DNA from: an uncultured Verrucomicrobiota bacterium | Lineage (GTDB): Bacteria; Verrucomicrobiota; Verrucomicrobiia; Palsa-1439 | Direction of reading: 5' to 3' | Assembly: GCA_903847335.1 (NCBI GenBank) | Contig: CAINDI010000143.1 | Location: forward strand, 9,946-73,945 | Length of the DNA: 64,000 nucleotides | In this document: positions 1 to 64,000 of the stretch, one piece after another | Numbering within the stretch: position 1 is the first letter of the stretch | How the letters are laid out: every line of letters starts with the position of its first letter | Translations under genes and position numbers: made by a program | Notes under the pieces: generated by a model | Told to the model about the DNA's origin: nothing | What the model saw: the letters and a program-made list of their open reading frames with translations, nothing else | Database searches by the model: none

Positions 1-1
1 T

Positions 2-232
2 CGCGATGTGCAGACTCGACTTCAGACGGCGCAACAGGCGTTGACGTCACAACCAGCCGCAGTTCAGACTCAAAATATTAAACCCACACCGGTGGTGTCG
101 TCGCCGGTCGCTTACACGATTATTCCCGAAACGCTGCGTAATCCGAAACACTGGGAATGGATTGGCGGTCTCGGTCTGGTGGGATTAGCGGCTTTGATCT
201 TTTTCCTGCGCCGCGCCAAGCGCCGCGATTAA
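2..232 (+). CDS. 3' end of a CDS running off the window start. It ends with a hydrophobic helix plus a basic tail (GLVGLAALIFFLRRAKRRD), which looks like a C-terminal membrane anchor.
   Basis: The frame is open from position 2 with no upstream stop. The ORF-track start at 8 is a GTG. The C-terminus is a TM segment followed by RRAKRR. Confidence 0.3.
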   Translation, partial: RDVQTRLQTAQQALTSQPAAVQTQNIKPTPVVSSPVAYTIIPETLRNPKHWEWIGGLGLVGLAALIFFLRRAKRRD

Positions 233-1552
233 ATCGGTTGCCAATAACGCAATTTGACCGGTTCGTTCGGCAGCGATGTCACCTGCACGACCATGCAGAA
301 ACACGCCGGCTTTCGTTGCTTCCAACGTCGGCAAACCTTGCGCCAGCAACGCGCCGATGATACCGGTGAGCGCGTCGCCCATTCCGCCTTTGGCCATGCC
401 AGGGTTACCGGTGGAATTAATCCAGAGCTTGCCGGACTTATCGGTCACGACAGTGCCGGCACCTTTGAGTGCGAGTGTCACGTTGTGTTCGCGTGCAAAT
501 TTTCGGGCGATTTCCCAGCGGTTGGCTTGTACTTCCGGTGCGGTTTTGCCGGTGAGTCGCGCCATCTCACCGGGGTGAGGTGTTAATATTAAGCCCGGGC
601 GCAAGGTGATGGCGTCGAGTGCGTCGGCATCAACGACGACCGGTAATTTTAGTTTTGCGACGAAATCGCGGACGAATTTTTGTGTTTCCGGAGCGCGGCC
701 TAAACCGGGGCCGATGGCGATGGCGTTGAAACTTTCTAACGACGGTAACCGGTCGAGCGAGATTGGCATGACCTCCGGTGGACAGTTGCCGGCGACGATT
801 TCGTAAATGTTGCGCGGAACGGCGAGTGTGACCAAGCCGACGCCAGCGCGAGCGGCGGCGTGAGCGCAGAGGACGGGCGCGCCGGTGTAGCCTTCGGCAC
901 CGGCGATGATGAGCAGATGGCCGAAGGTGCCTTTGTGCGCGGAGCGTTTGCGTTCCGGGAGAACGATGTCGGCGCGGGTGATGAGTTCGATGTCGCTGGT
1001 GACATCGGCGGTGAGAAGACCGATGTCGGCGATTTCGAGTTGGCCGACGAAATCGGCGGCGGACGGTTGGAGTAATTCGATTTTCGGGAGGCCGAAGGTG
1101 ACGGTGATGTCGGCGCGGACGCAGGTGTTGGTGCCGAGGCCGGATGGAACGTCAATGGCGAGGACAGGAACGCCGGCGGCATTGATGAAGCGGATGGCGG
1201 TGGCGGTCGGTTCGCGAACTTCGCCGGTGAGACCGGTGCCGAGCAAGCCGTCCACGATTAAATCGGTGGCCGGTAGTGTGCTGGCGAGTTTTTCAGCAAG
1301 CTGGTCAAACGGGATGAGCGTGGACTGAAAACCATCAGCGGCTAGATGCCGGGCGGCGACGATGGCGTCACCGCCGTTGTTGCCTTTGCCGGCGAAGAGG
1401 AGAACTTTTTTTGCATTTCGGTGCCGGAGGAATTGGGCGGCGTGATGAGCGACCGTGCGGCCGGCGCGTTCCATTAATTCGGTACCGGAAGTGCCGGCGG
1501 CAATGGTGCGCTGGTCGAGGGCGCGCATCTGGTCGGTGGTGACCGCTTTCAT
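185..1552 (-). CDS. nnr: Bifunctional NAD(P)H-hydrate repair enzyme Nnr: YjeF N-terminal epimerase domain plus C-terminal ADP-dependent dehydratase domain.
   Basis: 455 aa. The N-terminal half carries the YjeF_N motif (GKGNNGGDA). The C-terminal half is carbohydrate-kinase-like (GPGLG...GGMGDALTG). Confidence 0.8.
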   Translation of the reverse strand: MKAVTTDQMRALDQRTIAAGTSGTELMERAGRTVAHHAAQFLRHRNAKKVLLFAGKGNNGGDAIVAARHLAADGFQSTLIPFDQLAEKLASTLPATDLIVDGLLGTGLTGEVREPTATAIRFINAAGVPVLAIDVPSGLGTNTCVRADITVTFGLPKIELLQPSAADFVGQLEIADIGLLTADVTSDIELITRADIVLPERKRSAHKGTFGHLLIIAGAEGYTGAPVLCAHAAARAGVGLVTLAVPRNIYEIVAGNCPPEVMPISLDRLPSLESFNAIAIGPGLGRAPETQKFVRDFVAKLKLPVVVDADALDAITLRPGLILTPHPGEMARLTGKTAPEVQANRWEIARKFAREHNVTLALKGAGTVVTDKSGKLWINSTGNPGMAKGGMGDALTGIIGALLAQGLPTLEATKAGVFLHGRAGDIAAERTGQIALLATDLIAALGAAQEKDQSR

Positions 1553-1654
1553 ACCGGTAGTTTAGTGGGTGCGGGCGGGTTTTGCAATGCGGCGCAACTC
1601 TCGTCTTGACGGTGTTGGTGGGAGTGGGTACAAGAGAGCCGGTTACTGACTCTG

Positions 1655-2683
1655 ATGTTTGGCAAATTTCTAAATTATTTTTCTACCGATATCGGGATCG
1701 ATTTGGGGACCGCGAACACGCTCGTCTTTGTGCGGGATCGCGGGATTGTTTTGCGGGAGCCAAGCGTGGTGGCGATTCAAACCGGCACCAGTCATGTCTT
1801 GGCGGTTGGAGAAGAGGCGAAACGGATGTTGGGCCGCACGCCAGGAAACATCACCGCCATTCGCCCCATGAAAGACGGCGTCATCGCAGACTTCGAGATT
1901 ACGGAGGCGATGTTGCGCTATTTCATCACCAAGGTGCATAACCATCGGTATGGCATTAAACCGCGCGTGATTGTCGCGGTGCCGACCGGGATTACCGAGG
2001 TGGAAAAGCGCGCCGTGAAAGACAGCGCCACCCATGCGGGGGCGCGAGATGTTTATCTCATTGAGGAACCGATGGCGGCGGCTATCGGCGTTGGGCTACC
2101 GGTGCAAGAGCCGGCAGGCAACATGATCGTGGATATTGGTGGCGGCACGACCGAGGTGGCGATTATTAGCCTGGCCGGAATCGTGCTTTGCCGCAGTGTG
2201 CGTGTGGCAGGAGACGAATTGGATGAAGCCATCGTTCAGTGTCTGAAGCGCCAATTCAACTTGGAGATCGGGCCGAGGATGGCGGAAGATATCAAAATCA
2301 AGATTGGATCGGCGTATCCGTTGGAACAGGAACTGACGATGGATGTCAAAGGTCGCGACCTTGCGGCCGGACTGCCGAAGAGTGTGGTGGTTCATTCCGA
2401 GGATATTCGCACAGCCTTGCAGGAGCCGATTTCGACGGTGGTCGAAAGCATCCGTATGACTCTCGACCGGTGCCCGCCTGAATTGTCGTCTGATCTGTAT
2501 GACCGGGGCATTATGATGGCGGGTGGAGGCTCACTCATTCGCGGTCTGAGCAACTTGATTTCCGATGAAACCGGTTTACCAGTTCATGTTGCGGATGATC
2601 CGTTGAGCGCAGTGGCCAACGGCACCGGCATCATCCTGCAAGAACTTGGTTTCCTTGAGAAGCTCGCCAAAAACTCCTCGTAG
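1655..2683 (+). CDS. mreB: Rod shape-determining actin homolog MreB.
   Basis: 342 aa. Starts IGIDLGTANTLV and contains GGGTTEVAIISL. Full-length match to the MreB pattern. Confidence 0.95.
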   Translation: MFGKFLNYFSTDIGIDLGTANTLVFVRDRGIVLREPSVVAIQTGTSHVLAVGEEAKRMLGRTPGNITAIRPMKDGVIADFEITEAMLRYFITKVHNHRYGIKPRVIVAVPTGITEVEKRAVKDSATHAGARDVYLIEEPMAAAIGVGLPVQEPAGNMIVDIGGGTTEVAIISLAGIVLCRSVRVAGDELDEAIVQCLKRQFNLEIGPRMAEDIKIKIGSAYPLEQELTMDVKGRDLAAGLPKSVVVHSEDIRTALQEPISTVVESIRMTLDRCPPELSSDLYDRGIMMAGGGSLIRGLSNLISDETGLPVHVADDPLSAVANGTGIILQELGFLEKLAKNSS

Positions 2684-2735
2684 GCCTTTCCACACGCACA
2701 GTAACGCCGTCATACGACGGTAAAATTGGTTTTGA

Positions 2736-3503
2736 TTGAAGAGTAGAAATTGGATTTTGGTCGCATTACTCGTGGCGGGCTGGATTATTTTTATCGGCCA
2801 GCCCACGACTGTCGCGACGAAGCTGCGCATGATTTTCGTACAACTGAGCACGCCGTTTGTGAAGCTGGGTGATTACATTCCGGTGGTGCAATCGCGTCGT
2901 GAATTAGACCACCAGAACCGGGAGCTTCGCTCCAGTAATGATTTGCTCCGGCAACAACTCCGCGCTTTCGATGCCACCGTCGTCGAGAATTTGCAGTTGA
3001 ACCGGCTGCTCGCCTTCAAAACGCGTCAACCGTACCGGACGCTCGGCGCGCGCGTCATCGGTCGTGATTCTTCCAACTGGTACAAGAGCATCCAAATCGA
3101 CCGCGGCATGAACGACGGTCTCCGCAACGATCTCGCCGTTCTCAACGCTGACGGACTCATCGGAAAAATTACCGGTGTCACCACCGGTGAAGCGCGAGTT
3201 TTATTGCTGACCGACCCGGCGTGCAAAGCCAGCGCCTTGCTCCAAGATAGCCGTGAACCCGGCATCGTCACCGGTACCGACGGCGCGAAACTTCAAATGA
3301 CTTATGTCAGCCGGCACGCCAAAATTCGTGCCGGCGAGCCGGTGCTTTCTTCCGGTCTCGGTGGGATTTTTCCGAAAGGAATTTTTATCGGAACTGTTTC
3401 AAAAGTCCGGTTGGATTCGCAAACCGGTATGTTCCAAAATCTCGAAATTCAACCGGCGGTCGATTACCGGCGCTTGGAAGAAGTCGTGGTGATTGTCGAA
3501 TGA
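2736..3503 (+). CDS. mreC: Rod shape-determining protein MreC.
   Basis: 255 aa with an N-terminal TM segment, a coiled coil, and a beta-rich C-terminus. It sits between mreB and mreD. The start is a TTG, so the start assignment is uncertain. Confidence 0.75.
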   Translation: MKSRNWILVALLVAGWIIFIGQPTTVATKLRMIFVQLSTPFVKLGDYIPVVQSRRELDHQNRELRSSNDLLRQQLRAFDATVVENLQLNRLLAFKTRQPYRTLGARVIGRDSSNWYKSIQIDRGMNDGLRNDLAVLNADGLIGKITGVTTGEARVLLLTDPACKASALLQDSREPGIVTGTDGAKLQMTYVSRHAKIRAGEPVLSSGLGGIFPKGIFIGTVSKVRLDSQTGMFQNLEIQPAVDYRRLEEVVVIVE

Positions 3504-3934
3504 ATGCGCTGCTCGTCATCGTGTTAATGCTTGTGCTGGCCGGTGTGCAGGCGAAGTTGCCGGCGCTGGCCGGTCTTCGATTGGAATTCTTACCGGCGAT
3601 TGTCGCGTACAGCGCGCTGACTTTTAAACGCGGTCGCGCCGTTCTGTTGGCGTTTGCCGCCGGTTGTTTGCAAGACGCACTTTCGGCCGGGCCGTTTGGC
3701 GTGACGGGTTTTGCGTATGCGATTGCCGCGTTGGTGATTGCCGGTCTTGGAACTGTGTTGGACCGAAATCTGCCATTCATTCCATTGCTCGCCGGCAGCG
3801 TTGCTTCAATGGCCGGAGCCATCGGCGCGTTTTGTATCATTGGTGTGACCGGTGTAGCAGTGTTGAAACTCATCGGCGTCGCGCTCATTGCCGGTGTGAT
3901 TACCATTCCGGTGTTTCTGGTGGTGGACGCATGA
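3500..3934 (+). CDS. mreD: Rod shape-determining protein MreD.
   Basis: 144 aa polytopic membrane protein. Its ATG overlaps the mreC stop (ATGA at 3500-3503). Confidence 0.7.
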   Translation: MNALLVIVLMLVLAGVQAKLPALAGLRLEFLPAIVAYSALTFKRGRAVLLAFAAGCLQDALSAGPFGVTGFAYAIAALVIAGLGTVLDRNLPFIPLLAGSVASMAGAIGAFCIIGVTGVAVLKLIGVALIAGVITIPVFLVVDA

Positions 3935-5769
3935 TTATCAGTGCGGCATCCCGTGACAACAGTCCGCGACTGGCGATTGTACGCGTTGGAATTGCACTCG
4001 GCTTGCTCTTTTTGATGGTGAATCTTTTTCATGTTCAAATCATGGATCGCGACCGGTATGGCGACCGGGAACAAGCACAATCGCTCCGGCGAATTCGACT
4101 ACCGGCGGCGCGCGGTGAAATCGTGGACCGCAATGGTGTTGTGCTCGCCAACAATCGGCCGAGTTACGACATCGCAATTTCACTCGACCAACTTGGACGG
4201 GTTTCGAAGCGGCAAGATGTGGCACGCATCGCCGAGACGAATATTCTCGCTATGAGTCGCGCGATTGGTTTGCCGGTTACGGTAACGGATGAAAATATTC
4301 GCAATCATTATTATCGGCGGCGACCATTGCCGTTGCCGCTTTGGCGCGATCTGCCGGCGGCAACTGTGGCGGCGTTTGAAGAGCGCGCCGGTAATTGGCC
4401 GGGCACGGATTTGATTGTCACGCCGGTGCGGCAATATCCGTATGCTTCGCTCGCGGCGCATTTGCTCGGCTATTGTGGCAAAGCGGAACAGACGGAAGAC
4501 GAGGAAGTTGAAAATTTTTATTATTACCAATCCGATAGCACCGGTAAGCAAGGCGTCGAGCGGGCGTTCGACGATGATTTGCGCGGCGCGCCGGGCGGGC
4601 ACACGATTCGAGTGAATCCGAGTGGTATGAAAGTCGGCGAAGTCGGCGACAAGCCGGCGGAACGCGGCAACCGGATTGTGCTGACGATTGATGTGCGGAT
4701 TCAGCAGATTGTCGAAAATGCGTTGGCGCACACGGTGTTGCCGGCGGGGAAAAAATTATGCGGCGCGGTGGTGGTGATTGACCCGCGCAACGGCGAAATT
4801 TTGGCGCTGGCGAGCGCGCCGACTTTTGACCCGAATGTTTCGGTGGTGCCGCTTTTGAATGCGACAGGAAGTCCGTTATTGAATCACGCGACCGGTGCCC
4901 GGTACGCGCCGGGTTCGACGTTTAAGCCGGTGACATTGTTGGCGGGATTGGAGTCCGGTAAAGTTTCGGCGAGCGACACGGCGGTGTGCGGTGGCGGATT
5001 GCAAATCGGGAATCGCCGGTTTGGTTGTTGGAATACGCACGGTCACGGACGGATGGATGCGTTCACGGCGATGATGCAATCGTGCGATGTTTGGTTTTAT
5101 CAGGAAGGAATGCGCGCCGGTGTAGAGGCGATTACGCGGATGGCTGGCGAGTTGGGATTAGGGCAATCGGCCAGTGTGGATTTTGCGCACGATCTTGCCG
5201 GTGGCGTGCCGACGCCAGAGTGGAAGCGCGAACATTTCAACGAGAAGTGGTGGGAGAGCGACACGGCGCAGTTGGCGATTGGACAAAGTTATTTACTCGC
5301 GACGCCGTTGCAGATGGCGAACGTGGCGGCGACGCTTGGTAATGGCGGGACGCGGTGGCGCCCGTTTGCGGTGAAGCAGATTGAATCGCCGGATGGAAAG
5401 ACTTTGCAGATTACGCAGCCGGTGGTGTTGTCGCGGTTGAGTGTGCGGTCGCAAAATTTAGCGGTGGTCCGGCAAGCGATGCTGGGCGCGGTGCAATCGG
5501 CGCAAGGAACCGGTCATCATGCGGCGGTGCGCGGTTTGACGGTGGCCGGTAAGACGGGCACGGCAGAATTTAATAAAAAAGATGGAATCAATCGGGCGTG
5601 GTTCATCGGGTTTGCGCCGTTTGAGCAGCCGGTGGTGGCGGTGGCGGTGTTGATTGAAGATGGCGTGAGCGGTGGTCACGTGGCGGCGCCGGTGGCGGGG
5701 CAAATTTTTGCAGGGATTTTCAAATCGAGTTTGGAGACCACCGGTGGAGGGCCAATCTATGTCGATTAG
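3931..5769 (+). CDS. mrdA: Penicillin-binding protein 2, the elongasome transpeptidase.
   Basis: Internal ATG at 3931 (M90 of the ORF-track ORF) overlaps the mreD stop as ATGA. There is an N-terminal TM segment followed by a PBP dimerisation domain and a transpeptidase domain (STFKP, SCD, KTGTA). Confidence 0.9.
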   Translation: MIISAASRDNSPRLAIVRVGIALGLLFLMVNLFHVQIMDRDRYGDREQAQSLRRIRLPAARGEIVDRNGVVLANNRPSYDIAISLDQLGRVSKRQDVARIAETNILAMSRAIGLPVTVTDENIRNHYYRRRPLPLPLWRDLPAATVAAFEERAGNWPGTDLIVTPVRQYPYASLAAHLLGYCGKAEQTEDEEVENFYYYQSDSTGKQGVERAFDDDLRGAPGGHTIRVNPSGMKVGEVGDKPAERGNRIVLTIDVRIQQIVENALAHTVLPAGKKLCGAVVVIDPRNGEILALASAPTFDPNVSVVPLLNATGSPLLNHATGARYAPGSTFKPVTLLAGLESGKVSASDTAVCGGGLQIGNRRFGCWNTHGHGRMDAFTAMMQSCDVWFYQEGMRAGVEAITRMAGELGLGQSASVDFAHDLAGGVPTPEWKREHFNEKWWESDTAQLAIGQSYLLATPLQMANVAATLGNGGTRWRPFAVKQIESPDGKTLQITQPVVLSRLSVRSQNLAVVRQAMLGAVQSAQGTGHHAAVRGLTVAGKTGTAEFNKKDGINRAWFIGFAPFEQPVVAVAVLIEDGVSGGHVAAPVAGQIFAGIFKSSLETTGGGPIYVD

Positions 5770-6874
5770 CCGGCAGCTCCAACAATTGAAGCGGATGGAT
5801 TGGCTGCTGACGGTGGCGGTGGTGTTGCTTGCGATTGGAAGTGTGGCGTTTATTTACAGCGCGTCGTACCGGGGGCCGGGACAACCGATGCCGGATTATT
5901 ACCGGATGCAAATCGGGTGGTTCGTGGTCGGCGCGGTGTTGTATGTCGCGGCGGCGGTAGTGGATTACCGGTGGATTTGCCAGTGGGCGACGGTTTGGTA
6001 TGTGGTGGCGGTGTTGTTGCTGCTGCTGGTGTTGTTTACCGGGATGAAAGTGTACGGCGCACGCCGGTGGCTTGGCTGGCATGGATTTGGGATTCAACCT
6101 TCGGAAGTGGCGAAGCTGGCAGTCTTGGTCGCGTTGTCGTATTATTTGTTTCATCGCACGGTGGAGATGCGCCGGCAATGGGCGACGATTGGTGGTGCGC
6201 TGGCGATTCTCGCGGTGCCGTTGGTATTAATCTTTGCGCAACCGGATTTGGGATCGGCGGTAATCTTGGCGTTGGTGACGGTGGGGTTGTTGTTTGTGGC
6301 CGGTGTGCGCGTGAAACATTTGGTGGTGCTGGTGGTGGCCGGGGTGTTGGCAATGCCGGTGATGTGGTTGCGAATGCGGGAATATCAGAAGGCGCGGCTG
6401 ACGGTGTTTTTGGATCCGGACCGGGATCCGTTGGGTGCGGGTTGGAATTTGAATCAATCGTTAATCGCCGTCGGCTCCGGTGGATTTGGTGGGAAAGGAT
6501 ATTTGCAGGGAACGCAGAATTTATTGGGATATTTACCGCGCACGGTGGCGCCAAACGATTTTCTATTCAGCGTGATTGCTGAGGAGAAAGGGTTTGTCGG
6601 CAGCGTGTGCGTGGTGGGGTTGTTTGCGGTGATTCTGTTTCGTGGGCTGCGGATTGCGGCAGAGGCGCGCGACCGCTTGGGAATGCTGTTGGCGACGGGA
6701 ATCGTCGGCCTGCTGTTTTTCCATGTCTTCGTCAACATCGGCATGACGATCGGCTTGCTGCCGGTCAAGGGGCTGCCGTTACCATTATTAAGCTACGGGG
6801 GGTCGTTCGTGTTGGCCACCATGACGGCACTCGGGCTTTTACAAAACGTGTGGATACACAGGAGAAACTACTGA
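5759..6874 (+). CDS. rodA: Peptidoglycan glycosyltransferase RodA (SEDS family).
   Basis: Start at M30 of the ORF-track ORF, overlapping the mrdA end by 11 nt. A 10-TM SEDS protein with the C-terminal PLPLLSYGGSF motif. Confidence 0.9.
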   Translation: MSISRQLQQLKRMDWLLTVAVVLLAIGSVAFIYSASYRGPGQPMPDYYRMQIGWFVVGAVLYVAAAVVDYRWICQWATVWYVVAVLLLLLVLFTGMKVYGARRWLGWHGFGIQPSEVAKLAVLVALSYYLFHRTVEMRRQWATIGGALAILAVPLVLIFAQPDLGSAVILALVTVGLLFVAGVRVKHLVVLVVAGVLAMPVMWLRMREYQKARLTVFLDPDRDPLGAGWNLNQSLIAVGSGGFGGKGYLQGTQNLLGYLPRTVAPNDFLFSVIAEEKGFVGSVCVVGLFAVILFRGLRIAAEARDRLGMLLATGIVGLLFFHVFVNIGMTIGLLPVKGLPLPLLSYGGSFVLATMTALGLLQNVWIHRRNY

Positions 6875-6876
6875 TT

Positions 6877-8478
6877 ATGGAAGTCATTAAACAAATCGTT
6901 CGGAAGACTGAGGAACTGCTGGCGCGGCGCAGCAAAAAGTTCAATAAAGAAATCATCGTCAACGCCGAGGCACTCGAAAACCGAGTTGCTATCATGGAGA
7001 ATGGTCAGCTCGAAGAGTTCACCATCGAGCGCACGACGGAGAAACAAATTGTCGCGAGCATCTTCAAGGGCAAGATTAAAAATCTTGAACCCGGCTTGAA
7101 GGCGGCATTTGTGGACATCGGCTTTGAGAAAAACGCGTTCCTGCACTACTGGGATATTATTCCGGAGGCGCTCGACCAACGCGTGGATCTCGTCGAGGTG
7201 CCGGGCCAAGACCGTCAGAAGCAAAAGAAAATTTCGCAGAACGATATCCCGCGACTTTATCCTCCGGGGAGCGAAATTATCGTCCAAGTTGTCAAAGGTC
7301 CAATCGGCACCAAAGGCCCGCGCATCACAACCAACGTCAGCATTCCCGGCCGGTACCTCGTCTTGATGCCGTACAATGACGCCCGCGGTATCTCGCGCAA
7401 AATCGACAACGACAAAGAACGCCGCCGTCTCAAAGACATTGTCGCTCACCTCAAGTTACCGGCGGGCATGGGTATTATCGTTCGGACGGTTGGTGAGAAT
7501 CAGAAAAAGCGCTACTTCATCCGCGACTTGGAAATTTTGCTACAGACGTGGCGCGAGGTTGAAAAGAAAATCAAGGAAGGCCCGATGCCGTCGTGTGTCT
7601 TTCAGGAACCGAGTTTGATTGAACGCACCGTGCGCGATTTTCTCACCGAGGAAATTGATCGCATCTTGGTGGATAGTGAACCGGCATACGAAAAAATTCG
7701 TGACATGATTGGTCAAATCAGCCGGCTATCGCGTGGACGAGCCCAACTCTATACCGAGCCGACGCCGATTTTCACGCGGTTCAACGTCGAAAAACAAATC
7801 GAGAACGCTTTCCGCCGGCAAGTCTGGCTGAAGAGCGGCGGCTACATCTGCATTGATGAGACCGAAGCGCTCATCTCGATTGACGTAAACACCGGTCGGC
7901 ACAAGTCGCAAAAAGATTTGGAAACCACCATCGTTCAGACCAATCTCGAAGCCGCCGAGGAAATTTGCCGGCAGATGCGCCTGCGCAATCTCGGTGGTTT
8001 GCTCGTGATTGACTTCATTGACATGCGCGGTCGGAACGACCAGCAGAAAGTGCTCAACCGAGTTCGCGATGGCGTTAAACGCGACAAAGCCAAGACGCGC
8101 ATCCTGCCGATTTCGCAACTCGGCTTGATGGAGATGACCCGGCAACGTCACAGCGAAAGTATGGCGAGTGCTGTTTACGAAGATTGCCCGTATTGCAAAG
8201 GCAAAGGCATGGTCAAGAGCGCGCTCTCGATGTCCGTGGAAATTCAGCGCAAAATTAGTGAGGTTTTGCGTCGCCTGAAGGAAAATAAACAAGAGCAGCC
8301 GCACATTCGCATCTACGTTCACCCGGAAGTTCTGAATCGCCTCCGGACTGAAGACGAAGCGTTGTTGATTGAATTGGAAAAGAAACTCGCCGGTAAGCTC
8401 AGCTTCCGTGCCGATCCGACATTCCACTTCGAGCAATTCAAAGTGACGGACGCAATTTCCGGTGCGGATCTCGGCTAA
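6877..8478 (+). CDS. rng: Ribonuclease G/E family endoribonuclease (Rng-like): S1 domain plus catalytic domain.
   Basis: ATG at 6877 lies 3 nt after the rodA stop. The N-terminus has an S1 domain (GKIKNLEPGLKAAFVDIG). The DNase-I-like catalytic core includes GGLLVIDFIDM. Near the C-terminus is a CPYCKGKG zinc link. Confidence 0.85.
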   Translation: MEVIKQIVRKTEELLARRSKKFNKEIIVNAEALENRVAIMENGQLEEFTIERTTEKQIVASIFKGKIKNLEPGLKAAFVDIGFEKNAFLHYWDIIPEALDQRVDLVEVPGQDRQKQKKISQNDIPRLYPPGSEIIVQVVKGPIGTKGPRITTNVSIPGRYLVLMPYNDARGISRKIDNDKERRRLKDIVAHLKLPAGMGIIVRTVGENQKKRYFIRDLEILLQTWREVEKKIKEGPMPSCVFQEPSLIERTVRDFLTEEIDRILVDSEPAYEKIRDMIGQISRLSRGRAQLYTEPTPIFTRFNVEKQIENAFRRQVWLKSGGYICIDETEALISIDVNTGRHKSQKDLETTIVQTNLEAAEEICRQMRLRNLGGLLVIDFIDMRGRNDQQKVLNRVRDGVKRDKAKTRILPISQLGLMEMTRQRHSESMASAVYEDCPYCKGKGMVKSALSMSVEIQRKISEVLRRLKENKQEQPHIRIYVHPEVLNRLRTEDEALLIELEKKLAGKLSFRADPTFHFEQFKVTDAISGADLG

Positions 8479-10785
8479 TTAGCCAGCCCGTTCAACACTA
8501 AGCAAGCACACGTCATCGGTGAACTCACCGGTGGCGGAGTGCTGACGGGTGTCTGTCATTAGGTCGTCGAGTAATTTTCCACCGGCGCTACCGGTATGTT
8601 TTCGGACAGCAGCTAGAAGTTGATCTAGACCGAATTCTTGACCGGCGGCATCGGTGACTTCGTAAATTCCATCGGTGAATAACAAGAGCCGGTCGTTCAC
8701 CGCCAGCGTGGTTGTCGTTGCGGTGTAGGTGGCATCGCGCAATAGGCCGAGCACCGGTGAAGGTTTTGTGCCGGTGAGTCGTTCGACTTGACCGGTGGCG
8801 GCGCGAATAATTAGCGGTGCGGGATGACCGGCATTGGCTAGTTGTAAGCGGCCAGTCGTTGCGTCCAGCACGCCGTAGCAGGCCGTGGCGAAAACTGTCG
8901 CAGAAACTGACTTGAGGTTGCTCAGTAAGGCGTGGTTAATTTTGATGAGTAATTCCACCGGGTCATGCGCGACGCCGCGGTATTTATCCAGCATTCCACG
9001 CAAAATCGAAGTCACCAATGCGGCGCGGACGCCGTGCCCCATGACATCGCAAATCAGAATCCCGGCGGTGACATCGGAGAGGGGAATGATGTCGAAGAAA
9101 TCGCCGCCCAATGTCGAGGCCGGTAGGTACCGGTGCGCGAAATGCAATGAAGTCTGACCGGCTTTCGGAGCCATCGGGAATCGTGGATAATCTTGCCGGA
9201 TAAATGTCTGGTGAATTTCGCGGGCGAGATTTAAGTCCTCCTGAATTTCGTAGTTCTTGACACTGAGTTCGCTAGCATATTTTTCGAGTAAAGCTTCCGC
9301 GTGTTTGTGGTCGGTGATGTTGCGCGAAATTCCGAAGGTGCCGATAATCTTACCGGTGGTGTCGTACAAAGGTGCTTTGGTGCTGGAGACCCAGGTGACA
9401 CTGCCATCGGGCCAAGTTTCTTTCTCCTCGACGGCAACTATCGGTTGGCCGGTCGCGATAATGTGTTGTTCATCGGCGAGAGCTTGCTGGGCGTGCTCGT
9501 TGGTGAAACTGTCAAAATCTGTTTTGCCAACGAGAGCGGTGGGACTATCAGCCCCGGTACGTCGGGCTTTGCTCTGGTTGACGCGGAGGAAGCGACTTTC
9601 CAAATCCTTAAAATAGATATGGTCAGGCGACGCATCCATCAAGTTCTGCAAAAGGTCACGCTCCGCTCGTAGCTCCTGTGTGCGCTGCTCGACGGTGCCT
9701 TCCAGTAGAGCTCGTGAATGGGCAAGCTCTTCGCTCATCTGATTGAAGACTTGGCTGAGGTGACCGATTTCATCGGTGGATTCAACCGGCACATGCGCCG
9801 GCAATTGGCCTTTGGCAATTTGATCGGCCATCGTCGCCAGACGGCGAATGGGACGTGTGAACCGTCGTGCTAGCCAATATGCGGTGAGGATTCCCACCAA
9901 AAACACCACCACTTCAATACTGATAAATAACCGGCGCAAGATGTTGATTGGTTCGTACGCTTCCGCTTCGTCGATTTTTGTGACTAAGCCCCAATCCTGA
10001 TATCCCACCGGACGGTATGCTGCCAAAACTCGAATATCACGGTGGTCCGTCACCGACCGGCAGCCAATCTCTCCGTTCAATGCCGCCGCCATCGCCGGAG
10101 CCTTTGCCATCGCCACATCTGGAAGTGGTGATAGGAGGTAATCGATTTTCTCACCGGCAAGACGCGTGCCTAACATGATTTCACCAGTTCGCCCTAATCC
10201 GGTGCGATCCCGGAGTAAGCGCCGGAGTGGTTTTTGATCCGCCAACACAAACACCACGCCGACCACTCGGTTTGAATCACCCACTGCCGGAGCTGATAAA
10301 ATCGCCGCATCTTGGTGTAACTGATCCGGTAATAAAAAAAATGACGGAGCCTTTAGCCCGGCCACAAACTCTCGTGTTCCTGCCATCTCGCGTCCAACGT
10401 GCGCCGTGTCAGTCGCAATCCTCACGCGCCCCGTTAAATCCGCAATCCAAATCGCCTGCACTCCGGGGGTTAAGCGGTGGACATCTTCCAAGCTCTGGTG
10501 TGTGTCTAGCCGTAATTGCTCCGCTGGCGTTTCGCGATCCGCCAAATCACTGAGAAAATCCCGCAATAACTTCCGGCTTGCGATGAGCGCCCCGCGTTCC
10601 ATTTGCTGTTGGATATATCCGAGTACCAACTTCTGTCGATCGGACGCCATCACCGTCAATCGTTCTTTAATATGCTCGCGCAACAAATTGCGGGTAAAGC
10701 GATAACTCACCACGCTCAAGCCGCCCACCGCCAGCAGCAATAGCCCAGCCACCAACACCGTCAATTTCAGCCGAATCGAATTCAA
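8479..10785 (-). CDS. Membrane-bound sensor phosphatase: TM, HAMP, PAS, and a PP2C/SpoIIE (RsbU-like) serine phosphatase domain.
   Basis: Start reassigned to the TTG at 10785, which has a perfect AGGAG 6 nt upstream on the minus strand. The ORF-track ATG at 10857 would overlap recJ by 29 nt. The PP2C motifs include GDFFD and DVMGHG. Confidence 0.75.
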   Translation of the reverse strand: MNSIRLKLTVLVAGLLLLAVGGLSVVSYRFTRNLLREHIKERLTVMASDRQKLVLGYIQQQMERGALIASRKLLRDFLSDLADRETPAEQLRLDTHQSLEDVHRLTPGVQAIWIADLTGRVRIATDTAHVGREMAGTREFVAGLKAPSFFLLPDQLHQDAAILSAPAVGDSNRVVGVVFVLADQKPLRRLLRDRTGLGRTGEIMLGTRLAGEKIDYLLSPLPDVAMAKAPAMAAALNGEIGCRSVTDHRDIRVLAAYRPVGYQDWGLVTKIDEAEAYEPINILRRLFISIEVVVFLVGILTAYWLARRFTRPIRRLATMADQIAKGQLPAHVPVESTDEIGHLSQVFNQMSEELAHSRALLEGTVEQRTQELRAERDLLQNLMDASPDHIYFKDLESRFLRVNQSKARRTGADSPTALVGKTDFDSFTNEHAQQALADEQHIIATGQPIVAVEEKETWPDGSVTWVSSTKAPLYDTTGKIIGTFGISRNITDHKHAEALLEKYASELSVKNYEIQEDLNLAREIHQTFIRQDYPRFPMAPKAGQTSLHFAHRYLPASTLGGDFFDIIPLSDVTAGILICDVMGHGVRAALVTSILRGMLDKYRGVAHDPVELLIKINHALLSNLKSVSATVFATACYGVLDATTGRLQLANAGHPAPLIIRAATGQVERLTGTKPSPVLGLLRDATYTATTTTLAVNDRLLLFTDGIYEVTDAAGQEFGLDQLLAAVRKHTGSAGGKLLDDLMTDTRQHSATGEFTDDVCLLSVERAG

Positions 10786-10828
10786 AGTCGTTCTCCTACA
10801 ACACCGGCACAATAATCCCAATTCATCC

Positions 10829-12478
10829 TCAAAACAAAGCCGATTTTTCCCGCACATCCCGCACCGTCAACTGCAATTTCGCCACACCCCGAAACACATT
10901 CAGCTCCGGCACAAACACCAAATCCATTTCGCCTTCCGGCAATTTTGTTTCCGCGTGTCCCCACCAAATCGCTTCCGCCATCGCCGCGCCATCCGTCACC
11001 GTGAACTTCAAATGTTTCTCTTTCAATACACGCACTGCACCGCCCAAGCGCACCCCGGCTACCGCAAATACCGGTTGCGGGTTCTCCGACCCGCATGGCT
11101 CAAACTTTTCCAAGTTATCGAAAAAAGTATCATCCAACTCTACCAGCTTCACCACCGCATCCACTCGCAGTATTGGCTCCGGCATCACACCCGCCAACTC
11201 ATTCAATCGCTTCCGTAACGCTGGTATTCTCTCCGGCAACACACTCAATCCCGCTGCCATCTCGTGACCGCCGTACCGGAGCAACAATTCCGCCACCGCC
11301 GTCAGCGCGCCGACTATTGAAAATCCCGTCACACTCCGGCACGAACCTTTTCCGTCTGCGCCAATCACCACCGTAGGTCGGTGAAACTGCTGCATCACTC
11401 GCGACGCCACAATTCCGATTACACCAGGATGCCACTCCGGCTTTGCCAACACCAAAATCCGGTCGTCACCAAGCTCACGCGCCTGCGCCAACGCCTCGCA
11501 TACGATTTTTTCCTCGAGTTTCTGCCGGTCCGCGTTATGCCCATCCAATAACTCCGCCAACTCCGTCGCGCGTTCGGCATTCTCCGTCAACAAAAGTTCC
11601 AACGCCGCCATCGCATCATCCAACCGGCCTGCTGCGTTCAGTCGCGGCCCCAACCGAAATCCGACGTGCGACTGTTTCACGATTCCGGTCACACCGGCGA
11701 CTTTCATTAGTGCGCGCAATCCGATTTTCTTTGTCACCGGTAACCGTTCCAACCCGGCTTTCACCAAAATCCGATTCTCTCCGGTCAACGGCACCAAATC
11801 CGCCACCGTTCCCAGCGCGACGAGGTCAAGCTGATCGCGCAAATCAACCTTCCAATGCCGGTTTAATTTCAGAAGTGCGTGCGCCAGTTTGAACGCCACG
11901 CCAACTGACGCCAGCGGTGCGCCACCGGTAACTCGTTTCGGATTTACCACCGCCACGCACGCCGGTAACTCCGCCGGTGGTTCGTGATGATCGAGCACAA
12001 TCACGTCAATCTTCAACCCGGCAATCTCCGCGACTGAACTCGTGCCGCAATCCACCGCGATAAGCAATTGCGGTCGGTATTTCTCGCAGCAGCGCGCCAA
12101 ACCTTCCACACTCAAGCCGTAACCTTCGTCTAATCGGTGTGGGAGAAAATTTTCGACATTCGCACCGGCAGCGCGCAACACATTTGCCAGCAATGCGCTC
12201 GACGTTACGCCATCCACATCATAGTCGCCATAGATGACAATGCGCTCCGATTTTTTTATCGCGGTTAGGATTCGTTCAACCGCCGGTAACATATCCGGTA
12301 AATCAAACGGGTCAGCGAGTTGCCGGAGTTGCGGCTGGAGAAATTGCCGGGCGGAAGTTTTGTCCCGGTAACCGCGATTCATCAACGCCTGCGCCAATGG
12401 TGCCGGGAGGTTGAGTTGCCGAGTGAGCGAGTCCCGCACCGCCGGTTCTGGCGGTGCGATGACCCAAAGTTTATTCAC
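10829..12478 (-). CDS. recJ: Single-stranded-DNA-specific 5'-3' exonuclease RecJ.
   Basis: 549 aa. DHH domain motifs present (GDYDVDGVTS; DHH in VIVLDHHEPP), plus a DHHA1 region. Confidence 0.9.
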   Translation of the reverse strand: MNKLWVIAPPEPAVRDSLTRQLNLPAPLAQALMNRGYRDKTSARQFLQPQLRQLADPFDLPDMLPAVERILTAIKKSERIVIYGDYDVDGVTSSALLANVLRAAGANVENFLPHRLDEGYGLSVEGLARCCEKYRPQLLIAVDCGTSSVAEIAGLKIDVIVLDHHEPPAELPACVAVVNPKRVTGGAPLASVGVAFKLAHALLKLNRHWKVDLRDQLDLVALGTVADLVPLTGENRILVKAGLERLPVTKKIGLRALMKVAGVTGIVKQSHVGFRLGPRLNAAGRLDDAMAALELLLTENAERATELAELLDGHNADRQKLEEKIVCEALAQARELGDDRILVLAKPEWHPGVIGIVASRVMQQFHRPTVVIGADGKGSCRSVTGFSIVGALTAVAELLLRYGGHEMAAGLSVLPERIPALRKRLNELAGVMPEPILRVDAVVKLVELDDTFFDNLEKFEPCGSENPQPVFAVAGVRLGGAVRVLKEKHLKFTVTDGAAMAEAIWWGHAETKLPEGEMDLVFVPELNVFRGVAKLQLTVRDVREKSALF

Positions 12479-12490
12479 AGCGTTGGCTGG

Positions 12491-14737
12491 TTACTTCTTC
12501 TCGTTGCGGTGATACCAGAGTACGCACGGACTGGCGATGTAGATGGAGCTGTAAGTGCCAGTCAGTACGCCGACGAGGAAGCAGAAGGCGAAATCGTTCA
12601 GCACGCGTCCGCCGAATCCATACAACGCCACCGAGCAGAGGAATACTGTGCCGGCGGTGAGAATCGTTCGCGACAAGGTTTCGTTGACACTGCGGTTGAT
12701 AAGGTCGAAGTAGTTGAGCTTGCCGCCGGTGAGTTTCCGGTTTTCACGAATCCGGTCGTAGACGACGATGGTGTCGTTAATGGAATAACCAATGAGTGTC
12801 AGCACCGCCGCGACCACCGGCATTGAGAATGTCCGGCCGGTCAAACAGAACCAGCCGACCGTCATCAAAACGTCGTGCAGCAGCGAGATGAGCGCGCCGA
12901 GGCCGTAGGAAAATTCGCCAAACCGAATCGCGATGTAAATCATGATGGCCAACAATGACACGCCCATGGCGATGAGCGCTTGCTGGAGCAATTCTTTGCC
13001 GACAATCGCGCCGACACGTTCGTTGCCGAGGATTTTGAATTGTGCCGCTGGGAATTTTCCCTGCAAATATTTAACGACGGCGTCGGTTTTGCCTTCTGGT
13101 AGCTTGAGTTCCAGCACTTCGGTGCCGCCGCCGAGCGGATGCTGATATTGAATGTAGGATTCGGCGTGACCGGCTTCGGTGAGACTGCTGCGAATGGCGT
13201 CGGCTTCGACGTGTTGCGCAAAACTCAATGTGACCGTGTCGCCGCCTTTGAAATCAATGCCATAGACTTCGCCTTTGCCGAGTTCGAAACCACCGCGTTT
13301 GACAAAGGTAATCATACCGGCGGCAATCAGCAGCCATGACAACAGGAACGCGATTTTCCAGACGCCGAGGAAATTGATGTGCGCGACGCTCTTGAAAATA
13401 TGGAGCATCTTGAATTCTTTCATGATGCCCTTCACTACGAGCCAATCGAAAATGACTCGCGTGACGAAGACGCCGGAGAACAAGTTCGCCAGCAAGCCGA
13501 TGACTAGCGTGACACCGAAACCTTTCACCGGACCACTGCCCATCCAAATCAAAATTACCGCCGTCAGAATTGCTGTAAAATGCGCGTCAAAAATCACGCG
13601 GAAAGCCCGCGAATATGCCGCAGAAATCGCAGCGCGGAGCGGTTTGTTGGCGGCGAGTTCTTCCCGAACGCGCTCGTAAATCAGCACGTTGGTATCCACC
13701 GCCATGCCGATGCTGAGCACGATACCGGCGATGCCGGGGAGGGTGAGGGTGAACTTGAACATCGCCAGCACGCCGACGGTAATCAGAATATTCAGCACCA
13801 ACGCCGCATTCGCGACCATGCCAGCCATCAAATAGTAAATCGCCATGAACGCGATGACGGCAATCGCGCCGTACAACGCTGAGCGAACGCCGCTATGAAT
13901 CGAATCCAAACCGAGCGATGGATCGACGCTGCGTTGTTCGAGAACTTTTACCGGCGCTTGCAATGGATTTTCCAGCACACTGGCCAGCCGTTGCGCTTCC
14001 GTGATGCTGAAGGTACCGGAGATTTGCGCGCGGCCACCGAGAATCGCATCTTGGATGACCGGTGCAGATTTAACTTCGCCGTCGAGGACGATAGCGAGTT
14101 GCCGGCCAACGTTGGCACCGGTGACGCGTCCGAAAATCGCCGCGCCTTCTTTATTGAAAGTTAGTGAAATATTTGGCCGGCCGATGTCGTCGTAGGTGAC
14201 GTAAGCGCGTTCGACGTATTTGCCGGTGAGACCTTGTTCTGGTTTGAATTTGCAGAAGAAATGCCGCGTCGCATCCCGGCCTTCCGCGCCTTTCACGCCT
14301 TGTGTCAAGTTCGTGTAGCCGAGCGGCGGATGGAAATACGGGCTGCCAGATTCGGCTTGGAACCGGTCGTTGTCGGCGTGAACGAGGAGGAATTCGAGAT
14401 AAGCGGTTTGCTCAATGGTCCGGCGGGCTTCGGCGCGGACATCTTCACTCAGTCCCGGTAACTGGATGAGGATTCGGTCTTCGCCGACGGATTGAATGAC
14501 CGGTTCGGAGACGCCGAATTGGTTGACGCGGCGTTCGAGAATTTCGATGGCTTGCCGGACAGCTTGGCCTTTCGCGCCGGTGTCAATCTGCGACAAATCC
14601 ATCTTCAGCAGGAATGACGTGCCGCCTTTGAGGTCGAGGCCGAGTTTAATTTTTTCCTGCGGCGGCCAGAACGAGTAGGCGGCGGCAAGGATGACGAAGG
14701 CGATGAGCGAGAACTTCCAAGGAAACGGTTTATTCAT
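12491..14737 (-). CDS. secDF: Fused protein-export membrane protein SecDF.
   Basis: 748 aa with two SecD/SecF 6-TM modules and periplasmic domains. Confidence 0.9.
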   Translation of the reverse strand: MNKPFPWKFSLIAFVILAAAYSFWPPQEKIKLGLDLKGGTSFLLKMDLSQIDTGAKGQAVRQAIEILERRVNQFGVSEPVIQSVGEDRILIQLPGLSEDVRAEARRTIEQTAYLEFLLVHADNDRFQAESGSPYFHPPLGYTNLTQGVKGAEGRDATRHFFCKFKPEQGLTGKYVERAYVTYDDIGRPNISLTFNKEGAAIFGRVTGANVGRQLAIVLDGEVKSAPVIQDAILGGRAQISGTFSITEAQRLASVLENPLQAPVKVLEQRSVDPSLGLDSIHSGVRSALYGAIAVIAFMAIYYLMAGMVANAALVLNILITVGVLAMFKFTLTLPGIAGIVLSIGMAVDTNVLIYERVREELAANKPLRAAISAAYSRAFRVIFDAHFTAILTAVILIWMGSGPVKGFGVTLVIGLLANLFSGVFVTRVIFDWLVVKGIMKEFKMLHIFKSVAHINFLGVWKIAFLLSWLLIAAGMITFVKRGGFELGKGEVYGIDFKGGDTVTLSFAQHVEADAIRSSLTEAGHAESYIQYQHPLGGGTEVLELKLPEGKTDAVVKYLQGKFPAAQFKILGNERVGAIVGKELLQQALIAMGVSLLAIMIYIAIRFGEFSYGLGALISLLHDVLMTVGWFCLTGRTFSMPVVAAVLTLIGYSINDTIVVYDRIRENRKLTGGKLNYFDLINRSVNETLSRTILTAGTVFLCSVALYGFGGRVLNDFAFCFLVGVLTGTYSSIYIASPCVLWYHRNEKK

Positions 14738-14749
14738 GGCGAGACCTGA

Positions 14750-15100
14750 TTAGTTTGTGGTGGCAACTGCGTCGTCACTTTTTTGCACGACAGTGGTGAC
14801 GGCGCTTTTGAGGACTTCAATTTTTACGTTGTCGGCAATTTTGACGATGAAGGTTTTATCTTTCGCATTGGCGATAATGCCGAAAATGCCGTTCGTCATC
14901 AGCACCTTGTCGCCGGTCTTGAGATTTTTCAGGAGGTTTTCCTGTTCTTTCTTCTGTTTCGATTGCGGGCGGATCATCATGAAATAAAACATCACACCCA
15001 GAATCGCAAACATCGCGATCATCTGAATCATCTGTGCCTTCGGATCCTGCTGAGTATCACCCGCCGGTCCGCCCATTGCCAATAAACTATGAATCATCAT
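14750..15100 (-). CDS. yajC: Preprotein translocase subunit YajC.
   Basis: Start moved to the internal MMIH (M23). Single TM segment and the conserved GDKVLMTNGIFGII core. The longer ORF-track start would overlap tgt by 80 nt. Confidence 0.8.
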   Translation of the reverse strand: MMIHSLLAMGGPAGDTQQDPKAQMIQMIAMFAILGVMFYFMMIRPQSKQKKEQENLLKNLKTGDKVLMTNGIFGIIANAKDKTFIVKIADNVKIEVLKSAVTTVVQKSDDAVATTN

Positions 15101-16211
15101 TTTCTGTATTCTCCGTGTAATGCGCGACAAACTCGCGCTGAAATTCACCGAAACTTCCCGCCACAATCGCCGTCCGTGCCCGGCGCATCAAATTCAAAAA
15201 CATATGCAGATTGTGCCACGTCAGCAGGCGCAATCCCAAAATCTCGTTCGCCCAAATCAAATGCCGCAAGTACGCCCGGCTGAACTTCCGGCACGCATAA
15301 CACTCGCAACCCGCTTCCAACGGCCCGAAATCTGTCCGGCACGCTGCGGCGCGAATCGAATACGAACCTTGCGCTGTGAACACTTTGCCGTGCCGCGCCG
15401 CCCGCGTCGGTAACACGCAATCAAACATATCCACACCGCGTGCCACCATTGCCAGCAGTTGCGGTGGCGTGCCGACGCCCATCACATACCGGGGTTTCTC
15501 CGCCGGTAAGAACGGCACGCTCATATCCACCTGCCGGAGCATTTCCACTTCCGGCTCGCCGACGCTCACGCCGCCGACGGCGTAACCGGGGAAATCCAGC
15601 GCCACGAGTTCGCGAGTGCATTTCTCCCGCAAATCTGCAAACACACTTCCCTGCACGATGCCAAAGAGCAATTGTCGTCCGTTACCGGTCTGTTCCCGGC
15701 AACGAGCCGCCCACTGTAAAGTCAGCGCCACGCTTCTGCAAGCGTATTCTCGGTCGCACGGCCAGGGCGGACATTCGTCAAACGCCATCGCAATATCGCT
15801 GCCCAGAATCGCCTGCGCTTCCATCGCTTCCACCGGACCTAAAAACAAGGTCGCGCCATCCACGTGCGATTGAAATTCCACGCCGGCCTCGCTGATTTTA
15901 CGGAGCTTGGCTAACGAGAAAACCTGATAACCGCCGCTATCGGTCAGAATTGGGCCGTCCCAATTCATGAATTTGTGTAGGCCACCGGCTTGCTTGATGA
16001 GATCGAGTCCCGGCCGCGTCATCAAATGGTAAGTGTTGCCGAGAATGATTTGCGCACCGAGCTGATGGAGTTCGTCCGGTGCCATGCACTTCACCGTGCC
16101 TTGCGTGCCGACCGGCATAAAGACCGGTGTTTCAATAATGCCGTGGGCGGTTTGCAGCTTACCGGCGCGCGCGGCGGAGTCGGTGGCTTCAATTTGAAAG
16201 TGGCCGGTCAT
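15087..16211 (-). CDS. tgt: Queuine tRNA-ribosyltransferase (tRNA-guanine transglycosylase).
   Basis: 374 aa. TGT-family motifs include [14 protein letters not shown] and [12 protein letters not shown], plus a zinc-site CCxCxxC. Confidence 0.9.
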
Positions 16212-16256
16212 GTGGCCGCCAAACTAATGATTGCCGGCGCGGAAAGCAAACTGAAC

Positions 16257-16285
16257 TTGATTCATGGCCAGTTCGCCGGTATAAG
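16257..16285 (+). promoter_or_regulatory. Candidate sigma70-type promoter for ilvB: TTGATT, 17-bp spacer, TATAAG.
   Basis: The -35 and -10 hexamers have 17-bp spacing and end about 12 nt upstream of the ilvB ATG. This implies a very short leader with no obvious Shine-Dalgarno sequence. Confidence 0.3.
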
Positions 16286-16297
16286 TTTGCCCCGAGT

Positions 16298-18127
16298 ATG
16301 AGCAAAGAACCGAAAACCAAAAGCCCGAAAACTATTACCGACAACGCCACCATGCGCGGGGCAGACATCGTCGTCCGTTGCCTCGAACGCGAAGGTGTCG
16401 ACGTGGTTTTTGCGTATCCCGGCGGCGCGAGCATGGAAATGCATCAAGCGGTGACTCGCTCGAAAAAGATTCGCACGATTTTGCCCCGGCACGAACAAGG
16501 CGGCGCATTCGCGGCCGGTGGTTACGCTCGTGCTTGCGGCAAGGCCGGTGTGGCGATTGCGACCAGCGGTCCCGGCGCGACGAATTTGGTGACCGGCGTG
16601 GCGGATGCGTATATGGATTCGGTGCCGATGGTGGTGATTACCGGTCAAGTGCCGCGCGCCATGATTGGTCGCGGCGCGTTTCAGGAAACCGATGTTTTCG
16701 GAATGTCGCTGCCGATGGTGAAACACAGCTATCTGGTGATGGATACGGCGGATTTGCCGCGAATTTTTCAAGAAGCATTTCATATTGCGACGACTGGCCG
16801 GCCCGGTCCGGTCTGGATTGATATTCCGAAAGACGTGCAGCAAGGTAATTGCGTGCCGGTGTTCCCGGATAAGCCAAGTCTGCGTGGCTACAATCCAAAT
16901 CTAAAAATTGATGATGCGACAGTCCAAAAGATTGCCGAGCTGATTGCGAAAAGTGAACGGCCGGTGATTTATTGCGGCGGCGGCATTATTTCCGCTGAAG
17001 CCAGTCAGGAACTCGTGGCGTTTGCTGAAAAAGCCAATATCCCGGTCACGACGACATTCATGGGTATTGGCGCGATTCCGGCGGAACATCCGTTGTCGAT
17101 GCGCTGGCTCGGAATGCACGGAACCGTCACGGCGAATTACGCTGTGGACAAAGCGGATTTACTACTTGCGTTCGGTGTGCGGTTTGATGATCGCGTGACC
17201 GGTAAGGTCAGCGAATTTTGCAAACACGGCACGATTGTTCATATCGACGTGGATCCGAGCGAACTGAATAAGAACAAAGTCGCGCAGGTGCCGGTGACCA
17301 GTGACATCAAGTACGCGCTCCAGCAACTCAACCGCGTGGTGCAAATCCAGCCGCGGCCGGCGTGGCACGCGCAGATTGCGGAGTGGAAAAAGAAATTCCC
17401 CTTTAGCTACCGGGTCACCGACGAAGTGTTGCGGAGTGAATATTTCAAAGAACTTCAGCACGGCGATACGAGCCAAATCATCATGCCGCAATACGTGATC
17501 GAATTGCTCAGCGAATTGACGCAAGGCGAAGCGATTATCACCACCGGTGTCGGTTTGCATCAGATGTGGGCCGGTCAGTTTTACAAGACCAAGCACCCAC
17601 GGCATTTTATTTCCTCCTCCGGTCTCGGCACGATGGGCTTTGGTTATCCGGCGGCGCTCGGTGCCAAAGTTGCCTGTCCGAACCAGCAGGTTGTGGATAT
17701 TGACGGCGACGGCTCATTTATGATGAACGTGCAGGAGTTGGCCACGGCGCACATCGAACATATCGCGGCAAAAGCCATCATTCTCAATAATCAGTATCTC
17801 GGCATGGTGGTGCAGTGGGAAGACCGATTTTATAAATCCAATCGCGGTCACACCTTCCTCGGTGATCCGCAGAACCGGCAAAAAGTTTATCCTGATTACG
17901 TCGCCATCAGCAAAGGTTTCAACGTGCCGGCGGAACGCGTCACCAAGAAAAGCGAATTGCGCGCCGCGCTTCAGCGGATGCTCGACTCGACAGAGCCGTA
18001 TCTTTTGGATGTCATCGTTCCGTACACCGAACACGTGTTACCGATGATTCCCGCCGGTAAGACTGTCCACGACATTATTATTGACCAAGGCACCGCCGCC
18101 AAGCTCGGCGACAATCTCGGTTTATGA
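16298..18127 (+). CDS. ilvB: Acetolactate synthase (acetohydroxy-acid synthase) large catalytic subunit; ThDP- and FAD-dependent.
   Basis: 609 aa. ALS signatures include [18 protein letters not shown] and [16 protein letters not shown]. No small regulatory subunit gene follows. Confidence 0.85.
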
Positions 18128-18134
18128 GCGACCA

Positions 18135-19832
18135 ATGACCCGCGAGCGAATGCGAATCGCCAGTGTGCTGTTCGCCTTCGCAATTGTTTTTACCAGTCTC
18201 TGCGTTTTCAGCTACACGCAAAAATCCGCGACGTGGGACGAACCGCAACATCTCGTTCGTGGTTGTCTCGGCTGGCGCGGTGACCACCGGTTTGATCCCG
18301 AACATCCGCCGTTGCTCCGGCTGTGGGACACGTTGCCGATTCGCGACTTCAAATGTGATACCACCGTCATTGACAAAATCTCGCCCGACGACTTTGCCGG
18401 TCTCGGCCAATTCCAGTACGCGCAAATCACACTCTACAAAATGAACGATGCCGACCGGCTGCTCTACCGGGCGCGATTCATGAATGTGCTCCTCGGAGTT
18501 TTGCTGGGCGTCCTCGTGTTTGCATGGGCATACGAATGGCTCGGTTTCTGGCCGGCCACCGGTGCGCTGGTGCTGTTTGCTTTCGAGCCAAATCTCATGG
18601 CGCATTCGTCGTTAGTCACCACCGACCTCGGTAGCACGTGCTTCATCTTCGGCACGCTTTATTTTCTCTGGCGAACCTGCCGGCAATTAAGCGCCGGTAA
18701 TCTGACCGGTCTCACTGTTTTCTTCGTCCTCGCCATCATCAGCAAATTCACCGCAATCTTACTCGCGCCAATCATCATCATCTTGCTCGGTATCTGGGCT
18801 TACCGGTACAAGAAAATTGGTGTCGCTGCCGGCATTGTCGTTGGATTGGCGCTGGCGGCGTGGTTGGCAATCTGGGCGATTTACGGATTCCAGTACGCGC
18901 CGAGCGCGAATCCGAACTGGTTATTTCATTTTGAATCCGACCGCCCTTTACCGGTGGCGGCGCGATTGGTGGAATGGGCCGATGCGCACCAGTTATTCCC
19001 GAACGCTTTCTCGCAAGGTTTGATTCTCACGCAAATCAAGGCGCAATCGCGCGGTGCGTATCTTGCCGGTGCAATCAACTCGACCGGCTGGTGGTATTAT
19101 TTCCCATTCGCATTTCTCATCAAAACGCCGGTGGCGTTGCTGGCATTGCTGGCCGGTGGATTAATTCTGGCGGGAAAACTCTGGCGGAAATTTCTCGATA
19201 CGCCGGTCTTTATTATTCTGCCGGCACTGCTCTACGTCGGCACAGCAATGACACAACGATTGAATATCGGTGTGCGTCATATCTTGCCGGTGTATCCGTT
19301 AGCGATTTTGCTGGGCGCCAGTGCACTGACCTGGTTGTTGCGCCGCGAGAAGCAAACCATCGCGTTGGGATTGATCGGCTTGTTTGGGTTGACTGGCTTT
19401 GAGTTTTCACGCGCTTATCCGGATCCGTTGTCATTTTTCAATACACTCATCGGCGGACCGGACAATGGCGATAAATATCTGGTCGATTCAAATCTCGACT
19501 GGGGACAAGACTTAAAAGGTCTCAAACGCTGGATGGATGCCAACGATGTTCGCTTTATCAATCTTTGCTACTTCGGCACAGCGGATCCGGCTTATTACGG
19601 CATTCAATGCGCGCTGCTGCCCGGTAGTATGTTGCTGACGACTTCGCAAATGCCGCAGCTGCCCGGCTATGTCGCCATCAGCGTCACCAATCTGCGCGGC
19701 GTCTATTTCAAAGAGCATCTCCGGCGGTTTTACGCGCCATTTTTGACGCAAAGGCTGGTCGTAAAAATTGGCCAGTCAATTTTGATTTACCGGTGCGAAA
19801 CTTCGTGGTGGCCACCGGCAAGTGGGAAGTGA
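18135..19832 (+). CDS. Polytopic GT-C superfamily glycosyltransferase (GT39/GT83-like, lipid-linked sugar donor).
   Basis: ATG at 18135 is 8 nt after the ilvB stop. There are roughly 12 predicted TM helices and a C-terminal soluble domain. A DE-like motif lies in the first loop (WDEPQH). Confidence 0.55.
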   Translation: MTRERMRIASVLFAFAIVFTSLCVFSYTQKSATWDEPQHLVRGCLGWRGDHRFDPEHPPLLRLWDTLPIRDFKCDTTVIDKISPDDFAGLGQFQYAQITLYKMNDADRLLYRARFMNVLLGVLLGVLVFAWAYEWLGFWPATGALVLFAFEPNLMAHSSLVTTDLGSTCFIFGTLYFLWRTCRQLSAGNLTGLTVFFVLAIISKFTAILLAPIIIILLGIWAYRYKKIGVAAGIVVGLALAAWLAIWAIYGFQYAPSANPNWLFHFESDRPLPVAARLVEWADAHQLFPNAFSQGLILTQIKAQSRGAYLAGAINSTGWWYYFPFAFLIKTPVALLALLAGGLILAGKLWRKFLDTPVFIILPALLYVGTAMTQRLNIGVRHILPVYPLAILLGASALTWLLRREKQTIALGLIGLFGLTGFEFSRAYPDPLSFFNTLIGGPDNGDKYLVDSNLDWGQDLKGLKRWMDANDVRFINLCYFGTADPAYYGIQCALLPGSMLLTTSQMPQLPGYVAISVTNLRGVYFKEHLRRFYAPFLTQRLVVKIGQSILIYRCETSWWPPASGK

Positions 19833-19897
19833 CCGGTGCAGAACAGAGTTGTCCTTTTCCCGGTGTTTGTGTAACCAATAGTTAACGAGGTTTTACG

Positions 19898-20989
19898 ATG
19901 ACACTTAAATTACGGGACAAATTTACTTTCGATCAACTTTCCCTCGGCGAAGTCATGTTGCGACTCGATCCCGGCGAAGGCCGCATCCGGACGGCGCGCG
20001 AATTCAAAGCGTGGGAAGGTGGCGGTGAATACAATGTCGCCCGTGGACTTCGCAAATGCTTTGGCCTGAAAACCGCCGTCTGCACGGCATTTGTCGACAA
20101 TGAAGTCGGGCATCTCATCGAGGATTTTATTCTGCAAGGCGGTGTCGTGACTGATTTCATTCAGTGGCGACCGGATGATGGAATCGGGCGAACGATTCGC
20201 AACGGACTCAATTTTACCGAGCGCGGTTTCGGCGTTCGCGGTGCGGTTGGTGTTTCAGATCGTGGTAACACCGCCGCTAGCCAACTCAAGCCCGGTGATT
20301 TCAACTGGGATAAAATCTTCGGTGAACTTGGTGTGCGCTGGTTTCATACCGGTGGCATTTTTGCGGCATTAAGCGAATCGACAGCGGCGCTAACGATTGA
20401 AGCCGTCAAAGCCGCTGCGAAATACGGCACAATCGTCAGCTACGATTTGAATTACCGGCCCAGTCTCTGGAAGAGTATCGGCGGTCCGGCGAAAGCCCGG
20501 GAAGTGAATCGCGAGATTGCCAAGTATGTAGATGTAATGCTGGGTAATGAAGAAGATTTCACCGCTAGTCTCGGTTTCGAGGTGAAAGGTATCGACCACA
20601 ACATCACCAAGATTGAAACGGATGCCTTCAAGCAGATGATTTCAACTGCTGTCAGCGAATTCAAAAATTTCAAAGTCGCCGCGACGACTTTGCGGTCGGT
20701 CATCACCGCGACGAAAAACGACTGGAGCGCGGTTTGCTGGATGGATGGCAAATTCTACGAGAGCCGTAAATATCCCGGTCTCGAAATTCTCGACCGGGTC
20801 GGCGGTGGCGACAGTTTTGCCAGTGGTTTGATTTATGGTTTTCTCAAAACCGGTGATCCGCAAAAAGCGGTGGATTACGGCGCGGCGCACGGCGCATTGG
20901 CGATGACGACCCCCGGCGATACTTCGATGGTTACCGGTAAGGAGGTTGAAAAACTGATGACCGGTGGTAGCGCCCGCGTTCAACGCTGA
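19898..20989 (+). CDS. PfkB-family sugar kinase (2-keto-3-deoxygluconate kinase-like).
   Basis: 363 aa ribokinase fold. C-terminal motif GGGDSFASGLIYG. N-terminal GEVMLRLDP matches the KdgK-like pattern. Confidence 0.7.
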   Translation: MTLKLRDKFTFDQLSLGEVMLRLDPGEGRIRTAREFKAWEGGGEYNVARGLRKCFGLKTAVCTAFVDNEVGHLIEDFILQGGVVTDFIQWRPDDGIGRTIRNGLNFTERGFGVRGAVGVSDRGNTAASQLKPGDFNWDKIFGELGVRWFHTGGIFAALSESTAALTIEAVKAAAKYGTIVSYDLNYRPSLWKSIGGPAKAREVNREIAKYVDVMLGNEEDFTASLGFEVKGIDHNITKIETDAFKQMISTAVSEFKNFKVAATTLRSVITATKNDWSAVCWMDGKFYESRKYPGLEILDRVGGGDSFASGLIYGFLKTGDPQKAVDYGAAHGALAMTTPGDTSMVTGKEVEKLMTGGSARVQR

Positions 20990-20995
20990 GCGACG

Positions 20996-22177
20996 TTACC
21001 GGCGGTCGAGAATCTCCCAAACTTTTGCGATATAAAACCGGTAATTTGCGAGCGGTGTGCCATTGGGAATCCGGTGATCTAGTCCGAAGACGCAACCGCC
21101 AGTCTGCATGATTACCGGTAGCTTATATTCTAATTCTGCAGTGATTTCTTGCTGACTCCTGCGTAAAATATGTTTATCAAGACCGCCGAGAAAAGCGATA
21201 CGGTTACCATATTGTTCGCGGAGTTTAACGATGTCCATTCCTGCGGCTGGCTCGCACGGGAAAATACAATTTACGCCGGCATCCAAAAACGCCGGGATGA
21301 TTGGTCGCATATCGCCATCGCTATCCTGTTTAAACAAACGTGCACCGCGTTCCTGAGCTAAATCCCAAACGCGCCGGTAATACGGTTTGATAAATTCTTC
21401 GACATGTTTCGGGCCAATGAGCGGCCCACTTCTTCCTGCCATGTCTTCATGCACGGAAAGTTGATCGACGTGTGGCAAGTGTTCGCAAATCCGGACGACG
21501 GTTTCCGTAATGGTTTCGAGAATCGCGTGGATCAGTTCCGGTTGCTCGTAACAGGCCAGCGCTAGAGATTCTTCTCCCATCAGTTGGCGCGGCTCGTCGA
21601 AACCGCCAGGAATTTGAAGCGAGGTCAGTTGACCGGCTGTCGATTGTAACTGGCCGAAGCGCGCTTCCGAAAATTCATAATGCTGCCGGATGCGTTGCCA
21701 ATCATCCATATTTGCCACCGGATACGTTGTCGGCAAAGCCAATGTTGCGGATTTCTTGGCCATCTCCATTCGGCGTCCCATTTGGTCGCGATACACAAGC
21801 GAATCGGCTGTGTCTTCGAGAATGACCGGTTCATCTCCGCCGAGCCAGCCTGTGATTACCGGTAAGTTATTTTCAATGACTGTGCGATATCGGAAAGTCG
21901 AAAGATTGATTTCGACTGGCGTTGCGCCTTGTGCGGCCCATTCTTCTTTCAGCCCCACCAACGGGCCGAAAATTTCCGTGAACAATGGCCGGGTGTTCGC
22001 GCGAAACGTCATGTAGTCGAGATACTCCTCCCGGCTGACGATTTCACCGCCGCGTTTAATTGCGAGTGCTGCGTGAAAGGAGTGGATGTAGTCGTTGACA
22101 TTCATTGGCGTATTTTCTCGTGCGGCGACGGATTCGGCAATGGACAGACTCCGCAAAGTTTTGTACTTATGGCGCAT
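20996..22177 (-). CDS. Uroporphyrinogen decarboxylase (URO-D) superfamily protein, not HemE-like; substrate unknown.
   Basis: 393 aa. The length and hydrophobic TIM-barrel pattern resemble the URO-D/MtaA family. This is the first of two such paralogs in the window. Confidence 0.45.
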   Translation of the reverse strand: MRHKYKTLRSLSIAESVAARENTPMNVNDYIHSFHAALAIKRGGEIVSREEYLDYMTFRANTRPLFTEIFGPLVGLKEEWAAQGATPVEINLSTFRYRTVIENNLPVITGWLGGDEPVILEDTADSLVYRDQMGRRMEMAKKSATLALPTTYPVANMDDWQRIRQHYEFSEARFGQLQSTAGQLTSLQIPGGFDEPRQLMGEESLALACYEQPELIHAILETITETVVRICEHLPHVDQLSVHEDMAGRSGPLIGPKHVEEFIKPYYRRVWDLAQERGARLFKQDSDGDMRPIIPAFLDAGVNCIFPCEPAAGMDIVKLREQYGNRIAFLGGLDKHILRRSQQEITAELEYKLPVIMQTGGCVFGLDHRIPNGTPLANYRFYIAKVWEILDRR

Positions 22178-22946
22178 GGCTCAGATGGTGCTACCGGAGG
22201 TTTGCATCAACACGCCGCCGCTGATTTACCGTTGCGAAACGGGTTGGCGTTGGTGTCCGGCGGCGTTACCTGATTTTGATCTCTGGTATGTGCTGGACGG
22301 CGTTGGGACTGTCGAATTAAACGGAGTTACTCAGGCAGTCGCCGCGCAAACCTGTTTTATTTTTTCACCCGGATCGCAAATCGTTGCTCACCATGACCCC
22401 CAGCACCGGTTGCGCGTATTTGCGGTCCACTTTGACTGGAAAAATCACCGGCGTTTCCGGTTGCCGGCAGACGGAATCAGAGTCCGTGATGCGGTATTCT
22501 TTTCCGCCTTAGCCCGCCGGTGTGCGGCGAGCTATCGACAGGGCACTGCCGTGGCACACCGGCAAAGTGCGGCACTCGTGGCGCAAATGCTATTGCACTT
22601 ATGGGCGGAAGCGGAACAACTCGTCACCTCGGTAATGGATTCACGGATTAGCGCGGCGGTGGAACTCATTCGAGAGGAACCGGGACGACGCTGCACCGTT
22701 GCAGGAATGGCGCAGAAAGCTGGATTATCCCGGTCGCAATTCACTCGGCAATTTACGACAGCAACGGGATTGTCACCGGAGCAGTTTTTCATTCAAGCGC
22801 GAATCGAACGTGCCACGCAATTGTTGCATGAGACCAGTATGACGATCAGCCAGATTGCGGATGCGCTCGGTTATCGGGATGTATTTTATTTCAGCCGGCA
22901 ATTCCGGCAAATCACCGGCAAGCCGGCCTCGGCATGCCGGCGCTGA
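22176..22946 (+). CDS. AraC-family transcriptional regulator: cupin sensor domain plus HTH_AraC.
   Basis: ATG at 22176 (M28) is divergent from the URO-D-like gene, and their start codons overlap. The C-terminal AraC HTH includes GLSRSQFTRQF and IADALGY. Confidence 0.8.
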   Translation: MAQMVLPEVCINTPPLIYRCETGWRWCPAALPDFDLWYVLDGVGTVELNGVTQAVAAQTCFIFSPGSQIVAHHDPQHRLRVFAVHFDWKNHRRFRLPADGIRVRDAVFFSALARRCAASYRQGTAVAHRQSAALVAQMLLHLWAEAEQLVTSVMDSRISAAVELIREEPGRRCTVAGMAQKAGLSRSQFTRQFTTATGLSPEQFFIQARIERATQLLHETSMTISQIADALGYRDVFYFSRQFRQITGKPASACRR

Positions 22947-22951
22947 GATTG

Positions 22952-23506
22952 TTACCAGTAAATGAAATTGGTAAAGCGGCGCTGGTCTTTGGTGGGGAGT
23001 GCTAACACGTCGGGGACGATGAAACGGTTGTCGTTCACATCCAGCAAGACTTTGCCTTCGGCTCCGAAATCTTCCGCCCGGTCGTGACGCCACGGCATGA
23101 TGAATTCCTGCCGGCCACGTTGAGTTTCCACGTCGAAGAATAGCAAGCCAAACTCGTGGCGAACGCCGTACACCCGGTGGATGATGTGTTCGTGGTATTG
23201 CTTTTTCAGAACGGCTTGAATCAAGGTCTGCGTTTCTTTTGGGAATGCGCTGAGGTTTTCAATGACGCCGATTTCGCCGACTTTATCTTTTTCGTCGGTA
23301 TAGCGTAGCGAGATGTAGCGGTCGGGATGGCGAATTGGAAACATCAATACAGCAAACACGCCTCGGTACATCTGGTCGCCTTTCACCGCGCAGTGTAATA
23401 GCGAAAATGCGCCTTCAAAAATGGTGGCCGTTTCCGGTAGCAACCGGCGCACGCCGGTAATCGAGAGCCGGTTGTCAGAGGTTGTTGGGAGAGTCGTGTC
23501 GCTCAT
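22952..23506 (-). CDS. Hypothetical cytoplasmic protein, 184 aa, transcriptionally linked to the upstream ABC exporter (possibly DUF1854-like).
   Basis: Its start codon lies 2 nt after the ABC gene stop on the same strand. It has no TM segments or signal peptide. Confidence 0.4.
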   Translation of the reverse strand: MSDTTLPTTSDNRLSITGVRRLLPETATIFEGAFSLLHCAVKGDQMYRGVFAVLMFPIRHPDRYISLRYTDEKDKVGEIGVIENLSAFPKETQTLIQAVLKKQYHEHIIHRVYGVRHEFGLLFFDVETQRGRQEFIMPWRHDRAEDFGAEGKVLLDVNDNRFIVPDVLALPTKDQRRFTNFIYW

Positions 23507-23508
23507 GG

Positions 23509-25734
23509 TTATGACTCCAACCGGGTCAACTCCGTTTGGATGCGGACTAAATTGTGATAGACACCTTTCAGTTCTAGTAGTTGCTCGTGCGAACCGGATT
23601 CAGCTACTTTGCCTTCATCAATCACATAAATCACATCGGCATTTTTTAATGTCGAGAGCCGGTGGGCAATCGCAATGGTCGTGCGGCCTTTGCATAATCT
23701 GACCAGCGCTTTCTGAATTTCTTGTTCCGATTCGGTGTCCACTGACGAGGTGGCTTCGTCGAGAATGAGAATCTTTGGGTCGCACAGCAATGCACGGGCA
23801 ATGCTGATGCGCTGGCGCTCTCCACCGGAGAGACCGGCACCGCGTTCGCCTAACTTCGTGTCGTAGGCGGACGGAGCGCGAGCGATAAAATCGTGGGCGT
23901 TCGCGGCTTTAGCGGCGTCCATCACAGCCAACGGTGAAGCGCCGGGACGACCGTAGGCGATGTTGTCCATGATTGTCGCTCGGAAAAGGAATGGTTCTTG
24001 AAGAACCAGCGCAACGTGTTTGTGAATGTCGTGCTGAGCGAGTGTGCGCACGTCTTGGTTGTCGATGAGCACTTGTCCATCTTGCGGATCGTAGAATCGG
24101 CAGATGAGATTTACTAAGGTGGTTTTACCGGAGCCACTTTTACCGACGATGCCGACGAACTGGCCGGGCTCAATTTTAATACTGACATTTTTCAGCACCG
24201 GACTGTAGGGATCGTAGCCGAAGGTTACATTGCGGAGCTCAATTGCGCCGTTGATGTTATTCAACGGTGTTGCCTCCGGCTCGTCGGTAATGCCGACGTT
24301 GGCATCCAACACCTCAAATACGCGCTGGCCGGCCGACATGAAACCGGTGAGCCAATTGGAGAACACGCTCATTGCCGAAATCGGTCCGTAGAACATTCCC
24401 ATGTAACCGAAGAATGCCATCAGCGTGCCGAGCGTCAGGTGGCCTTCAAAGACGCGATGACCACCGGCGTACCAGATGATTAATCCGCCGAGGCCGAACA
24501 CGAAACCCATGATTGGATTGAAAGTCGCGACGCTCATTTCGACGGACCGGCGGGCATTCTGCATGTACCGGGCTGAATCGCTGAATCGTTGTTCTTCGCG
24601 TTTTTCCTGTCCAAATAATTTCACCAGTCGGATGCCTTGCAATAGGCCGGTGAGGAGTTGCGACATTTTCGACTGACTATCCGAAAGCCGATAGTATTGT
24701 GGGTAGACATACTTCCAGAAAAAAATTGTTCCGATGACCACGAATGGCACCGGTAGCAAAACTAACAAGGCGAGATGCCAATTCATCATGAACAAGACTG
24801 CACCGATGCCGAGGACGAGAATGACATTTAGCAGAAATCCTTGTGCGACTTGCCAGACGAAACCTTGAAAATATTCCACGTCCCACAACACCCGGCTCAT
24901 TAAACTACCGGCCGAGTGCCGGTCATAATAATCCACGCTCAGACTCATCAGTTTGGTCTGCAGCCGTTCGCGTAATTCCTTAGAAACTCGCGTGCCAATC
25001 ATGCTGCTCGTCCGTCCGATAATCACATTCAAAAATTGTCGACCCAGCGACGCGCCGACCAGTCCGAGCAAAATCAGCGGCAACCAATGGATGTTTTCCT
25101 TCGGCGTCAGGACTTTATCCACGAGAATCCGGGTTAAATACGGAGGCAATAAATCTAATCCGACGCCCATAACCAAGATGCACAGCAGTAGCACGATGGA
25201 GTTCTGATACGGTTTCATTAGCCCCACGGACCGGAAAAACACACTACGACCACCGGCGCAACGTGGACACACCGCCCGGCGCGCCGGCAATGGTAATCCG
25301 CATTTCGTGCACGCAAACTCACTGGGGTGCACTAACGCTTCGGTGTTCAGTGGGTGGCCTTGGATCAGGCGTTCCAATTCCGCACGCACCTTGCCGAAGA
25401 TTTCGCGACGGGCGTTGCTGTAACGCGCCACGTCCACATAGGTGCCATCAATCAGCAGCTGTAAGAAACCGCTGCCAACCGTGTGGCGCGTTTGGACTTT
25501 CTGCGCATCTTTCAGTAAAAAAGGACCGGTGATGAGTGCAGTTGGTTGTGAGTGGGTCGGAACTGTAAAAATTTTTGTTTGAGTAACAACAACCCAAACA
25601 TCCTGAACCGTGCCGTCGATGGTGAGATCGCTGCGGACGCTGAACAGACACGCATCAGCGCCGAGGTTATGAACTTCCGGGCGCGTGTTTAATTCGCTCG
25701 GTACGCGCCCCAACAACAAATCGTTATTCGTCAT
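23509..25734 (-). CDS. ABCB-type exporter (fused TMD-NBD half transporter) with an extra ~160-aa N-terminal cytoplasmic domain containing a CxxC-x10-CxxC zinc ribbon.
   Basis: 741 aa. Residues ~165-480 form a 6-TM ABC exporter domain. The NBD carries Walker A (GKSGSGKTT), the signature (LSGGERQR) and Walker B (ILILDEAT). The N-terminal domain has CTKC...CPRC. Confidence 0.85.
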   Translation of the reverse strand: MTNNDLLLGRVPSELNTRPEVHNLGADACLFSVRSDLTIDGTVQDVWVVVTQTKIFTVPTHSQPTALITGPFLLKDAQKVQTRHTVGSGFLQLLIDGTYVDVARYSNARREIFGKVRAELERLIQGHPLNTEALVHPSEFACTKCGLPLPARRAVCPRCAGGRSVFFRSVGLMKPYQNSIVLLLCILVMGVGLDLLPPYLTRILVDKVLTPKENIHWLPLILLGLVGASLGRQFLNVIIGRTSSMIGTRVSKELRERLQTKLMSLSVDYYDRHSAGSLMSRVLWDVEYFQGFVWQVAQGFLLNVILVLGIGAVLFMMNWHLALLVLLPVPFVVIGTIFFWKYVYPQYYRLSDSQSKMSQLLTGLLQGIRLVKLFGQEKREEQRFSDSARYMQNARRSVEMSVATFNPIMGFVFGLGGLIIWYAGGHRVFEGHLTLGTLMAFFGYMGMFYGPISAMSVFSNWLTGFMSAGQRVFEVLDANVGITDEPEATPLNNINGAIELRNVTFGYDPYSPVLKNVSIKIEPGQFVGIVGKSGSGKTTLVNLICRFYDPQDGQVLIDNQDVRTLAQHDIHKHVALVLQEPFLFRATIMDNIAYGRPGASPLAVMDAAKAANAHDFIARAPSAYDTKLGERGAGLSGGERQRISIARALLCDPKILILDEATSSVDTESEQEIQKALVRLCKGRTTIAIAHRLSTLKNADVIYVIDEGKVAESGSHEQLLELKGVYHNLVRIQTELTRLES

Positions 25735-25829
25735 GGTTCACCGGCAAGCATATGAAGCTTCATGCCGACCGCTGCAAGAAAATTATCGCCGGTACACCTG
25801 AAATGGCATACCGGCGATAATGAGACCGG

Positions 25830-26423
25830 TTATTTATTTACGGCTTCGAAGTATTTCAGCGAGCCTTTCGGATCGGCTTTCATGGTCTTGTCGCCGGGAT
25901 GCCAGTTAGCCGGGCAGACTTCGCCGTTTTTCTCGAAGAATTGGAGTGCATCGAGAATACGAATGGCTTCGTCCACATTCCGTCCGAGCGGTAGGTCGTT
26001 GACGAGCGCGTGGCGGACGATGCCTTGTTGGTCAATGATGAAGAGTCCGCGCAGTGCCACCGCACCGTTGGCAGTGAGCACGCCGTAGCTGGTGGCAATC
26101 TGTTTGGTGAGGTCGGAAACGAGCGGATAATCCAGACCGCCGAGACCGCCGGCCTTCCGGGGAGTGTTAATCCACGCGAGGTGCGTGTATTGGCTATCGA
26201 CGCTGACACCGAGAATTTCGGCGTTGCGGCTTTTGAATTCAGCCACTTTTTCATTGAAGGCGATGATTTCCGTCGGGCAGACGAAAGTGAAATCCAACGG
26301 ATAGAAATAGAGGACGACGTACTTTTTACCTTTGTAGTCGCTCAAACTGATGTCTTTGAATTGGCCGTTGACGACGGCGGTCGCTTTGAATTCTGGGGCT
26401 GGTTTCTGAACGAGTGTGCTCAT
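25830..26423 (-). CDS. Typical 2-Cys peroxiredoxin (AhpC/Tsa family).
   Basis: 197 aa. The peroxidatic Cys motif is FTFVCPTEI. The resolving Cys is in GEVCPANW. Confidence 0.9.
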
Positions 26424-26552
26424 GGTTTAATCTCCTTAAGATTGTTAGTGATTGGGCTGAATGGTAGCACAGGAACAACATTTCGCAAGTGGTCAACGCG
26501 AATGCATAGTTTCGGCTTTCCTCTGTCCACAGTCATCCGATATACTTCCGTC

Positions 26553-28007
26553 ATGTCAGTTCAAAACCGCATCATCAAAGTGCAGAAGCGCAACCGGGCA
26601 TTGGTGACCTTTGACGAGCGGGCAATCTTTCTCGCCATCTTGCGCGCGGCTGAATCCATCGGCGGTCTCCAGCAAGATTACCTGCCGGGCGTCAATGACA
26701 AGCTTTTCGATGCCTACGCGCTCGACGAAAAAGTCGCTGAGTTTCTCACGGATGCCGTCGTCATCTGTCTGAATGCCGATCCACATCACCACATCGCCAA
26801 TTTTCCGCCGACCATCGAAACGATTCAGGATGATGTCGTTCACGTTTTGCGCAGCTATGGATTTCAAAATACCGCCGACGCGTACGAATGTTACCGGTGG
26901 GGTCGGCACTGGTTGCGCGAAGGCGCGATTGCCGATACGCAATTCGTCGGCAACGGTTTTCCTCGCAAACGCATGGAGAAAACTCTCGAATGGAACCGGC
27001 AGCATGGTTGCGATACCGTCACCGGTCTCAACGAAGTCGTTCGCAGTGGCAAACTCCAGCCGCTCGTCGAAGCATCGTTAGCGACCTATGAAGCCTCGCT
27101 CGACGAAGCGGCCAAAAAAGTTATCGCCCGTTTTAACGCCGGCGACAAATTGCGGATGATGTGGATTAGTGGTCCGAGTTCCTCCGGTAAGACCACCACC
27201 ACTGTCAAGCTGACGCAACGCCTCGAAAAACAGGGTCTCCGGTTTCTGATGCTCAACCTTGACGATTATTTTTGGGCACTCATCGAACATCCGACGGATT
27301 GGATTAACGACCGGAATTTTGAAACGCCGGAAGCTCTCGACATTCAACTTCTCAATCAACACCTCAAAGATTTGCTCGCCGGTAAGACCATTGATAAACC
27401 GGTGTACAGCTTCAAAGAAGGCCGGCGCATCGCGACGAAGCCGGTGAAGCTTGAGCCGGAGCAGATTCTTTTGCTCGATTGTCTCCACGGATTTTATCCA
27501 CCGATTACCGAAGGCATTGATCCGAGTGCACAATTCCGCGTCTATATCGAAACTCTCAACGTCATGCTCGAAGGCGATGGTTCCACTCGACGTCTCACGC
27601 GGTTTCCGGATATCCGGCTTATCCGCCGGATGCTCCGCGACGTGCAGCACCGCAATCACAGCCCGCTCTCAACTCTGCTGCATTGGCATTATGTTCGCTG
27701 GGGCGAACTTTTTTCCATCATCCCGCTCATGGGGCTGGCGGACCATGTCGTTAACGCTGGGTTTCCGTTTGACTTGCCGGTGTTAAAATCATTTTTCATC
27801 GGTGCCGGTGGTCATTTACCCTCCGGTGAAGCCATGAACCAATATCGCGGCTTCCTCGATGCGCAAATCCGTCACCGGCGCATCCAGACTTTACTCGAAT
27901 CGGTGACCGGTGTGCCGCAAGACCAGTTGCCCAGCTTAATTCCCGGTGACGCCGTCATCCGTGAATTCATCGGCGGCAGTACCATCCCAATCCCACACAA
28001 CCAATGA
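26553..28007 (+). CDS. ATP-cone domain fused to a uridine kinase / phosphoribulokinase-family P-loop nucleoside kinase.
   Basis: ATG at 26553 (M182 of the ORF-track ORF). The upstream part of that ORF is antisense read-through of the prx gene. The N-terminal ~90 aa is an ATP-cone (IIKVQKRNRALVTFDERAIFLAILRA). The P-loop is ISGPSSSGKTTTT, followed by a PRK-like core. Confidence 0.65.
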   Translation: MSVQNRIIKVQKRNRALVTFDERAIFLAILRAAESIGGLQQDYLPGVNDKLFDAYALDEKVAEFLTDAVVICLNADPHHHIANFPPTIETIQDDVVHVLRSYGFQNTADAYECYRWGRHWLREGAIADTQFVGNGFPRKRMEKTLEWNRQHGCDTVTGLNEVVRSGKLQPLVEASLATYEASLDEAAKKVIARFNAGDKLRMMWISGPSSSGKTTTTVKLTQRLEKQGLRFLMLNLDDYFWALIEHPTDWINDRNFETPEALDIQLLNQHLKDLLAGKTIDKPVYSFKEGRRIATKPVKLEPEQILLLDCLHGFYPPITEGIDPSAQFRVYIETLNVMLEGDGSTRRLTRFPDIRLIRRMLRDVQHRNHSPLSTLLHWHYVRWGELFSIIPLMGLADHVVNAGFPFDLPVLKSFFIGAGGHLPSGEAMNQYRGFLDAQIRHRRIQTLLESVTGVPQDQLPSLIPGDAVIREFIGGSTIPIPHNQ

Positions 28008-29152
28008 ACGACCAAACCAAACTCATTACCGGCCTCCAACAAGCCTGGCGGGACGAAAACGCCAGTGCGCGAAATTACCGGGCGTTGTCGGAACGGGAAT
28101 CCAATCCGGAACGCAAAGCAATTTTACTGCGCCTGGCCGAAGCGGAAGACAAGCACGCCGCGAATTGGCTGGCACGCTTGAAAGAACTCGGCGCTGATCC
28201 CGGCCTTTATCAAGAATCCGCTAGCGAACGAACACGCCGGTGGTTGCTTGTGCAGAGTGGTACCGAAAGTGCCGTCGTCAAGTTGGAGGCGATGGAGAAC
28301 GACGCCGATGCGTTGTACGATGATTTGCTGAAAGTTGCCACCGGTGCTGACCACACGCAAATCGCGGAAGCCCAACGCGAAGAAGAAGCGCATGCCAAAG
28401 TATTGAACGACATGACCGGCGCATTTTCGCCGACGCAACGCAAATTGGACCGGCTGCTCGGTCGTGAGAAATGGCACGTCACCGCCGGTGGTTGGATTGG
28501 CCAAGCGATTTATGGTGCGAACGACGGTCTCGGCGCGGCATTCGGTGTCGTCAGCGGCGTGGCCGGCGCAACGGCGGCGGACGCGAAATTTGTTTTGTTG
28601 GCCGGTGTCACCACGGCGATTGCCTCGGCGTTGTCGATGGGCAGCGGCGCGTACTTGGCGACAAAATCGGAGCGCGAAGTTTACTCTGCTGAAATCGAAC
28701 GGGAACGTCGTGAAATTGCTGAGAACCCGAAAGAAGAACTCGAAGAGATGGCGTTGTTCTACCAGCTCAAAGGTTTTTCACCGGCCGAAGCGGAAAAGAT
28801 GGCGGCCAAACTCGCGGAGCAGCCGGAGCATTTTCTTCAAACGCTGACGCACGAGGAGCTAGGTTTATCGGAACGGTCGTTCCCAAATCCCTGGCGCGCG
28901 GCGTTCAGCGCCACGGCTAGCACGGCAGTCGGCGCATTTATTCCGGTGATTCCATTTTTCTTCATGCACGGCACGCCGGCGTTGATTGCGTCCTTTGTCA
29001 TCAGTACCGCGGCGCATTTTGGGGTGGGGGCGGCGAAAGTGATTGTCACCGGTCGGTCGTGGTTTAAGAGCGGGATGGAAATGACATTCGTCGGACTCGG
29101 CGAAGCCATCATTACCTACGGCATCGGTTTGCTAATTGCGCGCATCCGGTAA
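28004..29152 (+). CDS. mbfA: Erythrin-VIT1 family protein (MbfA-like): N-terminal ferritin/rubrerythrin-like diiron domain plus C-terminal CCC1/VIT1 iron-manganese transporter domain.
   Basis: ATG overlaps the stop of the preceding gene (ATGA at 28004-28007). The N-terminal half has ferritin-like E-x-x-H pairs (AEAEDKH, EEEAHAKV). The C-terminal 5-TM VIT domain contains GANDGL. Confidence 0.7.
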   Translation: MNDQTKLITGLQQAWRDENASARNYRALSERESNPERKAILLRLAEAEDKHAANWLARLKELGADPGLYQESASERTRRWLLVQSGTESAVVKLEAMENDADALYDDLLKVATGADHTQIAEAQREEEAHAKVLNDMTGAFSPTQRKLDRLLGREKWHVTAGGWIGQAIYGANDGLGAAFGVVSGVAGATAADAKFVLLAGVTTAIASALSMGSGAYLATKSEREVYSAEIERERREIAENPKEELEEMALFYQLKGFSPAEAEKMAAKLAEQPEHFLQTLTHEELGLSERSFPNPWRAAFSATASTAVGAFIPVIPFFFMHGTPALIASFVISTAAHFGVGAAKVIVTGRSWFKSGMEMTFVGLGEAIITYGIGLLIARIR

Positions 29153-29202
29153 TGCAGCTTGACGAAGCAGACAGCGGCACCTATGGTGTGAACAGATTTG
29201 AC

Positions 29203-29279
<77 letters not shown>

Positions 29280-29288
29280 ACGTACGAC

Positions 29289-29322
29289 GGGCCTGAAAGC
29301 AATTTCAGGCCCGTTTGTTGTT
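29289..29322 (+). terminator. Rho-independent terminator downstream of the tRNA.
   Basis: A 10-bp GC-rich stem (GGGCCTGAAA / TTTCAGGCCC) with a GCAA loop, followed by GTTTGTTGTT. Confidence 0.6.
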
Positions 29323-29327
29323 GAGCT

Positions 29328-30383
29328 CTAACGCAGCCATTCGTCCCGGTGCGCCGCAACAAAGGAATCGTCATTGAGATGCGGATAAGCGGCGTAGACG
29401 CGGTCAATTTCTTCGTGTTGGCCGATGCCGAAGGTTTCCTGTGGATCCAGTGTCCAAACGCCGGTCAATAATCCTTGTCGGCGCAATACTTCATGAATGC
29501 CGACAATGCAGCCGGCAAAACCATTCGCGGCATCGAAAAAGGCGGAATTCGAATCGGTTACCTCGACACCGCGCTGTAGCAATTCTGCCGTCCGGTCGAG
29601 TTTCCCGACTGCCGCGTGGCAAGCTACAAGCAACTCCACGGCTCGTTGCGTCCAAACCGACCAGTGGCCAAGGAGTCCGCCCACGAAATGCCGTTCGACC
29701 GGCTGACCATCCCGGAGGAAGCGAAAGGGGGTAATCAAGTCCGCTACGATGTTGTCATCGTTGCCGGTAAAGAGTGCGATATCATCCCGGCCGCTTTCCA
29801 CTACGGCGCGGACGACATCCAATGTTTGGTAGCGGTTAAAGGCGGCAATTTTGATTGCCACGACATTTTCAATCTCGGCAAATTTTCGCCAGAAGGCGTA
29901 GGGCAAGAGTCGGCCACCGGTCGCCGGCTGGAGATAAAATCCAATCACCGGTAGAACATTCGCTACCGCACGGCAATGGGCAACCAATTCATCAACCGGT
30001 GCCTGCGGCAACGCTGCTAAGCTCAGTAATCCGGCGTGGTAGCCAAGTGTTCGCGCTACCTCTGCCTCGCGAATCGCTTGCGGCGTTAAACCGCACAGAC
30101 CGGCGATGCGAACCACCGGCCGGTTCGCGCGCTGCATTTCTTCTGCGGCCAATGCCAGTACTGGTTGGTATAGGTCAACTTTTGGATCTCGGATTGCGAA
30201 TTGCGTCGTATGAACCCCCACTGCTAGCCCACCGGCACCGGCGGCAAGGTAATAGCGGCTGAGTGCTCGCTGGCGATGTTCATCAAGCTGGCGTGCGGCA
30301 TTGAGCGCGAGTGGATGGGCGGGAATTACCAAGCCCCGTTGTAAGGCGGCACGAAAATCAAAACTTTCCATCGCGCACCTCAA
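29328..30383 (-). CDS. Dihydrodipicolinate synthase / N-acetylneuraminate lyase-family (class I aldolase, TIM barrel) protein.
   Basis: 351 aa. Contains the AIKIAAF...TGNDDNIV pattern, reminiscent of the Schiff-base lysine region of the DapA family. The specific function is not assignable. Confidence 0.45.
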   Translation of the reverse strand: MRCAMESFDFRAALQRGLVIPAHPLALNAARQLDEHRQRALSRYYLAAGAGGLAVGVHTTQFAIRDPKVDLYQPVLALAAEEMQRANRPVVRIAGLCGLTPQAIREAEVARTLGYHAGLLSLAALPQAPVDELVAHCRAVANVLPVIGFYLQPATGGRLLPYAFWRKFAEIENVVAIKIAAFNRYQTLDVVRAVVESGRDDIALFTGNDDNIVADLITPFRFLRDGQPVERHFVGGLLGHWSVWTQRAVELLVACHAAVGKLDRTAELLQRGVEVTDSNSAFFDAANGFAGCIVGIHEVLRRQGLLTGVWTLDPQETFGIGQHEEIDRVYAAYPHLNDDSFVAAHRDEWLR

Positions 30384-31383
30384 AGTGAGTTGGTTTGTTT
30401 AATGTGCTGCCACCGTGCTTTACCCATTCAGCCACCCAGGTAATTAGTTGACCAATATTTGCCGTCGGTGAACCGAAGAGTTGGTAGGCTTTCGTCGAAT
30501 TGCTAATCCACGCTGTGGACGCTTCTTGTCCAACCAGCACCGGTGCTTTTCCTAGCTGTCGCCCCAAACGAGTCGCAAGATCACGAAGCGATAGGATTTC
30601 ACGCCCGGTCACATTGATGATAAAGGGCGGACTGGCGGCATGAGCAAGACATTGAATTGCTTGAGCATTCGCATCTCGCTGCCAAATGATATTGGCGTGC
30701 CCCATGGTGACATCAATCGGCTCACCGCTCATAATCTTTTGCGCCAAATCAATTAACACGCCGTACCGGAGATCGATTGCATAGTTGAGACGGACTAACG
30801 CCACGCGCGTCCCGTTGCGCTTCGCAAAATGAGTAAAGATTCGCTCCCGGCCTACGCAGGAATTCGCATAGTCTCCCGGTGGACCGAGCAAATCTTCTTC
30901 GCGTGCGCCGTTACCGGTAATCGGTGCCAGCGGATAAACACACCCAGTCGAAAAAGCAACAATGCGGGAATTTGCATAACGCTCGGCTGTATGAGCCGGT
31001 ACTAATGTGTTCATTGCCCAGGTTAAATCGGGGCCTTGCGATGTGCCAAATTTTTGTCCGGCCATGAAGATTACATTGGGCGCGTCCGGTAGGTTGGCAA
31101 CGGCCGCACGATCAAGTAGGTTGGCAGTTACCGGTTCAATGCCGAACTTACGAAGGCTCTCGGCGGTGCTGGGTATTGAGAAGCGTGCAACGCCGTAAAC
31201 CGGATCAGACCGACCAAGGCTGTCCAGTGCCCGCCGCACCATTCGCGCGAGCGTCGGCCCCATTTTTCCGCCTACGCCGAGCACTGCAACCGCCCCCGGT
31301 AACGCACGCAACGTCTCCATGACACCGGGAGTCGGCTCGCTCAGAATTTGCTCTAATTGATCTTCGGTTTTAATCGTCAGCAT
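30358..31383 (-). CDS. NAD-dependent epimerase/dehydratase (extended SDR) family protein.
   Basis: 341 aa. N-terminal Rossmann motif VLGVGGKMG, and a YxxxK-type active-site region. Confidence 0.7.
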   Translation of the reverse strand: MLTIKTEDQLEQILSEPTPGVMETLRALPGAVAVLGVGGKMGPTLARMVRRALDSLGRSDPVYGVARFSIPSTAESLRKFGIEPVTANLLDRAAVANLPDAPNVIFMAGQKFGTSQGPDLTWAMNTLVPAHTAERYANSRIVAFSTGCVYPLAPITGNGAREEDLLGPPGDYANSCVGRERIFTHFAKRNGTRVALVRLNYAIDLRYGVLIDLAQKIMSGEPIDVTMGHANIIWQRDANAQAIQCLAHAASPPFIINVTGREILSLRDLATRLGRQLGKAPVLVGQEASTAWISNSTKAYQLFGSPTANIGQLITWVAEWVKHGGSTLNKPTHFEVRDGKF

Positions 31384-31563
31384 ATTTATTTTTAAATTCT
31401 GTGGAGCACAAAACTAAATCAACTAAACAAAAATATCGGCCATTATCAAGTAAAGATGGAGCTTTTTACAACCCACGTCACTGTAAGTTTGACCGGCATG
31501 AAGCGCTTGCCATTTTTGTTGCAAAAAGGCGATTGCTGACCGGTCGAAAAAATTGCTACGTTG

Positions 31564-32187
31564 ATGCCGATGAATATTTCATTAACCTTGGAGCTAGTCG
31601 CGGTCGGCGTTTGCGCTGTGACCGGTGTACTGGCGGCGGAAGGGAAACAGGTTGATCTTTTCGGCGTGCTTGTGTTGGCTGTTGTCACGGCGTTCGGCGG
31701 TGGCACTGTCCGGGATTTGTTACTCGGCGATGTGCCGGTCGCGTGGATGCGGAATCCGTATTATCTGCTGACGGCAATGTTGGCTGGACTGGGAACATTT
31801 ATCGTAGCGCGCTACCGGTCGTTGCCGCGGACGGTGTTGCTGGTGGCCGATGCGTTTGGTTTGGCCTTGTTCACATTGATTGGAACCAAGAAGGGACTCG
31901 CATTCGGCGTTACGGTGCCGGTGGGCGTAATGCTTGGAGTGATTACCGGCGTGGCCGGTGGCATTCTGCGTGATGTTTTAACTGGCACGATTCCGCTGGT
32001 CTTTCGTCCGAAGATTTACTTGTACGCGACAGCGGCTCTGTGCGGCGCGACGGTATATGTGTTGGTATTGCATTGGATGCCATCCGAGGTGGTCGCCGCC
32101 GGTAGTAGTCTCGCTACGACACTGGCGCTACGGCTTGCGGCTATCCGTTGGAAGCTGGAATTGCCGCTGTTTCATGTTCGCCGTTGA
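31564..32187 (+). CDS. UPF0126 / TRIC-family membrane protein (YadS-like putative glycine transporter or cation channel).
   Basis: Two tandem repeats, each with the GGGxxRD signature (FGGGTVRD, AGGILRD), and 7 TM helices. Confidence 0.75.
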   Translation: MPMNISLTLELVAVGVCAVTGVLAAEGKQVDLFGVLVLAVVTAFGGGTVRDLLLGDVPVAWMRNPYYLLTAMLAGLGTFIVARYRSLPRTVLLVADAFGLALFTLIGTKKGLAFGVTVPVGVMLGVITGVAGGILRDVLTGTIPLVFRPKIYLYATAALCGATVYVLVLHWMPSEVVAAGSSLATTLALRLAAIRWKLELPLFHVRR

Positions 32188-32320
32188 GATGCTGCCGGTT
32201 AAAATCCCGGTATTTCGGACTAAAGTAAGCGAGGTAGTGGAGACCTTGTAAGAATAAAGGTTTGTGCGATGTTGGCGAGTATTTTCATGCTCTTAATTAT
32301 AAACTAAGGAACAATTTTCA

Positions 32321-33079
32321 ATGAAAATAACGCCGGCACAGTTGGACTTTTATGAACGGAATGGTTTCCTAGTCGTTGAAGACCTGATCTCAACGAAAAA
32401 CCTAGAGATTTTAAGCCGAAGAATTGACGAGATCCAGCAGGGGGTACTCCAAGCACAGGAGTCTGCGAAAGGTGGACAACCTGTAGGTTTTTTAATTGAA
32501 AAACAGAGTGACGGCTTAGCCGTGACAGCGAAACCCGCGGTGCGAAAACTTACCAATCTCGCATTCGTGGATGATTTTTTTAAGTCGATTGCCGCCAGTC
32601 CAAATATTCTAGACATTGTCTCACAACTCACCGGTGGTGGAACCGAGCTTATGCTTTACAGTGATCAGGCATTTCTAAAACCCGCTTTTTGTGGTTCAGC
32701 CAAACCTCTCCACCAAGATAATTCCTATTTTAAAGTCACGCCGAATTCTGCAGGAGTTACCTGTTGGCTAGCGATTGATAATGCAACCGTAGAAAATGGC
32801 TGTTTGAATTACATCCCCGGCACACACAAGCTTGGGCTAGTGAAGCATAAGGCTACTGATGACCCGGCACATCTAGTTCCAGATGTTGACTTCAAACTTG
32901 GAGTGGAAATACCACTGCCTATTCCGGCTGGTTCTTGTCTTTTTCATCACCTACTGGTCATGCATAGCTCTAAGGTTAACAGTAGCCCAAAGTCACGGCG
33001 GGCCTGGGCGCTGCATTATGCGAATCGCACTGCAGAAAAATCCGTTAAATCATGGGAGAATATGCTCAAGCTACGGTAG
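32321..33079 (+). CDS. Phytanoyl-CoA dioxygenase (PhyH) family Fe(II)/2-oxoglutarate-dependent dioxygenase.
   Basis: 252 aa. N-terminal YERNGFLVVEDLI. H-x-D in PLHQDNSYF, with a distal His in IPGTHK. Sits in a locally low-GC segment. Confidence 0.75.
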   Translation: MKITPAQLDFYERNGFLVVEDLISTKNLEILSRRIDEIQQGVLQAQESAKGGQPVGFLIEKQSDGLAVTAKPAVRKLTNLAFVDDFFKSIAASPNILDIVSQLTGGGTELMLYSDQAFLKPAFCGSAKPLHQDNSYFKVTPNSAGVTCWLAIDNATVENGCLNYIPGTHKLGLVKHKATDDPAHLVPDVDFKLGVEIPLPIPAGSCLFHHLLVMHSSKVNSSPKSRRAWALHYANRTAEKSVKSWENMLKLR

Positions 33080-33098
33080 TCTTCCGAGTAGAAAATAA

Positions 33099-34135
<1,037 letters not shown>

Positions 34136-34237
34136 ACGAGCCGAAACGATTGCTGCTCAAGTATACATATGCTATTTTCTGGAGCGCAATTCCAACTGTT
34201 GAACATTTGAAACAGATCGGCGCTTAGTCTTTCGTTT

Positions 34238-35347
34238 ATGAACCAAATTATCGAACTGCTTTCCCGGCTTGTTGCTTGTCCGAGCATCAACCCGAAGAAT
34301 CTTGCGCCCACCGGTCTGCTCTATGGTGAAGCCGGTATGGTTGAGCTTCTCGCCAATCTTTTGCGCGATTGGGGTGGTCAAATTCAAATTAACGAAATTG
34401 CGCCGGGGCGTCCCAATCTACTTGCCTGTTTCCCCGGCAAAAATCCAAACCGGTCACTACTGCTCGACGCGCACACCGATGTCGTGGCGGTGGAGGGGAT
34501 GATCATTCCGCCATTCACACCAATGATTCGCGACGGGAAACTCTACGGGCGCGGTGCATGTGATACCAAAGGGCCAATGGTTGCCATACTTCTCGGTCTG
34601 CGCCGCGTTCTCGACGAACAGGGCCAGCCACCGGTGACAATCTGGTTTGCGGGGACTTGCAATGAAGAGCTTGGAGCCACCGGTGCCGCAGCACTGATGG
34701 CATCCGGTTTCCGGGCTGACATGGCCATTATCGCTGAGCCGACCGAACTGAAAATTATTCACGCCCACAAAGGGGCACTGCGCGCAATCTTGGAAACAAC
34801 CGGTATTGCTGCGCACAGCTCCACACCACAACTCGGTGTCAACGCAATCTACAAAATGCTGCCGGTTATCACTCGACTGGAAAAAATGATTTTCCCGGCC
34901 ACACATCCAAAACTCGGCGCACCGACATTAAGCGTCGGCACCATTGCCGGTGGATCACAAGTCAATATTGTGCCGGCGAGTTGTCGAATTGACGTGGATC
35001 GTCGGCTGCTGCCCGGTGAGACGCGTGAAGAAATCGTTCACCAACTTACCGGTAACGAAGATGTAATGTGCACAGTCACGGAATTTTATCCGCCACTTGA
35101 AGAGTCACTCGATAGTCCGGTGGCTGGCTTAGTAGCGGCGGCGTGTCGCCGTGTATTAGGTCGTGCCGAATTTAGTGCCGCACCCTATGCGACCAATGCG
35201 GGGGCTTACAAAGCGGCCGGCATTCCAGCCGTTGTTTTTGGTCCCGGTAGCATTGCTCAAGCCCACACGAAAGATGAGTTTATCGAGCTTTCAGCAGTGG
35301 CGCAGGCGGTGAATCTTTTCGCGGAAATTATCCAGAATGCAACTTAA
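34238..35347 (+). CDS. M20-family metallopeptidase (ArgE/DapE-type N-acyl-amino acid deacylase).
   Basis: 369 aa. Contains LDAHTDVV, GRGACDTKG, and the catalytic NEE (in GTCNEELGATG). Confidence 0.75.
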   Translation: MNQIIELLSRLVACPSINPKNLAPTGLLYGEAGMVELLANLLRDWGGQIQINEIAPGRPNLLACFPGKNPNRSLLLDAHTDVVAVEGMIIPPFTPMIRDGKLYGRGACDTKGPMVAILLGLRRVLDEQGQPPVTIWFAGTCNEELGATGAAALMASGFRADMAIIAEPTELKIIHAHKGALRAILETTGIAAHSSTPQLGVNAIYKMLPVITRLEKMIFPATHPKLGAPTLSVGTIAGGSQVNIVPASCRIDVDRRLLPGETREEIVHQLTGNEDVMCTVTEFYPPLEESLDSPVAGLVAAACRRVLGRAEFSAAPYATNAGAYKAAGIPAVVFGPGSIAQAHTKDEFIELSAVAQAVNLFAEIIQNAT

Positions 35348-35363
35348 GGAAACGAAATTAGCC

Positions 35364-36416
35364 ATGATGATACCATCCGTCCAAAAACTACGCATCGGTG
35401 TGACCGGTCTCGGTCGCATCGGTTGGGAACACGCCCAGCAACTGGCTAGCCACACTGATTTTACTCTGGCCGCAGTGGCGGATCCGGTGGCCGACCGGCG
35501 CGCCGAAGCGATTACGAAATTTGATTGTGTTGCCATGGCGACCCATGAGGAATTACTGCGTACCACTGGATTGGATGCAGTGGTGATTGCCACGCCGACC
35601 CATCTTCACAAAGCAATGGCAATTGCAGCCTTCAAAGCTGACCAGCATGTCTTTCTCGAGAAACCCATGGCTGTGACTATTGCCGAAGCCCGTGCGATTG
35701 CGCAGGCAGCTCAACGTGCTCATCGAGTTTTGACTGTCTACCAACCCCACCGGTTAACGGCCTATCATCAGCAAGTTCGTCACATCATTGCCACCGGTAA
35801 GCTGGGGCAGATTTATCACGTCAAACGCGGCGCGTTTGGTTGGGTGCGGCGGAATGATTGGCAGACGTTGCAAAAGTTTGGCGGTGGCATGCTGAATAAT
35901 TACGGCGCGCATTACCTCGATCAATTACTGGATCTGACTGGCCATGATCTCAATCGGATTTTTTGCCGGTTGGGAAGGGTGGCCTCACTGGGCGATACCG
36001 AAGATGTCGTGAAGGTTATTTATCAAACACGCTCTGGCATCCTCGGTGAAGTGGAAATCAATCAAGCTACGCCGCGTGGATTTTTTGAGTTGGAAGTTTA
36101 CGGTACACATGGCGTGTTGTGGAAAGAAGCGAATACACTAAAGCTCCGGTATTTTCGGGCTGAAGAATTACCGGCGCGGATATTGGATTCAACTCTTGCG
36201 ACTCCCGGTCGGGAATATCCACGTGACAACGCGAAGTTTTATGACGAGATCGTCGTTGTTGATGAACAGTACGCCGTGGATGTTTATGCGGATTTTGCTC
36301 AGGCAATTCGCATCGGTAGCGAGCCGTTTGTGAAGCCCGCCGAAACGCTCGCTGTGATGCAGTTGCTCGCCCGCTGCCGGAAGCAATCCGGTTCCATCAT
36401 CGCCACGCCAATCTGA
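35364..36416 (+). CDS. Gfo/Idh/MocA-family NAD(P)-dependent oxidoreductase.
   Basis: N-terminal Rossmann motif IGVTGLGRIGWEHA. An EKP motif (FLEKPMA). The C-terminus has an alpha/beta dimerisation domain. Confidence 0.8.
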   Translation: MMIPSVQKLRIGVTGLGRIGWEHAQQLASHTDFTLAAVADPVADRRAEAITKFDCVAMATHEELLRTTGLDAVVIATPTHLHKAMAIAAFKADQHVFLEKPMAVTIAEARAIAQAAQRAHRVLTVYQPHRLTAYHQQVRHIIATGKLGQIYHVKRGAFGWVRRNDWQTLQKFGGGMLNNYGAHYLDQLLDLTGHDLNRIFCRLGRVASLGDTEDVVKVIYQTRSGILGEVEINQATPRGFFELEVYGTHGVLWKEANTLKLRYFRAEELPARILDSTLATPGREYPRDNAKFYDEIVVVDEQYAVDVYADFAQAIRIGSEPFVKPAETLAVMQLLARCRKQSGSIIATPI

Positions 36417-36436
36417 GCAATTCTGATTGACAACCG

Positions 36437-37660
36437 GTGATGCACCAAGCAGATATTATTTTTATGATAAAAGCAAAAGATTCCGCATCTGAGCGAGTGT
36501 CGATGACCGGATATGGTCGTTCGCTCGCCGTAATTTCGGGAGGTCTTCCTGATCGGATACCGGCCTACACGCCCACCATTGCGAGTGATGTGGCGAGCCG
36601 GATTTTAGGACGCAACGCCCACACCGGCGGCCCAGCTCTCTGGTGGGCAGAAGCAGCAGCGTGGTGCAACGGCCCAACCGCTTGGCAGGAATTCGGTTGT
36701 CAGATTACAGAAGACATTATTGATTTACACCGGGCGTTGGGACAAGACGTCATTCGTTTCCCCTGGCGCAACAATATCAAGCCGACCGCCAAAATCAACG
36801 ACACCACTTTTCTATGTGGCGATCCGGCGGGCGACCATCAGATTTGGTATTGGGACGCACAGATGATGAATTTTATTCCGGACCGGCATCCCGTGGAGCC
36901 GCAGGTTGAAGATTGGCCGGCGGTAGCGAGAAAAGCTGAGAAAAACGTCGAGCAACGCATTGCCGAGGTTCGGGAAACCATCGGTGTACCGGAGGCTAGC
37001 CTACAAGCCAGACTCGGCGATACGATGTTAGTGCTCGGTGGTGGTGCAGTTGGCTTGAGCTTAGGCGTGGACGAAGCGCATTTGTTAGCCACTGCGTTGG
37101 AGCCGGAGGCGGTCTCCGACATCCTCGACTGCGATTTGGCAGTTAGCATTGCTGCGGTCAAAGCAATGGCCGGGCGCGGAATCAAGGCGGTTCTGGGGGG
37201 CGGAGACATGGCGGACAAGAATGGTCCGATGTACTCACCGGAAATGTTCCGGCATTTCATGCTGCCGCGCTGGAAGAAACTGGCGGACTGCTGCCGTGAG
37301 CTCGGTCTGCATTATGTGTGGCGAAGCGACGGTAATCTCTGGAAAGTCGCTGATATGCTTTTTCGCGAGGCAGCAATGCCGGGGTTTGGTGAGGTTGATT
37401 TTGATGCGGCAATGACGACGGCACGTTTGCGGGTGGAGTATCCGGATTTAGTTCTCTGGGCCAACCTGAGTGGCGATTTATTGTGTCGGGGTACCGCCGA
37501 GGATTCCTACCGGCATAGTATGCAACTGCTCGAAGTCAGTCGCGGTCGCCGTTATTTCCATGGTTGTAGCAATACAATTCTACCCGGTAGTCCGGTGGAA
37601 AATGTACACGCGATGATGCAGGCGCGGGACGATTTCAGCCGGCAACTCAGTAAATTATAA
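36437..37660 (+). CDS. Uroporphyrinogen decarboxylase (URO-D) superfamily protein, the second paralog.
   Basis: 407 aa. Pattern resembles the URO-D/MtaA TIM barrel. It is distinct from the first paralog at 20996..22177. Confidence 0.45.
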   Translation: MMHQADIIFMIKAKDSASERVSMTGYGRSLAVISGGLPDRIPAYTPTIASDVASRILGRNAHTGGPALWWAEAAAWCNGPTAWQEFGCQITEDIIDLHRALGQDVIRFPWRNNIKPTAKINDTTFLCGDPAGDHQIWYWDAQMMNFIPDRHPVEPQVEDWPAVARKAEKNVEQRIAEVRETIGVPEASLQARLGDTMLVLGGGAVGLSLGVDEAHLLATALEPEAVSDILDCDLAVSIAAVKAMAGRGIKAVLGGGDMADKNGPMYSPEMFRHFMLPRWKKLADCCRELGLHYVWRSDGNLWKVADMLFREAAMPGFGEVDFDAAMTTARLRVEYPDLVLWANLSGDLLCRGTAEDSYRHSMQLLEVSRGRRYFHGCSNTILPGSPVENVHAMMQARDDFSRQLSKL

Positions 37661-37674
37661 CCTCTGGAACTGAA

Positions 37675-38562
37675 TTAGATCTCTTCTTCTTTTCCGCTGA
37701 CCAATGAGTGTTGTGCGGCTTCAAGCATGGCCATGATTTCAAGTGTGTCTTCCATTGCCACCGGCGCCGGAACACCCTGAAAGAAATTGGTAATTTTTTC
37801 CAATAGATCCGAATACATTCGATCGGTATCTACTACAAACGGCGCGGCTTGCTCGGTGCTTCGCAAGCATCCACCGTAAATCCAAACATTTTGGTTTAAC
37901 TCTACAATCCCTCGGCGACCACCGGCGTAACTGATAATTGCAATCAGCCCGGCGTCATCTTGCCGAACAAAAACTCGTTGGGCACCGCGTCCCATTGCGC
38001 GTTGCAGCATCTCAAAGGTGTGGACGCCATACCAGATGATGGAACTACCGGTGGGTGCTAGTCCCAATGGACCGTAAACTGTGGTGCATGATGGACTTGG
38101 TATTATTTGGCAAGCGGTTTCAAGTTGAGGAACAAAACGTAATGCGGATGCCGAAAAGGTTTTTAAGTTCCAGGCATTGATGAGTGCAGAAATCTTCCGA
38201 CCATTCGCCAATGTGTCGGCGAGTGGTTTATCGAGGAATACATTCTTACCTAAGTCAACACACCGGGAGAAATATTCCAAGTGATACGCCGGGTCGTTAA
38301 TCGCCAGTAGCAACGCATCGCAACCCGTGACCGCTTCGGTAAAATCAGTGGTAACTTTTACACCCCACGCTTCCAATTGTTGCTGGCGGGCATTCAAACC
38401 AGACTCACTTTGAAATGGAGTAGTAAAACGCAAGCAAGAAACCGCCTGCAAATGCTGAACTTTTTGCTCCGGTGGACACTCGGGAGCTTGCATCCGTTTC
38501 ACAAACTCAATGGTGTGACTGCTATCTAAACCGATGATTGCGACGCGAATCGTTTTGTGCAT
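37675..38562 (-). CDS. Gfo/Idh/MocA-like oxidoreductase with an N-terminal NAD-binding Rossmann domain.
   Basis: IRVAIIGLDSSHTIEF is an N-terminal dinucleotide-binding motif. The start is taken at M5 (MHKT). Confidence 0.55.
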   Translation of the reverse strand: MHKTIRVAIIGLDSSHTIEFVKRMQAPECPPEQKVQHLQAVSCLRFTTPFQSESGLNARQQQLEAWGVKVTTDFTEAVTGCDALLLAINDPAYHLEYFSRCVDLGKNVFLDKPLADTLANGRKISALINAWNLKTFSASALRFVPQLETACQIIPSPSCTTVYGPLGLAPTGSSIIWYGVHTFEMLQRAMGRGAQRVFVRQDDAGLIAIISYAGGRRGIVELNQNVWIYGGCLRSTEQAAPFVVDTDRMYSDLLEKITNFFQGVPAPVAMEDTLEIMAMLEAAQHSLVSGKEEEI

Positions 38563-39245
38563 TCGACTTTCCAATTAATGGTTTCTTCAAAAAACTGTAT
38601 GGCCATTGCACGCGACTGGCCTTCCTCGTGGCCGGTATTAGGTTCTACGACTAATTTCCACACTGCACCGGCGGATTGGTTGACGGTAAAAATGTTCCGA
38701 ATATTTGTAATCCGAAACTCGGCGTCATTGGCTCCGATGAAGAAAATTCCAGGTACTTGGCGCGCGGCTGCCGATGCGAGTTGGGTAAAGTAATAGCCGC
38801 CTTTATTCACAACAAATGCCAGCACGCGCTCCGGTTGCCAGCAGGTAAACTCGTAGTTGAACTGACCGCCTGCGGAATGTCCCCACAGCAAAAGTGGTGC
38901 CGTCGCGACTTCCAGATGTTGGGATTGTTCGGAAAATTGCCGTAAGGCTTCGAGTAATGCCGCGCCGCTGCCGGCGCTCGCCCGGCAATATTCTTCGATG
39001 TTCATGTTCTCGTGCGGATGATCTTTAAAATAACAGCCGACGAGTGCGAATTGATGTCGGTGGGCAAAATCCTGCCAGAAAATTTCTGTGACCATTGTCC
39101 GTCCGTCGCCGTTGGAGCCCGGCATCAATACCAGTACGCCGCGACATCTATCCGTTTTAGCCGGTAACCAAAATCGGAAATCTGCTACGGCGTAGTTCTG
39201 ACTGGCCGGTAAGACGACATTCAACTCGGGGGTTTTCATTTCCAA
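38526..39245 (-). CDS. Alpha/beta-hydrolase fold esterase.
   Basis: 239 aa. The nucleophile elbow is GHSAGG, with a downstream His near the C-terminus (NTGHEEG). Confidence 0.65.
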   Translation of the reverse strand: MEMKTPELNVVLPASQNYAVADFRFWLPAKTDRCRGVLVLMPGSNGDGRTMVTEIFWQDFAHRHQFALVGCYFKDHPHENMNIEEYCRASAGSGAALLEALRQFSEQSQHLEVATAPLLLWGHSAGGQFNYEFTCWQPERVLAFVVNKGGYYFTQLASAAARQVPGIFFIGANDAEFRITNIRNIFTVNQSAGAVWKLVVEPNTGHEEGQSRAMAIQFFEETINWKVECTKRFASQSSV

Positions 39246-40216
39246 TGCGGCGCGGTTGACCAGAGAAAGCGTTCCAGCCGTTCGTCAAGTTGCCGGCGTT
39301 CTGCGGCGGCCTCCGGATAATCGGCGTGGCCGGCAGTGAGGATAAACATTTCTTTGGGTCCCGACAAAGCATTGAGCACCGCAAATTGTCCGGGCGGCGG
39401 CACCACGGCATCGGTGAGAGCCGGTGCCACAAAAACCGGAATGCGAATGCGGCGCGCAGCCGTGGCGGCGTCAAAATAAGGTAGAACTTTGCGAACCTCC
39501 GGATGTGTTTGCGCGTATTGCCGGACGATTTCGCCTCTGCCGATACCGGCGATACTTAATCGCAACGGATGATGGCCAAACGTCGGCACTTCCAGATAGG
39601 CGCGTTGATACAGCGGTTCCCACGGCAAAGCCATTGCACCCAATCCACCGCCGAAACTACAACCGTAATAAACAATATTTTCCGCCACTGCCGGTACCAA
39701 CTGCGCCAGCGCTTGAGCGCCCGACCATAACGCAGTCACGCAATGCCGTAAAATATAGGTCTCACGCTGTGCGATGCCATGGAGCACATGCTGGTCTGCC
39801 GTGTCGGGAATTTCTGGTGCGGCGGAAAGGCTGAAACCGGGCGCGTTGACAAAAAGAGTCGCCATGGAACGCTGTGGGAATTCCGGTTCCGTCCGCGCGC
39901 CATATCCGTGACCAATGACAGCCCCGAGTTTGACCGGCTGCGAACGCGGTAGGACGAGCCATGCGCCGACGCGAACACCATCCAAGGTTTTAAAATAAAT
40001 CTCAAACAACCGGTGTTCCGGACTTGGCGATAGCAATTCAGTTTGCGTCAACTCCAGAGGTTGGGCGGCGAATTCCCGACGGGTTGCCTGCCAAAAATTG
40101 TCGAAGTCTACTGGCTCGGATGGAGGTTCAATTTTTAGCAATTCATCAAGTTTAGGAGATGGCACGCTCATAACACTTGCAGATTTAGTCATGGCTCGGC
40201 GTGGTTGCAAGCTCAA
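39236..40216 (-). CDS. Acetyl xylan esterase / cephalosporin-C deacetylase family (CE7, AXE1).
   Basis: 326 aa. N-terminal AXE1 region (DFDNFWQATRREF), the GCSFGGGL nucleophile elbow, and a C-terminal His. The start is uncertain; 40192 or 40171 are internal ATG candidates. Confidence 0.75.
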   Translation of the reverse strand: MSLQPRRAMTKSASVMSVPSPKLDELLKIEPPSEPVDFDNFWQATRREFAAQPLELTQTELLSPSPEHRLFEIYFKTLDGVRVGAWLVLPRSQPVKLGAVIGHGYGARTEPEFPQRSMATLFVNAPGFSLSAAPEIPDTADQHVLHGIAQRETYILRHCVTALWSGAQALAQLVPAVAENIVYYGCSFGGGLGAMALPWEPLYQRAYLEVPTFGHHPLRLSIAGIGRGEIVRQYAQTHPEVRKVLPYFDAATAARRIRIPVFVAPALTDAVVPPPGQFAVLNALSGPKEMFILTAGHADYPEAAAERRQLDERLERFLWSTAPHWK

Positions 40217-43111
40217 TCAAACTCCACACTTGAATTGGGAGCTAATGCCGTTAATCTGCTGGCAGACCAATTTACCAACGTGACCACTCCTGATAACTGG
40301 TTAAAGAATTTCGCCGTACCGGCGACCGACAATCGTCCAATGCCACTCTGGGTTTGGAATGGCGAGGTGAGCGAGGCGCGCATCACTGTCATGCTGGAGC
40401 AAATTGCTGCGCAACATTGCGGTGGCGTTTTTATCCATCCCCGGCCCGGACTCATCACTGAATATCTTTCCGAACGCTGGTTTGAATTGTGGGCCTTTGC
40501 GCTCCGAGAATGCGAACGACTTGGTTTGGAATGTCACATCTACGATGAGAATTCTTTTCCGTCCGGTTTTGCCGGCGGCCATGTGCCGGCTACCGACCCC
40601 AACACCGTTGCGGAGACGATGACCGGCGTTGCCGATGGTCAGTTTGTCCTCAAGAAAGCACCACCGGATCCATTTCATGCCGGCTTCGGTTACGTCGATC
40701 TCGCTCGTCCGGGAACGACAGAATTATTTCTTCAAACCACTCACGCGCAGTATGTCCGCCGCTTTCAAAGTGAATTCGGGAAGCGAATCAAATACGCATT
40801 TACCGATGAACCGGAGCTTTACAGCCGCGATGGTCTCGCGTGGTCGGCACATTTGGCGCAAGAATTTCAGCGCGAACACGGTTACGCACTTACGGACCGG
40901 CTAACTGCATTTGCCGGTACCGACGAATCAGCGTGCGCCGTCCGATTTGATTATTTCTCGACGGCGCAAAGATTGTTCACTGAAAATTTTCTCCAACCGA
41001 TGCACGATTGGTGCGCCGCCCACGAACTCGCATTCACCGGTCACTTCAACGAACACGTCTGGCCGGTGCCGTGCGATGTACCGGACATCATGGCGGCATT
41101 ACGCTGGATGCATGTTCCCGGTAACGACCTACTCGGTTTTCAATTCACACCAACCAACCGCGTGGCTAACGGTGTGCGTCTGTTGAATCTCACTGAGCTT
41201 CGCAGCGTCGCTAACCAACTCGGTCGCGACCGAGTGCTTTGCGAAACCACCGGTGGTGGCGGCTACGGATTTGCGCTCGCCGATGCCAAAGCGCTTGAAG
41301 ATTTTGCCCTCGCCAACGGCGTCAATTTTATTAATCCACACCTCAGTTACGAAACGCTCGCCGGCGCGCGCAAATACGATTGGCCACAAACATTCAGCGA
41401 TCACAGCCCGTGGTGGGATGCCTACCGGTTGAATGCCGACCACACCGCGCGTGTTGTTCACGCTCTCCGGCAAGGCCGCGAACAGAACCGGATTCTCGTG
41501 CTGCAACCCACCACGACCGCGTGGATTCATTACCGTCCACCGTCGTTTAAGTCCGACAAAAAACTCGATCCGGTCATCGCCCAACTCCGCCAATCGCAAA
41601 TCGAATTGGTGCTGGCATTGCACGGTGAACATTTTGATTTTGATCTCGGCGACGAACTAATCATGGCCGAACTTGGCGCGGCGGAAGCCGGTCAGCTGCG
41701 TGTTGGCGAGCGCAATTACGATGTCGTGGTGATACCGGTAGGAATGGAAAACCTGCTCGACAGCACAGCGGCATTGCTACAGCAATTCAAAGAAGCCGGT
41801 GGAAAAATTTTGGTTGCCGGCGAATTGCCGACATTTATGCGCGGTCGAAAGCTTGCCGACACAACGCCGTTCGCCAGTTGGGAACGCTGTGGTTCGACGG
41901 AAAAACTTTTGACGCGACTCCGGCAACTTGTTCCGCCGCGATTTACTGCGCCGGCCGACTGGTGCGTGATGCGGAAGGAATTGCCCGCCGGTGATATTTT
42001 GTATTTCATCGCGAATCCGTGGGACCAAGCGCAACGCGCCACCATTCAGCTCGAAGGTCGCAACGCCGTACTCCTCGACACCGCGACCGGCACGATGTCG
42101 GCGCTAGAAAATTTCGAGTTAGATTTACCGGCTCGCGGACACGCGTTGGTGTTGATGTCACCGGTGGCTGCTCCGGTGAAAGTTCAACCAAAATGGCGCG
42201 GCGCGGAAGTTGGGCCGGTTAGCGTCGAACGGGCGGACGTGAATGTTCTCGCCCTCGACTACTGCGACTTCGGCGTCGAAAAAAGTTTGCCGACGATTGC
42301 GGCGGATTTGAAAAATTGGCAGGCGAATGGTTTTCCGCGTAATATGTGGAGCGTCAGCACTCAGTACAAACAGACAATTCTGGATGCGCCAATCGCTACC
42401 GGTAGCGGTTTCACGGTGCGCTACCGGTTTCATACACTGCAAATGTCGCTGGAATTAGCAGTGGAACGGCCATGGCTGTACCGGATTACCCTGAACGGAA
42501 AACTAGTTTCGTTTGAAGGAGCAAGCCGGTGGTTTGATGAAGACATTCGGCGCGTCAATATCTCTGGCCTTGTCGTCGCTGGCGAAAACATCATCGAGCT
42601 GACGGCGCAGAAGTTCAACGTGCTCTGCGAGATTATGCCGGTTTATCTTTTGGGAAATTTTTCGGTCACGCCGGGGAGTATTGGATTTGTTCTCGAGCCG
42701 GCGCGGCCGCTCGCCTTGGGTGATTGGGTAGGGCAGGGACTACCATTTTATCCGTGGGGTGTGCGGTACCGGATGTCGATTGGTTTGACACAACCAGCCC
42801 GGCAAATCGCGGTGGAATTACCGGAATGGGCCGGCTCTGTTGCGCACATTTATTGGAATGGTACATCGCGTGGTGCTATCGCATTTCCGCCTTACCGGCT
42901 CGAATGGACAGAAGATGTGCCGGTGGGCGAACACGAATTGGTCGTTGAGGTTCGCGGCAATCTTAAAAATTTACTTGGCCCACATTTCAGCGATGGTTTA
43001 CCGGGACCGTGGAGTTGGCAGGCCGCCCCGCAACCGCAACCGGCGGGTAGCCAGTATAAATTTTCGCCAACCGGTCTCCAGAAACCGCCGCGCTGTTGGT
43101 TCGCCTCTTAA
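40205..43111 (+). CDS. Large cytoplasmic glycoside hydrolase with an N-terminal (beta/alpha)8 barrel and C-terminal beta-sandwich domains. Tentatively GH106-like (alpha-L-rhamnosidase-type). Paralog of 52239..55346.
   Basis: 968 aa with no signal peptide. The N-terminal block is PLWVWNGEV...GGVFIHPRPGL...YDENSFPSGFAGG. The C-terminal region (LLGNFSV...GDWVGQGLPFYPWGVRY) is shared with the paralog. The true start may be internal, around 40340. Confidence 0.55.
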   Translation: MQAQSNSTLELGANAVNLLADQFTNVTTPDNWLKNFAVPATDNRPMPLWVWNGEVSEARITVMLEQIAAQHCGGVFIHPRPGLITEYLSERWFELWAFALRECERLGLECHIYDENSFPSGFAGGHVPATDPNTVAETMTGVADGQFVLKKAPPDPFHAGFGYVDLARPGTTELFLQTTHAQYVRRFQSEFGKRIKYAFTDEPELYSRDGLAWSAHLAQEFQREHGYALTDRLTAFAGTDESACAVRFDYFSTAQRLFTENFLQPMHDWCAAHELAFTGHFNEHVWPVPCDVPDIMAALRWMHVPGNDLLGFQFTPTNRVANGVRLLNLTELRSVANQLGRDRVLCETTGGGGYGFALADAKALEDFALANGVNFINPHLSYETLAGARKYDWPQTFSDHSPWWDAYRLNADHTARVVHALRQGREQNRILVLQPTTTAWIHYRPPSFKSDKKLDPVIAQLRQSQIELVLALHGEHFDFDLGDELIMAELGAAEAGQLRVGERNYDVVVIPVGMENLLDSTAALLQQFKEAGGKILVAGELPTFMRGRKLADTTPFASWERCGSTEKLLTRLRQLVPPRFTAPADWCVMRKELPAGDILYFIANPWDQAQRATIQLEGRNAVLLDTATGTMSALENFELDLPARGHALVLMSPVAAPVKVQPKWRGAEVGPVSVERADVNVLALDYCDFGVEKSLPTIAADLKNWQANGFPRNMWSVSTQYKQTILDAPIATGSGFTVRYRFHTLQMSLELAVERPWLYRITLNGKLVSFEGASRWFDEDIRRVNISGLVVAGENIIELTAQKFNVLCEIMPVYLLGNFSVTPGSIGFVLEPARPLALGDWVGQGLPFYPWGVRYRMSIGLTQPARQIAVELPEWAGSVAHIYWNGTSRGAIAFPPYRLEWTEDVPVGEHELVVEVRGNLKNLLGPHFSDGLPGPWSWQAAPQPQPAGSQYKFSPTGLQKPPRCWFAS

Positions 43112-45903
43112 TCGCCGAGACCCAAAAAGGAATGACCGGGCGCAGCTTCGAGGAGAAAGTGCACGGTACCGGCTTCTTTGTTGGAGAGATGGGTTTTCAA
43201 GATACCGTGTTCGGTTTCCAGAGTGGTAACTTGGTTTGTAAGTGGATCGCCGTTAAAATTCAGTGGTGTCAAATGCCAGATTTTGGCACCGGTCTTCAAA
43301 GTGAAGTCGGCGGTGACCGGCTCCATCAGGATTGGTGAGTCCCCTTGTTTGTCGAGCCGGTATCGATCACCGCGTTTGCCGTATTGCTGACCGGTATTGC
43401 GGGTGCGCCCGACGAGAGCGATGTGAATGCTGTGCGACTTATTCACCGGTCGATGGTCGAGACTGGAGAAATGTACGACGCCGTAGGCATCGTTCAAAGT
43501 CGCGGTCAAGCCACCATCCTGGAAGGTTTGATTGGAGAGGAAACCCATCACGCCTTGGGTTTTCGGCGTGTTGATGCGAATAAAACCTTGGTCGTAATTC
43601 CAGATTAATTCACCGGTACTGCTGGTGATGGTTTTAGCTTTTTCATCATGGCACTTCCGGTAGGTTTTTTCATCCCAGACAGCCGGATATTTCTTCGGAT
43701 CAAACGATAATTCGACCCGGCCAATGAACGCCGCCTCCGGTGGGCAAGGAGTGCCACCGAATAGCATGGCGAACTGAGTATCAGATTCCCGGCTTTGCAG
43801 AGTGCGCTTGCGGAGTGGATTGTGCAGTGCGGTTTCATCGAGTGCGTTGCGATAAATAAGCGGTGCAGGTTTGACGTCGCCACGAACATAGAGGTAATGC
43901 GCCAACGGTTCGCAGGCCATTTGCGCTGGATTGTCAAACATTCCGAAAATCGAGTTCAGGAAACCAGCGGAGTCAACATCGTCCACTACGAAATGATGAT
44001 TCGCCGATAAATTTTGAAGCGCACCGTAGGCCGCCATGAATGGGCCGGCTTCGACGGTGTAGTCGTTGGGCCATGGGAATTGCCATTCGGTGCAGGTGAA
44101 TGGTTTGCCGGCGGGTTGCTGGTAAATGAACATGAAGAAATTATCCTTAGGAGATTTTTCAATCGGTAAATTTTCAAAGGTCACGGCGTTGGGCACCCAG
44201 CCGCCGAGCGGATGCAGCCAATAGCTATGTTTACCGGCGAAGTCGAAATTCGCATTGGCGGCTGTCTGGATTTCTTGGAGATAATTCGGACCGCCCCACG
44301 ATGAACCTTGCAACAATGTCCGGCTACCGGTGCTCCGGAGGACATCACGCACTTTGCTGAACCAGTTCACTTCGAGTTCGTAGTAAAATTTAGTCTGATC
44401 GGCGGCGCGATTAACTTCAGCGGGACGGATGTTGGCGAGATTACCAATATTGCGGAGCGCGATGGTTTCCTTGCTCAAGCTTTCGGTGATGAGGTCGAGT
44501 GGGCTGGTCTCATTCGCTACACGCCAAGCAGTCTGTAGTCCGCTATCGTCGCCGTATTTCTTTTTCAGCCAAGCATTCCATAATTCTTGGAGCTTGAGCC
44601 GGTAGCTACTCGGAATGGCATCGGTCGGATAAAAGAACAAGCTACATTCATTGACGACTTTGAACATGTTGAAGGCGGGTTCTTCTGCGTAAGTCCGGCC
44701 AGTATAAGGATTTTTATGTGCCAGAAATTCCCGGAGAAAAGTGAGATACAATTCCTGGTGGCGTTCATCATAAAAATACTGGGTATTGTTTAACCCCGAG
44801 ATTTTATCCGCCTGCTTCACACCGGCGGCTTCAGTCCACAGATGGCTGAAGAGCATGGACGCTTTGATACTGATACCAGCTTTCTGTAGTTCGTTAACGA
44901 AGTAGTCAAATTTATCGAGTCGTTTGAGGTCGAGTTTGTGCGGGTCGGTGCGGTCGCTTTGGAATGTGTCCATCAAGGAGTGGAACCGGACTTGATTGAA
45001 GCCAAACTTGGTGAGCCGGCGGATATAATGTTGTGCGAGCGATTTCGGCGGAAAGAGACTCGCGCCACCGAGGACAACGCCTTGGAAGCGGACGGCTTGG
45101 TCATCGTCAAAGAGCAACCGCTCGCCGTCGGCGTGCAGCCAGCCGGTGCGCGATTTGACAAAACCTTTTTCCCACGCGGCAACGGTGTCTTTATCGTAGT
45201 TGAACTTCAGTGGAAACCAATTCTCTACTCCGGCAGCAACTGGCTTCCAAGTCAGTTGGCCTTGCACCAGTTCCTCCTCCGGTTTATCGCCAAAACTCAC
45301 GCCTAAAACCGCGAGCGATCCACCGGTAAACGTTGATTTGAAAGTTAGACTCGTTACCGCTTTGTTCGGTTGTGTCAGCTTTAGCGGAATCAGATAAACG
45401 CCAATGGTTGCGCCTTGGCCGTTTTGGCCATGCCACGCGACAGTTCCGCGCTCCAGTTCATGCGGCCCCCACCAACCACTGATTCGGTCACCCAAAGTCA
45501 ATGGAATGGATTGTGTTTCGCCACCTTCGTACTGGATATCCACCGTCACCACCACGCCATCACCGCCCCACACATAGGTGGCGAGCAGATAAAGAAATTT
45601 TCCTTTTATCTTTGATACCGTGAGTTTCACTGTCTCCGGTAACGCGGGTAAATTTTTACCGCCGAGCATCAACGCCGCCGGGCCGTTCTCAATAATTGCA
45701 AACGGCACGCCTTTGAAAGTTTGCTGCCCGCGTGGAAATCCCGATAAGCAATTATCTTTGCCTTGACCGGTCCAGCCGGCGCGTTCTACTGAGTCGGTCA
45801 ACTCCCGGTTGGCAACTGAATTCAGTGGTACTGTCACAAATTCGGCGCGAACCACGTTGGTGGTGAGTATCAATAGACAGAAGAGGCGTGTAAAAACTTT
45901 CAT
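43108..45903 (-). CDS. Secreted multidomain glycoside hydrolase with a central clan GH-A (GH5-like) TIM barrel, plus N-terminal and C-terminal beta-rich accessory domains.
   Basis: 931 aa. Signal peptide MKVFTRLFCLLILTTNVVRA. The central region has FNQVRFHS and a VVNE acid/base-like motif. The family assignment is tentative. Confidence 0.5.
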   Translation of the reverse strand: MKVFTRLFCLLILTTNVVRAEFVTVPLNSVANRELTDSVERAGWTGQGKDNCLSGFPRGQQTFKGVPFAIIENGPAALMLGGKNLPALPETVKLTVSKIKGKFLYLLATYVWGGDGVVVTVDIQYEGGETQSIPLTLGDRISGWWGPHELERGTVAWHGQNGQGATIGVYLIPLKLTQPNKAVTSLTFKSTFTGGSLAVLGVSFGDKPEEELVQGQLTWKPVAAGVENWFPLKFNYDKDTVAAWEKGFVKSRTGWLHADGERLLFDDDQAVRFQGVVLGGASLFPPKSLAQHYIRRLTKFGFNQVRFHSLMDTFQSDRTDPHKLDLKRLDKFDYFVNELQKAGISIKASMLFSHLWTEAAGVKQADKISGLNNTQYFYDERHQELYLTFLREFLAHKNPYTGRTYAEEPAFNMFKVVNECSLFFYPTDAIPSSYRLKLQELWNAWLKKKYGDDSGLQTAWRVANETSPLDLITESLSKETIALRNIGNLANIRPAEVNRAADQTKFYYELEVNWFSKVRDVLRSTGSRTLLQGSSWGGPNYLQEIQTAANANFDFAGKHSYWLHPLGGWVPNAVTFENLPIEKSPKDNFFMFIYQQPAGKPFTCTEWQFPWPNDYTVEAGPFMAAYGALQNLSANHHFVVDDVDSAGFLNSIFGMFDNPAQMACEPLAHYLYVRGDVKPAPLIYRNALDETALHNPLRKRTLQSRESDTQFAMLFGGTPCPPEAAFIGRVELSFDPKKYPAVWDEKTYRKCHDEKAKTITSSTGELIWNYDQGFIRINTPKTQGVMGFLSNQTFQDGGLTATLNDAYGVVHFSSLDHRPVNKSHSIHIALVGRTRNTGQQYGKRGDRYRLDKQGDSPILMEPVTADFTLKTGAKIWHLTPLNFNGDPLTNQVTTLETEHGILKTHLSNKEAGTVHFLLEAAPGHSFLGLGD

Positions 45904-46061
45904 TGGATTATCTCCCGAGTTAAGTTGATTTGTTTTTCTCCGGTGGTTCTGATTAGGTCGAGTTTTGTCAGGTTCATCCGGCTACGATTGGATTAGTAGA
46001 AACAGAAACAGACATGGAGCAAATGCAACCATGTCTGTTGCTGGTCTACAGATAGCTTTTA

Positions 46062-46718
46062 TTAATAATAACTTCCGCCGGCCTTGCCTGCTTCCGGTGC
46101 TTTAGCTTCCTCGCCTGGTTTGAGTGTGCCACGCGGTGTGAAGGGTTCCGTTGTTAGACAAAAAACATCAAGCAATCCCCAAGTCGGTGGATTAGCTCCG
46201 GTCTGATGTGCATTTGGTCCGGTGAACTGCACATCCATAATGTAGTTACCTTTTTTGAGATTCACTGCTTCCTGTTTGCTCCATTCAATTGTGCGGTATT
46301 GACCGATTGCAATGCGATCAACCACCGGTACTTCCCAGTCAATTTTCGTCCAGCCTTCTTCTGCACCAGGTGGTTTCACTGGTTTACCGGTGGCATCGAG
46401 TGCCACAAAGCGGATGCGCATTTCACCCATATTTGCACAGTAACCATGACGGAGATAGATAAAGTATGAGCCATCTTCTGAAATGGTTACTTTGTAAAGG
46501 AGGAAGGCCGGATTTGGTAAGCTTTCCCGGTTATCTGCTTGACCAGCAAAAGCATCGCCGGCGCTCAACAGTTTTGGATTATCGCCTTTTGCCCATGGGT
46601 TTTGCGGCATATTCGACTTGTAAGTAGTCTCGGCTTCGATCCAGACAAAGGCTGCTTGAACTGCGACCAGCGGCAAGAACATCGCCGCAATGACGGATGT
46701 GATAATGCGTATTTTCAT
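46062..46718 (-). CDS. Secreted hypothetical protein, with a possible beta-sandwich carbohydrate-binding-like fold.
   Basis: 218 aa. Signal peptide (MKIRIITSVIAAMFLPLVAVQA). The C-terminus is Gly/Lys/Ala-rich. Sits in lower-GC DNA. Confidence 0.4.
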   Translation of the reverse strand: MKIRIITSVIAAMFLPLVAVQAAFVWIEAETTYKSNMPQNPWAKGDNPKLLSAGDAFAGQADNRESLPNPAFLLYKVTISEDGSYFIYLRHGYCANMGEMRIRFVALDATGKPVKPPGAEEGWTKIDWEVPVVDRIAIGQYRTIEWSKQEAVNLKKGNYIMDVQFTGPNAHQTGANPPTWGLLDVFCLTTEPFTPRGTLKPGEEAKAPEAGKAGGSYY

Positions 46719-46804
46719 AGTGACGAAATTTTATTTACTTTTACCAGAGTGTCAAGCCTGTTTTTACCATTGAGTTGCAATCGCCTTGCAAGTTTGCCGC
46801 CACC

Positions 46805-47884
46805 ATGCAATATACCTATTATCAAATGGGTATTCGTGCGAAAACTTCACACGCTCATGCGCCGATTACGCAAACGACCATTGCTCAACTCACCGGAGTC
46901 TCACAAGGCGTAGTCAGTGCGGTGCTCAATGAGAATTTTACCAAGATTCGCGTCGCCCCGGCAGTCCAGCAACGAGTGCGGAACAAGGCGCAAGCGCTCG
47001 GCTATCGTATTAATGCCGGTGCGCGAGCCATGCGCACTCGCCGGTACTTCAATGTTGGCTACTTCCTCGCGAATACTCCGGGCACGATGGCGGAGATTGA
47101 TTTTCCAGAATTCCGTGCCGGCGCGTATGATGCCGCTGTGGCTCAAGATTACCATGTGTCCCTGATCCGTTTACCTTCCACAGTCCGAGGTGAAATCAAT
47201 CCCATTCCCAAGGCATTTCGCGAAGCGCATTTAGACGCATTGGTCATCAACCAAATGGGCGGCGGATTCACGACGGAACTGCACCGGAGCATCCTCGCAA
47301 GCGGTTTTCCGGTGGTGTATCTGAACGACAAGCAGCCGACCAACGCTTTATATTTCGACGATTTCAAGAGTGCGCAACTGCTGACAGAACATCTCATCAA
47401 ACAAGGGTACCGGCGGATTCAATATCTCGCGGAGCCAGTTGCTGAATCGCGACACTACAGCACAATGGATCGCCGCGAAGGATATATGGCGACCATGACT
47501 GCCCACGGATTGACGCCGACTTTTCAAACGCTCGATCCAGATGCGCCGCGTGACGAATTGATTCGCTGGTTGCGCGGTGCGCAAAAACCGGAGGCAATTT
47601 TCTGTAGTCGCGACCGCGATGCCTTGCTCTTGCAAACGTATGCCTATGCGGCCGGGTTGAGGATTCCTGAAGATCTCGCCGTCGCCAGTGGTAGCAACGA
47701 ACGCCGTCTCGACGACTATTTTATTGTGCCGCTAACAACAATGATTCCACCCCGGTACGAAATGGCCACTGCGGCAATTAAGATGGTGCTTTCGATGGTT
47801 GGAACCAATGTATCACATACCCAACCGGCAATCGATTTTACGGCGGAATTACGGGTCGGCGCATCTACTCCGGAGCGCGCATGA
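46805..47884 (+). CDS. LacI-family transcriptional regulator: N-terminal HTH plus periplasmic-binding-protein-like sugar sensor domain.
   Basis: HTH is [22 protein letters not shown]. The C-terminal portion is a type-I PBP fold. Confidence 0.75.
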
Positions 47885-48678
47885 TACTAAAAAAAACAAT
47901 CTGCCAAAGCTCATTCACTTTAATCGAGCTACTAGTGGTAATCGCGATAATTGCCATTCTAGCTGGATTATTACTGCCATCTCTTGTTACAGCGCGAGAC
48001 AAGGCTAAGCAAATTTCTTGTGTTAACAATCTCCGTCAAATCAGTCTGATCACGAGCCAATATCAGAATGACTATAATGGTTATTTACCGGCGGCGCAGG
48101 ATGCAAATGGTATTGGAACCAATAGTAATGTCTGTAATGGTCCGGCAAGCGTACAGCTCCAATTTTATACTGCCGGGGTCGCTAGTGGATTCAATGGCAG
48201 CTTGAGTACCCGGATGCGATCGTTTTACTGTCCTGTCGATCGTCGAAAGAATCGCATACTTGCTTTAGCAACCAGCCAAACTGAAGACATGCGTGATGTG
48301 AGCTATGGTGCCAATGGCAACTGTTGGTCAAAAACAGGTGGCAACACTTACATTGCAATTCGGCCAGAAAGTGTGAATCCTAAAAATGGCGGGTTGAGCG
48401 ATGTCATTATGTTCGGAGAGTATGACAATGGTAGTACAAGTACTTCATACGGCCAGTCGACCGGGGTTCAATTTTTAAACGACACTAATTCCTCATTCGC
48501 GACTGCAACAACTTCCAGCTTGGGAACATATGTTCAGTGGTATCTAACTTTTCGGCACAACCAGATAAAAGGCATGAATCTTTTATATTTCGACAGCCAT
48601 GTTGGTTTTGTTCCTGACTACTCGAATATCAGTGCCGGAGTGGGTTTAGCCAGCCTGCTTGGGGGTTTTTACCAGTAA
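47881..48678 (+). CDS. DUF1559-type protein: prepilin-like N-terminal cleavage/methylation helix plus a C-terminal H-X9-DG-like domain (PVC-superphylum pseudopilin-like family).
   Basis: [22 protein letters not shown] is a class III signal/pilin N-terminus. The downstream [10 protein letters not shown] and the C-terminal [21 protein letters not shown] are typical of DUF1559. GC is low (about 40%). Confidence 0.75.
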
Positions 48679-58755: not shown

Positions 58756-59458
58756 ATTTAATGTCCGAAACGAGCAGAACCGGTAGCCTCCGGTCGTCGT
58801 CGCTTACCCAGAACCACATGCGGCCACCGCAGGAGGCAACGACATTCAATGTGGGATTCGGCTCGATGCGCAACGCCGGTACATCGCCGGTGGGTCGGGA
58901 AAAAAATTGTTTTCGCTCGTCAAGCCGCGCGTGCATGTCGTAGCGAACACCGGTCAGAGTGATTGGAAAATTCACCTCGTAGTTGAGATGTAGCGGTAGG
59001 GTCCGGACGAAATAAAATGCCGAAAGTAAATCTTGTCCGGCATTGGGAAGTGGGCTGCTTTTCAGTTTACCGTTCAGCAGGTTAGTGGTGACGATTTGTC
59101 CAGTCGTGTAGTCGTAATGCGATTCGTCAGCCGTCCGGTGTTTCCGTTCGAGACGAACCTGCCGGAAGCGCCGCGTAAATAAATCTTTGGTGTCCAGCCA
59201 GCTTTCGATTTTATTTTCCACATGAAAAATCAAATCCACCACACCACTGGTTTGCGCACGACCGACGAGGTGGTAGCAGTCTTTGCCGTCAATCGTCTCA
59301 ATACCGGTAACGTGCAGCGTGGCGTGCCCGGCGACAATCGGTCCCCAGAGAATGTCGTACGTCAATTTCTCGCCGGTGCGAAATGGAAAGCTTTCACCAC
59401 CGTTCGCCACCAACGATGTCGTCACCGCCAAAAAAAGAAACGTGAGCGCTAATCTCAT
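58691..59458 (-). CDS. DUF3108 domain-containing secreted protein.
   Basis: Start at the internal MRLALTFLFLAV, which reads as a signal peptide. The GEKLTYDILWGPIVAGHATL motif is characteristic of DUF3108. Confidence 0.6.
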   Translation of the reverse strand: MRLALTFLFLAVTTSLVANGGESFPFRTGEKLTYDILWGPIVAGHATLHVTGIETIDGKDCYHLVGRAQTSGVVDLIFHVENKIESWLDTKDLFTRRFRQVRLERKHRTADESHYDYTTGQIVTTNLLNGKLKSSPLPNAGQDLLSAFYFVRTLPLHLNYEVNFPITLTGVRYDMHARLDERKQFFSRPTGDVPALRIEPNPTLNVVASCGGRMWFWVSDDDRRLPVLLVSDIKFGSIKMVLTGIQSNQTTQTRM

Positions 59459-59494
59459 TTTAGGTCGCGGCAGTATAGGAAGGCGCGGCGTACC

Positions 59495-60352
59495 ATGCAA
59501 GAGTTGACTTGCCCTTTCGTGGCGGCTGATTACACTGCGCGAGTGCGAAAAACCATCGGCATTCTATTTTTGTTAGCGGCAACCACGGTTCAGGCCGCCG
59601 ACAATTCCACTAGCAATTGTCTCGCCCGGCTTGACCAGCTTGTCGAGGAAGTGAGCGCGCTGGAGCAATCCGCCACTGCCGATGCCACGCGCGCGGCTTG
59701 CGTCACGGACCAGCGGAACAAAATTAAAAGTCTGAACGAGTTGGCGCATACTTTTTTTGAGACGATGAATATGCACTTGGCGGAAAAGAATTTCCAAGCC
59801 GCTGACGACGACCAAGCGATGTTGCAAACCGCTTGCACCCGCGCTGAAAAGCTGATGCGCGCGGCGCTGGAATGCCAAGGGTCTACTCTCAAAAACTATC
59901 CGTTTGTTCTGGTCACCAATCCAGCTTCCGCGCTGCCGGTCAAAATTCGCGCCATGCCGGTGATTCCGTTGGGCGATGAGACGACCTGTCTAAAACACGC
60001 TAAGTTCGCGCTGTTACTTGTTCGCGCCATGGGTTTAGAAGCTGACGATGGCGTCAATGCGATGCAGGTGTTAACTAAACAGGAAGTTGCGCCGCTGACT
60101 GGCTGGCATACAGAAAGTTGCATTACGCTCGGCGATTTTTGCGTGGTAATTGCGAAGGTGCTGCATTTGAAAATCACAGCGCCGGGTGAAGTCGCCAGCT
60201 ACATCCAAGCGGTTCGCAATGACGGCTTACCGGTGGACTCGCTGATGGCGCATCAACCGCAAGAGGTTTTGCGCGAATCGGCCGTGCGCACTTTTCTGGC
60301 GGATGGTTATGCGGCTCCGTTGCCGAGTTCCCGGCGCTTGCAGCCAGAGTAA
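59495..60352 (+). CDS. Hypothetical exported protein.
   Basis: 285 aa. A signal-like segment (IGILFLLAATTVQAADNS) sits just after the annotated start, so the true start may be an internal GTG/ATG. Confidence 0.4.
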   Translation: MQELTCPFVAADYTARVRKTIGILFLLAATTVQAADNSTSNCLARLDQLVEEVSALEQSATADATRAACVTDQRNKIKSLNELAHTFFETMNMHLAEKNFQAADDDQAMLQTACTRAEKLMRAALECQGSTLKNYPFVLVTNPASALPVKIRAMPVIPLGDETTCLKHAKFALLLVRAMGLEADDGVNAMQVLTKQEVAPLTGWHTESCITLGDFCVVIAKVLHLKITAPGEVASYIQAVRNDGLPVDSLMAHQPQEVLRESAVRTFLADGYAAPLPSSRRLQPE

Positions 60353-60367
60353 ATCCGCGAAATAGAA

Positions 60368-60396
60368 TTGACGCCCCGTATTTTTTGGTGATATAT
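60368..60396 (+). promoter_or_regulatory. Candidate sigma70-type promoter for the LysM lipoprotein gene: TTGACG, 17 bp, ATATAT.
   Basis: A consensus-like -35 hexamer with a 17-bp spacer and an AT-rich -10, about 35 nt upstream of the ATG at 60434. Confidence 0.3.
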
Positions 60397-60433
60397 GCCA
60401 ACTACGTTCATGCAAGGAGAACGCTTCAAAATT

Positions 60434-60973
60434 ATGACTCTCTCAACACGTTGGATTCTCGCCGGCATCAGCGCGGTGCTCATCGCCGGTTGTGCGACCG
60501 AACACAAAAATCTTCGACCGGTGGCCGGAACCGGCCCGCAAAGCCAATTCATCAAAGGCCTCGACGTCGTCGAACAACCGGCACTTGAGCCGGAGTGGGC
60601 TGACTACGTCAAAGAAAAATATCCCTACTGGCGCCAGCATTACTGGGTTGATCGTGGCAACTGGGGTAACCGTGGCTATCTCGTCGGCCATCCGCCGACC
60701 AAAGAAGTGCCGACGCTGGAAGCCATTCAACCGATGCCACCGGCGGCAGCCATCCAAGATTTACCACCAGCGATTGTTGAAACCGCGCCAACTAAGATTG
60801 AAACTCCCGCCAAGGCTACTGAATATGTTGTCAAAAAAGGCGATTCACTCTGGAAGATTGCCGGTAAAGTTTATCACAACCCGCTCAAGTGGGTGCAAAT
60901 TTACCGCGCCAACAAAGCCAAGATTAAGCATCCGAACAAGATTTACGCCGGTCAAGTGCTCGTGATTCCGTAA
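60434..60973 (+). CDS. LysM domain-containing lipoprotein.
   Basis: Start at the internal M (MTLSTRWILAGISAVLIAGC), which has a lipobox (LIAGC). The C-terminal LysM is YVVKKGDSLWKIAGKVY...YAGQVLVIP. Confidence 0.75.
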   Translation: MTLSTRWILAGISAVLIAGCATEHKNLRPVAGTGPQSQFIKGLDVVEQPALEPEWADYVKEKYPYWRQHYWVDRGNWGNRGYLVGHPPTKEVPTLEAIQPMPPAAAIQDLPPAIVETAPTKIETPAKATEYVVKKGDSLWKIAGKVYHNPLKWVQIYRANKAKIKHPNKIYAGQVLVIP

Positions 60974-60991
60974 AATTAACGAGCGCCCCAC

Positions 60992-61972
60992 ATGGCCAGC
61001 GAGACAATTCACTTTGAGAATGCGCGCCTTGCGCAAGCGCTCTATTGTAACGAACCGAAAAATCTCCGCCTCGTCGAAGATTTACTTAACCTTCGCCTGA
61101 GCGCTCGTGAGAATTGGATTAATGTCGAAGGCGAACGCGCCGACATCGAAAAAGCCAAAGAGTTTTTCAACGAACTCCAGCGCGTCGCCGTGGCCGGTGC
61201 TACCATTCGCCGGCAAGAGTTCAGCCGCGCCGCCAGCATCGTCGCGCGTGGCGAACCGCTTCGCATCAAAGAGCTGAGCGAACAGCGCGTCGAAGTTTCC
61301 AAACGCAAACGCTCCGTCACTCCGAAAACTGTTAATCAAAAAAACTATATCGACGCGATTCGTCAGAACGATGTCGTCATCGGCATTGGCCCTGCCGGCA
61401 CCGGTAAGACTTATTTGGCGATGGCGATGGCCGTCAACGCACTTCGGGAAGACAAAGTTGGCCGCATCATCCTTTGCCGTCCCGCTGTCGAAGCCGGTGA
61501 AGCTCTTGGTTATCTGCCGGGCACGCTCGAAGAAAAAGTTTCGCCGTATCTCCGGCCGCTTTACGATGCGTTGTACGACATGATGGATCCCGACGAAATC
61601 CAACGTCACACCGAGCGTGGTGTCATTGAAATCGCGCCGCTGGCATATATGCGCGGTCGGACGCTCAATAACGCCTTCGTCATCCTCGACGAAGCCCAAA
61701 ACACCACGAGCGAACAGATGATGATGTTCCTCACTCGAATGGGTTTTGATTCCAAAGTCGTCGTCACCGGTGACATCACGCAAATCGATTTACCGGGCCA
61801 CAAAACTTCCGGCCTCATCGAAATCCAAAACATTCTCAAAACTGTTCCGGGCCTCGCGTTTGTCTATTTTGACGGTCGCGATGTCGTCCGGCATGAACTC
61901 GTCCAAAAAATCGTCGCCGCCTACTCGCAGTTCAAAGACGAACGCGAGCGCCGCCGGCAAAACGGCGCATGA
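60992..61972 (+). CDS. ybeZ: PhoH-like ATPase (YbeZ).
   Basis: 326 aa. Walker A is GPAGTGKTYLAM. Also contains the PhoH motif VVTGDITQIDLP. Confidence 0.85.
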   Translation: MASETIHFENARLAQALYCNEPKNLRLVEDLLNLRLSARENWINVEGERADIEKAKEFFNELQRVAVAGATIRRQEFSRAASIVARGEPLRIKELSEQRVEVSKRKRSVTPKTVNQKNYIDAIRQNDVVIGIGPAGTGKTYLAMAMAVNALREDKVGRIILCRPAVEAGEALGYLPGTLEEKVSPYLRPLYDALYDMMDPDEIQRHTERGVIEIAPLAYMRGRTLNNAFVILDEAQNTTSEQMMMFLTRMGFDSKVVVTGDITQIDLPGHKTSGLIEIQNILKTVPGLAFVYFDGRDVVRHELVQKIVAAYSQFKDERERRRQNGA

Positions 61973-62406
61973 TCCCCGCTCGGAGCGGGGTAAACCTCGA
62001 CGTGCGCAACCGGCAACGGGCGCACCCGGTGAACCTCGCCCGGCTCCGGCAACTCGCCGGCATCGCCGCCGCCGATTTCCAATCACTTAGCATCGTGCTG
62101 GTTGGTGACGCCGAGATGGCACGTCTCAATCTTCGCTATCACGCCGTTGCCGGTACGACCGACGTCTTAAGTTTCGACTATGGTGCCGGCCATGGTGAAT
62201 TGATCATCTCCGTCGCCCAAGCCATCACCCAAGCTCGTCGCTACCGCACCACGCCCAGTCGGGAACTCGCGCTCTACATCGTCCACGGAATTCTCCACTT
62301 GCAAGGTTACGACGACCTGACACCCAGCAAGCGCCGCCCGATGCGCGCCGCCGAACGCCGGTTACTCCGCAAGCTGGACTTTCGTGGGTTGTTGCCGGTA
62401 CGATGA
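61969..62406 (+). CDS. ybeY: Endoribonuclease YbeY (16S rRNA 3'-end maturation factor).
   Basis: 145 aa. The metal-binding motif HGILHLQGYDD (H-x3-H-x5-H) is present. Its ATG overlaps the ybeZ stop (ATGA). Confidence 0.85.
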   Translation: MIPARSGVNLDVRNRQRAHPVNLARLRQLAGIAAADFQSLSIVLVGDAEMARLNLRYHAVAGTTDVLSFDYGAGHGELIISVAQAITQARRYRTTPSRELALYIVHGILHLQGYDDLTPSKRRPMRAAERRLLRKLDFRGLLPVR

Positions 62407-63023
62407 CCGGTATGAGCCAGTTTTGGAAATCGCTGCGAAATTCTTTCTTTGCCGGGTTGTTGATCGTGTTGCCGGTCGGCGCTTCGTTTGGTTTGTTGTG
62501 GTGGGGCGTGATGTTGGTCACGGCGTGGTTACCGGAACAATTCAGCGCGCCGCAACACCGGATGTTAGCGGTGGTGGTGTTGGTAATTTTGACGATTACC
62601 GTTGGCTGGCTGGCGCGGCGTGTTGCCGGTAAGCGGTTAATCACCGTGGCCGAAACAATCATCCGCCAAGTGCCGCTGCTGAACCGGATTTATCCTTTCA
62701 TGAAAGAAATCAGCGACACGGTGCTGTCGGGGAAAAAGACGATGTTTCAGCGCGTGGTGCTGGTGGAATTTCCACGACCGGGCGTGTTCGCAATCGGTTT
62801 CGTAACCGGGACCACCGACGGCGAAGCCCAGGCGAAAATCAACGCGCAACTCTTAAATGTGTTCGTGCCGACGACGCCGATTCCGACGAATGGTTTTTTA
62901 ATTTTGGTGCCGCCGGCGCAAGTTGTGAATCTGGAGATGAGCGTGGCCGAGGGAATGAAGCTGGTGATTTCCGGTGGCACGGTCGTCCCGCCGTATCCCG
63001 CCGATGGAAACCGAACGCGCTGA
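62403..63023 (+). CDS. DUF502 family membrane protein.
   Basis: 206 aa with two N-terminal TM helices. Its ATG overlaps the ybeY stop (ATGA). Confidence 0.6.
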   Translation: MTGMSQFWKSLRNSFFAGLLIVLPVGASFGLLWWGVMLVTAWLPEQFSAPQHRMLAVVVLVILTITVGWLARRVAGKRLITVAETIIRQVPLLNRIYPFMKEISDTVLSGKKTMFQRVVLVEFPRPGVFAIGFVTGTTDGEAQAKINAQLLNVFVPTTPIPTNGFLILVPPAQVVNLEMSVAEGMKLVISGGTVVPPYPADGNRTR

Positions 63024-63633
63024 AGCAATCGTCCTGCGAGTGCAGCCGGTCACGGAGTCGAGCCTGCTGGTGCTCTGGTTTACTCGCGAATTCGGCAAAC
63101 TCAAAACCTTAGCCAAAGGTGCGCGCCGCCCGAAAAGTCCGATGCGCGGTCGGCTGGATTTATTTTACCAAGACGAAATTTCTTTCCTCCGGAGCCGCCG
63201 GAGCGATTTGCATTTGCTCCACGAATGTTTTCTGGAAAAATCGCACCCGGCTTTGCGCGTCAGTGTGCCGGTGCTGACAGCGGCTTCGCACGTTTGCGAA
63301 CTGGTGGACGCATTGACCGTCGTGGAAGATGCGCACCCAGATTTATTTGATTTGCTGGCGGAAATGCTGACGAGTTTGGAAAAATCCACGACACCGGCGC
63401 AGTTGATTTGGTTTGAGTTGCAAGCGTTCGCCGCCACCGGCTGGAAGCCGGTTTTCGATGGAGAGACCGGCACAGCGAAAGTTATGCGTTCACTGGCCGG
63501 CGCATCAGCCGCTGCGGCGAGTCGGGTGCGTCTGACTGCTGAACAAATTCGCGCCGCGCAAGATTTTCTGGAAGAATTCCGGCAAACTCACCTCGGCCGA
63601 CCGCTGCGCTCCAAACTCAACCGCGCAGTTTAA
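63004..63633 (+). CDS. recO: DNA repair protein RecO.
   Basis: Start at the internal METERAEAIVLR. N-terminal OB fold (EAIVLRVQPVTESS...LFYQDE). Confidence 0.75.
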   Translation: METERAEAIVLRVQPVTESSLLVLWFTREFGKLKTLAKGARRPKSPMRGRLDLFYQDEISFLRSRRSDLHLLHECFLEKSHPALRVSVPVLTAASHVCELVDALTVVEDAHPDLFDLLAEMLTSLEKSTTPAQLIWFELQAFAATGWKPVFDGETGTAKVMRSLAGASAAAASRVRLTAEQIRAAQDFLEEFRQTHLGRPLRSKLNRAV

Positions 63634-64000
63634 TTACCGCAGCGTCGAGCGTGGCGCAGTCGTTGACCGAAATCACCTCAACATCTTTGTTAATCCGTTT
63701 CATCAAACCGGCTAGCACGTTACCGGGGCCGAGTTCGATGAAGCGCGTGAATCCTTGTGCGACGAGCCATTGCATAGATTCAGTCCAGCGTACGGTGCCG
63801 GTGACTTGTCGGGTGAGTAAGTCTTTGATTTCGGAAATGGAACCACCGGGACGCGCGCTGACATTAGCCACCACCGGTACACGCGGATCGGACATCGTCA
63901 AGCTCGCGAGTTCACCGGCAACTTTCTGCTGGGCACCGGCCATCAGTCGCGAATGATACGCGCCGGCAACCGGTAACGGAATCGCCCGCTTCGCACCGCG
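63617..64000 (-). CDS. fabD: Malonyl-CoA:ACP transacylase FabD; only the 3' part lies in this window, and the gene continues beyond the window end.
   Basis: The open frame continues upstream of the ORF-track M with no stop (…GAYHSRLMAGAQQ…), which matches the FabD AFHS/His region. The C-terminal motif VQWTESMQWLVAQGFTRFIELGPGNVLTGL is present. Confidence 0.75.
   Translation of the reverse strand, partial: RGAKRAIPLPVAGAYHSRLMAGAQQKVAGELASLTMSDPRVPVVANVSARPGGSISEIKDLLTRQVTGTVRWTESMQWLVAQGFTRFIELGPGNVLAGLMKRINKDVEVISVNDCATLDAAVIKLRG

What the first reader, a model, noticed from the sequence alone, without database searches (positions are those of the whole stretch)
22952..25734. ABC exporter carrying an N-terminal zinc-ribbon domain, with a translationally linked 184-aa partner
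The ABCB-type half transporter has an unusual ~160-aa cytoplasmic N-terminal extension. This region is beta-rich and ends in a CxxC-x10-CxxC zinc ribbon immediately before TM1. The extension is not a standard peptidase (C39) or any other accessory domain that I recognise. A soluble 184-aa protein gene starts 2 nt after the transporter stop. The pair could be a regulated exporter module, possibly the known ABC+DUF1854 association. If so, the function is still uncharacterised.
Basis: partly seen in the sequence, partly recalled or inferred. Interest (0 to 1): 0.55.

Follow-up and report, generated by a model that had tools for sequence, protein, structure and literature searches.

The report
ABC exporter with PH-like domain and DUF1854 partner
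This is a real, widely conserved two-gene unit: an ABC exporter with a PH-like domain and zinc ribbon at its cytoplasmic start, plus a small DUF1854 partner; the family is already catalogued, its cargo is unknown, and this copy is not linked to cyanophycin genes.

Summary
The 741-aa ABCB-type half-transporter (23509..25734, minus strand) is followed after 2 nt by a 184-aa ORF (22952..23506). That ORF is a clear Pfam DUF1854 protein.

- **Conservation of the pair.** All 116 full-length homologues among the 120 best hits keep the ribbon. Of 39 two-gene loci from species-representative genomes, 30 have a gap of -4 to +5 nt. In 8 further loci the two genes are fused into one ORF: PH-like, zinc ribbon, membrane domain, ATPase, DUF1854.
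- **Relation to the named family.** The nearest named relatives are NCBIfam's "cyanophycin metabolism-associated" ABC and DUF1854 pair. Both proteins score well below those cut-offs.
- **No cyanophycin link here.** No cphA gene lies in the window or in 62 related loci. Two loci of the cyanophycin type carry cphA and cphA' next to the pair.

My reading is a self-contained exporter complex with a cytoplasmic platform of small beta-rich modules. The platform probably docks or gates cargo made inside the cell. The cargo is unknown. This is a new member of a known but uncharacterised kind, of moderate to low interest.

The parts
23509..25734 (-). Gene for the 741-aa ABCB-type (type IV fold) half-transporter: PH-like domain, zinc ribbon, membrane domain, ATPase domain
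   Evidence: ORF. Pfam ABC_membrane E 3e-39 and ABC_tran E 6e-36. More than 1470 homologues, many at 60-67% identity over the full length.
25363..25653 (-). PH-like domain, about residues 28-124: seven beta strands and then a long C-terminal helix (107-124)
25258..25311 (-). Zinc ribbon, C142-x2-C145-x10-C156-x2-C159 (CTKCGLPLPARRAVCPRC), about 20 residues before TM1
   Evidence: The four Cys are invariant in alignment A1. The motif is in 116 of 116 full-length homologues. The same motif occurs in the ABC of a cyanophycin-type locus, L062, and close variants occur in the intermediate clades L063 and L064. Metal binding itself was not tested.
24382..25191 (-). Transmembrane domain, residues 182-451
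   Evidence: Pfam PF00664 matches profile positions 3-273 of 274. This region is very highly conserved across phyla.
23530..24195 (-). Nucleotide-binding domain, residues about 514-735, with intact Walker A (GKSGSGKT, 531), Q-loop, LSGG signature (635), Walker B ILILDE (655) and H-loop AHR (690)
   Evidence: Pfam PF00005. Motif scan.
23504..23518 (-). Coupling junction: GGAG (23518..23515), TAA stop (23511..23509), CC, ATG (23506..23504)
   Evidence: Sequence. In 30 of 39 related two-gene loci the gap is -4 to +5 nt (most often 1 nt). A GGAG formed by the conserved C-terminal ...RLE codons lies 8-10 nt before the ATG in most of these.
22952..23506 (-). Gene for the 184-aa soluble DUF1854 protein: two small beta-rich halves, each ending in a helix
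   Evidence: Pfam PF08909 at E 6.8e-24. 216 homologues, the best 120 at about 58-98% identity. AlphaFold2 model with pLDDT 83. No hydrophobic segment. Fused to the ATPase C-terminus in 8 loci and in 14 of the 150 best representative clusters.
25782..25821 (-). 17-bp hairpin with a T-rich tail between the upstream peroxiredoxin gene and the ABC start; a likely terminator that would set the pair apart as its own transcription unit
   Evidence: Pattern scan only. Function not tested.

Best explanation
The two genes form a self-contained operon for one exporter complex. The transporter is a homodimeric ABCB-type exporter with intact ATPase motifs.

Each half starts with a cytoplasmic PH-like domain. 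A four-cysteine zinc ribbon ties that domain to the segment just before TM1. The DUF1854 protein is made in step with the transporter through translational coupling. It sits in the cytoplasm as a stoichiometric subunit near the C-terminus of the ATPase domain.

I infer that the PH-like domain and DUF1854 together form a cytoplasmic platform. The platform would dock cargo made inside the cell, most likely a peptide or polymer, or would gate its entry into the transporter.

This copy belongs to a clade found in Verrucomicrobiota, Lentisphaerae, Kiritimatiellia, Planctomycetota and Armatimonadota. That clade is a sister of the cyanophycin-synthetase-linked clade, but it is not linked to cphA, so its cargo is probably different and remains unknown.

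Shown: the domain architecture, the conservation, the coupling, the fusions and the absence of cphA nearby. Inferred: physical contact between the parts, the docking or gating role, and the nature of the cargo.
For: - Architecture: Pfam domains and the DUF1854 match; PH-like fold; invariant cysteines; intact ATPase motifs.
- Partnership: DUF1854 lies directly downstream in Verrucomicrobiales, Lentisphaerae and Armatimonadota genomes. It also does so in nearly all complete loci among 53 species-representative genome loci.
- Coupling: 30 of 39 two-gene loci have gaps of -4 to +5 nt, mostly with a GGAG just upstream of the start.
- Fusion: 8 loci carry a single-ORF fusion of the ABC and DUF1854. 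The six that are complete at the N-terminus read PH-like, zinc ribbon, membrane domain, ATPase, linker of about 40 aa, DUF1854. A further 14 fused clusters appear among the best 150 representatives.
- Only the pair is conserved; flanking genes are not.
- Kinship with the cyanophycin-linked pair: NF052233 gives 567 bits across residues 28-735. The extension alone hits profile positions 31-160 at E 5e-4. The ABC of locus L062 carries the same ribbon.
- Published cofitness of DUF1854, the ABC transporter and cphA/cphA' in two beta-proteobacteria led those authors to propose DUF1854 as a subunit of a polymer exporter (10.1101/072470).
- Precedent: PH-domain proteins are needed for ABC-dependent export of a leaderless bacteriocin (PMC8657885).
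Against: - No interaction or transport experiment exists for any member, and I could not run a multimer prediction.
- No candidate cargo gene is conserved near the pair.
- A position at the ATPase C-terminus fits a regulatory role as well as a docking role.
- The zinc ribbon is missing in some family members (5 of 14 fused representatives and the L061 ABC), so it is not essential to the family's mechanism.
Confidence: 0.6

Rival explanations
1. Regulatory model. The PH-like domain and DUF1854 do not touch the cargo. They sense a cytoplasmic ligand or signal and switch the ATPase on or off, as the C-terminal regulatory domains of MalK, MetN and ModC do (comparison from established knowledge of those transporters).
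For: In the natural fusions DUF1854 is attached to the C-terminus of the ATPase domain, which is where such regulatory domains sit. Residues conserved across the whole DUF1854 family are few and mostly structural: P57, G80 and G131, plus E78, T128 and D156.
Against: Nothing here separates this model from cargo docking. No ligand is suggested by any match. The two-module platform (N-terminal PH-like plus DUF1854) is more elaborate than known trans-inhibition domains.
Confidence: 0.25
2. Cyanophycin-type model. This pair exports a cyanophycin-like amino-acid polymer made by CphA enzymes encoded elsewhere in the genome, as proposed for the beta-proteobacterial clade.
For: The best NCBIfam hits for both proteins are the cyanophycin metabolism-associated models. 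Cofitness has been published for that clade.
Against: - Both scores are far below the equivalog cut-offs: 567 against 880, and 47.9 against 150.
- tblastn with four CphA proteins from loci of that type finds no cphA in the 64-kb window or in the other 62 loci searched. The only hits were weak partial matches to parts of CphA (E 2e-6 to 3e-4, under 50 bits) in four loci. Both loci of that type carry cphA and cphA' beside the pair.
- The ABC is only 39% identical to the L062 ABC.
Confidence: 0.1
3. Lipid model. The transporter flips a lipid or lipid-linked molecule, as MsbA or PglK do, and the membrane-proximal PH/GRAM-like domain reads lipid head groups.
Against: The MsbA score is below its cut-off of 602 and is typical of any ABCB exporter. 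The loop between the first two strands (TIDGT) has no basic residues of the kind that bind phosphoinositides (read from the sequence). The published fitness link in the sister clade points to a peptide-like polymer.
Confidence: 0.1

Closest known systems
Cyanophycin metabolism-associated ABC transporter plus DUF1854 protein (NCBIfam NF052233 / NF052234; DUF1854 proposed as a subunit of an amino-acid-polymer exporter, bioRxiv 10.1101/072470)
   Same: The domain plan is the same: PH-like extension (with the zinc ribbon in L062), membrane domain, ATPase, and a DUF1854 gene directly downstream.
   Different: Both proteins score well below the equivalog cut-offs. The ABC is 39% identical to the L062 ABC. 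No cphA or cphA' lies nearby, here or in 62 related loci. The DUF1854 protein is about 30 aa longer (184 against about 156 aa).
Pfam PF08909 (DUF1854), described by Pfam as sometimes fused to ABC transporters (as reported in 10.1101/072470)
   Same: The 184-aa ORF is a clear member. I saw the fusions directly in Planctomycetota and other lineages.
   Different: There is no difference in kind. This is a free-standing member of a clade whose sequences are about 60% identical to one another.
Peptidase-containing ABC exporters and HlyB-type exporters with an N-terminal C39 or C39-like cytoplasmic domain
   Same: A cytoplasmic accessory domain precedes TM1 of an ABCB-type exporter, in the position used there for substrate recognition (from established knowledge of PCAT1 and HlyB).
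   Different: The fold here is PH-like plus a zinc ribbon, not a papain-like C39 fold. There is no C39 Pfam hit, and no conserved Cys/His pair outside the ribbon.
PH-domain proteins DdE and DdF, required for ABC-dependent export of the leaderless bacteriocin enterocin DD14 (PMC8657885)
   Same: Bacterial PH-type modules act as required accessories of ABC-mediated export of a product made in the cytoplasm.
   Different: Those are separate proteins working with a different class of ABC transporter in Firmicutes. I tested no sequence relationship to them, and the extension here matches no Pfam family at all.
Wzt O-antigen ABC transporter with a C-terminal carbohydrate-binding domain
   Same: A beta-rich cytoplasmic module at the ATPase C-terminus selects a polymer cargo (from established knowledge). 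This mirrors where DUF1854 sits in the fused forms.
   Different: Wzt belongs to a different ABC class, with a separate membrane subunit. No structural match to it appeared in the fold searches.

Membership tests
Pfam PF08909 DUF1854 | Profile score above the gathering cut-off (26.8 bits) | tested here: met
   84.6 bits, E 6.8e-24, residues 47-178.
ABCB-type (type IV fold) ABC exporter | ABC_membrane domain (PF00664) followed by ABC_tran (PF00005), with intact Walker A, signature, Walker B and H-loop motifs | tested here: met
   135.7 and 124.6 bits. Motifs found at residues 531, 635, 655 and 690.
DUF1854-partnered ABC exporter architecture | DUF1854 gene directly downstream of the ABC gene, or fused to it | tested here: met
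   The gap is 2 nt here. 30 of 39 related loci have gaps of -4 to +5 nt and 8 are fused.
DUF1854-partnered ABC exporter architecture | N-terminal PH-like extension, usually followed by a four-cysteine ribbon, before TM1 | tested here: met
   The same plan appears in L062, L063 and L064 and in most fused forms.
NCBIfam NF052233 cyanophycin metabolism-associated ABC transporter (equivalog) | Score at or above the 880-bit cut-off | tested here: not met
   566.9 bits.
NCBIfam NF052234 cyanophycin metabolism-associated DUF1854 protein (equivalog) | Score at or above the 150-bit cut-off | tested here: not met
   47.9 bits. Members of that family score 200-238 bits.
Cyanophycin-associated exporter system | cphA and cphA' genes next to the pair | tested here: not met
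   They are present in L061 and L062. They are absent from the window and the other 62 loci by tblastn and from the window's large ORFs by Pfam. The rest of the genome could not be checked.
PCAT / C39-peptidase ABC exporters | N-terminal C39 peptidase or C39-like domain | tested here: not met
   No Pfam hit in residues 1-180. The fold is PH-like.
PH-like fold | Seven-stranded beta sandwich capped by a C-terminal helix, with structural matches to PH-like domains | tested here: met
Curated bacterial PH families (Pfam bPH_1 to bPH_6, GRAM) | Profile match | tested here: not met
   No such family was reported at E <= 1.
Zinc ribbon | Two CxxC knuckles that bind one zinc ion | tested here: inconclusive
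   The four Cys are invariant. The model shows only short strand contacts there, at pLDDT about 81-83. Metal binding cannot be tested with these tools.

The most novel reading that the evidence does not exclude
DUF1854-partnered exporters may form a large, unrecognised class of ABC exporters: 1327 representative clusters at E <= 0.001, most of them outside the cyanophycin-linked clade. In this class a cytoplasmic cage of PH-like modules (the N-terminal domain plus DUF1854) would select the cargo. The clade seen here, in Verrucomicrobiota and related phyla, would export a conserved and still unknown product made in the cytoplasm, not cyanophycin.
Probability: 0.3. Interest if true: 0.6.

Novelty: new member of a known kind. 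Interest (0 to 1): 0.3.

Why it matters
The pair is strongly conserved. The transporters are 60-67% identical between different phyla, yet no cargo or phenotype is known outside one cyanophycin-linked clade.

Knowing that the extension is a PH-like domain tied to TM1 by a zinc ribbon, and that DUF1854 is a fused or coupled cytoplasmic subunit, gives a concrete structural hypothesis for how these exporters choose their cargo. It also warns against transferring the name "cyanophycin metabolism-associated" to this clade.

The gain is incremental. The gene association itself was already known.

Tried and rejected
- **Extension as a diverged copy of DUF1854.** Rejected: hhalign gives probability 0.1-0.2% for the whole protein and for either half.
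- **Sequence matches to solved structures.** None was significant for either part.
- **Natural forms without the extension.** The 570-aa homologues P0028, P0029 and P0032 begin 80-130 nt from a contig end (P0027 was not looked up). The DNA upstream in L060 looks like an insertion-sequence end, so these are assembly breaks or insertions.
- **DUF1854 as a Cys/His enzyme.** H38 and C39 are conserved only within this clade, not across the family.
- **Conserved neighbours.** The URO-D-like, AraC, peroxiredoxin and other flanking genes do not recur. The most widespread neighbour family was found in 5 loci.
- **Plasmid search with DUF1854.** No match.
- **AlphaFold database fold search.** The library was unavailable.
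- **Metagenome scan with the extension.** It returned two copies from near-identical strains (94-99% protein identity; L065 is 98% identical in DNA) and one unrelated zinc-ribbon protein. The reverse test, whether every ABC with this extension has a DUF1854 partner, therefore rests on 6 look-ups of ABC homologues plus matching contig lengths in the two hit lists.
- **DUF1854 as an internal duplication.** There is only a weak hint (hhalign E 0.003, 14 columns).

Full report
**What is in the sequence.**
- The minus strand carries a 741-aa ORF (23509..25734) and a 184-aa ORF (22952..23506).
- The junction reads TTGGAGTCATAACCATG: a TAA stop, two nucleotides, then ATG, with a GGAG 8 nt before the start.
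- Pfam places an ABC exporter membrane domain at residues 182-451 and an ATPase domain at 514-663. Nothing matches residues 1-180.
- The small ORF matches DUF1854 (PF08909) at E 6.8e-24.
- The ATPase motifs are intact, and the small protein has no hydrophobic segment.
- The zinc-ribbon motif is C142-x2-C145-x10-C156-x2-C159.

**The N-terminal extension.**
- The extension has no significant sequence match in the PDB.
- An AlphaFold2 model built from 103 homologues (pLDDT 84, pTM 0.75) shows seven strands followed by a long helix (107-124), and then the cysteine motif.
- The extension is therefore a PH-like domain joined to the pre-TM1 segment by a zinc ribbon. It is not a C39 peptidase.
- Because an ABCB exporter starts and ends in the cytoplasm (established topology of this fold), the extension is cytoplasmic. 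This is an inference.
- The four cysteines are invariant in the alignment and present in all 116 full-length homologues among the best 120.
- Four 570-aa homologues appear to lack the extension. The three I looked up all sit at contig ends. In one of them the upstream DNA looks like an insertion-sequence end.

**The DUF1854 partner.**
- It has 216 homologues by word-seeded search, the best 120 at about 58-98% identity.
- A full profile scan of 1.84 billion representatives finds 1327 clusters at E <= 0.001.
- Its model (pLDDT 83) has two beta-rich halves, each ending in a helix.
- It is not detectably related to the N-terminal extension.
- Across the wider family only a few residues are conserved: P57, E78, G80, T128, G131 and D156.

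**Conservation of the pair.**
- Look-ups in Verrucomicrobiales, Lentisphaerae and Armatimonadota genomes all show the ABC gene followed directly by DUF1854, with unrelated flanking genes.
- A scan of species-representative genomes with the DUF1854 alignment found 53 loci. They come from Verrucomicrobiota, Lentisphaerae, Kiritimatiellia, Planctomycetota, Armatimonadota and one MAG labelled Deltaproteobacteria.
- In nearly every complete locus an ABC gene with the extension and the ribbon lies directly upstream.
- Of 39 two-gene loci, 30 have a gap of -4 to +5 nt. The most common gap is 1 nt. The conserved C-terminal codons of the ABC gene supply a GGAG before the start in most of them.
- In 8 loci, mostly Planctomycetota, the two genes are one ORF. 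The six that are complete at the N-terminus are 954-983 aa, and a linker of about 40 aa was measured in L052.
- A further 14 of the best 150 representative clusters are fusions. Fusion is strong evidence that the two proteins work as one complex.
- No other gene family recurs near the pair.
- In the window the neighbours are ordinary metabolic and stress genes. A strong hairpin separates the pair from the upstream peroxiredoxin gene.

**Relation to the named family.**
- NCBIfam's best hits are the cyanophycin metabolism-associated ABC transporter (567 bits, cut-off 880) and the matching DUF1854 protein (47.9 bits, cut-off 150).
- The transporter alignment covers residues 28-735. The extension alone hits profile positions 31-160 at E 5e-4.
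- I retrieved six DUF1854 proteins that pass the cut-off, at 200-238 bits. I looked up the loci of two of them, L061 and L062.
- Both loci carry cphA and cphA' next to the ABC gene and DUF1854.
- The L062 transporter has the same CxxC-x10-CxxC ribbon and is 39% identical to the window protein. The L061 transporter has lost the ribbon.
- Two intermediate clades, L063 and L064, also have the extension, a variant of the ribbon and an overlapping ATGA junction, but no cphA.
- tblastn with the four CphA proteins finds no homologue in the window or in the other 62 loci.
- The PH-like domain is thus the norm in the DUF1854-partnered family. The ribbon is frequent and occurs in both clades but has been lost repeatedly. 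Linkage to cyanophycin synthetases is a feature of one clade only.

**Literature.**
- The only functional evidence I found is a mutant-fitness study. It shows DUF1854 cofit with an ABC transporter and cphA/cphA' in two beta-proteobacteria.
- Its authors proposed DUF1854 as a subunit of an exporter of an amino-acid polymer (10.1101/072470).
- A survey of activated sludge notes cphA clusters with an unclassified ABC transporter and no cyanophycinase (PMC10687191).
- PH-domain proteins are needed for ABC-dependent export of enterocin DD14 (PMC8657885). This is a functional precedent, not a homologue.
- I found no biochemical or structural study of the family.

**Mechanism and verdict.**
- I am confident (about 0.9) that this is one exporter complex. 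It would be a transporter dimer with two cytoplasmic PH-like/zinc-ribbon modules and two DUF1854 subunits near the ATPase C-termini.
- I favour a cargo-docking or gating role for that cytoplasmic platform (about 0.4-0.5) over a purely regulatory role (about 0.25). The data do not separate the two.
- A cyanophycin-like cargo is unlikely here (about 0.1). A lipid cargo is possible but unsupported (about 0.1).
- The source is most likely an uncultured Verrucomicrobiota-type bacterium. The closest genome copy is 85% identical in the ABC protein. One metagenome contig is 98% identical in DNA.
- The finding is real and correctly read. It is a new member of an already catalogued but uncharacterised family. 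The added value is the fold assignment, the fusions, and the separation from the cyanophycin-linked clade.

Noticed in passing
L059:1-80 and L060:1-131 (homologues at 88% identity): Contigs end just upstream of an internal Met that follows the zinc ribbon. The reverse strand of L060:1-60 begins MKGKRYTTEDKIR, which resembles the start of an IS3-type transposase. This suggests an insertion sequence between the ribbon and TM1 in that population.
   Followed up: partly
L065 (Ga0118677_10000129) against window 21225-29280 and 52110-52461: A 151-kb metagenome contig is 98% identical in DNA to the window across the pair. Its first 352 nt match window 52110-52461, which implies a rearrangement or assembly breakpoint near window 29280.
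   Followed up: no
window 25782-25821 (-): A 17-bp perfect-looking hairpin with a T-rich tail lies 9 nt after the peroxiredoxin stop. It is a likely terminator.
   Followed up: no
window 43108-45903 (-): A 931-aa ORF with no Pfam match at E <= 1e-5. It lies next to an ORF with an alpha-L-rhamnosidase-family (GH106) match, and a second such ORF lies about 6 kb away at 52239-55346.
   Followed up: no
window 28004-29152 (+) and 26010-28007 (+): The first ORF is a rubrerythrin-like plus VIT1 iron-transporter fusion. The second combines an ATP-cone with a uridine-kinase-like domain; the listed ORF overlaps the peroxiredoxin gene, so its true start is probably near 26550.
   Followed up: no
window 22952-23506 (-), residues 81-94 and 163-176: The two halves of DUF1854 share a weak motif, (I/V)I(E/P)D(L/V)xx(F/L)Pxxx(Q/R), at the junction of the last strand and the helix (hhalign E 0.003). 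This hints at an internal duplication.
   Followed up: partly
L061:7696-10004: In one cyanophycin-type locus the ABC gene is called as two ORFs (527 and 242 aa), and its extension lacks the zinc ribbon.
   Followed up: partly
L003:13176-14186, L004:10884-11894 and window 20996-22177 (-): A URO-D-family gene lies just downstream of the pair in a Lentisphaerae genome and, with an AraC gene in between, in the window. The window's URO-D protein found no match at that position in L003 or L004 and matched only L014, about 8 kb from the pair, so this is probably coincidence.
   Followed up: yes

What the first reader, a model, noticed from the sequence alone, without database searches (positions are those of the whole stretch)
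25830..29152. Peroxiredoxin, ATP-cone::nucleoside-kinase fusion, and a translationally coupled MbfA-like ferritin-transporter
A 2-Cys peroxiredoxin is transcribed divergently from a two-gene unit in which the kinase stop and the mbfA start overlap (ATGA). Pairing an ATP-cone-regulated, uridine-kinase-like P-loop kinase with an Er-VIT1 membrane ferritin is functionally unexpected. The ATP-cone is the (d)ATP allosteric sensor domain of RNR and NrdR. Together with the peroxiredoxin, this suggests an oxidative-stress and iron module in which nucleotide status gates a salvage kinase.
Basis: partly seen in the sequence, partly recalled or inferred. Interest (0 to 1): 0.55.

Follow-up and report, generated by a model that had tools for sequence, protein, structure and literature searches.

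The report
ATP-cone nucleoside-kinase beside peroxide/iron stress genes
The three genes are real and correctly identified: a peroxiredoxin, an uncharacterised but widespread uridine-kinase-like enzyme carrying an ATP/dATP-sensing domain, and an MbfA-type iron exporter. The kinase's link to oxidative-stress genes is confined to one small branch of Verrucomicrobia, so this is a modest lead rather than a new system.

Summary
Prx (25830-26423, minus strand) is a typical 2-Cys peroxiredoxin. The kinase (26553-28007, plus strand, 484 aa) combines an ATP-cone with a Udk/PRK-like P-loop kinase. The third gene (28004-29152, plus strand) encodes an erythrin+VIT1 protein. The kinase stop and the VIT1 start overlap as ATGA.

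ATP-cone::Udk-like kinases form a large, already catalogued and uncharacterised family. Sources name them "ATP cone domain-containing protein" or "uridine kinase", and they occur in many phyla. Across 80 species-level loci the kinase has no conserved gene partner and is mostly free-standing.

Peroxide/iron genes (KatG, aquaporin, two Prx types, Er-VIT1) flank the kinase only in one monophyletic Verrucomicrobial subclade: 10 loci plus the window. Their arrangement varies. The overlapping kinase-VIT1 pair occurs only in relatives at 84-99% identity. Kinases of that subclade show no distinguishing sequence signature. No Fur, PerR, Irr or OxyR consensus site lies in the 129-bp spacer.

Most likely this is a generic (d)ATP-regulated ribonucleoside salvage kinase sitting in an inherited stress-gene neighbourhood. 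Co-expression with the iron exporter in this lineage is plausible but unproven. Interest is low to moderate.

The parts
25782..25821 (-). Terminator-like hairpin just downstream of the Prx stop codon. Implies that Prx is monocistronic.
   Evidence: 17-pair stem with 8 G-C pairs, followed by a T-rich tail.
25830..26423 (-). Typical 2-Cys peroxiredoxin of the AhpC/Prx1 type, 197 aa. It has CP Cys49, CR Cys170 and the GGLG and YF motifs.
   Evidence: PF00578 141.6 bits and PF10417 50.3 bits. Below the AhpC and PrxU equivalog cut-offs. Motifs located.
26424..26552 (.). 129-bp divergent spacer. For Prx (on the minus strand): SD AAGGAG at 26432-26437, an extended -10-like TGCTACCAT at 26461-26469, and a -35-like TTGCGA at 26483-26488. 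For the kinase: a -10-like TATACT at 26541-26546, only 6 nt before the ATG, with no SD. This points to a putative leaderless start.
   Evidence: Sequence and coordinates. The Prx promoter-like elements are shared with L088. The same -10-to-ATG geometry is seen in L085, L087 and L088. No inverted or direct repeats. No Fur, PerR, Irr or OxyR match above chance. The promoter assignments are inference.
26553..28007 (+). ATP-cone::Udk-like P-loop kinase, 484 aa.
26574..26900 (+). ATP-cone domain, residues 8-116. It keeps K12-R13 and F20 of the N-terminal hairpin motif and carries an insertion of about 25 residues relative to the profile.
26979..27983 (+). Conserved kinase module, residues ~143-477. 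Features: P-loop G207-T216 (27171-27200); D237, the catalytic-base equivalent; E257, the ribose-binding equivalent; Y285 and F287; G290 in place of the UCK2 base-reading His117; a lid at R358/R359/R362; HWHYVR at 377-382; and a C-terminal REF motif at 470-472.
   Evidence: Invariant columns across phyla. Residue-by-residue alignment to UCK1/UCK2 and T. thermophilus Udk. The ~550-aa 'nucleoside kinase' relatives align from residue ~143 onward.
28004..28007 (+). ATGA stop/start overlap between the kinase and the VIT1 gene. There is no SD upstream, so re-initiation coupling is likely.
   Evidence: Sequence. The same 4-nt overlap occurs in the P0006 contigs and in L085.
28004..29152 (+). Er-VIT1 (MbfA-type architecture) membrane iron transporter, 382 aa. 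The erythrin domain (residues 11-135) carries two ExxH motifs (E48-H51 and E127-H130). The VIT1 domain covers residues 167-375.
   Evidence: PF01988 220.3 bits and PF02915 26.9 bits. E 2.5e-29 to the Eucalyptus VIT1 structure 6iu3 over residues 156-375. ExxH motifs. MbfA equivalog model not met.
29286..29315 (+). Terminator-like hairpin ending the two-gene kinase-VIT1 unit.
   Evidence: 13-pair stem with 7 G-C pairs, 134 nt after the VIT1 stop. The T tail is weak.

Best explanation
This is an ordinary stress-gene neighbourhood in a Verrucomicrobial genome (Limisphaerales/Pedosphaera-like).

Prx is a thioredoxin-type typical 2-Cys peroxidase. It is transcribed alone from its own promoter and ends at a strong terminator.

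On the other strand, a two-gene unit encodes a member of a large uncharacterised family of Udk-like kinases, followed by an erythrin-VIT1 iron exporter.

The kinase module transfers the gamma-phosphate of ATP to the 5'-OH of a ribonucleoside-like acceptor. The inferred catalytic parts are the P-loop G207-T216, D237 as the base, E257 binding the ribose hydroxyls, and an arginine lid at R358/R359/R362. The N-terminal ATP-cone binds ATP or dATP. As in RNR and NrdR, it would set activity by changing oligomeric state or domain packing. Salvage flux would then follow the adenine-nucleotide pool.

The acceptor is probably not read as in UCK, because Gly290 replaces the base-reading His.

The exporter removes Fe2+ to limit Fenton chemistry. 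In this lineage it is translated by re-initiation at the ATGA junction, so its synthesis is tied to that of the kinase.

The proximity of the kinase to Prx, KatG and VIT1 is a positional feature inherited within one subclade. It is not a property of the kinase family.

Shown here: gene structures, domains, fold, family spread and the synteny pattern. Inferred: substrate class, the allosteric role of the ATP-cone, translational coupling, the leaderless start, and iron export.
For: Domains by profile search.

UCK-equivalent residues from residue-level alignments. These residues are invariant across phyla.

Family size and names. Alternative N-terminal modules sit on the same kinase core: 2x ATP-cone, Metallophos+ATP-cone, and ThrRS-N-like. 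This argues for a regulated generic kinase.

No conserved neighbour appears across 80 species-level loci, and the kinase mostly has flanking gaps above 50 nt.

The association with peroxide and iron genes is restricted to one clade. That clade's kinases have no specific residues.

Wider inherited synteny (MutS, URO-D-like, PhyH, PMT_2) surrounds the kinase in L001, L004, L091 and the window.

Both transcription units are bounded by hairpins.

An mbfA mutant of Bradyrhizobium is sensitive to iron and H2O2 (PMC4902296). That explains why an Er-VIT1 gene sits among peroxide genes.
Against: Within the subclade the kinase is flanked by at least five different peroxide/iron gene families in shifting arrangements: KatG, MIP, a 197-aa Prx, a 172-aa Prx and Er-VIT1. 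This holds in 11 of 11 places, counting the window. Such persistence may reflect selection for co-expression rather than inertia.

The kinase-VIT1 junction is a tight ATGA overlap with no SD. That makes the two products stoichiometrically linked in this lineage.

The ATP-cone score is only 2.7 bits above the gathering threshold. The basic residue of the 'KI' motif is displaced in the window protein.
Confidence: 0.6

Rival explanations
1. True functional module. In this Verrucomicrobial subclade the ATP-cone kinase is an integral, co-regulated part of a peroxide/iron stress response. It would be made from a leaderless, translationally coupled transcript together with the iron exporter. Its role would be to re-supply nucleotides when iron-dependent nucleotide metabolism, such as RNR, is damaged, with the ATP-cone reporting (d)ATP status.
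For: 11 of 11 subclade places carry at least one of Prx, KatG, MIP or Er-VIT1 within about 5 kb of the kinase, in different arrangements. ATGA coupling to VIT1 occurs in three lineages. A downstream 172-aa Prx is tightly packed (-4 to +8 nt) in L001 and L006. A 17-bp imperfect palindrome, CGTCAAGnYTATTGTCG, is conserved between the divergent KatG/MIP and kinase genes in L001, L006 and L091. A leaderless-type -10/ATG geometry is shared by four loci.
Against: The associated loci form one clade, so a single event suffices. The association is absent in sister Verrucomicrobia and in all other phyla. There are no clade-specific residues in the kinase. No recognisable Fur, PerR, Irr or OxyR operator is present, and the 17-bp palindrome is absent from the window. 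The surrounding non-stress genes are also syntenic, which indicates inherited gene order.
Confidence: 0.22
2. The P-loop domain is not a nucleoside kinase. It would phosphorylate another small metabolite, in the manner of pantothenate, glycerate, a sugar phosphate or nicotinamide riboside. The 'uridine kinase' label would then be a family-level misnomer.
Against: The best sequence matches are Udk/UCK at 27-30% identity. The residues equivalent to catalytic Asp62, ribose-binding Asp84 (here Glu), Tyr112 and Phe114 are kept and are invariant across phyla.
Confidence: 0.2
3. The ATP-cone is a degenerate relic. It would no longer sense nucleotides and would serve only as a structural or oligomerisation domain.
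For: The Pfam score is marginal at 28.5 against 25.8. There is an insertion of about 25 residues. In the window protein the Gly of KRxG is replaced and the Lys of the 'KI' motif is displaced. Precomputed hits in close relatives are often flagged weak or faint.
Confidence: 0.15

Closest known systems
Uridine-cytidine kinase (Udk/UCK2; PF00485, TIGR00235)
   Same: Same P-loop fold and the closest sequence relatives among solved structures. It keeps the P-loop, the catalytic Asp (D237 ~ D62), an acidic ribose binder (E257 ~ D84), Tyr and Phe of the acceptor pocket (Y285 and F287 ~ Y112 and F114) and an Arg-rich lid.
   Different: It scores below the Udk equivalog cut-offs. His117 is replaced by Gly290. 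It has an N-terminal helical extension of about 60 residues and a C-terminal extension of about 75 residues, both with their own invariant motifs. It carries an N-terminal ATP-cone. UCK is feedback-inhibited by UTP and CTP at the active site and is not controlled by a separate sensor domain (my own knowledge).
ATP-cone regulatory domains of ribonucleotide reductases and NrdR (PF03477)
   Same: Profile match above threshold, the conserved K-R hairpin motif, and a predicted fold that superposes on class III RNR, NrdB and NrdR cones. In those proteins ATP or dATP binding switches oligomeric state and activity (PMC9110341, PMC5794259, PMC11226230; abstracts).
   Different: Here the cone is attached to a kinase rather than to an RNR or a Zn-ribbon repressor. 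It is divergent, with an insertion of about 25 residues. Ligand binding and its effect have not been tested.
ATP-cone + P-loop kinase fusion of archaeal 2-phosphoglycerate kinase (recalled from Aravind, Wolf & Koonin 2000; not verified with the tools here)
   Same: It is a precedent for an ATP-cone placed N-terminal to a small-molecule P-loop kinase.
   Different: It belongs to a different kinase family (AAA_33/COG2074-like, not PF00485), has a different substrate and occurs in a different lineage.
MbfA, the membrane-bound ferritin iron exporter of Bradyrhizobium and Agrobacterium
   Same: Same two-domain architecture: an N-terminal erythrin domain with two ExxH motifs, followed by a C-terminal VIT1 domain. 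MbfA protects against iron and H2O2 stress (PMC4902296), which fits a position next to a Prx.
   Different: It is not an orthologue by the NCBIfam equivalog model, scoring 17.7 bits against 450. It is co-translated with a kinase. Its regulation is unknown, and no Irr/ICE-like site was found.
~550-aa bacterial 'nucleoside kinase' proteins (ThrRS-N-like domain + the same long Udk-like core)
   Same: They share the whole conserved kinase module, residues ~143-477, at 32-38% identity.
   Different: They carry a different N-terminal module, with weak ThrRS N-terminal similarity in place of the ATP-cone. They are also uncharacterised as far as the searched library shows.

Membership tests
ATP-cone (PF03477) | Profile score at or above the Pfam gathering threshold | tested here: met
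   28.5 bits against 25.8 over residues 8-116. Marginal here, but strong in family relatives: 77.6 bits in P0136 and 142.7 bits for the tandem cones of P0135.
ATP-cone (PF03477) | Fold: a beta-hairpin plus four-helix bundle that superposes on the RNR and NrdR cones | tested here: met
ATP-cone (PF03477) | Binds ATP or dATP and changes activity or oligomeric state | not testable with these tools
   K12-R13 and F20 are conserved. No binding data exist.
Uridine kinase (Udk equivalog TIGR00235 / NF004018) | Score above the curated equivalog cut-off | tested here: not met
   91.5 against 220.3 and 82.9 against 180.
PRK/Udk superfamily (PF00485) | Profile match, P-loop and catalytic Asp | tested here: met
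   57.1 bits against 22. GPSSSGKTTT and D237 are invariant. UCK/Udk are the best solved sequence and Foldseek matches.
Uridine kinase (function) | Pyrimidine-reading His (UCK2 His117) in the acceptor pocket | tested here: not met
   The aligned residue is Gly290, conserved in the family. The role of His117 is from my own knowledge of the UCK2 structures.
Typical 2-Cys peroxiredoxin (AhpC/Prx1 subfamily) | AhpC-TSA domain plus the C-terminal Prx domain, with peroxidatic and resolving cysteines | tested here: met
   PF00578 141.6 bits and PF10417 50.3 bits. Cys49 lies in FVCP and Cys170 in VCP.
AhpC (TIGR03137 equivalog) | Score above the equivalog cut-off; an AhpF partner | tested here: not met
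   158.1 against 272. No AhpF-like gene lies next to it. The GGLG and YF motifs point to the Prx1-like 'sensitive' type (the meaning of these motifs is from my own knowledge).
MbfA (Er-VIT1 iron exporter) | N-terminal erythrin di-iron domain plus C-terminal VIT1 domain | tested here: met
   PF02915 26.9 bits and PF01988 220.3 bits. Two ExxH motifs. E 2.5e-29 to the VIT1 structure 6iu3.
MbfA (Er-VIT1 iron exporter) | Orthology by the NCBIfam equivalog NF045676 | tested here: not met
   17.7 bits against 450.
MbfA (Er-VIT1 iron exporter) | Exports Fe2+ and protects against iron and H2O2 | not testable with these tools
   Inferred from the characterised MbfA (PMC4902296).
Conserved kinase-VIT1 operon | The gene pair is adjacent and co-oriented in related genomes | tested here: inconclusive
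   Overlapping pair in the window, P0006 (88% identity) and L085 (84%). VIT1 lies 2-4 kb downstream in L001, L005 and L091. It is absent in L004, L016, L087 and L088 and in all relatives at 75% identity or below.

The most novel reading that the evidence does not exclude
In one Verrucomicrobial lineage an ATP/dATP-sensing nucleoside-like kinase has been recruited into the peroxide/iron stress response. It would be made from a leaderless transcript and translationally coupled to an Er-VIT1 iron exporter. Adenine-nucleotide status would then gate a salvage or repair phosphorylation step during Fenton stress. The acceptor could be a non-canonical nucleoside, since Gly replaces the base-reading His. 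That would be the first physiological role, and the first non-RNR/NrdR output, assigned to an ATP-cone in bacteria.
Probability: 0.15. Interest if true: 0.6.

Novelty: new member of a known kind. Interest (0 to 1): 0.3.

Why it matters
The only uncommon element is the ATP-cone::Udk-like kinase. Its family is large: 402 representative clusters at E<=1e-30 and more than 7,600 sequences. It is spread over many phyla, yet I found no paper on it in the searched library. Biochemical characterisation would extend ATP-cone allostery, so far studied in RNRs and NrdR, to a kinase. The Verrucomicrobial stress-gene context gives a cheap, testable hint about when the enzyme is expressed. By itself the locus does not reveal a new system or mechanism.

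Tried and rejected
1. Regulator sites in the 129-bp spacer and in eleven homologous upstream regions. I scanned the Fur (19-mer and 7-1-7), PerR, Irr-ICE, OxyR and RirA consensus sequences. The best matches were 8-11 of 14-19 specified positions, which is chance level. No direct or inverted repeats were found in the spacer.

2. The 17-bp imperfect palindrome CGTCAAGnYTATTGTCG, shared by L001, L006 and L091. It is absent from the window even with 3 mismatches. It may simply be two back-to-back -35 boxes.

3. Unbiased clustering of neighbours within +/-4 genes in about 74 loci. No neighbour family was shared by more than 5 loci, and those 5 were closely related Anaerolineales.

4. Homology among small unknown ORFs flanking the kinase in L085, L087, L089, L090 and L091. 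None was shared apart from a BON-domain gene in L090 and L017.

5. Clade-specific residues or cysteines in kinases of the stress-associated clade. There were none of note, and the four conserved Cys are also present outside the clade.

6. Defence-system check with PADLOC. It returned only a weak P-loop hit.

7. A profile search meant to collect diverse homologues for the structure alignment. It returned the same Verrucomicrobial clade, so the model was built on a shallow 34-sequence alignment.

8. The afdb50 fold library was unavailable.

9. Literature searches for ATP-cone together with uridine kinase or nucleoside kinase. They found nothing relevant.
Full report
**1. What is in the sequence**

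- **Peroxiredoxin.** The gene at 25830-26423 (-) encodes 197 aa. It matches AhpC-TSA (141.6 bits) and the C-terminal Prx domain (50.3 bits). It has the peroxidatic Cys49 (FVCP), the resolving Cys170 (VCP), and the GGLG and YF motifs. It is below the AhpC and PrxU equivalog cut-offs.
- **Kinase.** The mechanical ORF begins at 26010, inside the Prx gene. The conserved start is the ATG at 26553. That start gives 484 aa, the length of most homologues.
- **Third gene.** It starts at 28004 within ATGA, so its ATG overlaps the kinase TGA. It encodes 382 aa with Rubrerythrin (26.9 bits) and VIT1 (220.3 bits) domains, two ExxH di-iron motifs, and E 2.5e-29 to the Eucalyptus VIT1 structure.
- **Unit boundaries.** Terminator-like hairpins follow the Prx stop (25821-25782, 17 pairs) and the VIT1 stop (29286-29315, 13 pairs). 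The layout is therefore one monocistronic Prx gene and one two-gene unit, diverging from a 129-bp spacer.

**2. The kinase**

*Domains and fold.* Pfam finds an ATP-cone at residues 8-116 (28.5 bits against a cut-off of 25.8) and PRK/Udk at 205-372 (57.1 bits). NCBIfam puts it nearest to Udk, but far below the equivalog thresholds.

*Residue mapping.* Residue-level alignments to UCK1, UCK2 and Thermus Udk were combined with an alignment across phyla.

| Kinase residue | UCK2 equivalent | Status |
|---|---|---|
| P-loop G207-T216 | P-loop | kept, invariant |
| D237 | catalytic D62 | kept, invariant |
| E257 | ribose-binding D84 | kept as Glu, invariant |
| Y285, F287 | Y112, F114 | kept (F287 invariant) |
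| Arg lid R358, R359, R362 | — (alignments stop before this region) | invariant across phyla |
| G290 | base-reading H117 | replaced by Gly |

The UCK2 residue roles are from my own knowledge of the UCK2 structures.

The conserved module spans residues ~143-477. It includes motifs that Udk lacks: WNxxHGCDT, HWHYVR and a C-terminal REFIGG.

**3. How common the fusion is**

- The word-indexed search returned more than 7,600 hits. The top 120 were all 484-513-aa ATP-cone+PRK proteins from Verrucomicrobia, which sources name "ATP cone domain-containing protein" or "uridine kinase".
- The exhaustive search of 50%-identity representatives gave 4,407 hits at E<=1e-3 and 402 at E<=1e-30.
- Variants on the same kinase core include tandem ATP-cones, Metallophos+ATP-cone, and ~550-aa "nucleoside kinase" proteins whose N-terminus weakly resembles the ThrRS N-terminal region.
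- Species-level genomes carrying the ATP-cone form include Verrucomicrobiota, Bipolaricaulota, Chloroflexota, Sumerlaeota, Kiritimatiellia, Ignavibacteria, Marinimicrobia, Cloacimonadota and Lentisphaerae.
- I found no paper on this fusion in the searched library.

The architecture is therefore catalogued but uncharacterised. It is not a novelty of this window.

**4. Is the gene pair syntenic?**

*Subclade at 76-99% identity.* Peroxide or iron genes are always close to the kinase, but the arrangement shifts.

| Locus | Arrangement |
|---|---|
| window, P0006 | Prx197 \| kinase>VIT1 |
| L085 | kinase>VIT1 |
| L004 | KatG \| MIP>kinase>Ppx |
| L005 | KatG \| MIP>kinase, VIT1 2 kb downstream |
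| L001 | KatG \| kinase>Prx172>unknown>VIT1 |
| L006 | MIP \| kinase>Prx172 |
| L016 | KatG..kinase>Prx172 |
| L087 | AhpC-like>unknown>kinase>Prx171 |
| L088 | Prx197..kinase>PhyH |
| L091 | MIP \| kinase, VIT1 4 kb downstream |

*Outside that subclade.* tblastn found none of these genes near the kinase in the other Verrucomicrobia (67-75% identity), in Bipolaricaulota, or in about 55 loci of other phyla. Two annotated examples agree. Unbiased clustering of neighbours found no partner shared by more than five loci. The kinase usually has gaps above 50 nt on both sides.

*Reading the pattern.* On an NJ tree of the kinases, all stress-associated loci form one clade. Kinases of that clade differ from their sisters at only four unremarkable positions. 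Non-stress genes (MutS, URO-D-like, PhyH, PMT_2) are also syntenic around the kinase.

The simplest reading is a single ancestral placement, followed by local turnover of stress genes. Persistence through that turnover leaves room for selection on co-expression.

**5. Regulation**

- The spacer has no repeats and no Fur, PerR, Irr, OxyR or RirA match above chance.
- Prx has a strong SD and promoter-like elements (TTGCGA, 16 nt, TGCTACCAT) that are shared with L088.
- The kinase has no SD and a TATACT box 6 nt before its ATG. The same geometry occurs in L085, L087 and L088. This suggests a leaderless mRNA, which is an inference.
- The VIT1 gene has no SD either, so re-initiation at ATGA is the likely way it is translated, also an inference.

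**6. Mechanism proposed**

- Prx reduces peroxides.
- The Er-VIT1 protein exports Fe2+, as characterised MbfA does. An mbfA mutant is sensitive to iron and H2O2 (PMC4902296).
- The kinase phosphorylates a ribonucleoside-like acceptor. It would be switched by ATP or dATP binding to its cone, by analogy with RNR and NrdR (PMC9110341, PMC5794259, PMC11226230; abstracts).

Its position among stress genes is lineage-specific, and the family as a whole shows no such link.

**7. Verdict**

Each gene is a new member of a known kind. The kinase family deserves biochemical work, but this locus adds only a weak contextual hint.

Noticed in passing
window 26541-26553; L085 ~5980-6003, L087 ~5978-6003, L088 ~5985-6003: The kinase gene looks leaderless. 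A -10-like hexamer (TATACT or TATGCT) ends 6-7 nt before the ATG and there is no Shine-Dalgarno, in four related loci. The neighbouring Prx has a strong AAGGAG.
   Followed up: partly
L001 7936-7952, L006 1543-1559, L091 5938-5954: A 17-bp imperfect palindrome, CGTCAAGnYTATTGTCG, is conserved between the divergently transcribed KatG or MIP gene and the kinase gene. It could be an operator or two back-to-back -35 boxes. It is absent from the window.
   Followed up: partly
window 25830-26423 (-): The peroxiredoxin carries both the GGLG (92-95) and C-terminal YF (191-192) motifs. From my own knowledge, these mark hyperoxidation-sensitive, eukaryote-like 2-Cys Prx, which are unusual for bacterial AhpC-type enzymes.
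   Followed up: no
window 22952-25734 (-): A tightly packed pair lies upstream of Prx. It consists of an ABC exporter (741 aa) with an N-terminal extension of about 170 residues containing two CxxC pairs, followed by a DUF1854 protein (184 aa). Function unknown.
   Followed up: no
L018-L026, L028, L030: Kinase homologues in Bipolaricaulota/Acetothermia and 'Thermotogota' MAGs are 62-70% identical to the window's Verrucomicrobial kinase, against about 40% for other phyla. This suggests lateral transfer between these lineages, or binning errors.
   Followed up: no
P0135, P0136, P0192: The same long Udk-like core is fused to tandem ATP-cones, to a calcineurin-like phosphoesterase plus ATP-cone, or to a ThrRS-N-terminal-like domain (the ~550-aa 'nucleoside kinase' proteins). 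The family appears to swap its N-terminal sensor modules.
   Followed up: partly
L019-L021, L028: In Bipolaricaulota the gene immediately downstream of the kinase is a conserved ~325-aa P-loop GTPase resembling the Obg/DRG type. This resemblance is my reading of the sequence and was not profile-tested. It is the only recurrent co-directional partner seen outside Verrucomicrobia.
   Followed up: no
window 20996-22177 (-), 32321-33079 (+); L004 2162-4119: URO-D-like and PhyH genes recur near the kinase in the window and in L004. MutS recurs upstream in L001, L004 and L091. This indicates a larger inherited syntenic block in which only the stress genes turn over.
   Followed up: partly

Follow-up and report, generated by a model that had tools for sequence, protein, structure and literature searches.

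The gene at 26553-28007 of the window, by which we mean the whole 64,000-nt stretch of DNA that was analysed, joins an N-terminal ATP-cone to a long kinase of the Udk fold in a single reading frame. We lean, with some reserve, towards the view that its product is an adenine-nucleotide-regulated ribonucleoside kinase, possibly one that prefers cytidine. The combination of an ATP-cone with a PRK/uridine-kinase-type kinase had been proposed in a first-pass annotation made from the letters of the DNA, and it is borne out: both Pfam models score past their gathering thresholds, and profiles and structural model agree.

The reading frame runs from an ATG at 26553 to a stop codon at 28005-28007 and encodes 484 aa. 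It is confirmed as a real gene, with assignments to the ATP-cone and to the PRK-family kinases that are far beyond chance, and its product is covered over 100% of its length by 120 orthologues, which share 76-99% identity with it and mostly have 484-486 aa. Most of them align with it from residue 1, and since their start is equivalent to 26553, an in-frame ATG at 26502 (17 codons more, used by some gene callers, as in P0001 with 503 aa) is not favoured. A longer, GTG-started frame from 26010 was rejected because it runs into the oppositely oriented AhpC gene and lacks support among the orthologues. When the upstream regions of orthologues were compared, a TATAnT hexamer was found 6-8 nt 5' of the ATG at L002, L084, L085, L086 and L088, and it is possible that the transcript is leaderless or has a very short leader. 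The intergenic regions of these loci do not otherwise align. A consensus promoter scan upstream of the kinase gene called no promoter, missing the TATACT of the window because there is no good -35.

Table 1. Features of the kinase gene and its surroundings (positions in the window).
Feature	Residues (aa)	Position	Strand	Basis or remark
Whole gene, ATP-cone + long Udk-like kinase		26553..28007	+	ORF list and translation; stop codon counted in
-10-like hexamer TATACT		26541..26546	+	6 nt 5' of ATG; read from sequence
ATP-cone domain	4-125	26562..26927	+	
Insertion inside cone, ~20-25 aa	36-60	26658..26732	+	missing from RNR cones; gap versus 5olk and 5im3
Helical extension, cone to P-loop	126-200	26928..27152	+	motif WN..HGC.T...LNE; part of kinase module
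Udk-fold kinase core	201-405	27153..27767	+	
Walker A / P-loop GPSSSGKTT	207-215	27171..27197	+	read from sequence
Beta-hairpin flap over nucleoside site	280-298	27390..27446	+	with Y285, F287, G290
Family-specific insertion before lid	334-350	27552..27602	+	13-column gap versus ttCK and UCK1
Lid helix DIRLIRRMLRDVQHRNH	351-369	27603..27659	+	alignment with ttCK/UCK
C-terminal extension	406-484	27768..28004	+	motif IP.D..REFIGGS; helices predicted; missing from Udk
Rubrerythrin + VIT1 fusion gene, downstream		28004..29152	+	Pfam VIT1 3.4e-65, Rubrerythrin 6.8e-06
Terminator-like hairpin		29286-29315		13-bp stem
2-Cys peroxiredoxin (AhpC) gene, divergent		25830..26423	-	Pfam AhpC-TSA 1.6e-41, 1-cysPrx_C

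The N-terminal domain has the fold expected of an ATP-cone, a beta-hairpin (aa 9-19, with K12-R13) that caps a four-helix bundle ending in Y114-R115-x2-R118-x3-R122, and this part of the AlphaFold2 model matches the cones of RNR and NrdR. A profile of the N-terminal family finds the cones of L. blandensis NrdB (E 1e-15) and P. aeruginosa NrdA (E 2e-15). The NrdB cone has an internal salt bridge between Asp73 and Arg95, and its Arg102 contacts the gamma-phosphate (PMC5794259). By alignment, the salt bridge corresponds to D93-R115 and the phosphate contact to R122; together with K12, R13 and R118, these residues line up with the ligand residues of NrdB, and 119 orthologues show little or no variation at them. 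Because the ligand-binding residues are conserved in this way, allosteric control of the kinase by (d)ATP, as the first-pass annotation had it, would be a reasonable reading of the sequence.

That the cone has ceased to sense nucleotides and is kept merely as a structural or oligomerisation domain strikes us as very improbable. Its Pfam match (PF03477, aa 8-116) does pass only barely, with 28.5 bits against a gathering threshold of 25.8, and is weak or absent in some relatives (e.g. P0184); K12 varies among more distant family members; the position that we take to be that of K21 in E. coli NrdA is an Ala here; and the domain carries an insertion, with two short predicted helices and a lower conservation of 0.71. 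However, the solved cones that the profile matches at E 1e-15 bind two dATP, the Arg and Asp residues that they use are invariant in the 119 orthologues, and the slow pace at which the domain evolves is close to that of the catalytic core (conservation 0.81 versus 0.87 in these orthologues).

The AlphaFold2 model of the 484-aa protein, which rests on a 20-sequence alignment (a single-sequence run was unusable, with a pLDDT of 36), has a pLDDT of 91.9 and a pTM of 0.89, the latter indicating a fixed arrangement of the predicted domains. For its core the matches are uridine-cytidine kinases, along with type I pantothenate kinase and further members of the PRK superfamily; Udk is both the closest in sequence and the best Foldseek match. 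The Pfam PRK model covers aa 205-372 with 57.1 bits (gathering 22), and a full-length family profile finds T. thermophilus Udk with E 1e-22 over Udk residues 4-197 of 211. The PRK-family P-loop named in the first-pass annotation is present, with G207, S209-S211 and K213 invariant in alignment A1, and K213 and T214 invariant in 145 family members. Phosphoribulokinase was rejected as an assignment: PRK models score far below Udk (E 5e-12 versus 1e-22 in the PDB profile search, and 51.9 bits against a cut-off of 236 for the PRK subfamily NF005655), which makes ribulose-5-P an unlikely substrate. Matches to AAA or ABC ATPases were weak, below cut-off and limited to the P-loop region, leaving the C-terminal domain outside these families in the profile search. 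A role in phage biology or anti-phage defence was likewise rejected, as PADLOC gave a single P-loop-level match (E 6.5e-4, 17 bits), PHROGs no match to the protein and IMG/VR one relative, which is kinase-only.

As the first-pass annotation had noted (~480 aa), the protein is longer than canonical Udk, and the model locates the surplus in the cone (~125 aa), the 75-aa helical extension, the ~17-aa insertion before the lid and the 80-aa C-terminal extension. The helical extension has predicted helices at 138-150, 156-164 and 168-195 and a motif that is conserved in alignment A1, and the flap has predicted strands at 280-286 and 291-298. Conservation is lower in the pre-lid insertion (0.70); in the lid helix R355, R358, R359, R362, D363 and R367 are conserved. 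The C-terminal extension contains the REF motif (R470-E471-F472, nt 27960-27968), which is near-invariant and kept both in proteins with an ATP-cone and in relatives of ~550 aa whose N-terminus resembles threonyl-tRNA synthetase instead (ThrRS-N-type). The protein is neither a canonical Udk nor simply one to which a domain has been added.

These proteins form what we call the long Udk-like kinase clade, which is defined in this analysis and corresponds to no curated family. Its kinase module of ~335 aa is covered by matches at aa ~143-477; those to the ThrRS-N-type relatives start at aa ~143, within the helical extension. G290, W378, R470, E471 and F472 are near-invariant across 72 cone-type and 73 ThrRS-N-type members, and the protein in the window carries the marks of the clade (the WN..HGC helical extension, a Gly at the His117 position, HW..VR.GE and the C-terminal REF). 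The first-pass annotation had called the architecture rare, which did not hold up: of the 80 best species-representative genome loci, 45 gave a match to the ATP-cone region, and these come from about nine phyla (Verrucomicrobiota, Bipolaricaulota, Sumerlaeota, Chloroflexota, Ignavibacteriota/Bacteroidota, Neomarinimicrobiota, Spirochaetota, Hydrogenedentota and Elusimicrobiota), the full-length members fall into ~20 separate 50%-identity clusters, and such proteins are already entered in databases as 'uridine kinase' or 'ATP cone domain-containing protein' (the latter at NCBI). Our literature search found no study of the ATP-cone + Udk-like kinase family, no paper linking ATP-cones to nucleoside kinases and no biochemical work on any family member; the papers on ATP-cones since 2016 that it returned all concern RNR or NrdR. 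Two fusions of the Rosetta-stone kind assign the long kinase module to nucleotide metabolism. In P0220 a (d)CMP kinase domain (TIGR00017, 138.9 bits versus a cut-off of 135.55) lies directly upstream of the module, and P0136 combines Metallophos, ATP-cone and kinase.

The UCK2 residues for catalysis, Mg2+ and ribose binding (D62, S34, E135 and D84; PMC9163393) correspond to D237, T214, D309 and E257; across 145 family members each of these is invariant or changed only conservatively. The UCK fold is present with its P-loop, catalytic Asp and Mg2+ ligands. For recognition of the ribose, Arg166 of UCK2 is kept as R359 and Asp84 is replaced by the invariant Glu E257, a change that may bear on selectivity between ribo- and deoxyribonucleosides. 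In the lid, R355, R358, R362 and R367 each fall on an arginine of ttCK in the alignment and are near-invariant; these neighbours of R359 presumably bind phosphate. The base site is another matter (residue roles in UCK2 and ttCK from PMC5614712 and PMC9163393). Instead of His117 and Arg176, the residues that recognize the base in UCK2 (Tyr93 and Arg152 in ttCK), the protein has Gly290 and His369. Of the cone-type members 68/72 have Gly at position 290, as do 68/73 of the ThrRS-N-type, and position 369 is Tyr or His across the family, never Arg. The UCK literature calls the His117/Tyr93 position indispensable for uridine; in ttCK mutagenesis, uridine activity needed a His or Gln there, and cytidine phosphorylation survived most substitutions, with Gly or Pro raising the KM (PMC5614712). 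The two replacements, Gly290 for His117 and His369 for Arg176, make it probable that the enzyme acts on something other than uridine. The first-pass term 'uridine-kinase-type' stands for the fold and the catalytic residues, which are Udk-like, but not for base recognition or equivalog membership.

An ordinary uridine/cytidine kinase acting on both nucleosides, with a cone that adds regulation only, is what the JGI annotation (EC 2.7.1.48) would imply, and it would fit the best matches by sequence and Foldseek, the retention of the catalytic residues and, with Glu in place of Asp84, of the ribose-binding ones, and the fusion of one relative to Cmk. Nevertheless, we consider it unlikely. The protein falls well short of the udk equivalogs (91.5 bits versus a cut-off of 220.3 for TIGR00235, 82.9 versus 180 for NF004018), the position indispensable for uridine is Gly in 136/145 members and the base-contact Arg is Tyr or His, and the conserved segments at aa 126-200, 334-350 and 406-484 are missing from every characterised Udk. 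With Gly290, W378 and the REF motif near-invariant, the pocket would differ from that in any solved UCK, and with such a pocket and altered base contacts the substrate could be something else. The protein might instead be a member of the PRK/Udk/PanK superfamily that phosphorylates another small molecule, such as a purine nucleoside, a modified nucleoside or a deoxynucleoside, or else nicotinamide riboside, pantothenate or a sugar phosphate; Gly290 would then leave space for a head group that is bigger or of another kind. This is in our estimate no likelier than the ordinary enzyme: the likeness to Udk exceeds that to PRK, NRK or PanK by 10-18 orders of magnitude, the putative ribose pair E257 and R359 is UCK-like, as are Y285 and F287, and the Cmk fusion points to a pyrimidine.

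Together, these observations suggest a model for the regulated ribonucleoside kinase that we favour. Its domains, fold, conserved residues, distribution and gene context are what we observed; mechanism, substrate, cone ligand and direction of regulation are what we infer. The C-terminal ~340 aa form a P-loop kinase of the Udk fold, which would use the gamma-phosphate of ATP to phosphorylate a ribonucleoside at its 5'-OH, cytidine or another one being our best guess. The P-loop would hold ATP, T214, D237 and D309 the Mg2+, and E257 and R359 the ribose hydroxyls; D237 would serve as the base, and the Arg-rich lid would shut over the phosphates. The ATP-cone is predicted to bind ATP or dATP and to signal to the kinase through the conserved helical extension, most likely, by analogy with RNR and NrdR, through a change in oligomeric state or in how the lid closes. 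In that case nucleoside salvage would track the adenine (deoxy)nucleotide pool.

The surroundings of the gene suggest a possible setting for the enzyme. The ATG of the downstream Rubrerythrin-VIT1 gene overlaps the stop codon of the kinase gene (ATGA), and the two genes are therefore probably co-transcribed; the arrangement recurs on the P0006 contig. On the other side, the kinase gene shares a 129-nt intergenic region with the divergent AhpC gene, an orthologue of which (83% identity) adjoins the kinase gene at L086. In Verrucomicrobial relatives the kinase gene usually has peroxide-stress genes for company: in 8/12 loci examined, genes for peroxide or iron stress are close to it, a count that includes P0006, whose locus repeats the arrangement in the window, and L087, where a MIP gene alone is adjacent and Er-VIT1 lies ~4 kb downstream; the set (AhpC, KatG, small redoxins, Rubrerythrin-VIT1, MIP channels) varies by locus. 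In Limisphaerales-type Verrucomicrobia the enzyme might thus belong to a peroxide/iron-stress response, with salvage supplying nucleotides when RNR, or de novo steps that are sensitive to oxidants, are impaired. Although compatible with a regulated kinase and in keeping with both the stress-gene count and the overlap of the Rubrerythrin-VIT1 start, this idea seems to us decidedly doubtful. The association is absent at L002, L003, L084 and L088 and in all other phyla, and the genomes that show it are related (AhpC 83%, VIT1 70% identical), so that inherited synteny could account for it. VIT1 was rejected as a general partner, being confined to close Verrucomicrobial relatives. All-against-all clustering of neighbours yielded no operon conserved across phyla, a Pfam census of 128 neighbours of 42/45 cone-type loci found no family recurring more than 3 times, and neither approach turned up a nucleotide-metabolism gene that recurs beside the kinase gene across phyla.

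Putting all of this together, we offer a broader reading that is tentative and, taken as a whole, probably wrong in some part: that the ATP-cone, studied so far as the ATP/dATP master switch of RNR and NrdR, also controls a widespread clade of long Udk-fold kinases with a specificity of their own, set by the Gly290/Tyr-His369/REF pocket; that the N-terminal sensor is interchangeable (ATP-cone or ThrRS-like TGS+N2); that salvage is tied to the adenine (deoxy)nucleotide signal by which dNTP synthesis is also controlled; and that Limisphaerales-type Verrucomicrobia use the enzyme in a peroxide/iron-stress cluster. If a cone-regulated salvage kinase is real, the ATP/dATP switch would be a general module of nucleotide metabolism, and the protein, being small and single-chain, would make cone allostery easy to study. 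The conserved non-canonical base pocket means that thousands of 'uridine kinase' database entries may bear the wrong substrate. The family is frequent in phyla of which little has been cultured (Verrucomicrobiota, Bipolaricaulota, Anaerolineae, Ignavibacteriota, Neomarinimicrobiota), and there metabolic reconstructions depend on what is known of salvage capacity.

Among known systems, the uridine-cytidine kinases (ttCK, 3ASY/3ASZ; human UCK2, 1UEJ) are less than half as long as this protein. Our family has Gly in place of His117/Tyr93, His or Tyr in place of Arg176/Arg152 and Glu in place of Asp84, and adds the helical extension, the pre-lid insertion, the C-terminal REF extension and the ATP-cone. 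Type I pantothenate kinase (CoaA; M. tuberculosis 3AVO) matches in fold with just 18% identity, its profile reaches E ~1e-4 versus 1e-22 for Udk, and the conserved motifs here are of the Udk type. The cones of RNR and NrdR (NrdB 5OLK, NrdA 5IM3, class III RNRs, NrdR) are joined to an RNR subunit or a Zn-ribbon, whereas the cone described here is attached to a kinase, has a 20-25 aa insertion after its first helix and is predicted to bind its ligand. A precedent for a cone-kinase fusion would be the archaeal 2-phosphoglycerate kinase, a P-loop kinase with a reported N-terminal ATP-cone that belongs to another kinase family and has another substrate; a literature search on the ATP-cone 2-phosphoglycerate kinase returned no relevant paper. 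A further parallel is the ThrRS-N-fused 'nucleoside kinase' (~550 aa) of Clostridia, Lachnospiraceae, spirochaetes and others. A uridine kinase bearing a TGS domain has reportedly been noted in Treponema pallidum; our literature search on uridine kinases with TGS returned no relevant paper. In Lachnospiraceae the ThrRS-N-type gene lies downstream of dGTPase-dnaG-rpoD-trmK. Pfam was uninformative on the N-terminus of the 550-aa form, which a profile search against PDB sequences matched to 1NYQ with E 6.6e-40. This N-terminus is homologous to TGS + N2 of threonyl-tRNA synthetase rather than to an ATP-cone, but the whole kinase module (31-36% identity, E ~1e-37 to 1e-45), with Gly290, W378 and REF, is common to both.

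Pfam searches place an ATP-cone at residues 8-116 (28.5 bits, gathering cut-off 25.8) and a PRK/uridine kinase domain at residues 205-372 (57.1 bits, cut-off 22) of the protein, and an AAA-type assignment of the C-terminal domain was rejected, since all AAA-like matches were short, confined to the P-loop and under their cut-offs. The first-pass annotation, which had read the gene as an ATP-cone joined to a PRK/uridine-kinase-type P-loop kinase and had asked whether the C-terminal domain might belong to another P-loop family (AAA or ABC), is therefore correct on this point. A cone profile built from the first 135 residues of 14 diverse proteins of the family matched the cones of L. blandensis NrdB (5OLK, E 1e-15), P. 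aeruginosa NrdA (5IM3, E 2e-15) and two class III RNRs (E ~1e-10). The full-length family profile matched T. thermophilus Udk (ttCK; E 1e-22, covering residues 4-197 of 211), human UCK1/UCK2 (E ~1e-19 to 1e-20), phosphoribulokinases (E ~5e-12), nicotinamide riboside kinase (E 1e-6) and pantothenate kinase (E ~1e-4). The anatomy, drawn from the predicted structure and sequence alignments (table), explains why the kinase had seemed too long for a canonical Udk: the surplus consists of the cone, the two helical extensions and the family-specific insertion. Cone and kinase are confidently predicted to be docked in a fixed two-domain arrangement.

Features of the kinase protein, its gene and the neighbourhoods of its Verrucomicrobial relatives (L, genome loci; P, relative protein or contig)
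Feature	Position	Strand	Remark
ATP-cone	aa 4-125		20-25 aa insertion at aa ~36-60
Helical extension	aa 126-200		three helices, conserved motif WN..HGC.T...LNE
Udk-type core	aa 201-405
P-loop	aa 207-215		inside core
Hairpin flap	aa 280-298		inside core
Family-specific insertion	aa 334-350		inside core
Arg-rich lid	aa 351-369		inside core
Helical C-terminal extension	aa 406-484		ends in IP.D..REFIGGS
UCK2 Ser34 equivalent	T214		Mg2+ ligand (PMC9163393)
UCK2 Asp62 equivalent	D237		catalytic base, Mg2+ ligand (PMC9163393)
UCK2 Asp84 equivalent	E257		ribose 2'/3'-OH (PMC9163393)
UCK2 Tyr112 equivalent	Y285		base recognition
UCK2 His117 (ttCK Tyr93) equivalent	G290		base recognition
UCK2 Glu135 equivalent	D309		Mg2+ ligand (PMC9163393)
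UCK2 Arg166 equivalent	R359		ribose 2'/3'-OH (PMC9163393)
UCK2 Arg176 (ttCK Arg152) equivalent	H369		base contact
TATACT hexamer	26541-26546	+	-10-like, 6 nt before kinase ATG 26553
Terminator-like hairpin	29286-29315		13-bp stem, 3' of VIT1 gene
Window and P0006 contig			AhpC (divergent) - kinase - Rubrerythrin+VIT1, whose start overlaps kinase stop
L081			KatG and MIP channel 5' of kinase
L082/L083			KatG 5'; small redoxin and Rubrerythrin+VIT1 3' of kinase
L085			redoxins on both sides of kinase
L086			AhpC two genes 5' of kinase
L087			MIP 5'; Rubrerythrin+VIT1 ~4 kb 3' of kinase
L001			redoxin-like ORF overlaps kinase stop

The reading frame at 26553-28007 (+) comprises 484 codons and a stop. 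An upstream extension to a GTG at 26010, taken from a mechanical ORF list, was rejected: it overlaps the opposite-strand peroxiredoxin gene (25830-26423) and lacks orthologue support, most orthologues having 484-486 residues that align from residue 1. Comparison of upstream regions revealed a TATAnT box 6-8 nt 5' of the ATG in the orthologues at L002, L084, L085, L086 and L088 as well; at these five loci and in the window, the intergenic regions are otherwise unalignable. The proximity of the boxes to the ATG supports 26553 as the start, and suggests that the mRNA may be leaderless or have a very short leader. A consensus scan upstream of the gene called no promoter, because a good -35 element is absent.

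The fusion had been thought rare, which does not hold. A search of 1.84 billion cluster representatives yielded 402 at E<1e-30; among the best 150, ~20 are full-length cone plus kinase, with identities down to ~26-30%. Of the best 80 species-representative genome loci, 45 gave a match to the cone region; they come from Verrucomicrobiota (including Kiritimatiellae), Bipolaricaulota, Sumerlaeota, Chloroflexota, Ignavibacteriota/Bacteroidota, Neomarinimicrobiota, Spirochaetota, Hydrogenedentota and Elusimicrobiota. The nearest relatives are from Verrucomicrobiae MAGs (76-99% identity). Identity to the window protein is 62-70% for the Bipolaricaulota orthologues (L004-L009) and only 37-40% for a subfamily from other Verrucomicrobiota and Kiritimatiellae (L011, L023, L017, L048), which may point to gene transfer between phyla or to ancient paralogy. 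Neighbour clustering found no operon conserved across phyla: only rpoD recurred, directly 5' of the kinase gene, in three cone-type loci (L011, L023, L048), and no family occurred more than three times in a Pfam census of 128 neighbours of cone-type loci.

Many proteins of ~550 residues ('nucleoside kinase' at NCBI) matched across residues ~143-477 only, and at the N-terminus they carry ~200 residues homologous to the TGS and N2 region of threonyl-tRNA synthetase (ThrRS; E 6.6e-40 to 1NYQ). Both forms share a kinase module of ~335 residues, which has thus been joined, as a unit, to two or more kinds of N-terminal domain; judging by these alignments, the helical extension at residues 126-200 is part of this module and not of the cone. 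In Lachnospiraceae and relatives (L054, L062, L069-L079) the ~550-residue form ends a dGTPase-like - dnaG - rpoD - trmK-like string, named by sequence inspection, with rpoD alone checked, in other loci. Three loci of the neighbour set A4, maybe from one lineage, have a complete ThrRS gene beside the kinase gene of cone type, which is curious because the sister form has a ThrRS-like N-terminus. Two larger relatives carry further domains: P0136 (692 aa) consists of Metallophos (calcineurin-like phosphoesterase), ATP-cone and kinase, and P0220 (2097 aa) of GNAT, HEAT repeats and a (d)CMP kinase domain that clears its equivalog cut-off, followed directly by the long kinase module. P0220 is a single Rosetta-stone pointer that hints at cytidine-type salvage.

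Residue roles from a UCK2 review (PMC9163393) and ttCK mutagenesis (PMC5614712) were mapped by profile alignment to ttCK/UCK (table); the remaining lid arginines are also kept. Across 72 cone-type and 73 ThrRS-N-type relatives (n=145), the residues for catalysis, ribose binding and the lid show either invariance or conservative exchanges; 136 members have Gly at position 290, and residue 369 is always Tyr or His, never Arg. The catalytic apparatus seems intact, the base pocket remodelled. In ttCK, uridine activity requires His or Gln at the position equivalent to Gly290, and cytidine phosphorylation tolerates most substitutions there, with a higher KM for Gly or Pro (PMC5614712). The protein fell short of the NCBI udk equivalog cut-offs (91.5 bits against 220.3; 82.9 against 180), and we would call it a Udk-fold enzyme, not a demonstrable Udk. 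This failure and the changed base pocket both speak against an ordinary uridine/cytidine kinase, which we consider rather unlikely. We lean, by a little over even chances, towards a cone-regulated nucleoside kinase, and hold any one particular substrate with less confidence. The enzyme would phosphorylate the 5'-OH of a ribonucleoside; uridine seems unlikely, and our best guess from Gly290 and the (d)CMP kinase fusion is a cytidine-like substrate.

For the cone, we used a numbering offset of 3 for L. blandensis NrdB, inferred from the match of five of six residue numbers in PMC5794259. With this offset, the internal salt bridge Asp73-Arg95 and the gamma-phosphate ligand Arg102 of NrdB (PMC5794259) align with D93-R115 and R122; the hairpin K-R aligns with K12-R13. 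All are invariant or nearly so in 119 Verrucomicrobial orthologues, with K12 variable among more distant family members. Ligand-residue conservation and the mean identities to the window protein in these orthologues (0.81 for the cone versus 0.87 for the kinase core) argue against a decaying domain, making a relic cone that senses nothing very improbable; the cone looks functional. The most similar cones of known structure take up two dATP and work via oligomerisation, and the window cone may behave likewise. We propose that it binds ATP/dATP and would modulate the kinase through the helical extension, probably by altering oligomerisation, as for the cones of RNR and NrdR.

Around most of the 12 Verrucomicrobial kinase loci stands a peroxide/iron-stress set of varying make-up: AhpC, KatG, small AhpC/TSA redoxins, MIP channels and Rubrerythrin+VIT1, which resembles MbfA iron exporters. 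No such neighbour was found at L002, L003, L084 and L088 (4 of 12 loci), nor in the neighbour surveys of other phyla. Neighbours are orthologous between Verrucomicrobial loci (AhpC 83%, VIT1 70% identical), so inherited synteny would be enough to account for the association. That different peroxidase genes recur beside the kinase still makes its co-regulation with peroxide/iron stress a candidate reading; a lineage-specific peroxide-stress role, though compatible with a cone-regulated nucleoside kinase, we regard as improbable. The kinase stop overlaps the next start by 4 nt in the window (28004-28007, ATGA), and there is a 4-nt overlap also at L001 (3064-3067), L087 (7461-7464) and on the P0006 contig, the downstream gene being Rubrerythrin-VIT1, a redoxin-like ORF or a PF1765-like protein depending on the genome; at L081 a Ppx-GppA gene begins on the kinase gene's last base. 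No strong terminator lies between the kinase and VIT1 genes of the window. A phage or defence role found no support. A few kb 5' of the kinase (19898-22177) lie a 363-aa sugar/nucleoside kinase of the PfkB family and a 393-aa protein distantly resembling URO-D, and L081 also has a URO-D + PhyH pair near its kinase gene. A DUF1854 protein (184 aa) directly follows, on its 3' side, a 741-aa ABC exporter with a ~170-aa N-terminal extension bearing a Cys-rich CxxC...CxxC stretch (22952-25734, minus strand).

Existing labels for the family are 'uridine kinase' (JGI) and 'ATP cone domain-containing protein' (NCBI). A targeted literature search returned no paper connecting ATP-cones with uridine or nucleoside kinases, and among the 40 listed of 58 ATP-cone papers since 2016, nearly all deal with RNR or NrdR, and none with a nucleoside kinase. 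As far as we found, the architecture is already catalogued and its experimental characterisation absent from the literature. The first description of the ATP-cone reportedly mentioned cones in some non-RNR proteins, including archaeal 2-phosphoglycerate kinase. A Udk-fold kinase with putative ATP-cone allostery is neither rare nor unannotated; the combination would mildly surprise specialists in RNR and ATP-cones.

Follow-up and report, generated by a model that had tools for sequence, protein, structure and literature searches.

A carbohydrate gene neighbourhood in an uncultured freshwater PVC-type bacterium, probably a patchwork of small units with a recurrent h218-GHA931 cassette

Gram-positive mannan utilisation loci, such as that of Roseburia intestinalis, comprise a secreted mannanase, intracellular acetyl esterases and an alpha-galactosidase. 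Oxidative glycoside and sugar pathways based on Gfo/Idh/MocA enzymes contain glycoside 3-dehydrogenases and xylose-isomerase-like TIM-barrel enzymes, and Gfo/Idh/MocA genes are very numerous in PVC genomes. The Ram106B subgroup of GH106 alpha-L-rhamnosidases includes the biochemically characterised T. maritima enzyme (TM1074/Tm_Ram106B) and C. bescii Cb_Ram106B (Sci Rep 2019, PMC6828813).

We analysed a window of 64 kb, meaning the whole stretch of DNA, from an uncultured freshwater PVC-type bacterium. A sequence-only reading had described 16 kb of it as a carbohydrate-catabolic region. All ten gene types named there are present at the (super)family level, and family assignments bear out the richness in carbohydrate-active and sugar-modifying enzymes, including acetyl-esterase-type genes, one secreted GH5-like glycosidase and one cytoplasmic glycosidase. 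Three genes had been missed, encoding a UPF0126 protein, a PhyH dioxygenase and a frameshifted aldo-keto reductase. The coherence of the region did not hold up. The homologue neighbourhoods of the 931-aa enzyme (GHA931), the URO-D-like protein (UROD2) and the DHDPS-like protein (DHDPSl) have almost none of the region's other genes in common, which shows that no conserved cluster spans the 16 kb. We put a probability of about 0.6 on the reading that at least seven small transcription units with separate histories are patched together in 29.3-55.3 kb, which would be neither one catabolic system nor a sialic-acid locus.

Layout of the region and the h218-GHA931-regulator cassette

The left border of the region is a tRNA gene followed by a terminator:

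29203..29279, plus strand: tRNA-Met (CAT), found by ARAGORN and Rfam
29286-29315: hairpin terminator with a 13-bp stem, after tRNA-Met, found by hairpin detection

The carbohydrate theme extends 9 kb beyond the earlier right edge, up to 55346, through the genes of h218, a LacI-family regulator, a DUF1559 protein, h239, a GH4 enzyme, an NmrA-like SDR and a second GH106-like protein. The region's genes form at least seven units, which diverge or converge. The whole arrangement is common to near-identical strains only; the block is intact in many assemblies of the species, and what look like differences between strains in other assemblies come from scaffold gaps and are not genuine. Such conservation across strains of one species could reflect a young functional regulon. 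In PVC genomes, where glycoside hydrolase genes lie scattered, the adjacency of genes is only a weak argument. One may even suppose that independent, largely constitutive enzymes became neighbours by chance in a glycoside-hydrolase-rich PVC genome, with no functional relationship. The housekeeping genes on both flanks would fit this explanation, as would the missing synteny of nearly all gene pairs beyond the species level. We nevertheless consider it quite unlikely, as 12 sugar-active or sugar-modifying genes and one LacI-type regulator lie within 26 kb, and overlaps or tight spacing suggest operons for M20/GFO1, CE7/ABH/GFOs, SDRl/DHDPSl, LacI/DUF1559/h239 and NmrA/GH106b. A further argument against it is the following cassette:

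43108..45903, minus strand: GHA931, secreted retaining glycosidase of clan GH-A, 931 aa, resembling GH5 beta-mannanases (matched to a GH5 mannanase around the NE motif)
46062..46718, minus strand: h218, secreted partner of about 195-215 aa (~20 kDa), with a signal peptide
46728..46791, no strand: divergent control region between h218 and LacI (promoter scan, palindrome)
46805..47884, plus strand: LacI-family regulator with a Peripla_BP_3 sensor domain (PF13377, PF00532)
47881..48678, plus strand: DUF1559/prepilin-type N-methyl pseudopilin-like protein (PF07963, PF07596; GspG-like N-terminus)

GHA931 and h218 carry the only signal peptides in the region. GHA931 consists of an N-terminal beta-sandwich, a (beta/alpha)8 barrel and C-terminal beta-sandwiches. 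Its catalytic residues (NE and E) are invariant, and its nearest structures are GH5 beta-mannanases. With 10-15% identity to any solved GH5 and no match in Pfam, PF00150 included, its specificity is a guess. h218 has no match in Pfam or NCBIfam. Its homologues share 46-55% identity and the invariant motifs VWIEGE, NPWxKGDNPKLLS and TEPFTPxG, and lie immediately upstream of GHA931-type genes in all seven contexts (7/7). This h218-GHA931 pair, which straddles the earlier right edge, is the only unit kept in all of them, and the remaining neighbours differ. A regulator with a LacI or GntR HTH and a PBP3 domain accompanies the pair wherever the flank is visible, and DUF1559-like genes are frequent, though not constant, near GHA931 orthologues. 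The LacI-family regulator of the window matches LacI-type repressors of NCBIfam over its full length, in each case under cut-off. Taken together, these comparisons suggest that the h218-GHA931-regulator cassette clearly functions as a unit.

In the control region, h218 has a sigma-70-like promoter close to consensus (46755-46728, minus strand; 11/12 positions in the promoter scan), and a palindrome, TTGCAA-N5-TTGCAA, lies at 46775-46791, shortly before the start of the LacI gene. A search for co-regulation motifs, as proposed earlier, found no operator-like motif shared across the units: the palindrome occurs once in the window, and matches with up to two mismatches are at chance level there.

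The SDR-like/DHDPS-like pair and the sialic-acid reading

The leftmost protein-coding genes had been read as the aldolase and epimerase of a catabolic set:

29328..30383, minus strand: DHDPSl, class I aldolase-like member of the DHDPS/NAL superfamily (PF00701, 30.7 bits; cut-off 22.1)
30358..31383, minus strand: SDRl, atypical extended-SDR-like (NAD epimerase-like) protein (PF01370, 28.7 bits)

The two genes overlap by 26 nt, which suggests a two-gene operon. DHDPSl has at least 8000 homologues, the best 120 of which are 69-98% identical. SDRl has no match among PDB sequences; its GxGGxxG motif is invariant, and YxxxC stands in place of YxxxK. The pair is ~70-80% identical across PVC phyla. 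It is kept in three contexts (L171, L172 and L174) and found in Pirellulales, Kiritimatiellae and other PVC contigs, where its neighbours are unrelated or housekeeping genes. These observations speak against its membership in a catabolic set.

The sequence-only reading had also seen a resemblance to sialic-acid or nonulosonate catabolism. In this explanation, sialic acid, another nonulosonic acid or an N-acylated sugar would be broken down by a NanA-like lyase, an epimerase and deacetylases. DHDPSl does keep the Schiff-base lysine ('VVAIKIAA') and the tyrosine ('FYLQP'), aligned with DHDPS 3pb2/5ktl, and an M20 deacylase and esterases are encoded close by. Elsewhere, a DHDPS-like gene faces a GDSL/SGNH hydrolase gene in some Verrucomicrobia, and an M20 homologue (40% identity) lies upstream of the pair in one Pirellulales MAG (L171). 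However, DHDPSl matched no NanA/NAL model at E<=0.01, and domains of NanE, NanK, NagA, NagB, sialidase (GH33) and sialic-acid transporters are absent throughout the 64-kb window. The 'epimerase' is the YxxxC-type SDR, unrelated to NanE/AGE epimerases, and the strong conservation of the pair in housekeeping contexts also argues against this explanation. A sialic-acid locus is thus largely refuted by the family tests, and we regard catabolism of this kind as very improbable. Judged by sequence comparison, DHDPSl is a member of a very abundant, highly conserved PVC family and not a NanA orthologue. The idea of an N-acylated sugar has its only support in the M20 deacylase, a protein assigned to the ArgE/DapE family.

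Cytoplasmic glycosidases, esterases and oxidoreductases

Several glycosidase and esterase genes lie on either side of the cassette:

38526..39245, minus strand: alpha/beta-hydrolase (ABH), putative LpqC/PHA-depolymerase-type carboxylesterase (GHSAGGQF nucleophile elbow)
39236..40216, minus strand: divergent CE7 (AXE1)-like acetyl esterase, cytoplasmic (PF05448, 94.5 bits)
40205/40340..43111, plus strand: GH106a, divergent Ram106B-type GH106 alpha-L-rhamnosidase homologue of ~923-968 aa (PF17132, 47.5 bits)
48678..49397, plus strand: h239, membrane-anchored protein with an N-terminal transmembrane segment (PF13407, 24 bits against a cut-off of 35.1)
49408..51249, minus strand: GH4 NAD+/Mn2+-type alpha-galactosidase, MelA-like (PF02056, PF11975)
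51352..52215, plus strand: NmrA/atypical-SDR NAD(P)-binding protein (PF13460, PF01370, PF05368)
52239..55346, plus strand: GH106b, cytoplasmic Ram106B-type GH106 alpha-L-rhamnosidase homologue (PF17132, 74.9 bits)

The '970-aa glycosidase' of the earlier description and its second copy are, as predicted from their sequences, cytoplasmic Ram106B-type GH106 homologues. Neither has a signal peptide, and they are 27% identical over the full length. The catalytic core of T. maritima Ram106B is matched by GH106a at 30% identity (E 3e-23) and by GH106b at 42% (E 3e-46). The general-base Glu (E302 and E364, respectively) and the FTDEP, FTGH and PGxD motifs are kept in both, and GH106a has 6889 representative homologues. 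Against the NCBIfam BT4145 rhamnosidase model they score 50 and 80 bits (cut-off 1300). The GH4 enzyme matches NCBIfam PRK15076 at 555 bits (cut-off 486) and carries an extra C-terminal extension of ~180 aa. The NmrA-like gene ends 23 nt before the start of GH106b, and h239 shows weak similarity to periplasmic sugar-binding folds. The CE7-like esterase matches TM0077/1vlq (E 1.6e-18) with Ser and Asp aligned, and the RGQ and GxSQG signatures are not conserved in this alignment. The alpha/beta-hydrolase has no Pfam match; its elbow aligns to 3d0k in a weak match, and its NCBIfam NF050058 match (E 1.4e-4) is under cut-off.

Such a complementary set of a secreted endo-type enzyme, esterases, an alpha-galactosidase and rhamnosidases may suggest that the genes form one polysaccharide-utilisation regulon under common control, directed at a single acetylated heteroglycan that carries galactose and/or rhamnose, for example an acetylated galacto(gluco)mannan-like or an algal/cyanobacterial exopolysaccharide. 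Outside the cell, the secreted GH5-like enzyme would cleave the backbone. In the cytoplasm, side groups would be removed by the esterases, the alpha-galactosidase and the rhamnosidases, and the oxidoreductases would channel the sugars into metabolism. The intact block within the species is consistent with this proposal, as is one GHA931 orthologue that adjoins GH26 mannanase-family genes. We find it unlikely, as no unit besides the h218/regulator cassette travels with GHA931, UROD2 or DHDPSl in other species, and the divergent and convergent units lack a common operator motif. No transporter of the sugar ABC, MFS or SusCD type was found among the region's genes, in line with the earlier description; SusC/SusD would not be expected anyway in a PVC-type genome with DUF1559/N-methyl proteins. 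Moreover, rhamnose is not known to decorate mannans.

The remaining genes lie between the SDR-like gene and the esterases:

31561..32187, plus strand: UPF0126 ('Gly_transporter'/TRIC-like) membrane protein (PF03458, 138.6 bits)
32321..33079, plus strand: PhyH-family Fe(II)/2-oxoglutarate dioxygenase (PF05721, 117.9 bits)
33105..34136, plus strand: aldo-keto reductase, frameshifted near 33880-33950 (PF00248, profile positions 2-227 of 291 only)
34238..35347, plus strand: M20 ArgE/DapE-family deacylase (TIGR01910, 229.3 bits against a cut-off of 217.6)
35337..36416, plus strand: GFO1, Gfo/Idh/MocA NAD(P)-dependent sugar-type oxidoreductase (PF01408, PF22725, PF02894)
36437/36464..37660, plus strand: UROD2, URO-D/MtaA-fold TIM-barrel protein (PF01208, 44 bits)
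37675..38574, minus strand: GFOs, short Gfo/Idh/MocA-like protein of ~295 aa (PF01408, 31 bits)

The C-terminal part of the aldo-keto reductase continues in a different frame up to 34136, and a second assembly has the gene likewise split (gene calls of 281 and 71 aa); it is either a pseudogene or an assembly error. GFO1, which overlaps M20 by 11 nt, is below every NCBIfam equivalog cut-off by a wide margin, with weak matches to inositol, glycoside 3- and UDP-GlcNAc 3-dehydrogenase models. GFOs has a YhhX-type PDB match. Members of the UROD2 family from PVC, Anaerolineae and other groups share 50-77% identity. The profile has MtaA (4ay7) as its sole PDB match, and UROD2 carries Tyr, Trp and Ser in place of the zinc ligands of MtaA (His-x-Cys...Cys). 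The AF2 model (pLDDT 93) has only URO-D and MtaA as structural neighbours.

The order URO-D-like, GFO, GFOs is found in five contexts (L108, L117, L127, L141 and L142), with genes for AraC or LacI regulators and for GH31, GH29 or GH123-like proteins on the flanks; the GFOs homologue in L127 is 56% identical. In two further contexts (L118 and L119), the gene directly before the URO-D-like one encodes a PhyH homologue. The URO-D-like orthologues recur with Gfo/Idh/MocA genes in glycan operons of other lineages, but patchily, and some of this adjacency is expected by chance, given the abundance of Gfo/Idh/MocA genes in PVC genomes. The closest orthologues (72% identity) have a TPR-protease, a MatE gene and threonine synthase as neighbours and no sugar genes, which would also fit neighbours by chance.

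Working model and comparison with known systems

Under the patchwork reading, we propose the following model. A self-contained cassette kept across relatives comprises a LacI/GntR-type regulator, often a DUF1559 protein, h218 and GHA931. An oligosaccharide effector would cause the repressor to free the promoter in the divergent intergenic region, and secreted h218 and GHA931 would cut an extracellular beta-linked glycan, our best guess being a beta-mannan-type backbone. The oligosaccharides would be imported by a transporter encoded elsewhere and trimmed by cytoplasmic exo-enzymes, whose families and active sites are recognisable and whose activities are presumed: the two Ram106B-type GH106 enzymes, the GH4 alpha-galactosidase, the CE7-like acetyl esterase and the LpqC-type esterase. 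As rhamnosidases do not fit a mannan substrate, these enzymes may serve different glycans. More tentatively, the co-directional PhyH, aldo-keto reductase, M20, GFO1 and URO-D-like genes and the convergent GFOs might act together in an oxidoreductive or deacylating conversion of a released sugar or sugar derivative. A monosaccharide pathway to complete the model is not present in the region, and the PVC-wide SDRl-DHDPSl pair merely adjoins the rest. The region is an ordinary sugar-eater's gene neighbourhood, in which two uncharacterised families deserve attention.

Similar to the Gram-positive mannan loci, the region has a secreted backbone-cutting enzyme, a LacI-type regulator and predicted cytoplasmic deacetylation and degalactosylation of imported oligosaccharides. 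It differs in having no ABC transporter, GH130 phosphorylase, mannose isomerase or epimerase; its esterases are CE7-like and LpqC-like, not CE2/CE17, rhamnosidases are present, and the locus is not conserved as a unit. Compared with GH5 beta-mannanases and beta-mannosidases (CmMan5A 1uuq, BlMan5_7 8gf3, tomato 1rh9, T. petrophila 3pz9/6tn6), GHA931 is 10-15% identical, lacks a PF00150 match and is always paired with a secreted protein; its extra N-terminal and C-terminal beta-sandwiches make the architecture closer to GH50/GH42. GH106a and GH106b resemble the Ram106B subgroup in size (~920-1035 aa), lack of a signal peptide, 30-42% identity to the Tm_Ram106B core, and the general-base Glu and FTDEP, FTGH and PGxD motifs that set Ram106B apart from BT_0986, whereas GH106a is divergent and no rhamnose catabolic or transport genes adjoin either gene. 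With nan clusters the region shares an enzyme of the DHDPS/NAL superfamily that has a Schiff-base lysine, and deacylase and esterase genes close by, but not NanA orthology, NanE, NanK, NagA, NagB, NanT or sialidase, and its aldolase-like gene belongs to a separate PVC-wide family paired with an atypical SDR. UROD2 has the TIM-barrel fold of uroporphyrinogen decarboxylase and the MtaA/CmuA methylcobamide methyltransferases (PF01208); unlike these, it lacks the MtaA zinc ligands, has no corrinoid protein near, and belongs to a type that accompanies Gfo/Idh/MocA genes in glycan operons of several lineages. Relative to the Gfo/Idh/MocA-based oxidative pathways, the window has no xylose-isomerase-like gene and its TIM-barrel partner has a URO-D fold, whereas the URO-D-like, GFO and GFOs genes of L108 come after one for a xylose-isomerase-like TIM barrel.

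Gene content and setting of the region

All of the gene types that the sequence-only reading had named for 29328-45903, and had taken for one carbohydrate-catabolic region, were found there by ORF listing and by Pfam and NCBIfam scans. Three genes inside the interval had been overlooked, however, and the sugar theme runs on to the right of it.

Genes of the region and of its continuation to the right (window positions)
29328-30383, minus: DHDPS-like gene (DHDPSl; PF00701, 30.7 bits)
30358-31383, minus: NAD-epimerase-like, SDR-like gene (SDRl), overlapping DHDPSl
31561-32187: UPF0126 membrane protein, overlooked
32321-33079: PhyH dioxygenase, overlooked
33105-34136: aldo-keto reductase, overlooked, with a broken reading frame
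34238-35347, plus: M20 ArgE/DapE-family deacylase (TIGR01910 above cut-off)
35337-36416, plus: Gfo/Idh/MocA oxidoreductase (GFO1)
36437/36464-37660, plus: URO-D-like gene (UROD2)
37675-38574, minus: short Gfo-like gene (GFOs)
38526-39245, minus: alpha/beta-hydrolase (GHSAGG nucleophile elbow)
39236-40216, minus: AXE1/CE7-like esterase
40205/40340-43111, plus: 923-968-aa glycosidase without signal peptide (GH106a)
43108-45903, minus: secreted 931-aa protein (GHA931)
46062-46718, minus: secreted 218-aa protein (h218)
46805-47884, plus: LacI-type regulator
47881-48678, plus: DUF1559/N-methyl pseudopilin-like gene
48678-49397, plus: membrane-anchored 239-aa protein
49408-51249, minus: GH4 enzyme (above the NCBIfam alpha-galactosidase cut-off)
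51352-52215, plus: NmrA-like SDR
52239-55346, plus: second GH106-like gene (GH106b)

The region is bordered on the left by a tRNA-Met (CAT) followed by a strong hairpin terminator (29203-29315) and on the right by a glycyl-tRNA synthetase gene, and the farther flanks contain housekeeping genes (MreBC, PBP2, RodA, RNase G, RecJ, SecDF, TGT, and PhoH). The tRNA-Met and its terminator, a perfect 10-bp stem (13 with G-T pairs), lie between a rubrerythrin-VIT1 gene and DHDPSl. This tRNA site could be an integration hot-spot at the left end of the sugar genes, but no integrase was seen. Two unusual fusion proteins are encoded just left of the region (26010-29152), one of 665 aa with an ATP-cone and a PRK/uridine-kinase-like domain, and the other joining rubrerythrin to VIT1 (an iron transporter).

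Proteins identical to those of the window occur in many ENA assemblies, labelled BUCK21-1, and in JGI metagenome contigs; judging by this label, the assemblies probably stem from the stratified-lake dataset of Buck et al. 2021 (PMC8121793). The nearest named homologues are from Verrucomicrobiota, Victivallales, Kiritimatiellae, and Pirellulales MAGs, and the DUF1559/N-methyl proteins likewise point to the PVC superphylum. What looked like gene gain or loss among assemblies L001-L005 turned out to be 100-nt scaffold gaps. The aldo-keto reductase gene contains a frameshift near 33880-33950, and its C-terminal ~70 aa continue in a different frame; the gene is split in at least one other assembly as well, and several scaffolds are gapped there. 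The longest ORFs of the CE7-like gene and GH106a overlap head-to-head (starts at 40216 and 40205; 40193-40340), and other assemblies call later starts that leave a divergent intergenic region of ~125-150 bp.

The neighborhoods of homologues argue against a single coherent catabolic region, as they share almost no genes. We compared 80 genome loci for GHA931, 78-80 metagenome loci for UROD2, and six contexts for DHDPSl. The only recurring neighbors are h218 and a regulator for GHA931, GFO and GFOs genes (patchily) for UROD2, and SDRl for DHDPSl. Nor did a palindrome search of all intergenic regions support common control, since these regions share no operator-like motif. The only good palindrome, TTGCAA-N5-TTGCAA at 46775-46791, lies just before the LacI start and is unique; its degenerate matches are as frequent as expected by chance, and no clear counterpart was seen between the orthologous genes of L086, a contig with a GHA931 relative. 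The numbers of promoter and terminator matches agree with chance, except for a near-consensus promoter (11 of 12 positions) upstream of h218, and an Rfam search for riboswitches and other RNAs returned the tRNA only.

On the best-supported reading, small units form a mosaic here in the genome of a saccharolytic PVC bacterium. Glycan degradation is known for PVC bacteria of anoxic lake water. Within the mosaic there is one truly conserved cassette, consisting of a regulator, often a DUF1559 gene, h218, and the GH5-like secreted glycosidase. Of the overall interpretation offered earlier, carbohydrate trimming and the acetyl esterases are retained, while sialic-acid or nonulosonate catabolism and the single catabolic region are not.

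The secreted GH-A enzyme and its small partner

Classical signal peptides were found on GHA931 and h218 only. GHA931 has no Pfam or NCBIfam match, and relaxed Pfam scans of its N- and C-terminal domains gave none either. An alignment of 33 sequences shows invariant R306, N418-E419, H559, Y561, and E606. In the AF2 model, N418-E419 sits where strand 411-417 ends and E606 where strand 602-608 ends, which agrees with the clan GH-A layout of a (beta/alpha)8 barrel with an Asn-Glu after strand 4 and a Glu after strand 7. The fold neighbors all belong to clan GH-A. As judged from sequence conservation, the invariant residues represent the retaining-glycosidase pattern of this clan, with a predicted acid/base Glu in the Asn-Glu pair and a predicted nucleophile Glu. 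GHA931 is a member of a broad GH5-like clan GH-A family without a Pfam model. The earlier description of a secreted GH5-like enzyme stands for secretion, fold, and clan, and family GH5 itself is a candidate assignment.

GHA931 has at least 522 relatives in GTDB genomes, and the best GTDB match is 44% identical (Victivallis sp.). We examined neighborhoods at 80 GTDB loci and on five closer contigs (44-71% identity). An h218-type protein of ~215 aa is encoded directly upstream of the GHA931 type, in the same orientation, in all seven contexts. A regulator that combines a LacI- or GntR-type HTH with Peripla_BP_3 recurs nearby, often together with a DUF1559-type gene, and all other neighbors differ from locus to locus: two GH26 genes, a GH63-like gene, and GH99 in L086; GH2, SASA, and GH116 beside P0002; chaperones in L088; housekeeping genes in L176; and an MFS transporter in L177. 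In L176, the regulator and a ~274-aa gene are present twice, the domain of the first pair being unconfirmed and the second showing a faint DUF1559 match, and a MazE/PIN toxin-antitoxin pair (6344-6978) separates the regulator/DUF1559-like genes from the h218-GHA931-type pair. Our best guess for the substrate of GHA931 is of the beta-mannan type, partly because the L086 orthologue has GH26 neighbors. A mannan-only model was rejected as a full explanation of the region because the rhamnosidases described below do not fit it.

No domain was found in h218, including by a relaxed Pfam scan. The h218 family (46-55% identity) is conserved to the same degree as GHA931 and has the invariant motifs VWIEGE, NPWxKGDNPKLLS, and TEPFTPxG. 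The idea that h218 arose by duplication of the N-terminal domain of GHA931 was dropped, as the two have no similarity. In this subgroup, the secreted enzyme may depend on its co-secreted 20-kDa partner, and the h218-GHA931 cassette, with its regulator and often a DUF1559 gene, could represent an unclassified clan GH-A glycoside hydrolase family. The family and its small secreted partner, found together in seven of seven contexts among closer relatives, are a good target for biochemistry and CAZy classification. Across the divergent side, the LacI regulator, DUF1559, and membrane-anchored protein genes (46805-49397) overlap by 4 and 1 nt and therefore look like one operon. The membrane-anchored protein (48678-49397) shows weak similarity to periplasmic-binding proteins. 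In the literature, DUF1559 is mentioned together with glycoside hydrolases in two genome papers only.

Cytoplasmic glycosidases and deacylating enzymes

GH106a and GH106b are paralogues (27% identity over full length) and score 47.5 and 74.9 bits, respectively, against PF17132 (gathering threshold 29). For BLASTP, we used residues 159-374 of Tm_Ram106B, as aligned in the paper characterizing the thermophilic Ram106B rhamnosidases (PMC6828813). GH106b matches this query with 42% identity (E 3e-46) and GH106a with 30% identity (E 3e-23). The general-base Glu (E335 in Tm_Ram106B, E593 in BT_0986; CETFG) corresponds to E302 in GH106a (CETTG) and E364 in GH106b (TETYG), and the motifs FTDEP, FTGH, and PG(V/M/N)D are kept and aligned in both. 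Relative to BT_0986, the Ram106B subgroup keeps the general base, has Asp-Glu in place of Asp-Ser, and has His and Asp in place of E538 and E561 (PMC6828813); GH106a and GH106b share these Ram106B-type substitutions. The identity to Tm_Ram106B, the base Glu, and the aligned motifs allow both large glycosidases to be annotated as homologues of GH106 rhamnosidases of the Ram106B type, and they are probably cytoplasmic exo-alpha-L-rhamnosidases. Their family has 6889 representative homologues.

The GH4 gene scores 555.3 bits against PRK15076 (cut-off 486) and also matches PF02056 and PF11975. Its C-terminal extension of ~180 aa (49408-49950) has no domain match; resemblance to beta-sandwich folds of the PA14 or GH2_N type stays below threshold.

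The CE7-like protein matches PF05448 (94.5 bits) and TM0077 (1vlq; E 1.6e-18), with the Ser (GCSFG) and Asp (TDAVVPP) aligned and the triad His beyond the alignment shown. RGQ and GxSQG are the signature motifs of CE7 esterases. Neither is present here: the RGQ position in the TM0077 alignment falls on a gap and APGFS, and the nucleophile motif reads GCSFG instead of GGSQG. The alpha/beta-hydrolase weakly resembles LpqC-type esterases. The M20 deacylase scores 229.3 bits against TIGR01910 (cut-off 217.6), and all equivalog models (ArgE, DapE) are under their cut-offs. Together, the two GH106 homologues, the GH4 alpha-galactosidase, and the two esterases would constitute a predicted cytoplasmic trimming set.

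Conserved enzyme sets and comparison with known systems

UROD2 has the URO-D/MtaA fold (predicted structure with pLDDT 93), and its structural neighbors in Foldseek are URO-D and MtaA only. MtaA and CmuA bind zinc through His-x-Cys and a distal Cys, whereas a profile alignment with MtaA (4ay7) places Tyr, Trp, and Ser at these positions in the UROD2 family. NCBIfam scores are 27-35 bits, with cut-offs of 235-400. UROD2 is therefore neither a demonstrable porphyrinogen decarboxylase nor a zinc methyltransferase.

UROD2 orthologues are 50-77% identical across phyla, and no window gene is consistently common to the 78-80 metagenome loci. A Gfo/Idh/MocA gene lies within 6 kb of UROD2 in eight loci and directly after it in five of these, and a GFOs-like gene follows in five loci with constant order (the L127 copy is 56% identical to GFOs). 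AraC or LacI regulator genes flank these trios, as do GH31, GH42M-like, GH29, GH123-like, heparinase-like, and MFS genes. Upstream of UROD2 orthologues, PhyH was found in two loci and M20 in one (L144), and the link to these two genes is looser. The closest orthologues (72% identity) adjoin a TPR-trypsin protease, a MatE gene, and threonine synthase. In the window, the UPF0126, PhyH, aldo-keto reductase, M20, GFO1, and UROD2 genes are co-directional with short gaps (M20 and GFO1 overlap) and may form one transcript, and the GFOs, alpha/beta-hydrolase, and CE7-like genes are convergent to them.

We infer, by analogy, that the oxidoreductase/UROD2 set would convert a sugar or sugar derivative, because its parts recur, patchily, around UROD2 orthologues in glycan operons elsewhere. 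A zinc-ligand-free UROD2 with two Gfo/Idh/MocA proteins could carry out a new cofactor-independent step, and candidate reactions include decarboxylation, elimination, or isomerization of an oxidized sugar. The literature, including PVC papers on CAZymes, gave nothing useful on URO-D-like genes or on their pairing with Gfo/Idh/MocA genes. A second, distant URO-D-like gene (20996-22177, 22% identical to UROD2) adjoins an AraC-type regulator (22095-22946) and a PfkB sugar kinase (19898-20989), an arrangement echoing L127.

DHDPSl belongs to the DHDPS/NAL superfamily (PF00701, 30.7 against 22.1 bits), and its Schiff-base Lys (VVAIKIAA) and Tyr (FYLQP) align to DHDPS catalytic residues. The sequence-only reading saw a NanA-like aldolase here and took the region as reminiscent of sialic-acid or nonulosonate catabolism. 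In the NCBIfam scan, no NanA model matched at E<=0.01, and the sole match at that level was 5-dehydro-4-deoxyglucarate dehydratase (19 bits). In nan clusters, NanA is accompanied by NanE, NanK, NagA, NagB, sialidase, and a transporter, whereas a Pfam scan of most window ORFs of at least 180 aa (the likely coding set) found no NanE/NanK (or AGE epimerase), NagA/NagB, GH33 sialidase, or sialic-acid transporter. The sialic-acid idea can be dropped.

There are at least 8000 DHDPSl homologues. The top 120 are all 69-98% identical, and the top ones come from Verrucomicrobiota, Prosthecobacter, Kiritimatiellae, and Pirellulales. The SDRl/DHDPSl pair is ~70-80% identical across PVC phyla. SDRl precedes DHDPSl in the window, as it does in three of the six contexts compared, and the remaining neighbors are unrelated and often housekeeping genes. 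On three Prosthecobacter-like contigs (L170, L173, and L175), DHDPSl lacks the SDR partner and faces a divergent GDSL/SGNH lipase-like gene; it also adjoins a large Ser/Thr kinase-TPR gene there. SDRl is atypical for an SDR in that YxxxC invariantly replaces YxxxK (window copy, L171, L172, and L174); it also has an invariant C-terminal NKPTHFEVRDG(K/R/Q)F, and no solved structure in the PDB matches it by sequence. In a Pirellulales MAG, an M20 gene 40% identical to that of the window precedes the pair. With one such locus and one M20-UROD2 adjacency, M20 was considered too thin a link between the pair and UROD2. The conservation and contexts of the pair argue that it serves a PVC function of its own, possibly a core one, and is no more than a neighbor of the sugar genes; the pair may represent an unrecognized core pathway.

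Both the UROD2/Gfo set and the SDR(YxxxC)/DHDPS-like pair are very conserved, abundant, and uncharacterized PVC enzyme sets, and we flag them as leads. The reading with h218-GHA931 as a new family, UROD2/Gfo as a new sugar step, and SDRl/DHDPSl as an unrecognized core pathway (two uncharacterized widespread units and a pair) seems to us rather unlikely. The value of the analysis lies in its corrections and in its leads. Three of these are of modest interest: the GH-A family and the small protein that accompanies it, the set of URO-D-fold and Gfo proteins, and the SDR/DHDPS-like pair. As a whole, the region is ordinary, another scattered glycan-trimming gene set. The earlier observation that SusC/SusD is lacking was borne out, as no TonB-dependent receptor or SusD domain is present in the window. 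The region therefore differs from a Bacteroidota-type PUL, which has a SusC/SusD pair, whereas the genome here is of the PVC type with DUF1559/N-methyl proteins.

Follow-up and report, generated by a model that had tools for sequence, protein, structure and literature searches.

Background

Which reactions are catalysed by proteins of the URO-D fold when they are encoded among sugar oxidoreductases, kinases and esterases? The question is posed by two open reading frames (ORFs) in a 64-kb stretch of DNA from an uncultured Verrucomicrobiota bacterium, which was analysed at its full length and is hereafter called the window: UROD1, located at 36437..37660 on the forward strand, and UROD2, located at 20996..22177 on the reverse strand. 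Both are present as described in the initial annotation, which regarded them as URO-D-like proteins other than HemE and proposed that they could be cofactor-independent decarboxylases of uronic or keto-acid sugars. Two kinds of activity are known for the UroD superfamily, decarboxylation of a haem precursor and methyl or alkyl transfer, and every characterised member other than HemE is an alkyl or methyl transferase (PMC10418091). A full-text literature search found no paper that connects the URO-D family with the catabolism of glycans or sugars, in agreement with the suggestion that such an activity would be new for glycan catabolism.

A sugar-directed activity, if true, would constitute a new reaction class for the well-studied UroD fold. 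UROD1 could fill a gap in glycan catabolism of Verrucomicrobiota, Lentisphaerota, Planctomycetota, Armatimonadota, Clostridia and related groups, the candidate gaps being the unblocking of methylated sugars and the processing of the keto sugars or uronates that the very abundant dehydrogenases of the GFO/IDH/MocA family (GFO) produce. In addition, the label “uroporphyrinogen decarboxylase” on the UROD1 and UROD2 families misleads reconstruction of the haem pathway in metagenome-assembled genomes (MAGs).

Results

The UROD1 gene and its family

Read from its GTG start, the UROD1 ORF encodes 407 aa; the gene predicted in the database (P0001) begins further in, at ATG 36464, and the alignment with homologues starts at Met23, which corresponds to ATG 36503 and a protein of 385 aa. 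The protein scores above the Pfam gathering score for the UroD/MetE TIM-barrel superfamily (PF01208, URO-D) and has the URO-D-type (beta/alpha)8 fold, with an AF2 model at pLDDT 95.9 and, relative to HemE, an extra beta-hairpin subdomain at approximately residues 96-126. Homologue searches yielded 104 clusters and 192 representatives at E<=1e-30. UROD1 is a real UroD/MetE-superfamily enzyme of the cytoplasm, and its family is small (~190 representatives), conserved and uncharacterised, spread over many phyla of glycan degraders. Source annotations label its homologues, for example, “uroporphyrinogen decarboxylase”. The hosts, as assigned from MAGs, include Chthoniobacter, Gemmatimonadetes and Fimbriimonadaceae, lineages whose cultured members are mostly aerobic; many hosts belong to lineages of anaerobic glycan degraders.

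Comparison of the active site with HemE and MtaA

The N-terminal HemE signature, P-x-W-x-M-R-Q-A-G-R, carries substrate-binding arginines; in the UROD1 family, its position is occupied by PDRVPAYTPT. The active-site histidine of HemE, located after strand 8 (human His339), corresponds to the invariant Asn357 in a profile alignment to tobacco HemE. Regular-expression searches of the family alignments with the PROSITE patterns of this and the second HemE signature found either of them in 0 of the 58 UROD1-family and 0 of the 31 UROD2-family sequences. An NCBIfam scan (E<=0.01) gave no hemE match, and the only models listed were those of MtaA/CmuA. Together with the Pfam matches, these results support the earlier assignment of both as URO-D-fold proteins other than HemE.

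The relationship to MtaA is closer. Among solved structures, MtaA gave the best profile match to UROD1 (E 1e-8, versus 0.23 for HemE), and the comparison also revealed an MtaA-like N-terminal motif. The NCBIfam models TIGR01463, NF004889 and NF040654 scored 34.6, 31.2 and 26.6 bits against cut-offs of 235, 244 and 400, so that even the best MtaA/CmuA score reaches only ~15% of its cut-off; for UROD2, the corresponding score was 22.7 bits against 235. The zinc-site positions of MtaA and MetE (His, Cys, Glu, Cys) correspond in the profile alignment to Arg274, Asp276, Glu297 and Asn357 of UROD1, which are conserved in 57, 58, 58 and 58 of the 58 family sequences, respectively. No cysteine or histidine is invariant in the family, the best such column reaching <=83%. 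A motif that identifies family members is Y-[VC]-[WFY]-R-[ST]-D-G-[NK]-x-W. With these scores and without conserved zinc ligands, neither protein clusters firmly with methylcobamide methyltransferases, a result that would have contradicted the initial annotation. The active-site comparison that it had called for agreed with it in part: UROD1 has the site of neither HemE nor MtaA, but its profile lies closer to MtaA than to HemE. From sequence comparison, the UROD1 family is assigned to the MtaA-like side of the superfamily with a rebuilt metal site, and UROD1 has the catalytic equipment of neither known branch of the fold.

The conserved polar residues D235, R274, D276, E297, D299, N321, S356 and N357 are located just after the barrel strands of the UROD1 model; the pocket geometry was deduced solely from such positions of conserved residues relative to the predicted strands. 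Conserved arginines of the family include R6, R85, R89 and R274.

These data bear directly on the simplest assignment, in which UROD1 is an ordinary HemE or an ordinary methylcobamide:thiol methyltransferase of the MtaA/MtbA type. The Pfam match, the weak MtaA/CmuA matches and the database annotations speak for it; the absence of the HemE signatures from all 58 sequences and of any hemE model match, the missing His-x-Cys...Cys zinc site, scores far under curated cut-offs and a context with neither haem-pathway nor methylotrophy genes speak against it, and we consider this assignment very improbable.

Neighbours of UROD1 in the window

Four genes precede UROD1 on the same strand: a PhyH-family Fe(II)/2-oxoglutarate dioxygenase (32321..33079) and an aldo-keto reductase (33105..33950), both identified by Pfam/NCBIfam, an M20 deacylase of the ArgE/DapE family (34238..35347; NCBIfam TIGR01910, 229 bits, above the cut-off of 217.6) and a full-length NAD(P)-dependent sugar dehydrogenase with both the N- and C-terminal GFO_IDH_MocA domains of Pfam (35337..36416). 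The GFO gene is separated from UROD1 by 20-86 nt and likely encodes its functional partner; its nearest characterised relatives of solved structure are the DgpA C-glycoside 3-dehydrogenases (E 4e-23). The 3' end of the M20 deacylase gene overlaps the start of the GFO gene by 11 nt, which suggests that both belong to one operon, and the PhyH and aldo-keto reductase genes may represent the start of the UROD1 transcription unit. Scans for promoters and terminators gave nothing above shuffled expectation.

Convergent with UROD1 is a gene for a short GFO-like Rossmann protein (GFOshort; 37675..38574, reverse strand; predicted in the database as 295 aa starting at 38562), which matches only the N-terminal GFO_IDH_MocA domain (31 bits). 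Upstream of it on the same strand are a 239-aa alpha/beta-hydrolase with a weak NCBIfam esterase-type match (38526..39245) and an AXE1/CE7 acetyl esterase (39236..40216; Pfam AXE1, 94.5 bits). These are followed on the forward strand by a GH106-like glycoside hydrolase (40205..43111; Pfam Glyco_hydro_106, 47.5 bits), which marks the region as a glycan-utilisation locus. A 931-aa ORF (43108..45903) has no Pfam match. A GH4 alpha-galactosidase (49408..51297) and a second GH106-like copy (52239..55346) are located further along the window. The kinds of neighbour named in the initial annotation were all recovered, as the dehydrogenase and esterases at UROD1 and a PfkB kinase at UROD2.

Pfam scans of the window, which covered all ORFs of at least 150 aa other than those nested inside longer ORFs, detected no B12-binding, MtaB or pterin-binding proteins, in line with the earlier observation that neither protein has corrinoid or methyltransferase partners. 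Pfam/NCBIfam scans likewise detected no haem-pathway or methylotrophy genes in the window, and tblastn with four heparinase-like lyases found no such protein. An inositol or O-methyl-inositol pathway, suggested by the resemblance of the GFO protein to IolG and of the PfkB kinase to IolC and by a ThDP enzyme (16298..18127), was considered and rejected, because the ThDP enzyme is a biosynthetic acetolactate synthase (718 bits).

Conservation of genomic context

Proteins of the GFO/IDH/MocA family are the commonest neighbours of the UROD1 family, both by locus (16 of 48 loci within 5 kb) and as the top Pfam family among the 126 nearest neighbours. Their density falls from 1.2 per 10 kb within <=1 kb of the UROD1-family gene to 0.07-0.16 per 10 kb at 5-10 kb, and the resulting ~10-fold enrichment makes them the sole clearly enriched neighbour. 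The adjacency extends over orthologues of 33% to 100% identity and is limited to ~20-35% of the loci; in several phyla (L001, L072 and the window), the URO-D and GFO genes overlap or are separated by short gaps.

Other neighbours are consistent with glycan catabolism: heparinase II/III-like proteins in 8 loci, fucosidases, glycoside hydrolases of families GH31, GH42 and GH1, a sulfatase, xylose-isomerase-like barrels and esterases, as well as an enolase-superfamily protein and a pectate-lyase-like protein, once each. AraC regulators and further URO-D paralogues also recur. The glycan-catabolic contexts suggested by the initial annotation thus hold for the UROD1 family, and its association with sugar dehydrogenases is statistically real.

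The remaining genes around UROD1 are less conserved. The M20 deacylase is not kept beside orthologues elsewhere, the arrangement of AXE1 and the alpha/beta-hydrolase is found in close relatives only (L074-L076), and all three were rejected as conserved partners. GFOshort is 57% identical to a protein encoded two genes after the Elusimicrobia orthologue of UROD1 (L007), and a fixed module of URO-D, GFO and GFOshort genes was suggested by that locus and the window. It was rejected by the reverse test: only 3 of the 53 metagenome loci anchored on GFOshort homologues carry a UROD1-family gene, all from near-identical relatives of the window organism; four further loci carry other URO-D-like proteins. 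PhyH genes directly adjoin URO-D-family genes in L027, L068 and L070.

The sugar context might be incidental, with UROD1 acting on some other small molecule or in a non-catalytic role unrelated to glycan catabolism, and with its GFO neighbours reflecting GFO abundance. Such a role would fit the heterogeneous neighbourhoods, in which approximately two thirds of loci have no GFO gene within 5 kb and some (L005, L071 and L073) lie among housekeeping or biosynthetic genes, as well as the failed reverse test. The steep decay of GFO density with distance serves as an internal control against it, as do the gene overlaps or very short gaps in several phyla and the repeated presence of glycoside hydrolases, lyases and esterases; in addition, polar residues are strictly conserved at the barrel mouth of the model, which argues for catalysis. 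We regard an incidental context as quite unlikely.

Corrinoid-system genes

Regular-expression and jackhmmer searches for corrinoid-system genes over 112 loci gave matches in only two. Corrinoid protein, RACo and pterin methyltransferase are absent from 57 of the 59 UROD1 ortholog loci and the 64-kb window, as well as from the 53 GFOshort-anchored loci. In L025, an MtaC-like corrinoid protein (B12-binding and B12-binding_2) and a Pterin_bind methyltransferase are encoded divergently from a bona fide UROD1-family member; in L046, a RACo activator adjoins several URO-D paralogues arranged as in an operon, the last of which is a UROD1-family member. A B12-binding neighbour in L044 was rejected as an MtaC-type carrier, being a 547-aa mutase-like protein.

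These two loci keep alive the reading of UROD1 as a corrinoid-dependent methyltransferase, either an O-demethylase of the MT I type or MtaA-like, which would, for example, demethylate O-methyl sugars released from glycans and transfer the methyl group to a corrinoid protein whose gene lies elsewhere in the genome. The GFO dehydrogenase would then process the demethylated sugar, or would first produce a keto sugar whose enediolate serves as a phenolate-like leaving group. Characterised MT I genes normally cluster with the gene for their corrinoid protein, as in the mtv, odm and cdm clusters, and the absence of corrinoid genes from nearly all loci counts against this role. So do the invariant arginine at the position of the histidine ligand and the low NCBIfam scores. 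The family also occurs in mostly aerobic lineages, and UROD1 lies downstream of an O2-dependent dioxygenase in the window. Aliphatic sugar ethers are chemically harder to demethylate nucleophilically than aryl ethers, and the literature search found no report of such an activity; to our knowledge, only an oxygen-dependent P450 route has been described for the removal of sugar O-methyl groups.

In favour of a methyltransferase are, besides L025 and L046, the MtaA-like profile, N-terminal motif and NCBIfam matches described above, the H-[ST]-D-G-N motif (a His/carboxylate pattern) in the nearest paralogues of UROD1, and the many hosts in lineages of anaerobic glycan degraders. Known functions outside HemE are methyl or alkyl transfers, and in O-type members of the superfamily the cysteine ligands are replaced by carboxylates or non-coordinating residues (PMC10418091). 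Furthermore, MT I methyltransferases of the URO-D fold can operate zinc-free, as described for CdmB and MtvB (PMC13222342), so loss of the zinc site is compatible with corrinoid dependence; the profile match between UROD1 and CdmB itself is insignificant (E 0.58). On balance, a methyltransferase role is possible, though we judge it less likely than a corrinoid-independent one. The cofactor independence suggested in the initial annotation is not established, because of the corrinoid genes in L025 and L046 (2 of 59 loci).

The second paralogue, UROD2

UROD2 is encoded by an ORF of 393 aa, compared with ~370 aa in its homologues, and its true start is probably near 22105. It is a distant paralogue of UROD1 (22% identity, E 7e-9), and the C-terminal half alone aligns in a profile-profile comparison. 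UROD2 keeps a histidine (H344) where HemE has its active-site histidine. Its subfamily is distinct and much larger, with >3,500 matches that are ~60-75% identical across phyla, and is as unstudied as the UROD1 family; its members are often fused in operons with PhyH dioxygenases, one such pair being found in L070 (6144..8101). UROD2 is flanked by a convergent gene for a PfkB-family sugar-acid kinase (19898..20989, forward strand; Pfam PfkB) that resembles KDG kinases, although its NCBIfam scores for KDG/KDGal kinase and for a KDPG aldolase/kinase fusion all fall short of the cut-offs, and by a divergent gene for an AraC-family regulator (22095..22946, forward strand; Pfam HTH_18, HTH_AraC and AraC_binding). 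AraC genes adjoin URO-D genes elsewhere, both of the UROD2 family (L070) and of the UROD1 family (L007, L017, L027, L039 and L051).

Discussion

Proposed role of UROD1 in sugar breakdown

Because UROD1 is devoid of HemE and MtaA equipment and its family neighbours sugar dehydrogenases in glycan degraders, it probably performs an undescribed step in sugar breakdown. We tentatively favour, at somewhat less than even confidence, a corrinoid-independent sugar-modifying enzyme coupled to the adjacent GFO/IDH/MocA dehydrogenase. The dehydrogenase would take an imported sugar of glycan origin, which may be acidic, and oxidise one of its hydroxyls to yield a keto sugar. The UROD1 barrel would then perform carbanion/enolate chemistry on the keto intermediate, which might be beta-elimination, isomerisation, hydration or decarboxylation of a beta-keto acid, with arginine supplying a positive charge in place of the lost metal and Asp/Glu residues at the barrel mouth acting as acid and base. 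A second reductase could convert the product back to an ordinary sugar. The reverse test from GFOshort, with 3 of 53 loci, counts against such coupling. The aerobic-type host lineages and the same-strand O2-dependent PhyH gene in the window were counted for corrinoid independence.

Decarboxylation, as put forward in the initial annotation, is a subset of this favoured scheme, in which the substrate of a cofactor-independent UROD1 would be a uronic or keto-acid sugar such as a 4-keto-uronate, a beta-keto acid that the GFO partner could generate. HemE, which has the same fold as UROD1, is the superfamily's only decarboxylase that needs no cofactor, and several conserved arginines (R6, R85, R89 and R274) could bind carboxylates; the recurrent heparinase II/III-like lyases, like the single enolase-superfamily and pectate-lyase-like proteins, act on uronate-containing glycans, and a KDG-kinase-like protein is encoded beside UROD2. 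Nothing points to decarboxylation specifically, or separates it from elimination, isomerisation or hydration: the catalytic and substrate-binding motifs of HemE are missing and its histidine position is an invariant asparagine in the UROD1 family (UROD2 retains the histidine), no lyase or uronate-pathway gene adjoins UROD1 in the window, and the corrinoid-gene neighbours in L025 and L046 would go unexplained. This specific reaction is therefore improbable in our estimate.

In a broader formulation, several diverged subfamilies of URO-D-fold proteins would together form an unrecognised class of enzymes recruited to glycan catabolism. UROD1, with its Arg/Asp/Glu/Asn site, would be sugar-directed and GFO-coupled, and would catalyse either cofactor-free decarboxylation or elimination on a keto-uronate, or corrinoid-linked removal of O-methyl groups from methylated sugars. 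We consider this formulation plausible while falling short of probable.

Comparison with known systems

HemE (EC 4.1.1.37; PDB 1j93, 1uro) is 13-16% identical to UROD1 in sequence. It is characterised by the PxWxMRQAGR motif, the second signature and the active-site histidine, whereas UROD1 has none of these and an asparagine at the histidine position; HemE acts in the haem pathway, whereas the UROD1 locus has no haem-pathway context, and a carboxylate-rich tetrapyrrole is an implausible substrate for UROD1. The methyltransferases MtaA, MtbA and MtsA (PDB 4ay7) use His, Cys and Cys as zinc ligands, where UROD1 has Arg, Asp and Asn. They work with a corrinoid protein/MT1 partner; the window encodes neither, and the hosts of UROD1 are not methanogens. 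The MT I enzymes OdmB, VdmB, MtvB and CdmB (PDB 9rui), which belong to corrinoid-dependent O-demethylase and dehalogenase systems, resemble UROD1 in their URO-D fold, which is extended between the first strands (PMC13222342). CdmB has a hydrophobic, aromatic cavity, in contrast to the charged or polar character of the conserved UROD1 residues, and the gene cluster of MT I, corrinoid protein, MT II and RACE is missing in 57 of the 59 UROD1 loci and in the window. MetE, the cobalamin-independent methionine synthase, has His/Cys/Cys ligands, which are lost in UROD1, a single-barrel protein in a context unrelated to methionine or folate.

The favoured scheme for UROD1 would be analogous to that of xylose-isomerase-like barrels paired with DgpA-type and glycoside 3-dehydrogenases. 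In DgpB/C, the 3-keto-glucoside 1,2-lyase AL1 (8tcd) and AtHYD (8ro4), a TIM barrel is found beside a DgpA-like GFO dehydrogenase in loci for glycan or glycoside catabolism, and the analogy concerns only how such a pair may work; xylose-isomerase-like barrels also co-occur in several UROD1 ortholog loci.

Two divergent URO-D paralogues

The window encodes two proteins of the URO-D superfamily: the target UROD1 (36437..37660, + strand, 407 aa from a GTG codon) and its paralogue UROD2 (20996..22177, - strand, 393 aa). Both exceed the gathering score of the Pfam URO-D model (PF01208; 44.2 and 51.2 bits, respectively, vs 23.9), with matches restricted to the C-terminal half. The identical database protein P0001 begins at 36464, and the alignment of target homologues begins at Met23 (36503), from which the residues of the target are numbered here. 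Pairwise identity between the two proteins is 22% over 245 residues (E 7e-9), and in a profile-profile comparison of their families the C-terminal halves alone align (probability 98%). Their sequences mark them as ancient paralogues, each of a different subfamily, and not as products of a recent duplication.

No hemE model was matched in the NCBIfam scan of the target; the only matches were to MtaA/CmuA-type models at 34.6, 31.2 and 26.6 bits, vs cut-offs of 235-400. Both HemE signature motifs are absent from the alignment of 58 target-family members (A1; identity down to 31%) and from the paralogue family (0/31). The initial annotation of two non-HemE URO-D proteins is confirmed: both are real, conserved and of the URO-D fold, and neither is HemE or a zinc/thiol methyltransferase.

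A word-indexed search with the target yielded 104 clusters, and an exhaustive profile search yielded 192 representatives at E<=1e-30 and 5,777 at E<=1e-3. The genome scan identified 53 loci in Verrucomicrobiota, Lentisphaerota/Victivallaceae, Planctomycetota (Sedimentisphaeraceae, Phycisphaerae), Anaerolineae, Armatimonadota, Gemmatimonadota, Elusimicrobia-like groups, Clostridia, Treponema and Bathyarchaeia. Existing names of the family proteins are solely "uroporphyrinogen decarboxylase (family protein)" or "hypothetical".

Active site of the target family

Among PDB sequences, the top match of the target profile is MtaA (E 1e-8, vs 0.23 for HemE and 0.58 for CdmB). In the profile alignment to tobacco HemE, the active-site His position is occupied by an invariant Asn357. 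The alignment to the MtaA profile, together with comparison of paralogue motifs, indicates that the His-x-Cys...Glu...Cys zinc site of MtaA/MetE reads R274-x-D276...E297...N357 in the target family. Position 274 is Arg in 57/58 sequences of A1, D276, E297 and N357 are invariant, and in no column does Cys or His reach more than 83%. The motifs R-[ST]-D-G-[NK]-x-W, G-E-x-D and S-N are present in all 59 ortholog loci. Active sites of TIM-barrels lie just after the barrel strands, and in the structure model the conserved polar residues D235, R274, D276, E297, D299, N321, S356 and N357 directly follow such strands; a beta-hairpin subdomain is also inserted in the model, at about residues 96-126. 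Since MtaA is the best profile match and the zinc positions read R/D/E/N, these alignments place the target family within the MtaA-like part of the superfamily, as a separate branch with a rebuilt metal site. It is extremely improbable that the target is an ordinary MtaA or HemE.

Gene neighborhood in the window

The target is preceded on the same strand by genes for a PhyH dioxygenase (32321..33079), an aldo-keto reductase (33105..33950), an M20 ArgE/DapE deacylase (34238..35347) and a GFO/IDH/MocA dehydrogenase (GFO; 35337..36416), which overlaps the M20 gene and ends 20-86 nt before the target start. The characterized solved structures nearest to this GFO are the DgpA C-glycoside 3-dehydrogenases (E 4e-23, 1e-20), and it is also similar to YjhC, 1,5-anhydrofructose reductase and inositol dehydrogenases. 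Convergent with the target on the - strand are genes for a short GFO-like protein (GFOshort; 37675..38574), an alpha/beta-hydrolase (38526..39245) and an AXE1 esterase (39236..40216), beyond which lies a GH106-like gene and, further downstream, GH106-like, GH4 alpha-galactosidase and LacI genes.

Several other genes of the window were recorded. A 931-aa ORF with zero Pfam matches (43108-45903, - strand) is located between the GH106-like gene and the LacI-regulated block. Encoded between a LacI regulator and a periplasmic-binding-like protein is a product (47881-48678) that combines an N-terminal methylation motif with DUF1559, a family known from Planctomycetota and related groups; this fits a PVC-group origin of the window. 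A GSU2086-family protein (57745-58755, - strand; NCBIfam 422 bits), which adjoins an HldE-like heptose-7-phosphate kinase domain protein (56741-57748), is unrelated to the URO-D finding.

Neighborhoods of target orthologues

When ORFs lying up to 5 kb from the orthologue were clustered without bias across 48 distinct loci, the GFO/IDH/MocA oxidoreductase emerged as the commonest neighbor (16 loci), followed by URO-D-superfamily paralogues (11), AraC regulators (5), heparinase II/III-like proteins (5) and GFOshort (4). Pfam matches among the 126 nearest neighbors (46 loci) gave the same picture, with GFO on top (10), ahead of AraC (6), xylose-isomerase-like barrels (4), URO-D (3) and B12-binding (2). 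To control internally for how abundant GFO is in these genomes, we counted GFO genes by distance from the URO-D gene: their density per 10 kb falls from 1.2 at 0-1 kb to 0.41 at 1-2.5 kb, 0.24 at 2.5-5 kb, 0.16 at 5-7.5 kb and 0.07 at 7.5-10 kb. A GFO gene lies immediately beside the URO-D gene in 12/59 loci, across the full identity range of orthologues; the genes overlap in L001, and gaps of 45-170 nt separate them in L072 and L007. Heparinase II/III-like proteins occur within about 6 kb of the orthologue in 8 distinct loci, and the ortholog loci further contain fucosidases, a sialidase-like BNR protein, GH31/GH42/GH1, a sulfatase, an enolase-superfamily protein, a ROK kinase and GDSL esterases. 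The preferred position of target-family genes is next to NAD(P)-dependent sugar dehydrogenase genes in glycan loci, and we regard a merely incidental sugar context as very unlikely.

The loci encode 23 more URO-D-like paralogues of other subfamilies, with motifs ranging from H-x-C (MtaA-like) via H-x-D to A/R-x-D; clearly, glycan degraders have been the setting of a radiation of the superfamily. Three Clostridia loci (L036, L045, L061) have a neighbor set unlike that of PVC bacteria, in which the orthologue is accompanied by a GFO gene and a conserved 398-aa protein (e.g. L045:3561-4757), probably the source of the NAT_N/GNAT_C acyltransferase-like Pfam matches among the pooled neighbors.

The URO-D, GFO and GFOshort genes are common to the window and L007, where GFOshort is 57% identical, the comparison being between the window organism (nearest named relatives Verrucomicrobiota) and an Elusimicrobia-like organism. 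A fixed triad was rejected: when GFOshort homologues (42-99% identity) served as anchors for 53 metagenome loci, the target family was present in just 3, all from close relatives of the window organism. Four other loci encode different URO-D-like proteins, two above the Pfam cut-off and two slightly under it, the latter directly adjoining the GFO/GFOshort pair. The association is a looser one, of diverse URO-D-fold proteins with GFO dehydrogenases. GFOshort (295 aa) matches the N-terminal Rossmann domain of GFO/IDH/MocA alone; its usual partner is full-length GFO, directly beside it in at least 11/53 loci (L074-L126), and the two are possibly a heteromeric dehydrogenase pair.

Our tentative interpretation, which we hold at somewhat below even odds, is that the target is a corrinoid-independent enzyme. 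It would act on a sugar-derived intermediate of the adjacent GFO dehydrogenase, with Arg274 providing the positive charge of the lost metal and stabilizing an anionic (enolate/carboxylate) species; no corrinoid would be required. The initial annotation's reading was borne out in its structural and contextual parts. Its "cofactor-independent decarboxylase" was not, as no specific feature favors it, and decarboxylation of a keto-uronate, one specific version of the sugar-intermediate reading, is unlikely.

Possible corrinoid dependence

The main rival is a corrinoid-dependent O-demethylase-like methyltransferase, an attractive route for methylated sugars that we consider possible but doubtful. 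Corrinoid methyltransferases of the URO-D fold can be zinc-free, as CdmB is metal-free and MtvB likewise (PMC13222342), and O-directed superfamily members have carboxylates or non-coordinating residues in place of the Cys ligands (PMC10418091); loss of the zinc site is therefore compatible with corrinoid dependence. Corrinoid-system genes do adjoin target-family members in two loci. In a Lentisphaerae locus (L025:7673-11128), a 212-aa MtaC-like corrinoid protein (B12-binding plus B12-binding_2) and a Pterin_bind methyltransferase are encoded divergently, 360 nt upstream of a bona fide target-family member, and the trio looks like a complete three-component methyl-transfer set. A locus of Candidatus Caldisaccharidevorator (L046:2839-16354) contains six URO-D-superfamily genes: an overlapping same-strand run of four (7214-11730), ending with the target-family member, and additional paralogues flanking the run on both sides. 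Beside the run is a RACo reductive activator (4523-6397). The locus also encodes a nitroreductase and subunits of a 2-oxoacid:ferredoxin oxidoreductase; the 21.7 kb contain no corrinoid protein.

A jackhmmer search seeded with the three corrinoid-system proteins of these loci found no further copy in the 112 fetched loci or the window. The initial annotation's statement that neither protein has corrinoid or MtaB partners was upheld for the window: Pfam scans of all its ORFs (>=150 aa, not nested in longer ORFs) revealed neither B12-binding nor MtaB proteins, and neither pterin-binding nor RACo proteins, anywhere in the 64 kb. Were the genes part of a classical MT I / corrinoid protein / MT II operon, they should recur in more than two of 59 loci; yet by our reckoning chance alone would give fewer, given how rare these genes are, and the corrinoid-independent reading leaves the two cases unexplained.

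The UROD2 family

The UROD2 family is far larger and more conserved than the target family (3,529 matches, the best 120 at 59-96% identity from several phyla). It has the motifs H-E-D, D-S-D-G-D, E-P and D-H and retains His at the HemE His position. Genes for PhyH-family Fe(II)/2-oxoglutarate dioxygenases abut or overlap URO-D genes of both subfamilies: UROD2-family genes in two of three extra contexts (L068:7001-9107, L070:6144-8101) and a UROD1-family gene in L027 (ORF 9914-11050, 3 nt apart, same strand). Because this partner is O2-dependent, it argues against Co(I) chemistry in the UROD2 family.

An AraC gene adjoins UROD2 in L070 and the window. In the window, the longest UROD2 ORF and that of the divergent AraC gene have 83 nt in common at the 5' side of each (22095-22177), and therefore at least one annotated start must be placed further downstream; homologues of about 370 aa suggest a UROD2 start near 22105. 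The window also encodes a 665-aa fusion of ATP-cone and phosphoribulokinase/uridine-kinase-like domains, followed by a rubrerythrin-VIT1 fusion (26010-29152). The ATP-cone/PRK gene recurs in L070 (808-2262), not far from the UROD2 orthologue there, a hint of partial synteny.

Comparison with known systems

Our literature search found no paper tying the URO-D superfamily to glycan catabolism. The finding offers enzyme discovery a solid lead, though it is not in itself surprising. The listed functions of the superfamily are those of HemE, MetE, epoxide CoM transferase and the corrinoid methyltransferases; what is new here is the combination of this known fold with a rebuilt active site and a new metabolic setting.
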